Origin: a virus | Lineage: Duplodnaviria; Caudoviricetes | Length of the DNA: 41,840 bases | Virus record (IMG/VR): IMGVR_UViG_3300044820_000026 | Coordinates: 1-41,840 of that record | Direction: 5' to 3' (one strand) | In this document: positions 1 through 41,840 of the stretch, piece after piece | How positions within the stretch are numbered: position 1 is the stretch's first letter | Layout: every line of letters begins with the position of its first letter | Made by a program: the position numbers and the translations under genes | Notes under the pieces: model-generated | Seen by the model: only the letters and a program-made list of their open reading frames with translations | Databases searched by the model: none | Told to the model about the DNA's origin: nothing

Positions 1-254
1 CACTTTACGGATTGCTATTTTCACCAATCGCAATCCTCGGATAATATTTGGCTAGGTGCTAACACCGCTTACACTAGCATAAAAGGTGGTCTTAATACTG
101 GCGCGTATAAGAGAGGTGTGTATCAGCAGGGTACGCACCTAAAGCTAACGGGGCAGCAAATAGCGGTAAATAGCCAAGCCGGTTCGGCCTTATGGTCCGG
201 TGTAGAGCTAGGCGCGGCCTCATCGGGCAACCTTATATTTGGTAATTTGATCGG
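1..254. repeat. End overlap, copy 1 (equals 41587-41840); circular assembly junction
   Basis: 1-254 matches 41587-41840 except C127 vs A41713; falls in the middle of the tailspike ORF. Confidence 0.95.
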
Positions 255-603
255 CGCTTGGAGTGGGTACGGCACAGAGCTACAGAGCTACGGTGTAACC
301 ATAGACGCCGGTTCAGCCAATAATGCAGTGTACGGCAATGATTTACGCGGCAACGTTACGGGAGATATTCACGACCTCGCACTAGACGCCGCCTCGATGC
401 TTGGGCCAAACGTCGGACTAGCTACTACTCCCACTAAGTTTGGCCAGCCTTTACAGTTTACGGGAGCGGGAACATACCAAGCTAACGGAGCGGTAGCCAC
501 GGCCCTAACATCCCTAGGGCCAACGGGTTCGCGTACAACCGTGCAAAAGTGGATGACCGTATATGATGGTGCGGGAAATCCCTTCTATGTACCTTGCTTC
601 TAG
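1..603 (+). CDS. Tailspike, C-terminal part (continues the ORF starting at 40255 across the junction; about 644 aa total)
   Basis: Same frame as 40255; beta-helix-like Gly/Asn repeats; C-terminus WMTVYDGAGNPFYVPCF is typical of fibre ends. Confidence 0.85.
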   Translation, partial: HFTDCYFHQSQSSDNIWLGANTAYTSIKGGLNTGAYKRGVYQQGTHLKLTGQQIAVNSQAGSALWSGVELGAASSGNLIFGNLIGAWSGYGTELQSYGVTIDAGSANNAVYGNDLRGNVTGDIHDLALDAASMLGPNVGLATTPTKFGQPLQFTGAGTYQANGAVATALTSLGPTGSRTTVQKWMTVYDGAGNPFYVPCF

Positions 604-614
604 GAGAATTTACA

Positions 615-1172
615 ATGAACAGTAACTTACCCCTATCCTTAAAGATGCTCTACGTGTCGGAGGGGGACTACAGCAACGACGCGCACGACCCAGGCGGACC
701 TACGAATAAGGGAGTTATTCAATCGGAGTATAACGCTTATCGTAGGTCAATGAACCTCCCCATACAGAGTGTTAGGCTCATCCTAGATAGCGAAGTAGTC
801 GCCATCTACAAGGCGCAGTATTGGGATCGCGTTCAAGCTGATGCGCTTCCTAGCGGTATCGACTACATTGTGTTTGACGACGCCGTGAACTGCGGGCCTA
901 GGCAAGCGATTATCGCAATGCAGCGTACGCTTAATAGTCTACACAAGGCAGGCTTAGCTGTAGACGGCGTACTTGGGTTATTAACAATGGAGGCAGTACA
1001 TGAAGTAGACCCTACGGACTTTATCAAACAATACGTAGTACAGAGGATGGGGTTTTATAGACATATACCCGGCTGGCGGTGGTTTGCGTCAGGGTGGACC
1101 CATAGAATATATGGCCAGCGGGGCGACCCCGGTGTGTTAAAGAACGCGTTGTCCCTTGTAGCCAAGACTTAA
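615..1172 (+). CDS. Endolysin, glycoside hydrolase family 108 with peptidoglycan-binding domain
   Basis: EGDYSNDAHDPGGPTNKGV (EGGY-like), LAVDGVLG, FASGWTHR; AGGAG RBS favours ATG 615. Confidence 0.9.
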   Translation: MNSNLPLSLKMLYVSEGDYSNDAHDPGGPTNKGVIQSEYNAYRRSMNLPIQSVRLILDSEVVAIYKAQYWDRVQADALPSGIDYIVFDDAVNCGPRQAIIAMQRTLNSLHKAGLAVDGVLGLLTMEAVHEVDPTDFIKQYVVQRMGFYRHIPGWRWFASGWTHRIYGQRGDPGVLKNALSLVAKT

Positions 1173-1198
1173 ACTCTAACCCTAATATGAGGTGTTAA

Positions 1199-1438
1199 AT
1201 GGAGAAGTGGTTCGCTAGTCTAGCCGAGAGTTGGATATTCGCGCACACTAGCGATGTTGCAGCGTGGGCGGTAGACCGCTTACGCGAGCCTAGCACTTGG
1301 GCGTCTATCGCCGTATGGATTACGGCACAGGCCCATATCCTAGGTAACCCCGATGGTAAGAGCGCCTTCGTTAGCTTCGGCGTATCCTTCGCGGCGCTCC
1401 TAGGTGTAATCTTGAAAGAGAAGGGAGTAACAAAATGA
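1199..1438 (+). CDS. Putative holin
   Basis: 79 aa, two hydrophobic segments, RLREPSTW motif, basic C-terminus, follows endolysin. Confidence 0.65.
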   Translation: MEKWFASLAESWIFAHTSDVAAWAVDRLREPSTWASIAVWITAQAHILGNPDGKSAFVSFGVSFAALLGVILKEKGVTK

Positions 1439-1863
1439 GTTGGTTTTCGTTTAGCTCGATTAAGAACGCCGTCTATGTCGTAGAGACTGACGTGCTTCTT
1501 ACTATCGAGAAGATTAAGCAAGAGGCCATAGTAGCCGAGAGCGAGATTAGTGCGGCTCTGCGGTGGATCGCCTCTAACACTCCCGCTATCACTGCGGATA
1601 TTCAGCAGGTGTTAGGACTTGTACAGGTTGTAGGCATCGCTAACCCGCAGGTAGAGGCCGCAGTAGTTGCGGCTAATGCAGCAGTGGGCGCGCTTAACGT
1701 CTACGCGGCAGCTTACAATAAAGGAACAGGCACGGCGGCTTCGGTGATCGCCGGTTACTCGGCCTTTAAGCAGGCCCAGGCAGCGGCAGCTACGGCGACC
1801 TCCGTAGCGGTTTCTACGGGGCCTATCGCCGCCGAGGCCCCAATACCCAAGCCAACAGGCTAA
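1435..1863 (+). CDS. Ala-rich lysis-region protein of unknown function
   Basis: ATGA overlap with holin; 142 aa. Confidence 0.6.
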   Translation: MSWFSFSSIKNAVYVVETDVLLTIEKIKQEAIVAESEISAALRWIASNTPAITADIQQVLGLVQVVGIANPQVEAAVVAANAAVGALNVYAAAYNKGTGTAASVIAGYSAFKQAQAAAATATSVAVSTGPIAAEAPIPKPTG

Positions 1864-1887
1864 AGTGCACACCGCACCAAAGCACTT

Positions 1888-1921
1888 ATACCCGACCTCG
1901 TTGCGCGGGGCCGGGTATTTC
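1888..1921 (+). terminator. Possible intrinsic terminator
   Basis: ATACCCG...CGGGTAT stem followed by short T run. Confidence 0.4.
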
Positions 1922-1949
1922 TACGACCATCGAAGCGAGGCAGGCGGCC

Positions 1950-2177
1950 ATGACTGAGAATGTAACCCTACAAGACATCTATTATAAGCTAGGGCAGATG
2001 GAGGCCGCATTAACCGCGCATCTAAAGCAGGAAGACGAACAAACAAAGACTAACGCAGAACTGCACCATAAGATCGAAGTGCTACAGCTAAAAATGTCGT
2101 GGTTCGTAGGGGCTTCGGCAATGCTAGGTGCAGGAGTTACGCTCGTAATGCACAGGTTATTCGGCGGTATTCACTAA
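1950..2177 (+). CDS. Coiled-coil protein with C-terminal TM helix (lysis accessory, XhlA-like)
   Basis: GAGG RBS; heptad N-terminus; WFVGASAMLGAGVTLVM TM segment. Confidence 0.6.
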   Translation: MTENVTLQDIYYKLGQMEAALTAHLKQEDEQTKTNAELHHKIEVLQLKMSWFVGASAMLGAGVTLVMHRLFGGIH

Positions 2178-2179
2178 TG

Positions 2180-2205
2180 AAAATAGCCCCCTAGGGGGCT
2201 ATTTT
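2180..2205. terminator. Bidirectional terminator between convergent late and replication units
   Basis: Perfect 26-bp palindrome AAAATAGCCCCCTAGGGGGCTATTTT. Confidence 0.85.
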
Positions 2206-2226
2206 TATCCACGACTATAACCATGT

Positions 2227-2694
2227 TTATAATAACAATCCCTGTATATAAGCGATAGCACGGCTAAATAATGTGAGGTCATCCTCTAACAACCCTAGGC
2301 CACTATTACAGTTATGGCAGAGTATACCTCTTACACGGCCTGTATTGTGGCAATGGTCAACTACGGGCGACCGTGCCTTGTTCCCTATAACGAACTCCCT
2401 TCTGCATATAAGGCACTTATTCTCCTGCTTAATCATCATAGTGTTATAATCGTCTAGACCTATGCCGTAACTACGACGTAAGAAGTACTCCCTACGCTTT
2501 TCAGGGTTTTGCTTTTGCCAAGCAATTTTCGAAGCCCTATACCTTTCGGGGTTTTGCTTTTGCCAAGCCCTAGTCACAGCCGCACGTTTTGAGGCTCTAT
2601 TCTTCCTAATATTGGCCGTTATCGCTGCATCCTCTAAGGGATCAAAGGGCCACTGTATTCCGTCTAACTCAAACATCGCTATGCAATACTCCAT
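2227..2694 (-). CDS. Endonuclease VII-family HNH endonuclease
   Basis: CLICRR..VVDHCHNTGRVRGILCHNCNSGLG; AWQKQNPE repeated with 45-bp period. Confidence 0.9.
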   Translation of the reverse strand: MEYCIAMFELDGIQWPFDPLEDAAITANIRKNRASKRAAVTRAWQKQNPERYRASKIAWQKQNPEKRREYFLRRSYGIGLDDYNTMMIKQENKCLICRREFVIGNKARSPVVDHCHNTGRVRGILCHNCNSGLGLLEDDLTLFSRAIAYIQGLLL

Positions 2695-4093
2695 GTTTCC
2701 TAGAGTACCCCATCAACGCCATAGCGGCGTTTTCTTTTTTCTGTAGCGCCTTGACCATTTCCTTATCCATAGCGCTAGAGACTAGATCAATAACTTCGAT
2801 GGGTATCTTGCGCCCCATCTTCTCAGGCCTAGCCTCGCACTCGGATCGAGTGATAAGACTATAGTTATTCTCGTAGAATATAATCGTATCGCAGGGCATT
2901 TCGTCGGTGCCGGGGAGGGTATGCCCCATCTTAGCGACCTCGATTTGAGCGATAAGAACCTTACAATTAGGATCAGTATTAAATAGACGTTTCTGCGCCT
3001 CTACAGCTTCCCCGCGCATACCGCCCTTTATAGTGGCCGGATTAAACTCGGCTAGGGTATCCTCTAGCCAGTCATAGCTTTGCTGGAACTTGTAGAAGAC
3101 TATTACCTTGTTCTCGACCTCCTCTTTAATGATGTTATAGACCTCCTTCAGCCTAGGGTTAAAGTGAGGTTCTACTATAACGGTTTCCATACCTGTCTCG
3201 CTAGTCGCGAAGCCGCTAGAAATCTGCTGCAAACGGAGATACTTCGTTAGAGCTATGGCGGCTGTAATATCCCCGCTATCCATAGCAATAAGGAAATCCT
3301 TTTCCATTTGCTTGTACGCCTTAGTTTGATTAGGCGTCATTCCTACATGGCGGATAGGGGCGTAAATCTTAGGCTCAAACTCCGCTAGGTATTTATCGCC
3401 TGCGATAAAGCAATGCGGGGCCATTGTATCGCGTAGGTAAGCGGTGTTTTGTTCGCCCACTACTTGCTTACCCATGTATCCACCTAGGACACAGAAAGTA
3501 TTACGGAAGCCGTAGAAGCCCATGGCCGTGGCGTCTATGACCTTGAGTTGCGCCCATAGCTCATGATTGCCGTTGCTCGTGGGCTTTCCCGCCAATACTC
3601 TCTTATAGGCAAATGACCTCGCGAGCTTCAGAGCGGCCTTCGTGCGTTGTGCACCGTGGTTTTTTATCTCGGTGGATTGATCGAAAGCGATCATTGCGCG
3701 CCTAGGGTCAAACAAATTAAAATAGCCGTAGTCCACCGCAGCAGCTAGGCTATCGTAATTTATAATAAGGATAAGCGCCGTTCCTTCCTTGCGCCTAAAG
3801 CAATCAGGAACTTGCTTACGCTTAGAAGCCTCGTAGACGTAGCTGAACGCGGGAACATTCCACTCATCGCAAATAGCGTCCTGCCAAGCGTACTTAAGCG
3901 AGTTAGGGCATACTACGATTAGAGTATCAGCTAAGCCCTGACGCCTCAGCAGTTCGAAGTCGGCCAGCACTGTTCCAGTCTTACCCATACGTTGACGCAT
4001 GAAGTACGCGAAACCAGACCGACCGGCCCCGGCCTCTAGCGCCGCTAGCTGTACAGCCCTAGGCTGTTTTTCAAAGGGCCAAATACTAGTCAT
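2669..4093 (-). CDS. SNF2-like (SF2) helicase with degenerate motifs
   Basis: RMGKT, LIVVCPNS, IINYDS, FDQSTEIKN, LRLQQISSGF, IIFYENNYS. Confidence 0.85.
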   Translation of the reverse strand: MTSIWPFEKQPRAVQLAALEAGAGRSGFAYFMRQRMGKTGTVLADFELLRRQGLADTLIVVCPNSLKYAWQDAICDEWNVPAFSYVYEASKRKQVPDCFRRKEGTALILIINYDSLAAAVDYGYFNLFDPRRAMIAFDQSTEIKNHGAQRTKAALKLARSFAYKRVLAGKPTSNGNHELWAQLKVIDATAMGFYGFRNTFCVLGGYMGKQVVGEQNTAYLRDTMAPHCFIAGDKYLAEFEPKIYAPIRHVGMTPNQTKAYKQMEKDFLIAMDSGDITAAIALTKYLRLQQISSGFATSETGMETVIVEPHFNPRLKEVYNIIKEEVENKVIVFYKFQQSYDWLEDTLAEFNPATIKGGMRGEAVEAQKRLFNTDPNCKVLIAQIEVAKMGHTLPGTDEMPCDTIIFYENNYSLITRSECEARPEKMGRKIPIEVIDLVSSAMDKEMVKALQKKENAAMALMGYSRKHGVLHSDV

Positions 4094-4247
4094 GAACCAC
4101 CGCCTTCAGCATCAGCTTAGCCCGTAAGCAAGAGGCGTACATTTCCTGAAAGATTTCATCCACCTCGACGTTTATAATCTCGGTAGACACGATCTTTTCT
4201 AAGTCCTTCTCGATACGGGAAAGCAATACAAATAATAACTCGCTCAT
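4086..4247 (-). CDS. Small hypothetical protein (53 aa, not in ORF track)
   Basis: MSELLFVLLSRIEKDL...VVHD*; fills the gap and overlaps the helicase start. Confidence 0.55.
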   Translation of the reverse strand: MSELLFVLLSRIEKDLEKIVSTEIINVEVDEIFQEMYASCLRAKLMLKAVVHD

Positions 4248-4251
4248 AGCC

Positions 4252-4464
4252 CTAACGTCCTCTGTTGAAGGTTATGCCCATATACTTGAATTGCGTGTAG
4301 ACAGTTCGCGGCTCAAGTTTAAGGGGAAGTTGGTCCTCACGGTTCATTACCATTACAGGGCTTTCCATCACTATACACTCCCATAGATTGTCGAACTCCC
4401 GCGCTGCTAGGGTGATCTTAACGCTATCGTCGTTTAAGATTATCTCCTTGCTCTTTAGGCGCAT
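4252..4464 (-). CDS. Hypothetical protein
   Basis: Operon position; likely start MRLKSK. Confidence 0.5.
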   Translation of the reverse strand: MRLKSKEIILNDDSVKITLAAREFDNLWECIVMESPVMVMNREDQLPLKLEPRTVYTQFKYMGITFNRGR

Positions 4465-4495
4465 AACGAAGTCCCCAATGATGGATAGGATAGAC

Positions 4496-4720
4496 CTATT
4501 CGAAATCTTTCCAGTCATAGCTTAATGTGTACTCCTGATTGTCGTAGTTGTAATGCAGTGTAGCAGTGTCGCCCTCGCAGTGTAGGGCAGGTTCGAGAAG
4601 GTCTATTGCCTTCTCGTACTCGTCAACGCCTAGGGCGTCCCAACCGTGACGGTTAATTATGTCTACGGAAGCTTGACCTGATATGCGGCGGCTTACGTAC
4701 GCCGGTAGTGATACCGCCAT
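4496..4720 (-). CDS. Hypothetical protein
   Basis: GGAG RBS; operon position. Confidence 0.55.
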   Translation of the reverse strand: MAVSLPAYVSRRISGQASVDIINRHGWDALGVDEYEKAIDLLEPALHCEGDTATLHYNYDNQEYTLSYDWKDFE

Positions 4721-5094
4721 AACAACTCCATGTTGAATACACCGTTAGAGTATGGTACAAATACAGTCTCGTTAGGGGTAACGTATTCATCATCCTTAGT
4801 AGTTATGTATAGTCGTAACTCCCCTAGCCATATCGCACCCGTTAAGCATATGCTCCCGTATTCTCGCATAAACTTCTTTTGTAGCATTTCCAGCTTAGGC
4901 TTGAAGGGAAGGTGAGAGCATCGCCTGCCATGATACTTTACTTCGGCCAATACTAACGGAAAGTCCCTAGGCTTTATTATTAGATCAGCTATACCCTTCT
5001 TAAACGCGCCGTTAGTCTTCTCCGCATTACCGCCCTGCCCTTTAATGCTAGTGATAATCTTATCCTGTAATCCTCCGCGTCCTATCTCTTTCAT
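4693..5094 (-). CDS. VRR-NUC / PD-(D/E)XK nuclease (Holliday junction resolvase-like)
   Basis: KGIADLII...LAEVK; lies between PolA and helicase. Confidence 0.7.
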   Translation of the reverse strand: MKEIGRGGLQDKIITSIKGQGGNAEKTNGAFKKGIADLIIKPRDFPLVLAEVKYHGRRCSHLPFKPKLEMLQKKFMREYGSICLTGAIWLGELRLYITTKDDEYVTPNETVFVPYSNGVFNMELLWRYHYRRT

Positions 5095-5300
5095 CGAGGT
5101 TGTCCTAAGTAGACGTACTTAGCCGTAAGACCTTCAGCCATTTGCTCTACGCCCTTATGTTTAACCATAATAGTAACATGCACCTTCTCAGGGTTAGGCG
5201 CGCTTACCCATTCAGCAACGTGTTGCTGTATAAGGCGTACAATGTCCTCGTACGTAAGTGTAATATCTATTTTCCTACCAGTACCTCTAGGTTTCTCCAT
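5091..5300 (-). CDS. Hypothetical protein
   Basis: Likely start MEKPRG; ATGA overlap with next gene. Confidence 0.5.
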   Translation of the reverse strand: MEKPRGTGRKIDITLTYEDIVRLIQQHVAEWVSAPNPEKVHVTIMVKHKGVEQMAEGLTAKYVYLGQPR

Positions 5301-5533
5301 TCGGTATCGTCGGGCATACGACCGCGTACTACGATTAGGCCGCTTTCGTGCCAGTTGCATATCTCTATGTATATCTCTTGATATTGCACTGGTTCGGGGC
5401 CGCTACGCGGGGAGGGCAACCTAGGGAGGTATATGAAGCGCTTAATCCTACGCTTCGCTATCTCGTGTTTATTGTTCTTCCACAGTGCTTTAAGATACAT
5501 AACCTTAAGTTCGTCGCTAAGTTCATTTCCCAT
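5267..5533 (-). CDS. Hypothetical protein
   Basis: Overlaps the end of PolA. Confidence 0.45.
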   Translation of the reverse strand: MGNELSDELKVMYLKALWKNNKHEIAKRRIKRFIYLPRLPSPRSGPEPVQYQEIYIEICNWHESGLIVVRGRMPDDTEWRNLEVLVGK

Positions 5534-7337
5534 AGGTGGCCTCTGCCCAATCCTTGCCCATCTTTAAGTCAGCTACGAAAGGTACGGTTAGACTAAATGG
5601 AGGGCCGTTAACATCCTCCATTATGCGCTTACACTCCGAGATAGCGGCTACGCCTTCAGGCGTATCCTCGACCTCGAATACAATGCTATCGTGGATATTC
5701 AATAGCATATGTAGGTCTACTGGCGAGCTTCTAACGTACTCGCCTATCTCACACATTTTGAACTTAAGAATATCCGCAGAGCCTCCCTGAATGATAGCAT
5801 TAGGGGCTTTGTACGCCCCGCGCGTATCGGGGAAGCGCCTACGCCTGCCTAGGATAGTACGTACGTAGCCCCTATCCTCTGCTACGGCTATAGCACGCTT
5901 ACGCCAAGAGCTAACGGAGGGGAATAGCTTGTACCATCCAAACCATAGCCTTTGGGCTTCTTCTTCCGATATGCCTAGGGCGCGGGCCAGCTTGGATTGC
6001 CCCATCAGATAAAGGATAGCAAGATTAAGAACTTTAGCATGGTCACGATCAACCCCAAGCATAGCACTAACAATACTGTGCATATCAATAAATGGGCTAG
6101 CTCGATAACCGTCCACCAAACGCGCTTCATTAGAGTAGTGAGCATAGAGCCTCGGTTCGCACTGAGAGTAATCCATTTCCGCTAGCAGGTAGCCAGGACG
6201 CGCTACAAACATAGAGCGGAATAACCGGCCTATTTCTTTGTTGCGCTTAGGCACCTGCTGCATATTGGGGTTATTAGAGCTAAGCCGTCCGGTAACCGTA
6301 CCAAAATCGTCGGTCTTAACTTGGTTGAATGAAGTGTGCACCGCAGCAGTTCCGTCCCCCGGCTTAAATACGTGGTGCTGCACGAAGGGCTTAAGGAACG
6401 TATTTAAGAACGTTTCATGGTTCTTAATGCTAATAAGCTTCTGCCCTAGCTCCGTAGTTTCGAGGTAGCTGGACGTAAAGCTGGGGTTACCCTTATCCGT
6501 AAGTGGCCAGTCCTCTATGTCATACATCTTAAAGTATGATGCCATATCGCGGCTACTACGGGTATTAAGTTCAAAGTCACATAGTAGCTTATCCATACGC
6601 TGATGTACGATATAGCTAGTAACATGCTCTAAAATCTCCTTCACCCTAGGACGGTCTACGGATATACCCCTAACCTCCATATCCACGAGTACGCGGGTTA
6701 GACGGTTTTCTAGGGCGTAGACTATACCTAGGCTTTGCTCGTCCACGCGCTTAAGCTGTTCTATGTGTAGCTCGTAGGTTGATTTAGTATCGCCTGCGGC
6801 GTACTCGGCTACCATAGGATCGTTGCCGGGCATTTCGTGGTAATGCCCCATCGCTTTCCTATCCGGCTTACAGCCACGCATTAGCGATATGTAATTGTAT
6901 AGCTCCTGTTCGATCTTAGGTGTAACGCCGTAACTCTTGGCGAGCGCCCCTAGGGAAAACCTAGAAGTGTGCTCGTCAATAAGCGCCTGCGTCACCATAG
7001 TGCACACCAGATTTAGCGGACGTAAATCCACACCATGATTAAGACTAAACAGCACGTCAAACTTGAGATTATGACCAATAACTGTCCCAATAGCTCCCCC
7101 CAATGTACGCGATAGCGCTTGTTCAAAATCGGTAGCGTTGCATATATTACCGCCGCCAGTATGACGAACAGGAACATAAAAAGATGCGCTCCCGTTACTA
7201 ACACTATAGCCGATGACGCTATTTCGCTTCCAGTCAAGTCCTGTAGTTTCGACATCATATGCAAAGAGCTTAGCATCGCGTACTATCCTTAGAAATGCTT
7301 CGGGGTTAGGTTCGTATAATGGTATAGCCTTAAGCAT
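5523..7337 (-). CDS. Family A DNA polymerase with 3'-5' exonuclease domain
   Basis: ExoI YDVETTG, GHNLKFD, TGRLSSNNPNMQQVP, motif A DYSQCEPR, motif B KVLNLAILY, motif C NIHDSIV. Confidence 0.95.
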   Translation of the reverse strand: MLKAIPLYEPNPEAFLRIVRDAKLFAYDVETTGLDWKRNSVIGYSVSNGSASFYVPVRHTGGGNICNATDFEQALSRTLGGAIGTVIGHNLKFDVLFSLNHGVDLRPLNLVCTMVTQALIDEHTSRFSLGALAKSYGVTPKIEQELYNYISLMRGCKPDRKAMGHYHEMPGNDPMVAEYAAGDTKSTYELHIEQLKRVDEQSLGIVYALENRLTRVLVDMEVRGISVDRPRVKEILEHVTSYIVHQRMDKLLCDFELNTRSSRDMASYFKMYDIEDWPLTDKGNPSFTSSYLETTELGQKLISIKNHETFLNTFLKPFVQHHVFKPGDGTAAVHTSFNQVKTDDFGTVTGRLSSNNPNMQQVPKRNKEIGRLFRSMFVARPGYLLAEMDYSQCEPRLYAHYSNEARLVDGYRASPFIDMHSIVSAMLGVDRDHAKVLNLAILYLMGQSKLARALGISEEEAQRLWFGWYKLFPSVSSWRKRAIAVAEDRGYVRTILGRRRRFPDTRGAYKAPNAIIQGGSADILKFKMCEIGEYVRSSPVDLHMLLNIHDSIVFEVEDTPEGVAAISECKRIMEDVNGPPFSLTVPFVADLKMGKDWAEATYGK

Positions 7338-7522
7338 TATGCGCGCCTCGATACGTGGCGCTTATTGCGGGCCTCGGTTTCCTCCTTAGCCCAATCAGGC
7401 CTAGCCGCGCCGGTAGAGGGGTTAAGCCCGCACTTGATACCTAGGCGCTGCATGTGGTCAAGCTTAGACTTGATGTACTTAGCGTCACTAACGCAGTGGG
7501 GCTTACGAATATGCTTAGCCAT
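7337..7522 (-). CDS. Small basic hypothetical protein
   Basis: AAGGA RBS; TAATG coupling to PolA. Confidence 0.55.
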   Translation of the reverse strand: MAKHIRKPHCVSDAKYIKSKLDHMQRLGIKCGLNPSTGAARPDWAKEETEARNKRHVSRRA

Positions 7523-7545
7523 CTATGTGTTTTCCTTCTAGATAT

Positions 7546-7578
7546 AAAAATGCCCTAGGCCGCATTACCTAGGGCATT
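7546..7578 (-). terminator. Intrinsic terminator downstream of SSB-like gene
   Basis: 11-bp stem AATGCCCTAGG/CCTAGGGCATT plus T run on minus strand. Confidence 0.75.
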
Positions 7579-7588
7579 ACGGTTAGAG

Positions 7589-8407
7589 TTAGAACGCCGT
7601 CTCTTTGGCCGTGTCGTAAGTGGCCCCGCGATTAGGTGTTTCTTCCTCTGCCTCAAAGTCCGCATAATCCGCAGCGAGCTTGCGCGCCGCGTTGAAGTCC
7701 GCTTCACTGGCCACGCCGTTAAGCTGGAATTGCCACTTGTAGAAGCTATCCGCTCCCTTAGAGGCCTCGACGGCGCGGGCGATCAGCTTAATAGACTGGA
7801 TAGGCCGACGAGTAGCCGCTAGCATACTAAGCAAGTCGCGAGCAGTATCCACACCAGTACGGTACAGGCTAAAAACGATAGGGCTAAATTGTCCCGAAGG
7901 AAGCATGTATATAAGACAATCATAGCTAAGCGTAGCCGCTGGCGCGCTATCCTTATCGGAAGGGTTAGAGCTACCCCAATCGAGAAGGCCGCTAGCCGGT
8001 ACGTTCGCCCTAGTGTTGTACGTGACTTTTCCGACATTCTTAATGTCAAGCGTAAACTCCTGATTAGGCTTGTCCCAATGAACTCCGTCCCTAGCAATAG
8101 CTAGCATCCCGCCGCCTGCGGACCTAGGCGCCCACAGCGTAGCTCTGCGGCTAGCGATAGCGATAATAAATTCAAACTCATCGCCTAGGCTTTCCTTAGC
8201 GGACGTTACCCAAAAGTTGCCAGGAAACGCTTCTCCGCGATGGGCCTGAATTTCAGGGTTAAGAGCCTGCAATAGCTTTATGCGAGGTACTTTGAAGTCC
8301 TCACGCGTAAAGCCTTCTAGGCCGGTGGGGCCTGTAAATTCTGCTAGGTACGCAGGAAGCGCCTCAGCTTCCTTTACCGCTACCGCTGTGCTCGGTTTCT
8401 TAGCCAT
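7589..8407 (-). CDS. Putative single-stranded DNA-binding protein
   Basis: DFKVPRIKLLQ N-terminal motif; acidic tail ending in Phe; adjacent to PolA. Confidence 0.55.
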   Translation of the reverse strand: MAKKPSTAVAVKEAEALPAYLAEFTGPTGLEGFTREDFKVPRIKLLQALNPEIQAHRGEAFPGNFWVTSAKESLGDEFEFIIAIASRRATLWAPRSAGGGMLAIARDGVHWDKPNQEFTLDIKNVGKVTYNTRANVPASGLLDWGSSNPSDKDSAPAATLSYDCLIYMLPSGQFSPIVFSLYRTGVDTARDLLSMLAATRRPIQSIKLIARAVEASKGADSFYKWQFQLNGVASEADFNAARKLAADYADFEAEEETPNRGATYDTAKETAF

Positions 8408-8984
8408 TCTTACGTCTACCTTTCTTGGCCGTGGGCCGGTTAATCTTTATATAATCCAAAGTGCTAATCTTTACTACTTCAGGAGGCGGCGTTTTAGCCT
8501 CGTCCTTCACGTAGCGCGTTAGGAAAGCGCTTAGAGTTTGCGCGTGTACAGTTCTTTGTATAAGTGCTTCTTCCCCTATTTCTTCTAGCCAATCGAAACC
8601 TTTCTGCTTATCCGTAAAGCTACCCGTTATACGCTGCGCCGTAGCGAACTCTATATCGCCTACGTATTGAGCGGGTACGCCTACGACCTCGAAGCCCTTA
8701 ACCAAAATCTTGTGGTTAAGCACGGCCTTAAGTGCCTCGGCCTTTTTAACGACCTCTTTCAGCGCGTCTAGAGCTACGTCTAGTGTCTCGAAGACGGCAC
8801 AGTGATCTTGCAGCATAGTTGCATCACTGGCCACACCTAGGCGTGCTACGTGGGCTACCCAAAAGTTATGGCACCTCTCTATCTCGTCAATGTTATGTAG
8901 TGTTAACTCCCGAAGGCCCTCAAGCGGACCCTTTTCTGCTACTGTGTTCATATGCTGTTTACTTCCCCACATGCTTACGATCAC
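8400..8984 (-). CDS. Coiled-coil replication-module protein
   Basis: FDWLEEIGEEALIQRTVHAQTLSAF motif common beside phage SSB genes. Confidence 0.55.
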   Translation of the reverse strand: MIVSMWGSKQHMNTVAEKGPLEGLRELTLHNIDEIERCHNFWVAHVARLGVASDATMLQDHCAVFETLDVALDALKEVVKKAEALKAVLNHKILVKGFEVVGVPAQYVGDIEFATAQRITGSFTDKQKGFDWLEEIGEEALIQRTVHAQTLSAFLTRYVKDEAKTPPPEVVKISTLDYIKINRPTAKKGRRKNG

Positions 8985-8987
8985 AAC

Positions 8988-9446
8988 CTAGGCCAGTTGT
9001 TCCGCCACTGCAACAGTTCTGTGACACTTTATACTTGATTTAGTTAATTTTTCGAATGTGTTAACGTGTTCGGCCCAGGAACGTAGGTAAATAAAGCGTT
9101 GATACTTCCTTTCTAAAAAGATAGTCCCTTGGTATTGCCTAGGTACAGACACCTTACGTTGCCTAGGGCGATCACCATTTATAAAAAGGAAGTCTTTAAG
9201 AGTAGCGTAGAACGCTCTAACGTGGGGAGGTTTAGGCTTTGGCCCCTGTATGGACAACACATAATTGTCATGCCAAAAGTATAAAAAATCCTCATACAGC
9301 GTAACTGTATTAACTGCATCAGGCCAGCTAGGCTTATCCACTCCGTTATATATGACGCCGTGCGGCGTCATTAGCATAGACTTCTTATAGAATGGGCATA
9401 CGTCCTCTAGACGTTCTCGCCAATACCTGAGATCCGCGCCACTCAT
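8988..9446 (-). CDS. Stand-alone paralog of the primase C-terminal domain
   Basis: YWRERLE..SWPDAV..LYEDF aligns with primase FWIMERLE..TWPDRI..LREDF. Confidence 0.55.
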   Translation of the reverse strand: MSGADLRYWRERLEDVCPFYKKSMLMTPHGVIYNGVDKPSWPDAVNTVTLYEDFLYFWHDNYVLSIQGPKPKPPHVRAFYATLKDFLFINGDRPRQRKVSVPRQYQGTIFLERKYQRFIYLRSWAEHVNTFEKLTKSSIKCHRTVAVAEQLA

Positions 9447-11923
9447 ATCCGCGCACCTTTCGTTCTAAGGTCTACTGAATGTGTTTCGTCTAGCGTATCC
9501 GCCTTCAGTTCAGCACTCAGGACGTGCGAGTATTTGATATTAAGGTGCTCGATTATCTCTTTCCGACTAGGGAATTGCATTAGCACCGGGTTAATCGTAG
9601 TAGGTTTATGATCTATCATAACATTGTATAGTATTCGGCCAGTACCCCTTAGATAAGGGAAGACCCCGCGTACCTTCTTCTTAACTTTACCGGCTAGGTT
9701 CCTACTAGAGAAGCCGTTCTTGTACGCCCAATGCTGGAAGTCCTCTCTTAATGCAGCTTCGCTTATACGATCTGGCCACGTAGAGTTGTCTACGGATACA
9801 TTATCCGTAAGGTGCTCTATATCCTCATGCTTAAAGGCCTGCCACCACTCTCTAGGCTTAAGAGGGTCTAGCGGAAATCCTGCCTCTAAACGCTCCATTA
9901 TCCAAAAGACTTCCGGCGCTTCGAATAACATAGAAGCGGCCTGCATACCGGCCTTTTCCTCATTAGCAATAGCCGTGTTAATGACCTCTACATCATATTT
10001 GTAATCCAGCAAATAGCGGTGAACGTCTCCTAGGTGATCCTTTGCCCATGCCGCGAGATTGCCAAAATAAGTCCTATCCTTAGAGTGTACGTCGCTAACC
10101 TTAAGCACGCAGGCGCGACGCTCCCCAATCGTAGCGTCAATAGCTACAGCCTGTTCCTCGTCGTTAGATAGGAACACGCAACGGATAAAGCTATTTATCT
10201 CGCGTTCGGGTTCGTACTTTTTACGCAGTACCATCCTATCGCCGGTGACGAGTTGCTTAAGCCTAGACGCAATCTCGCGCCTGTTATGGTTGATAGCTTC
10301 CTCAAAAACTACAAGCGTACGGCCCTCGATCAAACTGTTATAGTTCGATAAAAGCCCCTCTAAATCCTCAGTCGTTACGCTCGCCTGATTACCTAGGATC
10401 GGGCGAATGAACTTCTCGAATAAGAAAGACTTACCCGTACCCTGTTCGCCTACGATTATCGGGTAGGTATGCGGCTTAGCCCCCGGTGATTGAATAAGGT
10501 TAGCAAGCCAGCCCATAAGATAGTTGTACTTCTCAGGTGTGTCGCCAAACACGTCCTTAATGTAATCCAGAAAAGGCGCTACGTCCTTATCGGTAACCGG
10601 CTCAAGGCTAGGCGCTGTATCGTAAGGCTTAAAGATATTTAGGAACGTTGCGCCCTTTACTTCTACGTACTCGCGTTCTCTATCAGTAGTGTAGTGTTCC
10701 AGCGTCATCTTCTCAGGGGCGATGTAGTCAACGCCGTCAACGGTATCTAGCACTCCGCTTTCATATACGAACTTAGCCAGTTTCGTACGCTTGCCTAGCC
10801 ACGTTACCCACTGCGAAGCGTAGCTGTTAGTAAATCCGTCTTTCCTCATTATCCACGTCAGCCGGTTATCTATACGGCTAGTGTCGATTATAAAGCCGGT
10901 GCCTCGGTATAAACAAAACTGTTCGTAGATCGCCTGTACGTTAGCGTCGCCGTCTATGCCGGATATAAGCATAAACATTGTGTTAAGGATGTACTCTTTG
11001 TCGTCGCCTAGGTATCGTTTGAGCGAGGTCGCGCCTGTTGTCTTAGTGTCGGGGTTCTCGGCCTTACGCCAAGTTTGCTTAAAGGTCTGTAGCCTAGGCC
11101 CTATCTCGTCGTCGCCCGCTAGGTGACAGATACCCTTGACGAGAGTTTCAAAATCCAAATCAGTGAAGTGCACACCGCACGGCTCGTCCTCTGGCCCTCG
11201 CACCATAGACATACGCTGCAACGTACCTGATAGCGCCATAGACATATATTGTCGCGCGCCTGCGGTCCAGTAAGGCACGATCAACGAGGCGATGATAGCT
11301 AGAGCCGTTTGCTTAAAGATGTACGCTATGTCGTAGTTCGTCGCAGTAAGCGACGTATTAAGCCCAGGCCCCCAGGTGATAAGCTCGCCGCTAGGATGGA
11401 TGGACCCTGGTGCGAAGACATAAGGGTTCTCCGCCGGAAGCCTACAATTAAATTCGTTGTCCTTATGTGTGCGGTAGCGGTATTCAATAGAAACAGGCTT
11501 ACCCTGTATCTTAAAGTTCCTGGCTAGAAAACTAACGATGTGTTTGAACTCGTTAGCCCTATCAAAATAGTCCTCTGCAAAGTTGAAAATCCAATGGCTA
11601 TCCGGCTTCGAGGCGCGGCCTATTCGGTACGGCGTCCTAGGCAGGAAATAGTGAAATGAGGCTAACGCGCCCTTGTGGTCTGTATCAAAGTCAACATCTA
11701 ATTGACGAGTAGTGATAGCATGACCGACGTTATACGCGCCGTTTAGTAGCTGTTGCTCTACCTCGGCTACTGGCATACTTATAGGCTGTACGTTAGTTGA
11801 GGTAGGCTCTTTCTTATTTTCCTCGCATAGTATAAGCATACGGTGACGCGCCGATGGCGTTACCACTGCGGTGATGTTACTGAAAGATATGGTTTTCTCT
11901 AGCTCGGATACGCGGTTAGTCAT
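9443..11923 (-). CDS. Primase-polymerase (AEP) fused to SF3/D5-like helicase
   Basis: LDVDFD, HWIF, YVFAPGSIHPSG; Walker A GEQGTGKS, Walker B VVFEE, FLSN, ERR. Confidence 0.9.
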   Translation of the reverse strand: MTNRVSELEKTISFSNITAVVTPSARHRMLILCEENKKEPTSTNVQPISMPVAEVEQQLLNGAYNVGHAITTRQLDVDFDTDHKGALASFHYFLPRTPYRIGRASKPDSHWIFNFAEDYFDRANEFKHIVSFLARNFKIQGKPVSIEYRYRTHKDNEFNCRLPAENPYVFAPGSIHPSGELITWGPGLNTSLTATNYDIAYIFKQTALAIIASLIVPYWTAGARQYMSMALSGTLQRMSMVRGPEDEPCGVHFTDLDFETLVKGICHLAGDDEIGPRLQTFKQTWRKAENPDTKTTGATSLKRYLGDDKEYILNTMFMLISGIDGDANVQAIYEQFCLYRGTGFIIDTSRIDNRLTWIMRKDGFTNSYASQWVTWLGKRTKLAKFVYESGVLDTVDGVDYIAPEKMTLEHYTTDREREYVEVKGATFLNIFKPYDTAPSLEPVTDKDVAPFLDYIKDVFGDTPEKYNYLMGWLANLIQSPGAKPHTYPIIVGEQGTGKSFLFEKFIRPILGNQASVTTEDLEGLLSNYNSLIEGRTLVVFEEAINHNRREIASRLKQLVTGDRMVLRKKYEPEREINSFIRCVFLSNDEEQAVAIDATIGERRACVLKVSDVHSKDRTYFGNLAAWAKDHLGDVHRYLLDYKYDVEVINTAIANEEKAGMQAASMLFEAPEVFWIMERLEAGFPLDPLKPREWWQAFKHEDIEHLTDNVSVDNSTWPDRISEAALREDFQHWAYKNGFSSRNLAGKVKKKVRGVFPYLRGTGRILYNVMIDHKPTTINPVLMQFPSRKEIIEHLNIKYSHVLSAELKADTLDETHSVDLRTKGARI

Positions 11924-12126
11924 GCCTTTAATTCCAGCACGGCTCTATCTATCGTAGCCTCGATCATCCCCTCGTATAGCTCTACCTCGTCCCAACGCAC
12001 CAAAGCACTATAGCGCTCTTTGCCATTAGAGGCTATAACCTTTAGAACTTCCGCCTCTACTAGAAGTTCTACTAATATTCTTTGCTTCTTCGCGTGCTGC
12101 GCAGCTAGGACTAATTTAGCTCTCAT
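11920..12126 (-). CDS. Hypothetical protein
   Basis: ATGA overlaps on both sides. Confidence 0.55.
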   Translation of the reverse strand: MRAKLVLAAQHAKKQRILVELLVEAEVLKVIASNGKERYSALVRWDEVELYEGMIEATIDRAVLELKA

Positions 12127-12581
12127 TTACTGCATCCTTTTGGACACCACTTAGTGCCGTTAGCCTTAGAGTATCGTGATCCGCACTTGCCGCAGTAATA
12201 CTTATGCACCCGGCTTATACGTCCTATGGATTTACCTAGGTTCTTAGCGATCTGGTTCATAGAGTAGCCTAGGCTAAGGTGATACCGGATACGCTTAGCG
12301 AGTGGATTGGATAGAACTTTAGGTTGCCAATCTAATTCGCAGTCCTGCCCGCAATACTCGCTATTCTTGCGCTTATGAGGATCGCCGCACCGCTTGCAGC
12401 TAGGCCTATCCACTATACGAAGCTTGACCTCGTTAAAGCGCAGTAGCCTATATATGGATGATGTACAGTAGCCGTACTTAGCGGCTATATCCCGAACCGG
12501 CACCTTAGCCTTATAGTCGGCTACGGCGGTCGGATATAATGGGGGAAGCGTGCACTTACGTCTAGCAGCTTGGAAAAGCAT
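12123..12581 (-). CDS. Regulator with two HTH motifs and Cys clusters
   Basis: VRDIAAKYGYCTSSIYRLL; SMNQIAKNLGKSIGRISRV; CxxC clusters; first gene of replication operon. Confidence 0.65.
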   Translation of the reverse strand: MLFQAARRKCTLPPLYPTAVADYKAKVPVRDIAAKYGYCTSSIYRLLRFNEVKLRIVDRPSCKRCGDPHKRKNSEYCGQDCELDWQPKVLSNPLAKRIRYHLSLGYSMNQIAKNLGKSIGRISRVHKYYCGKCGSRYSKANGTKWCPKGCSK

Positions 12582-12787
12582 TACTTGCCTAGGAAACTTT
12601 GGGGATTAGGGAAGCTTAGTGGTAGAACGCAGCGTGACCCATCCGCCACTAAGCTAGGGTTAGAGTGTATCGCAGAACGCCGCAGGACACAAGCGACCAT
12701 TTGCCGCACGCTCTGGTTGTGTTGCAGCGTTAACACAAGCGAACGAAAAATTAAGGAAATCGACTACGTAAGTACATCCCGTATCTG

Positions 12788-12814
12788 TTGCCGGAACAAT
12801 ACCCATGCTATAAC
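12788..12814 (+). promoter_or_regulatory. Putative alphaproteobacterial sigma70-type promoter for the divergent island
   Basis: TTGCCGG-N12-GCTATAAC fits the Caulobacter TTGaCgS-N11-14-GCtANAWC consensus. Confidence 0.5.
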
Positions 12815-12873
12815 GTTAGGGCATACTAGATATGTGAGGGCCTGAGTACGCCCCTAAAGGCTGGAATGAAATT

Positions 12874-13344
12874 ATGACGGCTAGACTACAAGTAGTAGAA
12901 GGTGGCGAGGTAAGACCTCCGCGTGCACCTGTTAACAGGATCGTAATTGGTTACCCGCTAAAAAGCGTTAGCCAGTGCGCGGCCTGCGCGCCGTTTAGGG
13001 ACCGTTACCGTGAAAAAATGGTGCCTATCAAGCTACTGGATACAGGCGAGACAATAGTGCTAGGCGTTACATGCCTAGGGAGAATATTTGAACGCATTAT
13101 GGCAGATAAGCGCATAGCCCACCGCAAGCTTAGCGGCAATATTGGGCGTATGCGCCGCGTTTTAATTATAGACTTAAGCGCTAAGTATAGCGCCCTAGGG
13201 CTACGTAAGGGCGACCGAAACGACGAAAAGGACTTCGTTAGGCGTAAGGATGCGCAAGACGATTTGCAGGTTACGCCTAATGAACTCAGAATGTATTTGC
13301 TACAGGATATACACGAACGCGAGCAGGAGGCGCGCAATAGATGA
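12874..13344 (+). CDS. Basic Cys-containing hypothetical protein (divergent island)
   Basis: 156 aa; CAAC...GVTC; promoter upstream. Confidence 0.6.
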   Translation: MTARLQVVEGGEVRPPRAPVNRIVIGYPLKSVSQCAACAPFRDRYREKMVPIKLLDTGETIVLGVTCLGRIFERIMADKRIAHRKLSGNIGRMRRVLIIDLSAKYSALGLRKGDRNDEKDFVRRKDAQDDLQVTPNELRMYLLQDIHEREQEARNR

Positions 13345-13517
13345 AATATAGTTCCGGCAGTGTTGAAATGGACAGGCACGTTATAAACATACTACGAGAG
13401 GCCCAGGGAATTAAAGTTCCTTGGTACGACCGCTTTTGGTTTACTACGGCTAAGTACGCCTTACAGCTTTGGATACTGTACAAGATGGTAACGGCCCTAG
13501 GCGTCAACGCCTTATAG
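13341..13517 (+). CDS. Small membrane-associated protein (58 aa, not in ORF track)
   Basis: ATGA overlap; hydrophobic C-terminus FWFTTAKYALQLWILYKMVTALGVNAL. Confidence 0.5.
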   Translation: MKYSSGSVEMDRHVINILREAQGIKVPWYDRFWFTTAKYALQLWILYKMVTALGVNAL

Positions 13518-13533
13518 CCGTTACCACTAGAGT

Positions 13534-14184
13534 TTAGTCCTGCAAAAATGGTTCGTCGTCGCAGTCCGAACAAAGGATGTTGAGGCCTTCCTTGCCCCAC
13601 ACCGCCGCTCCGCAGGAGGGGCAAACATATTTAGCACGCTTGCCTTGCTTCGTTTCTTTTGGGGGATTGGCGACGCTCCCCCAGGCAAAGGTGAAGCCTT
13701 CCGCGAGAAGGGCATCGGCGGCGACCTCGAACGGTCCCCCAGGAATAATATAGTGGGTCATCTTTGACCCTGTTTCCTTGCCCCCTATCTCCCCCGTATC
13801 GCTAGGTTGTAGCCCTATAGCCTTCATCTTCGCGGCCCAGTGCTTAGAGTGATGACCTCGCCTAGCCGCTACGCTAAAATTAACTTCCCACTGATGGCAC
13901 ATTTCATGCACAAGGGTGGATAAGCTATCCTTATCACTACGCGTTAACAGTAGGTCAGGGTTTAAGGCTATCTCATCTAGCTCCGTGGGTTCGTCTAGAA
14001 ACACGGCTAAGTCGTGGTCCGTCTTACTGTGGTATTTACCCGGTATATAATAACCCCGCGTGTTAGGGTGCCGGTGTAGGGTTAGAACTACCTCTGGCAG
14101 TTCGCCCTTGAATAGCTCTTTATTAAAGTACGAGAACGCCGATTGCATTTGGCCATAGATGGCTAGGCTCGGTGTAGTGCTCAT
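13534..14184 (-). CDS. SprT-like zinc metalloprotease with Zn ribbon
   Basis: FNKELF, LVHEMCHQW, HSKHWAAKM, CPSC..CSDC; start MSTTPS chosen from ATGA coupling. Confidence 0.85.
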   Translation of the reverse strand: MSTTPSLAIYGQMQSAFSYFNKELFKGELPEVVLTLHRHPNTRGYYIPGKYHSKTDHDLAVFLDEPTELDEIALNPDLLLTRSDKDSLSTLVHEMCHQWEVNFSVAARRGHHSKHWAAKMKAIGLQPSDTGEIGGKETGSKMTHYIIPGGPFEVAADALLAEGFTFAWGSVANPPKETKQGKRAKYVCPSCGAAVWGKEGLNILCSDCDDEPFLQD

Positions 14185-14294
14185 TGTTCGCTTGCCTTCG
14201 TCCAGTAGAAGCCAGCCTTGTGCGCTACGCTTAGAGTAGCAAGGCCTTTCTTGAGGTAATACAGCGCCACGTGGGTGCAATGATCCGCGCTCAT
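14181..14294 (-). CDS. Small protein (37 aa, not in ORF track)
   Basis: MSADHCTHVALYYLKK...; ATGA overlaps at both ends. Confidence 0.5.
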   Translation of the reverse strand: MSADHCTHVALYYLKKGLATLSVAHKAGFYWTKASEQ

Positions 14295-14461
14295 TTATTC
14301 CAATCCTTTATAAGCTCCGTGACGATGCGATAAACGCGAGTTTGGCCGTAGCGAGCTAGCCTAGCTACCTCCATTTCAGCCCTAGCTTTATCGAAAGGGC
14401 CGTGCAAAGGGCCAGCTATTTCCTTTACAATGTATTGTGTGCGTACATCTAGGTTTATCAT
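14291..14461 (-). CDS. Small protein (56 aa, not in ORF track)
   Basis: MINLDVRTQY...KDWNK*; ATGA overlaps at both ends. Confidence 0.55.
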   Translation of the reverse strand: MINLDVRTQYIVKEIAGPLHGPFDKARAEMEVARLARYGQTRVYRIVTELIKDWNK

Positions 14462-14664
14462 TCTGGATACTCCGCGTTGACGATAGCCCTATAGGCTTCT
14501 GCTGTGTTGTCGATTACGGTTAGAGTTTCGCCGCCGTTGCGCCAAGCAGGGCAATAGCTAAGGATAACTTCGCGAGCTTCGTCCATAGTGATCCTACGGC
14601 CAAAATGCGAAGGCTTAGGTATCCCTAGGGCTACCTCGTCCGCTTCGGTTAGAGTGTAAGTCAT
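14458..14664 (-). CDS. Hypothetical early protein
   Basis: GAAAGG RBS. Confidence 0.6.
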   Translation of the reverse strand: MTYTLTEADEVALGIPKPSHFGRRITMDEAREVILSYCPAWRNGGETLTVIDNTAEAYRAIVNAEYPE

Positions 14665-14763
14665 GGTTTCTGTGCCTTTCGTGGGCGATGGATTGCACGG
14701 CGACCTCAGCGGGGATTGACTAGAAAGGCCTTCGTGCGGTGCACATTAACTTAACAAGGCGTT

Positions 14764-14801
14764 AAAAAAGCCCCGGTGCTCATCCCCACAAGCACCGGGG
14801 C
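14764..14801 (-). terminator. Intrinsic terminator
   Basis: 11-bp stem GCCCCGGTGCT/AGCACCGGGGC plus T6 on minus strand. Confidence 0.85.
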
Positions 14802-14827
14802 CAACTCGCTTAGGCTCTAGGCAGGCT

Positions 14828-15439
14828 CTAGGCGAGGAAATCCTCAAAGTTGATTTCATCCTTGATGGACTTAGCCTTAGCCTTAGCAAGCTTAGCCTGC
14901 ACTTCCGCAAGGGCCGCACGGTAAGCGGCGGACTTGCTCTTAAGGCCTGCGATGAACTTATTGCGTTCAACGCCTGTTTTGCTAAGAAGGTTAGCTCGGA
15001 ATTGCGTAAGCATATCCTCGGTGAAGGGCTTCTTAATGCTCTTGAACATAAGCTCGTAAGCATCGACCCACGGAGAAACATCTACAACCTTAGAACCGCC
15101 GTTGCCGGTGCCTACGGTGCGGACGAAAATATCGCCGTCTTGAAGTTCTTTAACGCGCTTAGCGATAAGACCCTCGATGGTCGCGCCTTCATCGTCTTCG
15201 TGATTGCGCGCGTACGTCTCAACGTATTTCGTGGCCTGTACTGCTGCGAGGGTGCGAAGCGCCTCGATGCTAAGCGTTTCGAGGTTAAGCGTATGCTCCG
15301 CTCCGCCCTTACGGTCGCGGAAATGAACGGCGCTAGGGCCGTTAGGGCGCTTGCTATCGCTTCCATCAGTATTTGTAAAAGTAGCTACTACGGGTCCGTT
15401 GCCTCGCTGTTTCGGTTTCGTCTCGGTGTTCTCAGTCAT
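14828..15439 (-). CDS. Lys/Ala-rich early protein, possibly DNA-binding
   Basis: Likely start MTENTE; AKLAKAKAK helix; acidic-aromatic tip INFEDFLA; own terminator. Confidence 0.65.
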   Translation of the reverse strand: MTENTETKPKQRGNGPVVATFTNTDGSDSKRPNGPSAVHFRDRKGGAEHTLNLETLSIEALRTLAAVQATKYVETYARNHEDDEGATIEGLIAKRVKELQDGDIFVRTVGTGNGGSKVVDVSPWVDAYELMFKSIKKPFTEDMLTQFRANLLSKTGVERNKFIAGLKSKSAAYRAALAEVQAKLAKAKAKSIKDEINFEDFLA

Positions 15440-15561
15440 AGTTTTAGCTTTCTGGTTAGGGTGGGAATATGTCAGATCAGGGAGAACTCGCGCCATTTGA
15501 AAGTTATACCCTCTTTAGCGTTAGAGCACAAGGGCTATCTGCGCCCTAGGCCATTGAATAC

Positions 15562-15612
15562 AAATTGGCAAACGCGGACCCTAGGCTAACCCAGGTCCGC
15601 TATGATTAGAGT
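15562..15612 (-). repeat. Early intergenic repeat R1 (variant hairpin)
   Basis: Minus strand: ACTCTAA-N-GCGGACC..GGTCCGC-GTTTGCCAATTT. Confidence 0.7.
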
Positions 15613-15620
15613 ATAGGCTT

Positions 15621-15995
15621 CTATGTCTGCGAGGTCATGCGCTCATAAGTGTTCACGTACGCGGCAACAGCAGCGACCAGCAGCGGCATATCGAGCTTGT
15701 CCGGTGCACCGGCACGCTCCGCTCCAAGGCCTGTAAACCACACCGCAGCAGGCCTGCGGTTGTAGAAGTCTCTCAGCAGGACACGCGGTCTTGCAACGCC
15801 TTCCATGAACCACTTAAGGCACAAGCCTTTCGCGGCTATCTCAGGTATTTTATCGTCGCGCCTATTATAGCCGCGCCTTTCGTCTAACATATAGGACTTG
15901 CAGGTGTGCTCGCTTGGCATGGTATCCATAAGCCAGGACCAAGCCGCATCTATAGCCTTAGTTTCCGCCTTAGTCGGTTTGAAGTTCTCAAACAT
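15621..15995 (-). CDS. Hypothetical early protein
   Basis: GAAAGG RBS; 124 aa. Confidence 0.65.
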   Translation of the reverse strand: MFENFKPTKAETKAIDAAWSWLMDTMPSEHTCKSYMLDERRGYNRRDDKIPEIAAKGLCLKWFMEGVARPRVLLRDFYNRRPAAVWFTGLGAERAGAPDKLDMPLLVAAVAAYVNTYERMTSQT

Positions 15996-16013
15996 TGCGT
16001 AAGCCTTTCAGGG

Positions 16014-16094
16014 CTAGAAGGGTAAAGTTAGATACCAGAAAACACCGCCTAACCCTAGGGCTAAGCTATAAGATAGAACTTCGATTGGATACAT
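16014..16094 (-). CDS. 26-aa hydrophobic micropeptide (not in ORF track)
   Basis: MYPIEVLSYSLALGLGGVFWYLTLPF; AGGAG RBS directly after R2. Confidence 0.5.
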   Translation of the reverse strand: MYPIEVLSYSLALGLGGVFWYLTLPF

Positions 16095-16109
16095 TGCGCC
16101 ATACTCCTA

Positions 16110-16158
16110 AAATTGGCTAACCCCACGGCCTAGGCCGTGGGGATGTCGTTAGAGTGTG
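16110..16158 (-). repeat. Early intergenic repeat R2
   Basis: 22-bp perfect palindrome CCCCACGGCCTAGGCCGTGGGG at 16121-16142 with conserved flanks. Confidence 0.95.
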
Positions 16159-16304
16159 CGGAGATAGGAAAGCACGTCGCCCCAGGTCTTACATGCTACC
16201 CGTACAGGCGTTGACCAAGTGCACGTTACTGTCCACTCGTTAGCCTTATCATCAAAGATGATAACGACGAATTTCAGATTGGGCCTAGCCGTAGCTGTTG
16301 CCAT
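16149..16304 (-). CDS. Small early protein (51 aa, not in ORF track)
   Basis: AGAAAGG RBS; MATATARPNLKFVV...LRTL*; exactly fills R3-R2. Confidence 0.65.
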   Translation of the reverse strand: MATATARPNLKFVVIIFDDKANEWTVTCTWSTPVRVACKTWGDVLSYLRTL

Positions 16305-16327
16305 TTTGTAGCCTTTCTTTGCCTGTT

Positions 16328-16370
16328 AAATTGGCTAACCCCACGGCCTAGGCCGTGGGAATGACATTAG
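16328..16370 (-). repeat. Early intergenic repeat R3
   Basis: aaattggctaac plus palindrome 16340-16359. Confidence 0.95.
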
Positions 16371-17551
16371 CGGTTCAAGAGTAGCGTGATAACGTCGAAT
16401 AAGGCGTTTTGCATGTTACGCGTGCAGTCCTGCACCTTTAGCTCAAGGTGCATGTATTCTTCCAAGATAGTTGCTAGCAGTTCTCGGCTATCCTCGCAGC
16501 ATACCGTATCGGCTATGATGATCTTGCCCTTGAACGCCTCGCCAGATTGCTTGGCTAGCTTCTCAACGAACACGAACTGATAGTTTTCTATACCTGGCAC
16601 TAACCCCGCGTCCTTAAGCTTAGCCAGCGCCGTGTTAAAGTGTCCTTTTTGCTCGGCGGTAAGCGTCACAATCTTGAACACGTCGCTAACTTCATCGGTG
16701 TTCTTATAGAACAGCGCTAGAGCGCTATCTGCTACCTGCGCCGATGGGTTAGCCCTTATCTGCCTAACTACGTCCTTAAACACTTCGCTAGGCTTGGCGT
16801 AGCTGTATTGCCAGTCTAGCCGCGCCTCGGTGGTCTTATCCCCTAGGATCGCAGGATATATGATAGCCTTAGAGTTACTTTCTAGTATGGCGTCACGTAC
16901 GATTGACCTAGCATACCAAGGGTCGCGAAGTGTGCGATCCTCGGTTAAGTCCATATGCTCCGTGAAGTTGTAGGTGAAATGCGAAGGTGCGTTAAGGGAG
17001 AACACTGCGATACCCTTATACCAGAATTGCGTGCTCCCGCCCTCGTATATCTCAAGGTAGTTGTTAGAGAACAGCAGGCGCTTACCCTTAGTGTTTAGAA
17101 TGATCTTGTCCGCTTCGAAGGCGTGAGTATGTTCAAACTCTGCACCTGTAACCATTACGCAGATTTCAACATCCCTAGGTGCACGCTCCCTCACCTGTAT
17201 TTCTCCGCCCTCGTCTACGCAGTTAGAATACAGTTCGCGGTAAGCCTGCAACATCGTCCAGTCACGACCGGCTTGTGTCGTAAGGCCTATATCCTTAGAT
17301 TTACGACCATTGACTGACATATGTATAAGGTTGAAATCCTGCCCTCTAATCGTCGCAGGCTTAGCTTCGAAGTGGTAGACGGCATCCCCTGCGTACACTC
17401 GAACCTGTTGGCCGTTGCGTAGCAGTGTAGCGAGGGCATACTTAAAGCCGGTGCCGAAATAGCCGATAGAACCTTCCGATTTGACGCTTACGCCAAACGT
17501 CGTTAGCGCCCTTATATCAAGGTGGCCCTTGTTAATGAAACATACAGCCAT
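16367..17551 (-). CDS. GHKL (Hsp90-like) ATPase-domain protein
   Basis: IGYFGTGFKYA and RELYSNCVDE motifs; AGAAAGG RBS before ATG 17551. Confidence 0.7.
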   Translation of the reverse strand: MAVCFINKGHLDIRALTTFGVSVKSEGSIGYFGTGFKYALATLLRNGQQVRVYAGDAVYHFEAKPATIRGQDFNLIHMSVNGRKSKDIGLTTQAGRDWTMLQAYRELYSNCVDEGGEIQVRERAPRDVEICVMVTGAEFEHTHAFEADKIILNTKGKRLLFSNNYLEIYEGGSTQFWYKGIAVFSLNAPSHFTYNFTEHMDLTEDRTLRDPWYARSIVRDAILESNSKAIIYPAILGDKTTEARLDWQYSYAKPSEVFKDVVRQIRANPSAQVADSALALFYKNTDEVSDVFKIVTLTAEQKGHFNTALAKLKDAGLVPGIENYQFVFVEKLAKQSGEAFKGKIIIADTVCCEDSRELLATILEEYMHLELKVQDCTRNMQNALFDVITLLLNR

Positions 17552-17575
17552 TGGGGATGCCTTTCTAAAGTGTTG

Positions 17576-17625
17576 TGTCAAAATTGACTAACCCCACGGC
17601 CTAGGCCGTGGGAATTATATTAGAG
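17576..17625 (-). repeat. Early intergenic repeat R4
   Basis: 50 bp identical to 17973-18022. Confidence 0.95.
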
Positions 17626-17955
17626 GGTATCTGTATGCCATTCTAGGAATAACTTGTCTTCGTCAGTGTCGCGCCATTTAGGCGTTACAGGTGCGCAATC
17701 TGTGCTCGCTGTTTCCTGCATCATAGCCCTAGCCCAATGCCATTCATGCAGGGACTTAGCTGTTGCTACAACGTCGCTCAAATCGTCGCTATAGTATGCC
17801 CTATCCTCGACCCGTTCGCCGTCTAGCCTAGGGCTAGCTACGCGAAACTCGCCATCGGCGCGGCTAAGCTTATAGCCTAGGGCGGCGCAATAGGCCTTGG
17901 CTACGGTCATAGTGGAAGCTTCGTTTTTGTAGGGGATCAGCGTGGACTTGCCCAT
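17620..17955 (-). CDS. Hypothetical early protein flanked by identical 50-bp repeats
   Basis: AGAAAGG RBS; stop codon inside R4. Confidence 0.7.
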   Translation of the reverse strand: MGKSTLIPYKNEASTMTVAKAYCAALGYKLSRADGEFRVASPRLDGERVEDRAYYSDDLSDVVATAKSLHEWHWARAMMQETASTDCAPVTPKWRDTDEDKLFLEWHTDTL

Positions 17956-17972
17956 TGGGGATTACCTTTCTA

Positions 17973-18022
17973 TGTCAAAATTGACTAACCCCACGGCCTA
18001 GGCCGTGGGAATTATATTAGAG
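17973..18022 (-). repeat. Early intergenic repeat R5
   Basis: 50 bp identical to 17576-17625. Confidence 0.95.
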
Positions 18023-18202
18023 TTTACCCATCAAAACCTTGTCTTCGTCGTAACACTCAACAGCGAACCAATCACCTAGGCTGATTACCTTGTAAGTCCA
18101 GCCTTCCGTATCTTCCGCGTTAAGCCTATCGGCTAAGGCCTGCGCCGCGTTTTTGCAGTGCCAAAGTGTGAAAGATTGCGCCGCGTTAATCAGGATGCAC
18201 AT
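18017..18202 (-). CDS. Hypothetical early protein
   Basis: GGAG RBS; stop codon inside R5. Confidence 0.65.
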   Translation of the reverse strand: MCILINAAQSFTLWHCKNAAQALADRLNAEDTEGWTYKVISLGDWFAVECYDEDKVLMGKL

Positions 18203-18204
18203 TG

Positions 18205-18435
18205 CTAAAGCTCCGTTCCGTTATATTCGATCAGGGTAAATAGCCAGCCATTGACCCTTAAGACCTCGCCATCTTCATCACAGGTCAGCACTATCACGCT
18301 GTCCATGTCGCATGTGTTTTCCACGCGCCCCTCTAGTGTGTAGTGCGCGTTATCTAGTGTTACGTGGTCACCAGGATAAAGCATATCGGGGGCACCTTGC
18401 GGTGCTCCGTTGTATGCGGCGTTATACGCTCCCAT
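18205..18435 (-). CDS. Acidic hypothetical early protein
   Basis: GGAG RBS; operon position. Confidence 0.6.
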   Translation of the reverse strand: MGAYNAAYNGAPQGAPDMLYPGDHVTLDNAHYTLEGRVENTCDMDSVIVLTCDEDGEVLRVNGWLFTLIEYNGTEL

Positions 18436-18438
18436 GCC

Positions 18439-18534
18439 CTAGCTCCCTAGGTATGTGAGAACGATTGCAGCGATGGCCAGCAGCACATAAAACACCGCTA
18501 GGCCTATGAAAAGCCGGTTAGTGTTATCGTCCAT
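18439..18534 (-). CDS. 31-aa single-TM micropeptide (not in ORF track)
   Basis: MDDNTNRLFIGLAVFYVLLAIAAIVLTYLGS; GAAAGG RBS. Confidence 0.6.
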   Translation of the reverse strand: MDDNTNRLFIGLAVFYVLLAIAAIVLTYLGS

Positions 18535-18656
18535 TAGAAAAGCCTTTCGGTTAGCATTAGAGCGTAATGCACGACGGTTAGAGCCGTTTGATATGTATCT
18601 TCCGGTGTGTTCCACGTGTAGGCGTGGTTTACGTAGTAGGTTTTTAGGGCAGTCAT
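18534..18656 (-). CDS. 40-aa early protein (not in ORF track)
   Basis: MTALKTYYVNH...ERLF*; TAATG coupling; shares ATCCCCAATG start context. Confidence 0.5.
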   Translation of the reverse strand: MTALKTYYVNHAYTWNTPEDTYQTALTVVHYALMLTERLF

Positions 18657-19748
18657 TGGGGATGGTCCTAGGTAAGTTAAAGGGTCAAATACCCTGGCTA
18701 AAACACCAGGGAAATAAAAGTTGCTCCCGTTCTAGGATACTAGGGAGCGGCGTTAAAAATTGTTGTGGTGCTAAATTGTTGTGGTTTGAATGATGCTTAG
18801 TTGCAGAGTGGCGAGGCGTTACGCTTCTTGGCGTCTCGTTGACTGCGTTTTGCGCCTATGGTGAGGCGAGGGTGATCCGCTTTGAACCGCCGCTTCATCG
18901 CTTATGGTTCGCCGCCCCTCAATTGCCATGCTATTTGCCTAGGTCTGTAAATCTCCGTGGGTTAGAGTGTAGGGCCAGTTTTCTAGGGTACTCGCTGGCC
19001 ACGAATAAGAGTTAGCGCTTTAATTGTGGCGAAAATAAGGCGTAGTGTTAGAGCGGTGTGCAATTTTTTGTTTCATAGAAGAAATAATGCGAGGAGAGCA
19101 GGTCCTAGGCCTATAGGGTCGGTAAAAATCGGTTCGCGGTAAAAATCCGTTCCTAGGGAGAGAGGGGCAAAACGTGTTTTTCTGATTTTTACATTTTTGG
19201 TGAAAGCCACATTGAAAAAGAGGTATTTTTGAACAGTGTTCAAGAATAGAAATTATATAAGAGTTTGCGAAAGGCTGTAAAAAGGAAATATTGGAATTTT
19301 GAGTTTGGAAGGGTGAGGCCTAGGGCTTTTTGGGTCGCAGGCCGTGCTGAGGCACAATAAAGAGCGACGCGTCGCGCCGTGCGGTGCACATTGCACGCTG
19401 GACCTGCTAGCGCTACCAGGGAGGGCATTTTGCTGCACTTGCGTAATGTTATGGTGCAGTGCAGCATTTCATCTCGCATCAGCGAGAGGTTCCATAACAT
19501 AACTTATGCGAACGGAACGGAGCGCGAACCGGCTAGTTGTAGCGGCTCGGTTGTGCGGCCCTACGGCGTGGTTGTGCGCGGGATGCGTGTAACACTAGAA
19601 AGAACACGCGATGGGACCCCCGACGCTCGCTGGACCCCCGGCCCCCGCCTCGCCCGGCCCATGAGCGCTAGGCCGTCCTCCCTAAATGCGCAACCCCAAA
19701 ATCCAATTCTCTGCGGTGCACACCCTATAACTCTACCTACACATTAAA

Positions 19749-19781
19749 TTACTTGACAAATTAAGTAAAATATGCGATTAC
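19749..19781 (+). promoter_or_regulatory. Putative rightward promoter with overlapping inverted repeat
   Basis: TTGACA at 19753 then GCGATTAC; TTACTTGA-caaa-TTAAGTAA imperfect palindrome over the -35. Confidence 0.5.
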
Positions 19782-19818
19782 TATACTAATCAATTCTATA
19801 TCCCTAGGTAAAATAACG

Positions 19819-20118
19819 ATGGCAATAAGAAGTTTTGGGCCGTTAGGAACTACAGCAATAGTATCCGCTGGGTCAAGCATATCAGCACTCTTAAAGGATA
19901 CTAGCGCTGACGTGCGTGTTAGAGTAATGACTGCCCCAGGCTCACCTATTGCGTTTTTTAAGTTTGGTATCGCGGGGCTTACAGCTTCTCCTACTGATAC
20001 TCCACTCCTAGGAGGCGCGATAGAGGAATTTAGAATGCGTAAGGATCAAACCTCTATAGCGTTCTATGCAGCTACTAGCACTACATTGTACGTTACATTA
20101 TCGGATGATATGATATGA
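19819..20118 (+). CDS. Putative virion structural or adaptor protein
   Basis: 99 aa, beta-rich; coupled to the fibre gene. Confidence 0.5.
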   Translation: MAIRSFGPLGTTAIVSAGSSISALLKDTSADVRVRVMTAPGSPIAFFKFGIAGLTASPTDTPLLGGAIEEFRMRKDQTSIAFYAATSTTLYVTLSDDMI

Positions 20119-20852
20119 GTTTAAGATCGCTAGCATCTGCGGCATACGCTCTAATCCTAGAGGCGGCGGCTACTCTTTCTATAGTAGATGGCACGAACGC
20201 CCAGACACTTCGCATATATGGCACGTCTTCAAGTTCTAACACCAACTTTGAACGGCTAACTATTGCTGCTGACGCTTGGACAGATCCGAATGGTATTGTG
20301 TGCCACTATATAGGGGCTGAAAGTGGAGGCACAGGAGGGGGCGGCAAGGGTATATGCCTGAGTCCTACCGCGACTAATTATGTCTATGTTAGAGGCTATG
20401 GTGTATTCATGCCAGACGGTGGCACGTTTGCATCAAATCTAATCTATACGACAGGTTGGATCAACGTAACCGCTCAGACCCCTGGCTGGGGCTTCTACAC
20501 GAACTACGCGAGCAATCTCGTCCAGTTCAAAGCAAGCGCGCTTCAGGCAACCAACGGCGCCTATTCTAGCCCGTTTGTAGTGTGGGGAATAGACACTCTA
20601 AACCAGCGCATGGGTGTTCTTAATATTTCGCCATCCTATCCGCTCGACGTGACCGGGGATGTGAATACGTCCACAAAATACCGCATCGGCGGCAACATAG
20701 TCTTGTCGGGACAGTCAACCGGATACGGAACACCAACGGGCGCGTCTAAACTAGCGAACTTCCCCGGTGCGACTGCAACTCTAGCGCAAACGTCCGCAGC
20801 ACTTGCGCAGCTTATTCTTGACCTTAAAGCTGGCCTAATGCCCGCAGCCTAG
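20115..20852 (+). CDS. Secondary fibre / receptor-binding-like protein
   Basis: Gly/Thr-rich; RMGVLNISPSYPLDVTG fibre repeat; helical trimerisation-like C-terminus. Confidence 0.55.
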   Translation: MSLRSLASAAYALILEAAATLSIVDGTNAQTLRIYGTSSSSNTNFERLTIAADAWTDPNGIVCHYIGAESGGTGGGGKGICLSPTATNYVYVRGYGVFMPDGGTFASNLIYTTGWINVTAQTPGWGFYTNYASNLVQFKASALQATNGAYSSPFVVWGIDTLNQRMGVLNISPSYPLDVTGDVNTSTKYRIGGNIVLSGQSTGYGTPTGASKLANFPGATATLAQTSAALAQLILDLKAGLMPAA

Positions 20853-20859
20853 GAGGACT

Positions 20860-21147
20860 ATGATGGCTACTACGTTTCAATTTACTGTAACGCCGGACGT
20901 AAGTTTGGGTATCGACCCTATTGCACTAACTGTTAGTCTAACGGACCCCACAGATTTTCAAGCGCTCATGGGGGCTTACACAGATTTGCTACACTTAGGC
21001 GATACACCTACGCCGACACAGATAATTACGGCTTGGGTAAGTTCTCTTATGCAGGGTACGCTTATCAATGTGCAAACTTGGGCTAAGGATAAAAAATTAG
21101 CCCAAGTAGAGGTAACCGTGCCTACGCTTACCATAACGAACAAATAG
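20860..21147 (+). CDS. Hypothetical protein (possible fibre chaperone)
   Basis: AGGAGG RBS; follows the fibre gene. Confidence 0.5.
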   Translation: MMATTFQFTVTPDVSLGIDPIALTVSLTDPTDFQALMGAYTDLLHLGDTPTPTQIITAWVSSLMQGTLINVQTWAKDKKLAQVEVTVPTLTITNK

Positions 21148-21285
21148 CCAATGCACATTTCCTCCATAAGCGCAACCCCTTACCCACACTCTACACCACA
21201 TAAATGTTGTGGATAACTATCGTCAGCCATCCGACTAAATTTCCGGCACACCTAGGGCTAAGTTATTGTAACTTCACCAAAATCG

Positions 21286-21331
21286 GGCAAGCCCAGATGG
21301 ATTCGAACCATCGACCCTCTGATTAAAAGTC
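21286..21331 (-). mobile_element. attP: 3' half of tRNA-Lys(UUU)
   Basis: Minus strand GA-CTTTTAA-TCAGA-GGGTC-GATGG-TTCGAAT-CCATC-TGGGCTT-GCC; no D-arm or 5' half; 55 bp from integrase. Confidence 0.85.
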
Positions 21332-21386
21332 GTGGCTTCGACACGGCAAAGATATAAATTAGCTCCTATGTAATAGGAGTAGTGGA

Positions 21387-22250
21387 ATGGATGTTAATAC
21401 AGCACTAGTCAAGTTCATGAAGGAATACGGATACACCTTATCTAAGAATACGCGGGCAAGCTACAACTCTCTAATACAAGTGCACATAATACCATGCCTA
21501 GGGTTGCGGCAGGTAGAGAGTATAACAAAGCAGGATATAATAAACCTGCATATAAGCATGGCGCGTAATCCTTATCAGGCAAATAGGTGTTTGGCGCTTA
21601 TATCTAAACTATACAATCACCTAGGGTTGCGTAATCCCGCTAAAGGGATAAAGCGCTATCATGAGCGCACTAGAGAAACGTACCTCACGCCGCCGCAGAT
21701 AGCTAAAGTGTTCGAGTACCTAGGCAATCATAGTTCGAGGCCATTCGTCACTACGGTAATACTGCTACTATTAACCGGGGCAAGGAAGCGGGAAATACTA
21801 AATGCGAAATGGGCGGATGTAGACTTTTCTGGAAAGCGGCTACTAGTGCCGACCTCCAAGACAGGTAAGAAATACGTAGTGCTTAATGAGGCGGCTATGG
21901 GCATATTGGAGGAAGTCTACTCGGCGGCTAACACGTATATAGTAGAGGGTGAAACCCCCGATAAGCCTAGGAACACGATTAGTAAGCAATGGCTGAAAAT
22001 GCGGAAAGACCTAGGGTTGGGGAGGGTACGGGTACACGATCTTAGGCATACGTTCGCTAGTATTATCGCTAATACTAGTGCTAATATATTCACACTAAAG
22101 GATTTGCTGCACCACGCCTCCGTAGTAACTACGCAGCGCTACGCGCACTTGTTTGACGAGACGCTAAGAGAAGCAAGTAACTCGGCGGGAAATAACTTGC
22201 TTGAGGCAGGGTTAGAGCTTATAATACGGCCTAAATCGAAAGAGGATTGA
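21387..22250 (+). CDS. int: Tyrosine integrase lacking an N-terminal arm-binding domain
   Basis: TGARKREIL, SKTG, HDLRHTFAS, LLHH, TTQRYAH; 287 aa. Confidence 0.95.
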   Translation: MDVNTALVKFMKEYGYTLSKNTRASYNSLIQVHIIPCLGLRQVESITKQDIINLHISMARNPYQANRCLALISKLYNHLGLRNPAKGIKRYHERTRETYLTPPQIAKVFEYLGNHSSRPFVTTVILLLLTGARKREILNAKWADVDFSGKRLLVPTSKTGKKYVVLNEAAMGILEEVYSAANTYIVEGETPDKPRNTISKQWLKMRKDLGLGRVRVHDLRHTFASIIANTSANIFTLKDLLHHASVVTTQRYAHLFDETLREASNSAGNNLLEAGLELIIRPKSKED

Positions 22251-22256
22251 AGTGTC

Positions 22257-22676
22257 GTGGCACGGTATCATGTGGACTTGGACGAAGCTCATGCGGCCCT
22301 GGAAGGCAGCAACGGGGCCGTCATACCGGCAGCGAAAGCGCTCGGTGTACCGCCGCACGCCCTCAAGAGCGCGATTGACGCGAACGCAGAACTGCAAGCT
22401 ATTACGCGTAACCGTCAAATCGAGATTGTAGACACTGCTGAAGAAGTAGTGTTGCTGCATATTCGTGGCGATCTTACCGTATCGGATAGCCGCGTTAATT
22501 CAGCGTGGAAAGCCCTAACCAATGGTAAGGCGGACGATTGGTCGCCTAAGTCTAAGGTAGACCTAAACGCTAGCAAGACCTTCTCGGAAATGAGCGAGAA
22601 GGAACTTGTGGACTTCTTACAGGCTAGCCCTGAGTTGGCTAAACTCGCGTCAGCGCTCGCGAAGAAAGAAGACTAA
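22257..22676 (+). CDS. terS: Terminase small subunit
   Basis: HTH-like AAKALGV; position upstream of terL. Confidence 0.65.
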   Translation: MARYHVDLDEAHAALEGSNGAVIPAAKALGVPPHALKSAIDANAELQAITRNRQIEIVDTAEEVVLLHIRGDLTVSDSRVNSAWKALTNGKADDWSPKSKVDLNASKTFSEMSEKELVDFLQASPELAKLASALAKKED

Positions 22677-22677
22677 T

Positions 22678-22833
22678 ATGATTAACTTCTACTTCGGTAT
22701 AGGGACCTCGTACATAGACGCGTACTATATCCCTTGGTATAAGTGCACACCTAGGGCTTTCGCTATGCGTAGCAGGGCGGGGAGGTACGCCTGCATTACT
22801 GGCGTAAACGATAGAATTGTGAACTACTGGTAA
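22678..22833 (+). CDS. Small hypothetical protein (51 aa)
   Basis: Fills terS-terL gap; TAATG coupling. Confidence 0.45.
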   Translation: MINFYFGIGTSYIDAYYIPWYKCTPRAFAMRSRAGRYACITGVNDRIVNYW

Positions 22834-24236
22834 TGGCTGATCTGGCGCAAGTAACCGAAGCTCTAAAGGCTTTAGAATATAAGCGGGCTACGACCCGCTT
22901 CTTGCGCTATTCGCCGTATCCTAAGCAACTAGAGTTTCACGCTCTAACGACACGGTTTAGGTTGCTCATAGCCGCTAACCAAGTGGGGAAGACGCTTAGT
23001 GCTGGTAATGAAACCGCCTATCACGCTACCGGATATTACCCCGATTGGTGGAAAGGCTACCGCTTCGAAAAGCCGACTATTGGATGGGTCGCCGGTGTAT
23101 CACTCGAAGGACTACGAGACGGCGCGCAGAACGTTCTACTTGGGCCAATCGGGCAAGAGGGTACTGGCACTATTCCGAAAGAACGTATTCTCCAAATAGC
23201 TAGGAAACAGAATGGCGCTCTTGACTTTATGCGTGTACGTTTCGGGCCTATTAATGGTAGAGCCGAAACATTTATATCTTTCAAGTCCTACGATCAGGGC
23301 CGAGAGAAGTTCCAAGCCGCTACCGTTAACTGGGTGTGGTTCGACGAAGAACCCCCCTCAGACATATATGCTGAGGGAATTACGCGTACCAATGCCACGA
23401 GGGGATTGGTTTACGTTACCTTCACACCGCTTAAAGGCGTTACCGAAGTTGTCCGACGCTTCCTCTACGAAAAGAACGCAGACCGTGGCGTAGTACAAAT
23501 GACGATTGACGACGCCCCTCATATTAGGGACGAGGACAAGGCGTCGATCATAAGCAACTATCTGCCCCATGAGGTTGAAGCTAGAACTAGAGGCGTCCCG
23601 GTATTAGGCTCCGGGCTAATTTTCCCTATAGAGCAAAATCTAATCGAAGTAGCGCCGTTTAACATTCCTTCCCACTGGCCACACCTAGGGGGATTGGACT
23701 TTGGATATGACCATCCATTCGCGGCTGTAGAGCTAGCTTATGATAAGCAAAACGACACTGTGTATTTTATTAAGGCCTTTCGTATTTCGCGCCGTACTCC
23801 TATGGACCATGTTGCGGTACTTAAGCATTGGGGGGATTTACTGTTCGCGTGGCCGCATGATGGCTTACAGCACGATAAAGGATCGGGCGAAACTCTTGCG
23901 GATCAGTACCGGAAGGAAGGCCTTAAGCTTACTCCTAAGAGAGCGCAGTTCCTAGACGGCTCCTATGGCGTAGAGGCGGGGCTATTCGAAATGCTTATGC
24001 GTATGCAATCGGGTAGGCTTAAGATATTCTCTAATCTTAGGGAAATATTTGACGAAATACAGATTTATCACCGCAACGAGGGCAAGGTCAATAAGATCAA
24101 CGACGATCTTTTGAGCGCAATGCGGTACGCGGTTATGATGCTTCGGTACGCTAAGGTGCAGGACCGTATACCCTGGCGAGATAATAGGGGACACGCTTTA
24201 ACGGTAGCGCCGGGAACAGGCGAGGTGCAGTTCTAA
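22833..24236 (+). CDS. terL: Terminase large subunit (P22-like)
   Basis: AANQVGKT, WFDEEPP, TFTP, GLDFGYDHPFA, DDLLSAMRYA. Confidence 0.95.
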   Translation: MADLAQVTEALKALEYKRATTRFLRYSPYPKQLEFHALTTRFRLLIAANQVGKTLSAGNETAYHATGYYPDWWKGYRFEKPTIGWVAGVSLEGLRDGAQNVLLGPIGQEGTGTIPKERILQIARKQNGALDFMRVRFGPINGRAETFISFKSYDQGREKFQAATVNWVWFDEEPPSDIYAEGITRTNATRGLVYVTFTPLKGVTEVVRRFLYEKNADRGVVQMTIDDAPHIRDEDKASIISNYLPHEVEARTRGVPVLGSGLIFPIEQNLIEVAPFNIPSHWPHLGGLDFGYDHPFAAVELAYDKQNDTVYFIKAFRISRRTPMDHVAVLKHWGDLLFAWPHDGLQHDKGSGETLADQYRKEGLKLTPKRAQFLDGSYGVEAGLFEMLMRMQSGRLKIFSNLREIFDEIQIYHRNEGKVNKINDDLLSAMRYAVMMLRYAKVQDRIPWRDNRGHALTVAPGTGEVQF

Positions 24237-24309
24237 TGTGGGTAGTAGTTGTAGTAGTGTTGGTATTTGGCGGGCTAATCCTCCAATGCCTATTTGGGAG
24301 ATAGACCTA

Positions 24310-24510
24310 GTGGCTAACTTATTCGGTGGCAATACTCCTCAGCCTAAAATGCCTGATCCAGTTCCTCAAATCAGTCAGGCTATGGTAGCGGCGGAGCAGT
24401 CCGATAACCTACTTAAAAAGCAACGCGGCGTAGGTACGGATATTCTTACCAGCGCTAACGGCCTATCAGACCTAGGCACTACAAAGGTAGCTAAAGCCGG
24501 TGGATACTAA
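24310..24510 (+). CDS. Small virion-associated protein upstream of portal
   Basis: GGGAG RBS before GTG; Pro-rich; ILTSANG motif. Confidence 0.6.
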   Translation: MANLFGGNTPQPKMPDPVPQISQAMVAAEQSDNLLKKQRGVGTDILTSANGLSDLGTTKVAKAGGY

Positions 24511-26224
24511 TAAAGGCATTTCTTTAGCCGATCCGTTAGCGGTTGATATTATCAAGCGTCAGGACGTGCTAGAGAAGTCGCGCGCCGTATGGGAAACCAC
24601 TTGGCGCGAAATTGCTATTCGTATAGCTCCGCAAGAGCAAGTGTTCTTTCACGGTTCGCCGGGGAACATGGGCGCGGGTATGACTATAGATCAAGCGCGC
24701 ATGACAGGTGGGATAAGACAAGACTTATTTCAATACGACGCCGCGCCTACTCAGTATTGGGAAAAGTACGGTGCGGTGCTTTCGAGCATTACTATTCCTA
24801 AAGGCTCGCGCTGGCATAACTTGCGGGCGGTTGCCCCCGAATTAGCTAGGGATATAAACGTTAAGAGGTATTGTGAGGACTTTACAGACCTCCTGTTTTC
24901 CATACGCTATAGTGGTAAGGCGGGCTTCGACAGCGCCGCATTTACCGCCTATTTATCCAATGGCCTCTACGGTCACGGCTGGATATTTATCGAGGATAGA
25001 TTAGCGGAAGGGATAGCTTATTGTCCTATCCATATGTCGCAGATTTACCCTATCGAGAACCACCTAGGGGTTATTGATCGTATCCACCGCAAATATACTC
25101 TAACGGCAGAACAGGCCTTCGAGAAGTGGCACCATACGAATAAGTTGCCCGAACAAATTCTTAAGAGTATGGAAAATGCCACGACTAAGGATAAGATATA
25201 TACTTTTATCCATGCTGTTTATCCTAATAACACTCGTGACAAGACCCGTCGTGATTATAGAGGGATGCCTTACGTTGCTCACGATATTTGTGTCGAAACT
25301 AAGACTATTCTTAGCACTGGCGGCTTTAGGGCTTTTCCGTATGCTGTTGCGCGCAGCACTACTTTGCCCCAACAGACTTACTCGCTTTCTCCTGCGTTCC
25401 TTTGTTTGGCCGACATCAAAACTCTTAATGAAATGATGAAGACGAGTGTACGCTACGCGCAGCTTACACTCGATCCACCGCTAATGCTGCGAGACGTGGA
25501 CAGCTTAGCTCCGTGGCAGACGCGCCCCGGTTTTCTAAACAAAGGCTATCTTGACGAGGACGGTAAGCCTTCAGTTGTAGGGATGAAGATAGAGGGCGAT
25601 CCTAGGTTTGCCGCCGAGATTGTTAAGGAAAAGCGGGATATTATATCCGCTAACTTCTATAACACTCTATTCGATATTCTAGTGCAATCGCCGGAAATGA
25701 CGGCTACGCAAGCCCTCATTCGTAACCAAGAGAAGGGCGCGCTACTTGCTCCTATCGGCACTAGACTAGAGAAGGAGTTCCTTAATGTTATTATATCCCG
25801 CGAGGTACAAATTTGTAAGGACGCGGGAGCGGCACCGAAACCGCCTGACGCTTTGTTGGCATACGGTGCGGGGCTTAAGATTGAGTACGATAGTCCGCTC
25901 ACTCAAGCTCAAAAATCACAGGAGGGTGCGGGTATACTCCAAACTATGCAGGCAGCGGCGCAAATGGCCGAGTTTGATCCGAACGTACGCTTCCGTCTTA
26001 ATTGGGACCAAGCGTTACAGACCTTAGCTACTATATACTCTTGCCCCGCTAGTGTTGTTCGGAGTGATGATGAATATCAGGCTGCGGTACAGGCTCAACA
26101 GCAGGCGGAACAGGCCGCACAAGCCGCGCAACAAATGCTCCCGGCTTCTCAGGCGGTTAAAAATATTGGGCAAGCGCAAGCGGGCATGTCCCGTAACCAG
26201 CCTAACGCGGGGCAGCAACTCTAA
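24500..26224 (+). CDS. Portal / head-tail connector (T7 gp8-like)
   Basis: 574 aa; YSLSPA, EMTATQAL, IEYDSPL, Gln-rich tail. Confidence 0.9.
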   Translation: MDTNKGISLADPLAVDIIKRQDVLEKSRAVWETTWREIAIRIAPQEQVFFHGSPGNMGAGMTIDQARMTGGIRQDLFQYDAAPTQYWEKYGAVLSSITIPKGSRWHNLRAVAPELARDINVKRYCEDFTDLLFSIRYSGKAGFDSAAFTAYLSNGLYGHGWIFIEDRLAEGIAYCPIHMSQIYPIENHLGVIDRIHRKYTLTAEQAFEKWHHTNKLPEQILKSMENATTKDKIYTFIHAVYPNNTRDKTRRDYRGMPYVAHDICVETKTILSTGGFRAFPYAVARSTTLPQQTYSLSPAFLCLADIKTLNEMMKTSVRYAQLTLDPPLMLRDVDSLAPWQTRPGFLNKGYLDEDGKPSVVGMKIEGDPRFAAEIVKEKRDIISANFYNTLFDILVQSPEMTATQALIRNQEKGALLAPIGTRLEKEFLNVIISREVQICKDAGAAPKPPDALLAYGAGLKIEYDSPLTQAQKSQEGAGILQTMQAAAQMAEFDPNVRFRLNWDQALQTLATIYSCPASVVRSDDEYQAAVQAQQQAEQAAQAAQQMLPASQAVKNIGQAQAGMSRNQPNAGQQL

Positions 26225-26523
26225 TGGAACAGTGGAAACACAAGAATGAGCAGAGTAGGCGTAGGGAAGCGTACCGACGCCTATTCCTAGGGGATAATGG
26301 TGAAATTAAACCCGATGCGCAAGTTATACTCCGCGATCTTAAAGCGTTTTGTAGGGCTAATGGTATTATTGGCTACCGTACGCAACAGGGGACAATAGAC
26401 CCTCTTGCTATGGTCAACGCTAATGGACGGCGAGAAGTATGGGACAGGCTAATGCACTTCTTGCATATGCCTGATCGTAAAGTAGTAGAGTTAGATTTAC
26501 CAAGGGACGATTACTATGGTTGA
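26224..26523 (+). CDS. Bbp19-like head protein
   Basis: YRRLF..VILRDLKAFC..NGRREVW; synteny. Confidence 0.65.
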   Translation: MEQWKHKNEQSRRREAYRRLFLGDNGEIKPDAQVILRDLKAFCRANGIIGYRTQQGTIDPLAMVNANGRREVWDRLMHFLHMPDRKVVELDLPRDDYYG

Positions 26524-27430
26524 AGTTACGGCAATGTCGGGCATGGCGGCAATTCAAGGGGGTGCAGGTGCTAACAGTGGTGCCAGTGGCGGCGTACCTG
26601 CATCTAGCAATGGCAATGGGGGCGCTCCTGGCGTCACTCCTAGCGGTGCTGGTGGTGAAGGTGCACCCGCTAGTTGGTTTGCGCCGGAATACGCTAACGT
26701 TGTGCAGACGAAAGGCTGGCAGAGCGCTAACGACGCTATTAAGTCGTATTCGAGCTTGGAAACTCTCCTAGGAGAGAAGGCTTCGGCTATCGTTCCGCCT
26801 AAAGCGGATGCAGCGCCGGAAGATTGGGGGAAGTTCTACGAGAAACTTGGTCGCCCCGCTGATCCTAATATGTATAAGTTCAGCAAAGAGGGAATGGACC
26901 CTAAAATTGCGCCAGAAATCGGCAAGTGGTTCCACGAACAGGGCTTGAACGATAAACAGGCTGAGGGTATCCTTAAACAATACAACGAGTTTAACACTAA
27001 GTACCAGTCTGAGGCAGATCAAGCCGCAATGGTACAGTCGAACAATGACCTCTTAGACTTACAAAAGGATTGGGGTAATAAGTTCGATGACACCATTGAA
27101 CTCGCGAGGCGCGCGACACAACACGCCATCGAGAAGGCAGGACTTACACCGGATCAGTTGAACCAGTTCGAACGGTCCGTTGGAACGAAAACTATGTTGA
27201 AGATGATGGCGGAATTTGGTAATATGTTTCGTGAAGCGGGCGCACCGGACGCGGGAAAGAACAGTTTTAGTGCTACACCGCAGGCGGCTAAGTCGGAGAT
27301 TACTAGGTTGCAGTCAGACCCCGAATTTAGGGCGCGTTACTACCATAACGACCCTACGATTAGGAACGCTGCAATCGACCAAATGAATGACCTAGCCAAA
27401 CGTGCGTATGGCGACGCGCCGGTAACCTAG
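26516..27430 (+). CDS. Capsid scaffolding protein
   Basis: Low-complexity N-terminus; FYEKLGRP, LQKDWG; upstream of MCP. Confidence 0.8.
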   Translation: MVEVTAMSGMAAIQGGAGANSGASGGVPASSNGNGGAPGVTPSGAGGEGAPASWFAPEYANVVQTKGWQSANDAIKSYSSLETLLGEKASAIVPPKADAAPEDWGKFYEKLGRPADPNMYKFSKEGMDPKIAPEIGKWFHEQGLNDKQAEGILKQYNEFNTKYQSEADQAAMVQSNNDLLDLQKDWGNKFDDTIELARRATQHAIEKAGLTPDQLNQFERSVGTKTMLKMMAEFGNMFREAGAPDAGKNSFSATPQAAKSEITRLQSDPEFRARYYHNDPTIRNAAIDQMNDLAKRAYGDAPVT

Positions 27431-27583
27431 TAGGATAATCTACCAAGTCTCTGAAAGGGTAAAGATAGAGGTAGACCCTAAGCACACAAACTCTAGCCGT
27501 AGCTCTCCGTGTCAGGCGGGTAAGGGTGATTGGCCGAATAAAGCTGATTACACTCTAACCTTAGCCAACACGGAGAAGCCATT

Positions 27584-28525
27584 ATGGCATTTACAATTCC
27601 TGTACATATGGTTCAGCAATACGTTGCTAACCTCGAAATACTGCTACAGCAGCAGGGCGGAAAGCTTGTCGATAAGGTAACTAAGGGTTCCTACCACGGC
27701 AAGTCCGTTAAGTTCATTGAGCAGTTCGGCCCCATCATTCCTAGCCGTAACTTGCCCCGCCAGTCAGATACACCTTTGAGCAATCCCGTAGACGATGCGC
27801 GTTGGATACAGCCCGCAGACTACGACGCAGGCGTACTGATTGATAGCCAAGATAAGCTTCGCTTGCTTATTGATCCTAAGTCCGGTTACCTCATGAATAT
27901 GGTTGAGGGTATGCGCCGCGCTCAGGATGATGAAATCCTTAACGCCTTCTTCGCTAACTCGCTTACCGGCCCTGATGGCACGACTACGTGTACTTGGGCA
28001 TCAGGCGACGGCCTAGGCTCACCGGGCGGTACGACGGTAGCCCTCAACGTTGGCGGTACGAACTCCGGTATGAACGTAGCTAAACTTCGTGCAGCGAAGA
28101 AAGCTATGATTAAGAACGGTGTTAATCTCGACAGCGACCAGCTTTGGGTACTTCTCGATAGCCGCAGGCATGACGAACTGCTTAACGAAGTGCAGGTGGT
28201 CAACCTCGACTATAATACTAAGCCGGTCCTCGTGGATGGTAGGGTTACGGCCTTCATGGGCTTTAACTTCGTTATCGTGGAATGGTCTAGCGCCTCTGAC
28301 TATCCGCTTATCGCTTCTACGGGTACCATGGTCAACGGCACGACTGACTATATTCCGTGTTGGGCGCAGAGCGGTATGCACTTCGGTGACTGGAATACGC
28401 TTGAAACCGACATCGGGCCGAGACGCGATAAGCGTAATGCGCAGCAGATTTATGTTACGCAAACTATCGGCGCATCCCGCGTACAAGAAAAGAAGGTCGT
28501 ACAGATCGCTTGCTACAACGGCTAA
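27584..28525 (+). CDS. Major capsid protein
   Basis: LLQQQGGKL, DKLRLLIDP, RAQDDEI, FMGFNF, GASRVQEKKVV. Confidence 0.9.
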   Translation: MAFTIPVHMVQQYVANLEILLQQQGGKLVDKVTKGSYHGKSVKFIEQFGPIIPSRNLPRQSDTPLSNPVDDARWIQPADYDAGVLIDSQDKLRLLIDPKSGYLMNMVEGMRRAQDDEILNAFFANSLTGPDGTTTCTWASGDGLGSPGGTTVALNVGGTNSGMNVAKLRAAKKAMIKNGVNLDSDQLWVLLDSRRHDELLNEVQVVNLDYNTKPVLVDGRVTAFMGFNFVIVEWSSASDYPLIASTGTMVNGTTDYIPCWAQSGMHFGDWNTLETDIGPRRDKRNAQQIYVTQTIGASRVQEKKVVQIACYNG

Positions 28526-28587
28526 GTCTAACGGTAGTGCGGTGTACACCGCACTATTAAGCCACCTCTAATTAGGGATAACAGGAT

Positions 28588-29019
28588 ATGACGATCTACT
28601 ATTCTACCGAAACCGCTCCCGCAGGCCTTACGCCTCCGGTGCGTGTATCTGACGTAGGCCAGCGTGGGCGCGTTAAGACACTTAAGAACTCCATTACACT
28701 TGCGTCGCAGGTGTTCGGTTCTAACTACATCTACTTGGGCAATCTCCCCCAGGGTTCACGCTTCCGTAAAATTACGATGACTACGGACACGTCGCTTGGC
28801 TCGTCAACTATCGGTATCGGTACGGTTGCTGGCTCCTATATCGACTACAAAACGGCGGCGGTGTTCACGACTACAGAAACACCTACGGAGTACGGCCTTA
28901 CGGCTAAGCGTAATGCGGCGGCACTTACGGCAGACCTCGCGCTTTACGCTATTATCGGCGTAGCCAACTTACCCGCATCGGGTAACTTGTCGATTGATGT
29001 CGAATACGTCGAAAGCTAA
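28588..29019 (+). CDS. Capsid decoration / cement protein
   Basis: Beta-rich, 143 aa, directly after MCP. Confidence 0.6.
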   Translation: MTIYYSTETAPAGLTPPVRVSDVGQRGRVKTLKNSITLASQVFGSNYIYLGNLPQGSRFRKITMTTDTSLGSSTIGIGTVAGSYIDYKTAAVFTTTETPTEYGLTAKRNAAALTADLALYAIIGVANLPASGNLSIDVEYVES

Positions 29020-29023
29020 GACT

Positions 29024-29045
29024 AGAGGGGGCTTAGGCCCCCTTT
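29024..29045 (+). terminator. Intrinsic terminator after head genes
   Basis: AGAGGGGGC-ttag-GCCCCCTTT. Confidence 0.65.
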
Positions 29046-29067
29046 CAACTCCTAGGAGATTAAGCTA

Positions 29068-29310
29068 ATGGCTATTAAAGGCTGGTATATGACTTCACCG
29101 GACGGCAGCAGTCTTGCCGGTGGTGTACCTGCTAGTTATCATGGAATGGTAACGTTTACGGGCGCTTCTTCGGTAACGCTTGACGGTGGTAACATCGAAC
29201 TCGTGTATAACGATGCGAATGTTACCAGTAAGGAAGACCTGTTTAGGGCTATTGACCGCTTGTGGGCAGCGATCAATAACGATCAGTGGCCCCCTAACGG
29301 TCAGAACTAA
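29068..29310 (+). CDS. Putative virion protein
   Basis: AGGAG RBS; structural block. Confidence 0.55.
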   Translation: MAIKGWYMTSPDGSSLAGGVPASYHGMVTFTGASSVTLDGGNIELVYNDANVTSKEDLFRAIDRLWAAINNDQWPPNGQN

Positions 29311-29322
29311 GGAGCGTATTAG

Positions 29323-29706
29323 ATGGTTACCCGTAATAACGCTTCTCCGGTACTAGCCCCTCAGCTAAAGAGTAGGCTAATCACTTGGACAGGTCTACTT
29401 AACGGTGACGTAGGCGATCCGGTAGACATGCAGGGCTACTTTATCGCCTCGGTAGAGTGGGAAGGTACGCCGGGAGTAGGATTTGCGGGGCAGACGCAGA
29501 TTACCAATAAACCCACGGTAGCGCTCAGTGCCGTGTACGGAGGGACACCTACGCAGTGGTCTAGCGTTGCGGGCCTAGCGGCTTCGGCCTCCACGCATGT
29601 AGTACCTAACGCTATTATCCCTTACGCTGCTCAGGTGAGGCCTAATGTCACCGGCGGCGACGGTACTACTAACATGACTTGTCGTATTCTGCTGATGTTC
29701 TACTAA
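29323..29706 (+). CDS. Putative virion protein
   Basis: AGGAG RBS; WTGLLNGD..VRPNVTGGDGTT beta-sandwich. Confidence 0.55.
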   Translation: MVTRNNASPVLAPQLKSRLITWTGLLNGDVGDPVDMQGYFIASVEWEGTPGVGFAGQTQITNKPTVALSAVYGGTPTQWSSVAGLAASASTHVVPNAIIPYAAQVRPNVTGGDGTTNMTCRILLMFY

Positions 29707-29707
29707 T

Positions 29708-30310
29708 ATGTTTACCATAACCGATGTGGTAAACGACGCCTTTTTAGAAATCGGCGTCAATACTATCGTAGATATATCGGATAATGCGCCGCAAGCCATA
29801 CGCGCCGGAGCGCTCTACCCTAGGGTGGTGCGCTCCGAGTTGCGTAAGCACGCGTGGTCCTGCGCACTTACGCGGCAGCAACTCCCCGCTATGTCTACCA
29901 CTCCGCCCTTCGGGTACACTATGCAGTATCAGCTACCCGCCGATTTCATACGGCTATGGATGGTAGGGCTTAACTACATCGACCCTGTACTAACTGATTA
30001 CGTAAGCGGGGATAACTCGGCCTTCTGTATAGAGGGGACTACGCTGCTATGTAACGAAAGTGCACCTCTGCCTATTAGGTATATTAGGGATACGCAGGCC
30101 CTAATAAGTCAATGGGATACTCTATTTAGAGAAGTGGTAGTGCTTAAGCTGGCGCAGAAGCTTATACCTTCTACGATTAAGTCTGATACTAAGTATCAGT
30201 TGATCGGGAAGGAATACGATACGGTTGTTAAGACCGCTAAGCGAGTTAACGCTATTGAACTTCCCCCTACGCCATTAGTAGACAACGCGTGGGAAATGAG
30301 CAGGCTGTAA
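29708..30310 (+). CDS. Tail tubular protein A / adaptor (T7 gp11-like)
   Basis: VNDAFLEIG, LRKHAWSCA, YQLPADFIR. Confidence 0.85.
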   Translation: MFTITDVVNDAFLEIGVNTIVDISDNAPQAIRAGALYPRVVRSELRKHAWSCALTRQQLPAMSTTPPFGYTMQYQLPADFIRLWMVGLNYIDPVLTDYVSGDNSAFCIEGTTLLCNESAPLPIRYIRDTQALISQWDTLFREVVVLKLAQKLIPSTIKSDTKYQLIGKEYDTVVKTAKRVNAIELPPTPLVDNAWEMSRL

Positions 30311-30311
30311 A

Positions 30312-32609
30312 ATGTCGCGTGGTGTACCGGGCATACTATCATTTAACGCGGGCGAACTTAGTTCGCTTATGGACGCTCGCGTTGACCAAGATAAGTACCA
30401 AATGGGGTGTAAGACCCTAACGAACTTCTTATGCACGGTACAAGGCCCCGCTGTTCGTAGAGGCGGAACACGCTACGTAGCTACGACCAAGAACAACGGG
30501 CAGGCGTGGTTATCTAGGTTCATATTCAATAGAACACAGGCCTATATACTCGAATGGGGCGGACCCGGTACGGGTTCGGGGTATCTGCGCTTCTATGTAG
30601 GGCGCGGCCAGCTTCTTAACCTAAGCGTACCTTACGAGATAGCTACGCCTTGGAGCTATAGCGACCTAACGACTACAGATGGTACGTTCGCCCTACAGTT
30701 CGCACACTGCGCGGATGTTTGCTATATTACGCATATGTCGGGTAACTATCCGGTGTATAAGCTATCTCGCCTAGGCGCTACGAATTGGACCTTAGTACCT
30801 GCTACATTCGTAGGTGGACCTTTCAATACGGTTAACCCGAATAATAGCACTCTTACGGTGACCCCTTCGGGCCTAGGGTCAATCGGGACTTATGGTCCGT
30901 TCGGTGCTACAGCTATTACGCTTACAGCTAGTTCTGCGCTGTTTAATCCCGGCCATGTAGGCTCTTTATTCTACATGGAGAGCATAGATTATAGTGGTTA
31001 CACCGCTTGGAGCACAGCGCTAGCCGCTTCGGCGGGGCAAATGGTGCAGTATGACGGAAACGTATACATAGCGCAGACCAGTCACGCGTCGGGCGTAGTA
31101 CCTCCTACGCATCTATCAGGAATTATGAACGATGGCGGCGTAAGCTGGCTATACGCACATTCGGGATATGGATGGGCCGTAATAACGGGGTACACCAGCC
31201 CAACAGTTGTTAATGCTACGATCTTAGGCAGGCCCCCAGGTGCGGGAAATAATGGTGGCGTAAACGGAGCTACCGAAACTCCTATAGCCCTTACGCGTTA
31301 CGCGTTTCAGTCGTGGAATTACTCAGATGGCTACCCTATAGCTATTAACTTCTACAAGAATAGACTGGCTCTATGTTTTGGGCGGAAGGCTAATTTATCC
31401 AGTTCAGGCGCTTATGAGGACTTTACACCTAAGACCGGATTTCAGGTGTTGGATAGCAATGCCATAAATCTAACCCTAGGAATGAAGGAGCTTACCCCTA
31501 TTCGATGGATTTCCGGTAATAGGGATTTGCTATGCGGGACGGACAGCCAAGAATTTACGCTACAATCTCAGACGGAAAATTTAGTATTTAGTCCATCTAA
31601 CATTAAGATGGTCCCGCAAACGAATGTGGGTACTAGACTGCAAGAGCCTATCGAGTATGGAAACGCTACACTCTATGTAGAGTTTAGCGGTCAACGCCTG
31701 CGCGAAGCTAAGTATGACTACTCAATAGACCGATACGCTACTGAAGACGTATCTATACTAGCCGAGCACATACCCGCTTTAGGCATACAGGACCTTTGTA
31801 TGCAGAAGGATCACGATCCGGTTGTATGGACGCCCCTAGGGGACGGAAGCCTTGGGGCTATGACGTATAATAGGGATCGTAAGGTATTAGCGTGGCATCA
31901 CCATTATTTAGGCGGTGCTAATGCTACGAATGGGCAACCTTGGGCCTATGTATGGTCCGCTGAGGCCATTCCTTCTCCGTTGTCTAATAGGGATGATGTT
32001 TGGTTCGTAGCCGAGCGCGTAATAAACGGTTCTACAGTTAGATACATCGAGTATCTTGAAGACTACAAGCTAGTAGAACAGGGGCTACAATACGGCTTAT
32101 ACGCGGACGCGGGGTTAACCTATAATGGTGCTCCGGCTACTACGATCACAGGCCTAGGGCATTTGATAGGCCAAACCGTTAAAGTATTGGCAGACGGCGG
32201 TGTGCACCCGCCTTGTGTAGTATCCCCAGGTGGCACGATTACACTTAACTACGCGGCCAGTGTCGTTAACATTGGGTTAGGTTACACCTCTACCTTACAG
32301 ACTATGCGCCCCGAATTTGGTTCGCAAGATGGTACGGCGCAGAGCCGTATCAAGACTATAGGTGAATGTGTATTTAGGTTTAGAAACACGGTAGGCGGCT
32401 ACGTCGGAACTGATCTAAGCCAAATGTATCCAATACCCTTTAGGTATAGGACACTGCCTTTTGGTAGCGTTATACCGATGATTTCAGGAGATACGGCCGT
32501 AGACTTATCGTCAGGATGGGATAGAGACGCGTTTATATGCGTGCAGCAGTCCGATCCTTTGCCTATGACCCTTGTAGCGATCTACCCAAGGATCACTACG
32601 AATGATTAG
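30312..32609 (+). CDS. Tail tubular protein B / nozzle (T7 gp12-like)
   Basis: SFNAGELS, QGPAVRRGG, QSDPLPMTLVAI. Confidence 0.9.
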   Translation: MSRGVPGILSFNAGELSSLMDARVDQDKYQMGCKTLTNFLCTVQGPAVRRGGTRYVATTKNNGQAWLSRFIFNRTQAYILEWGGPGTGSGYLRFYVGRGQLLNLSVPYEIATPWSYSDLTTTDGTFALQFAHCADVCYITHMSGNYPVYKLSRLGATNWTLVPATFVGGPFNTVNPNNSTLTVTPSGLGSIGTYGPFGATAITLTASSALFNPGHVGSLFYMESIDYSGYTAWSTALAASAGQMVQYDGNVYIAQTSHASGVVPPTHLSGIMNDGGVSWLYAHSGYGWAVITGYTSPTVVNATILGRPPGAGNNGGVNGATETPIALTRYAFQSWNYSDGYPIAINFYKNRLALCFGRKANLSSSGAYEDFTPKTGFQVLDSNAINLTLGMKELTPIRWISGNRDLLCGTDSQEFTLQSQTENLVFSPSNIKMVPQTNVGTRLQEPIEYGNATLYVEFSGQRLREAKYDYSIDRYATEDVSILAEHIPALGIQDLCMQKDHDPVVWTPLGDGSLGAMTYNRDRKVLAWHHHYLGGANATNGQPWAYVWSAEAIPSPLSNRDDVWFVAERVINGSTVRYIEYLEDYKLVEQGLQYGLYADAGLTYNGAPATTITGLGHLIGQTVKVLADGGVHPPCVVSPGGTITLNYAASVVNIGLGYTSTLQTMRPEFGSQDGTAQSRIKTIGECVFRFRNTVGGYVGTDLSQMYPIPFRYRTLPFGSVIPMISGDTAVDLSSGWDRDAFICVQQSDPLPMTLVAIYPRITTND

Positions 32610-33009
32610 GGTAAGGCCGACACTTCTAGAAGACTTTAGGCGTATTAACGCTAGGGAGGGTATTCCATACACCTTCGCAGATTGCGTTAACGTCTTCATA
32701 CACAGTAATTCTATAATGACAGCGGAACGAGAGGGCTATCCCTTGTTTATAGCTGATAGCAAACCGTATGAAGACGGCCTATATATTTGGGCGCTGGCTG
32801 ATGAAAGCTTCGTTAAACATTACCGCGCAGTAGTTGCGCGTATAAAGCGCTGGCTAGGGCTATTTAATCATAGCGTAGTCTACGCTCACGTTAAGGATGG
32901 GGACGAACCAGGGCGCAAGTTTATTCGGTTCCTAGGGTTTCAGCTAGACAAGCTCGATCACTTAGAACTAAAGGGCGCTAAGTTCCACCGATACAAGAGG
33001 GCGATGTAA
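32602..33009 (+). CDS. GNAT-fold protein (T7 gp13-like)
   Basis: KFIRFLGF; synteny. Confidence 0.6.
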   Translation: MIRVRPTLLEDFRRINAREGIPYTFADCVNVFIHSNSIMTAEREGYPLFIADSKPYEDGLYIWALADESFVKHYRAVVARIKRWLGLFNHSVVYAHVKDGDEPGRKFIRFLGFQLDKLDHLELKGAKFHRYKRAM

Positions 33010-33515
33010 TGGCATTTTTACCCGTAATAGGGGCTATGGGGAGCCTAGGTAGTATCTCCACTGTGGCCACTATAGGTGCGTCCATGCTAGGAGCGGTAGG
33101 CAGTATAGCTCAAGGTCAGGCTTCCCAACAGGCTCAACAGTATAACGCTAAGGTAGCACAGATACAGGCTACTACAGCGGAAAACCAAGCGGCCTCACAG
33201 TCCGCCAATATAGTTGACGCCACTAGGCGCAAGGTAGGTACGGCTATCGCCGCAGGCGGTGAAAGCGGTATAGATACCTCAGAGGGCAGCTTTCGCGACC
33301 TGTTAGCGAATACGTCCGCGTTCGGCCACTTAGACGCGCTTACGGCCCTTTATAAAGGTAACGTTCTCGCTACAGGATACCGTAACCAAGCTGCGGCGGA
33401 CATCTACGCAGGCGATCAGGCCGCTCTTGGTGGATGGATGGGCGCAGGCACTAGCCTTATGCGTGGCGTAGCTACAGCTTATAAACCCGGTGGCTCAGCA
33501 AGCTTGGACATATAA
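33009..33515 (+). CDS. Internal virion / ejection protein (gp14-like)
   Basis: Gly/Ala hydrophobic N-terminus; Gln/Ala helix; ESGID. Confidence 0.75.
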   Translation: MAFLPVIGAMGSLGSISTVATIGASMLGAVGSIAQGQASQQAQQYNAKVAQIQATTAENQAASQSANIVDATRRKVGTAIAAGGESGIDTSEGSFRDLLANTSAFGHLDALTALYKGNVLATGYRNQAAADIYAGDQAALGGWMGAGTSLMRGVATAYKPGGSASLDI

Positions 33516-36134
33516 ATGCCCCTAGCACCTTTTGACCAAAAAGTAGACGTATCCGCACAGCAGGGTATGCCTCAGTCTCAAATGACTGGCGAGTACACGC
33601 GCCAGCCGGGGCTAGCACTTGAGAATATGTCTATCCAAGCGCAGAAGGTTGTACGCGCTTACGATCAAGAGCAAGAGAAGCTTGCTACGTATAAGGGTAT
33701 GCAGGTAGAGCAGCAGTTTCAAACGCAGCAAACGTTAGCGCTAGATCAGGCTAAGCGTAGCTCTACAGATGGAGCGCCTAACTTAGCTAAAGACTACATG
33801 AATGACTATCAGACCGCAGAGGATCAAGCCTTAAAGAATATTGATCCTACGGTAGCGGCTAAGTTCGCGCCAAGGTTCGATCTACTAAAGCAGCACTTTA
33901 CGGTACAGGCCTATTCGGCAGAACAGGGCGCTAGAGACAACTTCTACGCCAATAGCTTGAATAAGAACATAGATGACGCGGCTAAAAAGATACGCGATGA
34001 TCCGTCGTCGTATCCGTACGTCATTAGTCAAACCCTTGATAACATCAACGCGACTACTCTGCCCGAAGACCTAAAGCAGAAGTTCCGAGATAATATTACT
34101 AATTCGACCGGGCCGACTGCACTATTTAATGCAGATAATGAGGCAAACCCGCGTAAGGTTGCTACGGATATTGGATTAGCTGTACCTCCCGGTGATGGAT
34201 TGCCAGGGGGGCAAAGCAGTATTCGAAGCCTAGGGTTGTCGCCTAACGGGCCTATGGCCACTATTACGACTAACAGCGGCGCTAAGCTTACTGTAGCGGC
34301 TCCCGGTGCACACCAATTTGCCAATTTCATACAGGCTTTGGAAGCGCAGGGCTACAATATTGACCCTAGCGACGTTTCCAGCTTTAGACCTGGCTCTAGG
34401 GTCGCGGGTACGGGCGGCTTATCCTTCCATTCGGTAGGGGCGGCGATTGATCTTAACGCTAGCGAAAATAGGCCCAATACTGGCAGTAAGACGGATATGC
34501 CTGCTAACGTAGACCAGTTAGCGAAAGAGAACGGGCTAATATGGGGTGGCCATTTTGGCCCAGGTGCAAGCTATAAAGATAGTATGCACTTCAAGCTTGA
34601 TAAGTATATTAAGCCTGAAGACCTGCCTAAGTACGGCGGTACACCGCCCTACGTTCAAGGCGCTACTCCCTTACAAATCAATGGAAGGGCTATTGATCCT
34701 AGCGCTGTTACACGCCTAGGGATAACTAATCCTAGGCAGGTTTCAATACTAAACGACGTTAGGGGTAAAGCGCAGGAAATCGGGTTTAGTCCTGATGTAG
34801 CGGCAGCTACGCTGTACCTCGAAAATCATACTATGGACCCCGGCGACGTAAGCGCTACTGGTATGCGGGGCCTCTACCAGCTTGATAGCGATCACAGCAC
34901 CAAGTACGGCGAGACAAGTACGATAGCGGGCCAGATAAACGCAGGCGTTCGTAGCGTTCAAGAGCGGGAGGCTTCGGCTAGGGCGTTCCTAGGCCGTGAG
35001 CCTCAGCCGTGGGAAACATACTTATTCCACTATCAAGGCGAGGGCGGTGCAGCGGCTCTACTAAAGGCGGACCCTGCCGAGAGCGTATTTAGTGCACTAT
35101 CCAGTAAGCTAGGTGCGAACTACGCAGCTAAGGTTATAGCGGGTAACCCCGATACGGCAGGTAAATCCGTAGGTGCGTTCTTAGATGGTATTAAGCAGCG
35201 TATGAACAACGCGCTAGCTGTTACAGGCGGCGCGTATGATCCTTCTATGCCTACTACATCCCCGGCCTATGCAGGCGTATCCTACGATACTATGCAGAAG
35301 TTCCGGCAGACTAACGCAGCTACTATACAGGCCCAGGATAACGCAGACTTTAAGGCCCAAACGGATTACCTAAAGATACAGCAAGACGGCACACAGAAAG
35401 ACTTAACCGATCTATTGCAGGCTAATAAGCTTACGCCTGAAGCCGTGGCTACGTATAGAGACGTGCTTACCGCTCCCGAATATCAAAAGTGGATGAAGAC
35501 GGCTACAGATAGCCAAAGCGAAGACCCTGTAAAGGTATCGAACTTTCCAGTCTATAAGCAAATTCGGGATTGGGCGGCGGACCCCGATCAGGCCTATAGG
35601 GTTAAAGAGCAGGCTACGCAGGCCGTGCTTAACGGTTTTCTTAGCCGAGCAGATTACGACAAGCTTAACACTGCGGCAGATAAGACTATAGCCGATAATC
35701 AGCCGGGGCTATCCGGCACGGCTAGGAACCAGGCACGCGGCGACGCCATTAAAGAGCTATACGACTACGTGAATAATCCTATGTTTAAGACACAGCAGGG
35801 TTTGCTTACGGCGGATGGCAAGCGTAGGGAGTTTGACGCGTGGTACGCAGACCATCCCCAGGCTACTTATGCGGACATAGACGATAAGCTTACACAAATG
35901 AAACAGTCTATTGATACGGATCGTGTAGCTCAGGGATATTTTAATGACGGACTTAAGAAGTTATCCGTTAAGAGGATAGAGGACGTTACGCCTGAGATTA
36001 TGGCTAAGAAAAGCGCGGCGCTTGTAGCTTCCGTAGGGAAAGCCGGTATAAACCAACGGGATATTATAGAAACCCAAAAGGCTTTAATGGAAGTTCAGCG
36101 GCGTATTGATAACGCTAAGAAGGTCACAAAATAA
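33516..36134 (+). CDS. Ejection protein with M15 peptidase and lysozyme-like domains
   Basis: SFHSVGAAIDLN..WGGHF..DSMHF; LYLEN..GLYQL..YLFHYQGEGGA. Confidence 0.8.
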   Translation: MPLAPFDQKVDVSAQQGMPQSQMTGEYTRQPGLALENMSIQAQKVVRAYDQEQEKLATYKGMQVEQQFQTQQTLALDQAKRSSTDGAPNLAKDYMNDYQTAEDQALKNIDPTVAAKFAPRFDLLKQHFTVQAYSAEQGARDNFYANSLNKNIDDAAKKIRDDPSSYPYVISQTLDNINATTLPEDLKQKFRDNITNSTGPTALFNADNEANPRKVATDIGLAVPPGDGLPGGQSSIRSLGLSPNGPMATITTNSGAKLTVAAPGAHQFANFIQALEAQGYNIDPSDVSSFRPGSRVAGTGGLSFHSVGAAIDLNASENRPNTGSKTDMPANVDQLAKENGLIWGGHFGPGASYKDSMHFKLDKYIKPEDLPKYGGTPPYVQGATPLQINGRAIDPSAVTRLGITNPRQVSILNDVRGKAQEIGFSPDVAAATLYLENHTMDPGDVSATGMRGLYQLDSDHSTKYGETSTIAGQINAGVRSVQEREASARAFLGREPQPWETYLFHYQGEGGAAALLKADPAESVFSALSSKLGANYAAKVIAGNPDTAGKSVGAFLDGIKQRMNNALAVTGGAYDPSMPTTSPAYAGVSYDTMQKFRQTNAATIQAQDNADFKAQTDYLKIQQDGTQKDLTDLLQANKLTPEAVATYRDVLTAPEYQKWMKTATDSQSEDPVKVSNFPVYKQIRDWAADPDQAYRVKEQATQAVLNGFLSRADYDKLNTAADKTIADNQPGLSGTARNQARGDAIKELYDYVNNPMFKTQQGLLTADGKRREFDAWYADHPQATYADIDDKLTQMKQSIDTDRVAQGYFNDGLKKLSVKRIEDVTPEIMAKKSAALVASVGKAGINQRDIIETQKALMEVQRRIDNAKKVTK

Positions 36135-39100
36135 TGGGCAACATAGATAGTTTATACGAGGAACGCCAAACCGCTTCGGAGCTTCAAAGCAGTTTAGAGT
36201 GGTTACAGCAACAGGCCTCTATACTTCCGCAAGACGCTAAGGTTAAGCCCGACGCTTCCGCCGATATAGCGCCCCCTACACCTAATGTCGCGGCTAAATC
36301 CGATACGGAAACGCATACGGCTACGTCTTACCCTAGCGGTATTGCCCCTCAGCCATCGGCCCTAGGGAAAGCGGATGCCAGCGACCCTGAATTAGAGGCT
36401 ATGCTTAGAGGCGAGAAGCCTGAAGATGCTACCCGTACTTGGGTAGGTGCAGCGGGCGAGGTATTAGCCGCTCCTATACGTGGCGGCGTTAAGGCCGTAA
36501 ATGAGCTAGGCGGATCACTTATACGTACGTTCGTATTCGATCCTAAAGACTTCGCTGCGGGCGTAGATAAGTACCAAGACGTATTCGGCCCTATTAAGGA
36601 TGCAGAGGGCAATCCTGTACCTAGGGAACACGTTAACGATGTGCTATCGGGCATACAAGAAGGGTTCGACTACGGGCGTACGCTCCCTGAAATGCCGGAA
36701 GCTAAGAGCGTAGGCGGCAATATCGCGGCAGGCATAGCGCAGTTCATCGTAGGTATGAAGGGCATAGACAAGGCGTGGCGTGCGGCTAACGTAAGCTTAG
36801 ATGCTATGTCTACACTCACGCAGACCACGAGGGCGGCTAGGCAGTCCGAAGCTATGTTTACCCCTTTCCTAGTCAAAGGGGCGATGACTGACGCAACAGC
36901 CTTCGACGGTCATACGGATAACCTAGCTAACTTAGTACAGTCCTTTCCGGCGCTGCAAAACCCCGTAACCGAATATCTTGCTAGCGATCCTAACGACAGC
37001 CAAACACTAGGTAGGCTTAAAAACGCGATAGCTAACCAAATCGGTGTAGCTGCGGCAGAGCCGGTGCTTTCCGCTATTAGGTATAGCGCTACGTGGCTAC
37101 GTGAGTACCGTAAGGAACAGGCCGCAGTTAACGCTACTCAAACGCAAGCGCAAACTGACGTGGCTAAGCTCGCACAGCTTTCAGCGCAGGAGAAGCAATT
37201 CGCTATCCTAGGTGATGCCACTAAGGATGGTTGGACATTTTACGATAGGGACGCGGTTAAAGCTGCGGAAGAAGCTAAGAACCTTAAGTCTAACCAAATC
37301 CAGCCCGCGCCGGGAACTGCGCCATTAGACAATGGAAATCCGCTTAACTCTAAATTCTCGCAGGACCATGCAGGGGAGGGGACTACTACCCCGCAGCTAA
37401 CTACACCTGTAGAAATGGACCCCGAGATAGGCCGCGCTCGACCCAACTTTTTAGCTAATGGTAAGCGCTACGGTATCCAGTTCGATACGCCAGAGGACAA
37501 ATTAGCTTGGCTGGCCGAGACTGGCCACAAGCTAGGCGATAAAGCGCAAGAGCAGCTTAAGGCCGCAGGATGGACGCCGGAACAGGTAACGCGTATTGGC
37601 GATGCCATTTCGGCGCAGCTTAGCGATGCGGCGGGCGCTGCGGCCCCAGGAGATAAGACACTTAAGGTAGGGCCGACCGCTAGAGGAATATACGCCGACG
37701 ATATTCAGGCCAACTTAGGCGGGCCTCCGCTAGACATTTCTGCGAAGGCTATGCAGAAAGTTCAGTACGGCGAGGGCGATAGTGGATATGGTGTAATTAA
37801 CTTCGCAGCGCTTAAGGATCAACAGGGCATCCTTAGCGCTATCCGCCAAATGCAGGATACTTTCGATAAGCGCCCCGAAACTCGTACTTGGGCAGAAGTA
37901 ACTAACAAGGCCGAAGGCGTAGACGCTTTTGATGAAATCCTAAATGCGCCTAGGGACAGGCCCCCAGGCGATACGGAAATGATAGCCGCTAAACAGCTAT
38001 TAGCCGCATCGTACGCTAAGGTCTATAAGCTATCGGATATGGTGCTCACGGCCTCGTCCCAGGGTACGCTAGATAATACTATGCGCTTTGCATTTGCTCA
38101 AATGCTAGAGACGCATAGGCTTATATCTAATTACTGGAATTGGTCAGGTACGGAGGCGGCGCGGTCGCTGGCCATACGCAGGTCTAATATTGCCCTTGAT
38201 ACGGGGCAAACCATTAACCCTAGGCTTAAGGATATAGATAGAGCGTTAGGCACGATTGACGGGGTTAATAACCTTGAGTTTATCGCCGGGGCCGTTAAGT
38301 CCGCTATAGATAACGGCGGGGAAGCGGGTAAGCTAGCGCTTAATAAGGTACTTAATACGCAGGGCTATCTTGCCACGACTAACCGGATACTGCGCGAGAT
38401 TTGGATAAATGGCATACTTTCAAGCACCAAGTCTCTTGTAGTTAACGTCCTTAACCCCGCCGTGCTAGCGGTAAATCAAGCCGTAGAGCGCGGTATGATG
38501 GAAAGCATAGCAAGAGTAACGGGCGATGATACAGGCGTAGTATCTGGGCAAACCGGACAATGGCTATATGGAATGGGTCAAGCTGTTCCCGATGCGCTTC
38601 GCAATGCTAGGCAGGCCTTCACCTTTGGGGGCAGAGGCCGTGCATGGGGAGATATGTACGCACGTACCTCTACAGATCAAGCGGCCCTCCCTAGTCGCCC
38701 TAATGCCCTATCTGCGGCATACCTAGGAATAAAGGATAGTACGCCCTTCACTACGTCGATGGCGCGCGCTGTGGATATGCTAGGCGCTGTAGTCAACGCC
38801 CCCGTAAGAGCTAACTTAGCAGGAGACGAGTTTTGGTCTACGCTGTTTTACCGTGGCGAGTTACGCGCCCAAGCGTTTAGACAGGCCACGAACGAGGTAT
38901 CTTCGGGTAAAGTTAGGCCGGAAGATTTATCCTCTAGGATGCAGACCCTTATAGATACCTATAACGGTACGCAAGAGGCTCCCCTAGGGAAGCTCGCAAC
39001 AGAAGATGCACACTACAACACACTAACGAAGGGCCCCGGCGGCATAGGCAAAGTATTAGAAGGCATATCTAACCTAGGGACTAAGACCACCGGGCCGTTA

Positions 39101-40258
39101 GGCTGGCTATTTGTGCCGTTCCATACCATACCTGCTAATGTGTTAGACTATTCAATGTCTCGTACTCCGCTTAACCTGCTAACACAAAGGTCGCGCAGTG
39201 CCATTATGGCGGGAGGCGTAGAGGGCCAAAAGGAACTCGCTAAGACAATGGCGGGTAGCATGGTCATAGGCCTTGGTATTGATATGTACCAGCGCGGCGT
39301 TCTTACAGGTAGAGGCTCCGTCGATCCTAACGAGGCGCGGGCGCTTTCTAGGGAAGGCATTAAGCCCTACTCTGTTCGCCTAGGCGATACATGGTATAAC
39401 ATTAACCGACTAGATAACTTCGGCTACATGCTAGGCATGATCGGAGATATTGGAGACTACTACAGCTTTCTACACGATCAAGACGAGGATGTATATAAGG
39501 GCCTAACTATGGCCGTGTATCAAATGGGCCTCGCTATGACGAACTCCGTCATGAGTAAGTCATATTTTCAGGGTGTTATGAACTTGGATAGAGCGCAGCA
39601 GGACCCAAAGACTTGGGCTAAGTCCTACGTCTATAGTATGCTTAGCAGCTTCGTACCATACTCAGGTGCAGCAAACACGGTTAGTATGCTTAACGATGAT
39701 CTTATGCGCGAGGCCGGTAGTAGCTTGGAAGCGTGGGGTAGTAAGATACCGGGGCTTAACCCCACTGCGCCTAGGATAGATATGTTCGGTAGGGAAATGA
39801 CGGTTAGTCGTGGCACGTCGCAGACGTGGAACGCGCTTATGCCCTTAGAAATGTCCGCACATAATCCAGAGCCTATAGACGCTGAGCTTGTTAGGAATAA
39901 AATGTATTTCAAAATGCCTAGCAAGAAATTCGCAGTTGGGCCTGATGAAGTCGATATGTCTATGCGCCCCGACGTATACGCTAGATTTAACCAGCTAGCC
40001 GGGAATGAGATACAAGACCCTTATATGCGTATGGGATGCAAAGACCTACTTAATTCTATCGTAGAAGGAAGCTCTCCGTTATCGGCCTCCTATAATATGG
40101 CCAGTAGTGAAGGGGGTAACGATAGCGAGAAAGCCACAATGCTTAAGAACCTAATTGGGGGATACCGTAAACTAGCACAGCAGCAGATTATACAGGAATA
40201 CCCCGAGCTAGTACATCAAACACCGAAGGCTAAGATTTACGGAGTACCAGTGCAATGA
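36134..40258 (+). CDS. Large internal virion / ejection protein
   Basis: 1374 aa, helical; FVPFHTIPAN, KPYSVRLGDTWY, RIDMFGR; synteny. Confidence 0.8.
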   Translation: MGNIDSLYEERQTASELQSSLEWLQQQASILPQDAKVKPDASADIAPPTPNVAAKSDTETHTATSYPSGIAPQPSALGKADASDPELEAMLRGEKPEDATRTWVGAAGEVLAAPIRGGVKAVNELGGSLIRTFVFDPKDFAAGVDKYQDVFGPIKDAEGNPVPREHVNDVLSGIQEGFDYGRTLPEMPEAKSVGGNIAAGIAQFIVGMKGIDKAWRAANVSLDAMSTLTQTTRAARQSEAMFTPFLVKGAMTDATAFDGHTDNLANLVQSFPALQNPVTEYLASDPNDSQTLGRLKNAIANQIGVAAAEPVLSAIRYSATWLREYRKEQAAVNATQTQAQTDVAKLAQLSAQEKQFAILGDATKDGWTFYDRDAVKAAEEAKNLKSNQIQPAPGTAPLDNGNPLNSKFSQDHAGEGTTTPQLTTPVEMDPEIGRARPNFLANGKRYGIQFDTPEDKLAWLAETGHKLGDKAQEQLKAAGWTPEQVTRIGDAISAQLSDAAGAAAPGDKTLKVGPTARGIYADDIQANLGGPPLDISAKAMQKVQYGEGDSGYGVINFAALKDQQGILSAIRQMQDTFDKRPETRTWAEVTNKAEGVDAFDEILNAPRDRPPGDTEMIAAKQLLAASYAKVYKLSDMVLTASSQGTLDNTMRFAFAQMLETHRLISNYWNWSGTEAARSLAIRRSNIALDTGQTINPRLKDIDRALGTIDGVNNLEFIAGAVKSAIDNGGEAGKLALNKVLNTQGYLATTNRILREIWINGILSSTKSLVVNVLNPAVLAVNQAVERGMMESIARVTGDDTGVVSGQTGQWLYGMGQAVPDALRNARQAFTFGGRGRAWGDMYARTSTDQAALPSRPNALSAAYLGIKDSTPFTTSMARAVDMLGAVVNAPVRANLAGDEFWSTLFYRGELRAQAFRQATNEVSSGKVRPEDLSSRMQTLIDTYNGTQEAPLGKLATEDAHYNTLTKGPGGIGKVLEGISNLGTKTTGPLGWLFVPFHTIPANVLDYSMSRTPLNLLTQRSRSAIMAGGVEGQKELAKTMAGSMVIGLGIDMYQRGVLTGRGSVDPNEARALSREGIKPYSVRLGDTWYNINRLDNFGYMLGMIGDIGDYYSFLHDQDEDVYKGLTMAVYQMGLAMTNSVMSKSYFQGVMNLDRAQQDPKTWAKSYVYSMLSSFVPYSGAANTVSMLNDDLMREAGSSLEAWGSKIPGLNPTAPRIDMFGREMTVSRGTSQTWNALMPLEMSAHNPEPIDAELVRNKMYFKMPSKKFAVGPDEVDMSMRPDVYARFNQLAGNEIQDPYMRMGCKDLLNSIVEGSSPLSASYNMASSEGGNDSEKATMLKNLIGGYRKLAQQQIIQEYPELVHQTPKAKIYGVPVQ

Positions 40259-41840
40259 CCGTAGCTACCTCTACGAATGTCAATTCCTATAGTGGGGACG
40301 GCTCAACTACGGCGTTCCCTATTACGTATATGTTTCAGCAGAACGCCGACGTTCAAGTATCCGTTGAAGGTAGTATACTTGTCCTAGGGGCGGATTACAA
40401 CTTAACCGGGGCAGGCGTACCGTCCGGTGGTACGTGTACGTTTACTGTAGCCCCCGCAGCGGGTAAGAAGGTGGTGCTATTTAATAACCCCGCTTTAACC
40501 CAAACCGCTAACTTGGTGGACTACCAAACTCTGTTAGAGGCTACAGTAGGGAACTCGTTGGATAAGCTAACGATCCTTATGCAAGCATTAAACTCTAAGC
40601 TTAATTCAGTCATGACGTATAATAGCCTCGTGACTACGCCCACGTTTCAGGGTCAGGGCTATGAGATACAGAACATAGCTAAAGGCACCTTATCCACTAG
40701 CGCGGCTAGGGTAGACCAAATCCAAGCTATCGCAGCGGGAGCGGGCAACGTGCCAGGGCCTCTTGCAGCGGATAGTGGTAAGTCTCTACTAGCTACGGGG
40801 CTAAATGCCTTTCAATGGGGATGGGATACCGCTAAGGGCGTTCCCCTACAAATCTTTAATCCCGATCTAACCGGCGCTACTCCCTCTGATACGGCAGTGG
40901 CCGCAGCTATTGCTAAATGCGTGTCGATGGGGGATAAGCTTCTATTGGTCCCCGCAGGTACGGTTACACTGACTGGACCCGCAGTGTGCGGGGCTAACGC
41001 TATTCGGTTCGAAGGCCACGGCCCCAACACCAGTATTATACAAGCTACGGCGGGGACATTTGACTTGCTCACTTGGGAGGGCAGCGCACTAGACGGCGGC
41101 GTGCGGGGCATTAAGTTCCTTGCAACGGGCATGTCAGGCGGCAATATGCTAAGCGTAAAGCAACAGAAACGCTTTGTTATATCTGACTGCGTATTCGGTA
41201 ACGGATACAATGGCGTCTATATTGAAGATCAGAACGGCGTCTCTATGGAGCGGCTTACCTTTCAGAACCAAACCGGAGCGTATTCTATACGAAACCTAGG
41301 CACAGGCATAGGCAATGCTAACGTACTGGATATGCAGAACATAACTATAGGGTTCTCTACTAACACAGCGGGTTCGCCTAAAGGCATTGTGCTAGACGGC
41401 GCTGTGGCCACTATCGGAATTAGGCACTGCGCAGTAACTAAGGGCTATCGTGGGCTATCCGTAGAGAATACCCCTCTTTTAACAGGCGCGCTAACGTCAT
41501 TCATTACAGCCTATGACTTCGAAAGTGACTTCCCCTACGATAGTGCTCTATACATAGATCAGGGCGCAGGCGTATCTAGGACTAACCACTTTACGGATTG
41601 CTATTTTCACCAATCGCAATCCTCGGATAATATTTGGCTAGGTGCTAACACCGCTTACACTAGCATAAAAGGTGGTCTTAATACTGGCGCGTATAAGAGA
41701 GGTGTGTATCAGAAGGGTACGCACCTAAAGCTAACGGGGCAGCAAATAGCGGTAAATAGCCAAGCCGGTTCGGCCTTATGGTCCGGTGTAGAGCTAGGCG
41801 CGGCCTCATCGGGCAACCTTATATTTGGTAATTTGATCGG
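40255..41840 (+). CDS. Tailspike: T7 gp17-like anchor plus pectate-lyase-like beta-helix (missed by ORF track; open at window end)
   Basis: MTVATSTNVNSYSGDGSTTAFPITYMF.., LDKLTILMQ, DTAVAAAIA..LLVPAG, RFEGHG; ATGA overlap with previous gene. Confidence 0.85.
   Translation, partial: MTVATSTNVNSYSGDGSTTAFPITYMFQQNADVQVSVEGSILVLGADYNLTGAGVPSGGTCTFTVAPAAGKKVVLFNNPALTQTANLVDYQTLLEATVGNSLDKLTILMQALNSKLNSVMTYNSLVTTPTFQGQGYEIQNIAKGTLSTSAARVDQIQAIAAGAGNVPGPLAADSGKSLLATGLNAFQWGWDTAKGVPLQIFNPDLTGATPSDTAVAAAIAKCVSMGDKLLLVPAGTVTLTGPAVCGANAIRFEGHGPNTSIIQATAGTFDLLTWEGSALDGGVRGIKFLATGMSGGNMLSVKQQKRFVISDCVFGNGYNGVYIEDQNGVSMERLTFQNQTGAYSIRNLGTGIGNANVLDMQNITIGFSTNTAGSPKGIVLDGAVATIGIRHCAVTKGYRGLSVENTPLLTGALTSFITAYDFESDFPYDSALYIDQGAGVSRTNHFTDCYFHQSQSSDNIWLGANTAYTSIKGGLNTGAYKRGVYQKGTHLKLTGQQIAVNSQAGSALWSGVELGAASSGNLIFGNLI
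41587..41840. repeat. End overlap, copy 2
   Basis: Matches 1-254 with one mismatch. Confidence 0.95.

Follow-up and report, generated by a model that had tools for sequence, protein, structure and literature searches.

Excess and even spread of CCTAGG in an apparently complete podovirus genome: a possible selected DNA tag

The palindrome CCTAGG occurs in confirmed excess in the window analysed here, the whole 41,840-base stretch of an apparently complete podovirus, with 99 copies or about one per 420 bases (2.4 per kb). Our preferred reading, held tentatively, is that it is a selected tag through which a putative, probably phage-made protein recognises phage DNA and almost no host DNA. Expected counts were 10.2 by base frequencies, 26 by an order-2 Markov model and 70 by a maximal-order Markov model (z 9.3), the last inflated because the motif itself feeds the model. 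Genes were taken as 56 ORFs picked by hand, of which some short or overlapping ones are possibly false, and in these a codon shuffle gave 13.1±3.3 copies (highest of 300 shuffles, 23) against 78 observed. The strictest null, a shuffle preserving codons and junction dinucleotides, gave 29.2±3.7 (highest of 300, 40) against 77, the difference of one site arising because 118-603 was excluded from the dinucleotide-shuffle, neighbour-word and TA-bias analyses. The excess is 3.8-fold over the order-2 model, 6-fold over the codon shuffle and 2.6-fold (z 12.9) over the strictest null, under which the next best palindromes reach z 3.7. A preliminary description of this DNA had counted at least 27 copies in positions 1-10,000, listed nine of them, called the word dense further on and in genes of either strand, and proposed that the enrichment might vanish once Markov, codon and dinucleotide composition were modelled; the exact count is 27, all nine coordinates are correct, sites lie in genes of both strands and in every 2-kb bin, and the excess persists, so that the enrichment is not refuted. 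We found no publication on a phage-wide CCTAGG excess, the supplementary files of the cited papers lying outside this search.

Phages usually shed palindromes, escaping restriction, and CTAG-containing words are usually among the rarest in Proteobacteria. In this phage, 28 of the 64 hexamer palindromes are left with 0-1 copies and GANTC with 2, yet a single palindrome fills the genome. Twenty-one copies lie outside genes or across gene ends; the genic ones are read as CCT AGG (Pro-Arg) in 22 cases and as nnC CTA GGn (x-Leu-Gly) in 56, built on codons that host loci seldom use (CTA for 4% of Leu, AGG for 6% of Arg), and the corresponding dipeptides are hardly raised in the proteins (Leu-Gly 97 vs 82, Pro-Arg 38 vs 32). 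The full palindrome is required, as a half-site model predicts 29 genic copies vs 77 observed, and the half-sites are strand-symmetric (CCTAG 125 vs CTAGG 122 on coding strands). The free base before CTA GG is C in 55 of 57 cases, but before CTA followed by a non-G codon in only 35 of 148; outer-base variants are low (ACTAGG 0.62, TCTAGG 0.81 of expectation), and in the flanks of CCTAGG only the first position leans mildly towards C/G.

A separate, weaker TA bias accounts for roughly 29 of the 77 copies in genes. TA steps are over-represented genome-wide (rho 1.41), as had been noted at the outset, but CTTAAG, pointed out with them as frequent, is no separate signal, with 29 copies vs 28.1 expected after the bias is modelled; the bias explains both CTTAAG and the CCTAGG half-sites. 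Four genes, capsid and scaffold among them, avoid CTA/ATA, so that the TA bias resembles a weak per-site force, which we count against the tag reading.

CCTAGG fills most of the places open to it and is spread more evenly than this filling requires. The phage takes 78 of its 120 synonymous opportunities, whereas roughly predicted host ORFs take 16 of 2,813. The CV of spacing is 0.745, and permuting which opportunities are filled gives 0.93 (P=0.0026; P=0.012 for the longest gap). Those left unfilled are closer to an existing site (148 vs 222 bp, P=0.052), and the capsid and a neighbouring gene fill only one of five. Dipeptide conservation shows no significant difference between filled and unfilled opportunities (0.21 vs 0.30, P=0.17). 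Spacing at P<0.01 is found in only one of 71 frequent hexamers, which we count in favour of the tag reading, and against it we count that one of 165 pentamers with 80-120 copies is equally even (CV 0.74). No single period stands out and low-frequency power is reduced (0.60) in this 41.6-kb genome, the periodicity of cyanobacterial HIPs being 10-90 kb.

The word is scarce where the phage probably replicates. A tyrosine integrase adjoins a 42-bp segment that is likely the attP core; identity to the bacterial tRNA stops at 42 bases, and an exact 44-base pattern matched nothing. One of the only two GANTC sites falls in this segment. The integrase and tRNA-matching core indicate that the phage is likely temperate and likely infects Rhodomicrobium-type bacteria; as 75 host-family genomes yielded no related prophage, the att match alone points to lysogeny and host. 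The 23 genomes with an exact att match hold 19-460 CCTAGG per chromosome (median 110), only one of 492 four-GC hexamers is rarer in host loci than CCTAGG, and none of 2,080 hexamers is enriched more strongly in the phage over the host (95-fold). From a scan for paired CCTAGG in 401 host-order genomes, the 30 loci inspected were hairpins or operators, none related to the phage.

Table 1. Features of the window (positions in the 41,840-base stretch; a dot marks features without strand)
Feature	Position	Strand	Remarks
Dispersed CCTAGG palindromes, n=99	513..41300	.	First 513, last 41295; mean gap 416 bp, longest 1,373 bp
Perfect 26-bp palindrome	2180..2205	.	CCTAGG (2190) central; terminator-like hairpin between convergent genes
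Endonuclease VII-fold nuclease	2227..2694	-	Weak match to type II restriction enzyme model
Orphan protein, two helix-turn-helix (HTH) domains and Cys clusters	12123..12581	-	First candidate reader
Cys-containing protein, candidate reader	12874..13344	+	Divergently transcribed; lysogeny-switch position; small unnamed family
Early protein, second candidate reader	14828..15496	-	Codon usage typical of high expression; lacks CCTAGG
Terminator-like hairpin	16047..16066	-	CCTAGG (16054) at centre
50-bp early-region repeat, copy 1	16105..16154	.	22-bp CCTAGG-centred palindrome
50-bp early-region repeat, copy 2	16323..16372	.	20-bp palindrome
GHKL-type ATPase-like protein	16367..17581	-	Two palindromic repeats flank gene
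50-bp early-region repeat, copy 3	17576..17625	.	
50-bp early-region repeat, copy 4	17973..18022	.	
Non-coding stretch dividing divergent early and late arms	18621..19818	.	CCTAGG-densest: 6 sites, 5.0/kb
attP core candidate	21290..21331	-	42 bp identical to tRNA-Lys(UUU) 3' half, Rhodomicrobium-family genomes
Tyrosine integrase	21387..22250	+	Carries 5 CCTAGG
CCTAGG in tail tube A gene	29819..29824	+	Same Pro-Arg in closest fetched relative, L139:1761

Several sites sit in candidate control elements (Table 1), in agreement with the preliminary description, which had placed CCTAGG in early repeats and two terminators. Four perfect palindromes of 20-22 bp are centred on the CCTAGG at 16129, 16347, 17600 and 17997, and the stem-loops of the repeats fold (z -2.7 to -4.0). 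We could not detect a consistent sigma-70 promoter in the four repeats, a promoter-like match occurring at one of the four copies and matches being fewer than in shuffles. The early palindrome was not found in either IMG/VR or cultured phages. The non-coding stretch between the arms lies in a zone of raised contig depth (19.5 vs 12.3), possibly a genome end. The window contains no tRNA and no Rfam family. The virus comes from peat soil, and its sequence is listed in one DNA sequencing run, possibly the source, and in no RNA run.

Under the tag reading, selection would maintain CCTAGG as a binding site for a putative, probably phage-made protein, probably two-fold symmetric and acting on double-stranded DNA. 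The even spread and the roughly 100-fold density over likely hosts suggest that such a protein likely tells viral from host DNA; a six-base site would be specific enough because the median host chromosome holds 110 copies, close to the number in the 42-kb phage. One protein on about 99 sites, early-gene palindromes and terminators included, could silence or organise the genome in the lysogen and during early infection, and we favour such a stoperator-like role over a nuclease shield or an aid to packaging or replication. The idea of a self-mark was raised in the preliminary description, and it gains from the 95-fold enrichment over the host, the need for the full palindrome, the strand symmetry and the even spacing, but no reader protein was found. 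The tandem-HTH protein may be the first candidate; no homologue of it was found, so it cannot be linked to CCTAGG across phages. The product of 14828..15496 has no recognised fold and one homologue (56%). Structure models of two candidate readers are of low confidence (pLDDT 44 and 48), and a fold search for a candidate reader returned nothing at E<=0.001, only weak HTH rows.

Megablast of 20 kb of the phage against cultured phages gave no match. In IMG/VR, queries with the capsid, polymerase, helicase and tail tube B, and with a capsid alignment, turned up relatives at 24-53% identity or none. The closest capsids (P0002-P0008) are 62-78% identical, those at 69-78% lying on 39-44-kb contigs. 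A JGI scan yielded one closer fragment, L139 (73%, 1,848 bp), which keeps its one orthologous CCTAGG though most third positions differ. Conservation in relatives, a check proposed with the first observation, thus comes to one of one orthologous site, in L139 only, short divergent contigs from the DNA sequencing run being excluded; as a single site inside a 16-bp identical block, it may be kept through protein or other constraint. In distant relatives CCTAGG is not in excess, with 34 sites over 1.12 Mb, and we saw no other near-complete record above about 0.45 CCTAGG per kb in a triple-cluster scan of 12 of 64 IMG/VR parts, with 38 of 40 chosen records counted whole. A density of 2.4-2.5 per kb was seen in just two viral fragments, and in one of these most sites belong to a single cluster.

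An explanation that we consider unlikely is a repair ratchet, in which a nicking or mismatch-repair activity on phage DNA fixes CCTAGG-creating mutations until most of the genome is near a site, the word being a strand signal or a by-product. Elhai proposed such a ratchet for cyanobacterial HIPs, with saturation and even spacing predicted (PMC4390886). Both match the phage pattern, and we count this against the tag reading; moreover, the phage has its own polymerase, the endonuclease VII-fold nuclease, a second putative nuclease and the GHKL ATPase, the A/T outer-base neighbours fall below expectation, and highly expressed genes resist the bias. But the ratchet needs a methyltransferase, and we could not detect one among the phage ORFs scanned with PHROGs (55), Pfam (39), NCBIfam (27) and PADLOC (22), whereas a host-supplied enzyme would imply a CCTAGG-rich host and the host is depleted. 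The density of one per 420 bp also exceeds the model's one per 1,000, and no MutS-like gene was seen in the phage. Were the ratchet true, this genome would offer a direct test of the model, with a putative phage enzyme.

Two improbable readings do without a phage-made reader. TA-rich DNA studded with CCTAGG might attract a nucleoid or silencing protein of the host, and so silence the prophage, or might titrate a defence sensor, and no CI-type repressor was recognised among the phage ORFs scanned; the MucR/Ros silencers of alphaproteobacteria, in the account of PMC9410896, bind AT-rich, bendable DNA, with TpA steps discussed. Yet MucR prefers AT-rich tracts, while CCTAGG is 67% GC and the exact palindrome alone is enriched; neither sites nor TA steps show helical phasing, 96 related loci have no CCTAGG excess, and triple CCTAGG clusters are not commoner than GCTAGC in viral contigs (about 690 vs about 1,600 stretches, a control confounded by tandem repeats). 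Marginally less probable again is a safe-harbour sink, in which restriction-site purging and TA mutational bias push synonymous sites into uncut words, CCTAGG being the fullest. The 44 hexamers purged to 0-1 copies, among which TA-containing words are scarce (11% vs 29%), and the choice of T at 63% of four-fold sites preceded by C and followed by A fit this account, which covers CTAG, CTTAAG and most GCTAGG; it leaves CCTAGG 2.6-fold high after modelling, with other tolerated palindromes near expectation, and does not predict even spacing. Deamination of Dcm-methylated CCWGG without Vsr repair, turning CCCAGG into CCTAGG, is very unlikely and largely refuted by the neighbour words. CCWGG is depleted (35 vs 81.5), and the reverse change, CTAGG to CCAGG, is known to be driven by Vsr, as far as PMC2715241 describes it, but deamination predicts that all NCTAGG rise, and ACTAGG and TCTAGG do not; the precursor CCCAGG keeps its expected level (19 vs 19.6), whereas CCAGG in other contexts is depleted (16 vs 60), and Vsr, found in 42 of 75 host-family genomes, fits the host scarcity rather than the phage excess. 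These counts, with no methyltransferase found in the phage, weaken the methylation or deamination origin, one of several suggested for the word at the outset.

If a phage protein does read CCTAGG, as the tag reading holds, this would be a new way for a virus to know its own DNA without chemical marks. We speculate further, and regard as rather doubtful, that it represents a methylation-free self/non-self system in primary sequence, the genome being rewritten around nearly the rarest GC-rich host hexamer letting a single phage protein either coat and shield phage DNA or license it while host DNA stays bare, the inverse of restriction-modification, with unrelated phages performing the same trick with words of their own.

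The GATC/Dam/MutH strand signal and Vsr-driven CTAG depletion in Proteobacteria are cases in which DNA repair sets the abundance of a short palindrome. Here the direction is reversed, the phage gaining a word that the host loses, and neither a methyltransferase nor MutH was found in the phage (MutH strand signalling as cited for GATC in PMC4390886). The PeSL promoter-stem-loop cassettes of T4-type phages, as described in PMC2839356, are repeated stem-loops that separate small early genes, as the four 50-bp repeats do here, a likeness that covers only 4 of 99 CCTAGG and stops at the promoter. Closer in arrangement are the stoperators of Cluster A mycobacteriophages, 20-30 repressor sites spread across the genome: in the account given in PMC6550527 these too are many copies of one site, in and between genes and some in early control elements, of a temperate phage, as this one probably is. 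Stoperators are 13 bp, asymmetric, oriented with transcription and bound by a proven repressor, whereas CCTAGG is 6 bp and palindromic, with 99 copies and a putative reader. HIP1 (GCGATCGC) and the alternate HIPs of cyanobacteria (PMC4390886; PMC5861425) share with CCTAGG a short perfect palindrome within and between ORFs, synonymous choices and non-random spacing, and at 2.4 per kb the phage falls inside the HIP1 range of 0.2-2.73 per kb, every 2-kb bin being occupied where HIPs are defined by at least 0.2 per kb genome-wide. HIP1 is an octamer in a chromosome and CCTAGG a hexamer in a phage; HIP1 is enriched 16-317-fold and CCTAGG 2.6-6-fold by codon-aware nulls, or 3.8-fold over a second-order model for which the HIP threshold, set for octamers, is at least 16-fold (PMC5861425); and the cognate methyltransferase that HIPs have in the same genome was not found among the scanned phage ORFs. 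As a test system the phage would be far smaller than cyanobacterial HIP1, having 99 sites, some 56 genes in which to look for the reader and likely hosts among cultured Rhodomicrobium species, and, unlike HIP1, CCTAGG is depleted in the likely host and hence marks phage against host.

CCTAGG is the commonest hexamer in the window, with 99 copies where base frequencies predict 10 and an order-2 model 26, and its 27 copies in the first 10 kb agree with the count in the preliminary description. In gene sets chosen by hand, 78 copies are observed against 13.1 ± 3.3 after shuffling of synonymous codons (56 genes), and 77 against 29.2 ± 3.7 after a stricter shuffle that also held the dinucleotide across codon junctions (55 genes). 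Under this strict null every other palindrome lies at z ≤ 3.7 and the two half-sites together predict 29 CCTAGG, so it is the complete palindrome that is in excess. GTGCAC (15 vs 6.4) and TGGCCA (15 vs 6.6) are mildly raised (z 3.7). CCTAGG is created by silent codon choice; of the positions able to spell it, 22 of 38 for Pro-Arg and 55 of 81 for x-Leu-Gly do so, C takes the free base before CTA GG in 55 of 57 such Leu-Gly pairs, and protein composition is hardly bent (97 Leu-Gly vs 82). The half-words are balanced between coding (125) and template (122) strands, which favours double-stranded DNA over RNA.

The frequent TA steps described earlier are borne out by a TpA rho of 1.41, compared with 1.23 in L139, a 1,848-bp fragment that is the sole close relative with DNA, and 0.60 both in host loci and as the median of 96 related loci. 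This broad bias sits at codon positions 2-3 and 3-1 and is weakest in genes with high-expression codon use, with CTA and ATA avoided in capsid and scaffold genes, among others (see table). It explains CTAG, most GCTAGG, about 29 of the 77 CCTAGG in genes, and CTTAAG, whose reported frequency is simply the strict expectation (29 vs 28.1). A second word, TTAGAG/CTCTAA, has 57 copies, often placed at gene junctions where the coding strand reads CTCTAA; ACTCTAA occurs 19 times on coding strands against 4.5 expected.

CCTAGG sites are spaced more evenly than chance. Permuting filled and unfilled opportunities (positions able to spell the word synonymously) gives a gap CV of 0.93 where the window has 0.745 (P=0.0026), and a longest gap of 2,118 where the window has 1,373 (P=0.012). 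Opportunities left unfilled tend to be closer to an existing site (P=0.052). Among 71 frequent hexamers only CCTAGG reaches P<0.01 for spacing, and 1 of 165 similarly abundant pentamers is as even; no helical phasing of the sites was found in the window. Head and tail-tube genes have 1.4 sites per kb, early and replication genes 2.9, and the non-coding junction 5.0. No longer palindrome surrounds 74 of the 99 sites, while five lie inside 20–26 bp palindromes, four of them early-region repeats and the fifth a convergent terminator.

The ends of the 41,840-base IMG/VR virus record overlap and are bridged by one contig of a peat metagenome run containing the window sequence and possibly its source, so the genome is circularly permuted, 41,586 bp long and apparently complete. 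Contig depth in the same run is raised at the early/late junction, possibly a terminal repeat or packaging start. The genome has genes for DNA polymerase A, helicase and primase, for a podovirus-type head and tail module, for an endolysin and an endonuclease VII-fold protein, and for a tyrosine integrase. Cultured phages match it only distantly, the best hits being 48% for the capsid (Ralstonia DU_RP_II), 36% for the polymerase (Ochrobactrum OH) and 52–57% for the terminase. The 96 related loci (1.12 Mb, mostly 24–53% identical proteins) hold 34 CCTAGG in all, making the trait lineage-specific. In L139 one orthologous Pro-Arg of tail tube A keeps CCT AGG, a single site inside a 16-bp identical block, and two other opportunities common to both are unfilled in both; closer relatives are known as proteins only. 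Among 38 viral records counted whole, from a scan covering 12 of the 64 parts of the collection, no near-complete one exceeds about 0.45 CCTAGG per kb. A 4,778-bp T7-like phage fragment with integrase and RNA polymerase (L084) has 12 copies (2.5 per kb) and may be a second case of iteration.

Upstream of the integrase, 42 bases equal the 3′ half of tRNA-Lys(UUU), exactly so in 28 out of 44 genome loci; the 44 all come from records labelled alphaproteobacterial, Pseudomonadota or unclassified. Of the 23 exact-match genomes, 22 belong to the family of Rhodomicrobium sp. Az07, the predicted host family. Of the two GANTC sites in the phage, one lies inside this core, where its survival would fit a working attP. 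In several host loci a second, partial core is found beside a distantly related integrase (26–30%), so other elements use the site too. One Rhodomicrobium genome with an att match (L264, G044:C602) has a lysozyme gene whose product shares 42% identity with the phage endolysin. No prophage relative and no convincing spacer-like match was found in 75 family genomes, which leaves host and lysogeny as predictions. The 23 exact-match genomes contain 19–460 CCTAGG (median 110) in 1.9–7.4 Mb, 38- to 390-fold below the phage density. Of 492 four-GC hexamers only one is rarer in host loci, and its phage-to-host ratio, 95-fold, is the highest of 2,080 hexamers. Vsr, described as converting CTAGG into CCAGG (PMC2715241) and present in 42 of the 75 family genomes, may explain this scarcity. 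In several host-order genomes a conserved inverted repeat bounded by CCTAGG lies immediately upstream of a MarR-like gene and an efflux operon; it is probably an ordinary operator.

Coordinates of features (window positions unless a host-order locus is named)
Feature	Position (strand)	Remark
End overlap	1-254; 41587-41840	254 bp, one mismatch
Tandem duplication	2490-2579	45 bp, 78% identical; N-terminal part of endonuclease VII-fold gene
Candidate reader	12123-12581	orphan tandem-HTH protein; DNA binding putative
Candidate reader	12874-13344	divergent gene; DNA binding putative
Candidate reader	14828-15496	early protein; DNA binding putative; CTA/ATA avoided
GHKL-ATPase-like gene	16367-17581 (-)	large unnamed phage family; C-terminal EEYMH motif
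Raised contig depth	17993-20300	19.5, up from 12.3; steps 15.6, 13.8 on left
GANTC sites	20360; 21300	
Probable att core	21290-21331 (-)	
CTA/ATA avoided	28588-29019	
TTAGAG/CTCTAA examples	7583; 14649; 15521; 16149; 17620; 18017; 26219; 27553; 28566	
MarR-upstream repeat	L417:1501-1529; L419:820-848; L420:1501-1529	

Simple codon or TA bias as the whole cause of the excess is excluded. The full-palindrome requirement and even spacing fit both a selected binding site and a repair ratchet that fixes CCTAGG-creating mutations. We tentatively favour the former, in which CCTAGG would be bound by a putative reader protein, most simply phage-made given how scarce the word is in the host; candidate readers are listed in the table. 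A host protein as reader, for which MucR was considered (PMC9410896), is improbable. The ratchet is a possible but unlikely alternative, because the model as described in PMC4390886 requires a methyltransferase and none was found in the phage, and because a host-run ratchet would enrich a host that is in fact depleted. Restriction-like words are purged, with 28 of 64 palindromic hexamers at 0–1 copies. GANTC, the CcrM site of alphaproteobacteria, is down to two copies, where about 85 would be expected in genes. That such purging and TA bias together filled CCTAGG passively is more doubtful still than a host reader. Deamination, part of the methylation/deamination origin raised in the preliminary description, is very improbable; its Dcm-type form fails, as CCCAGG shows no depletion and neither ACTAGG nor TCTAGG is raised.

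If CCTAGG is a selected binding site, its preferred role would be stoperator-like silencing or organisation of the phage genome, given the temperate look, the lack of a recognised CI-type repressor in the phage, and the CCTAGG centres of early-gene palindromes and terminators; nuclease shielding and packaging are close alternatives. Two CCTAGG-centred repeats bracket the GHKL-ATPase-like gene.

The genome-wide CCTAGG signal is real and strong, and is sharper than the preliminary description could show now that the likely host is named and nearly lacks the word. A full-text search of openly available main articles returned no paper on CCTAGG over-representation or a phage-private iterated palindrome. 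CCTAGG behaves like a highly iterated palindrome, at a density at the top of the HIP1 range given in PMC5861425 (0.2–2.73 per kb), but differs from such palindromes as defined in its lower enrichment, in having no cognate methyltransferase found and in a host without the word. The four early repeats recall PeSLs as described in PMC2839356, and the genome-wide sites resemble the stoperators of PMC6550527 in layout while differing in site length and symmetry.
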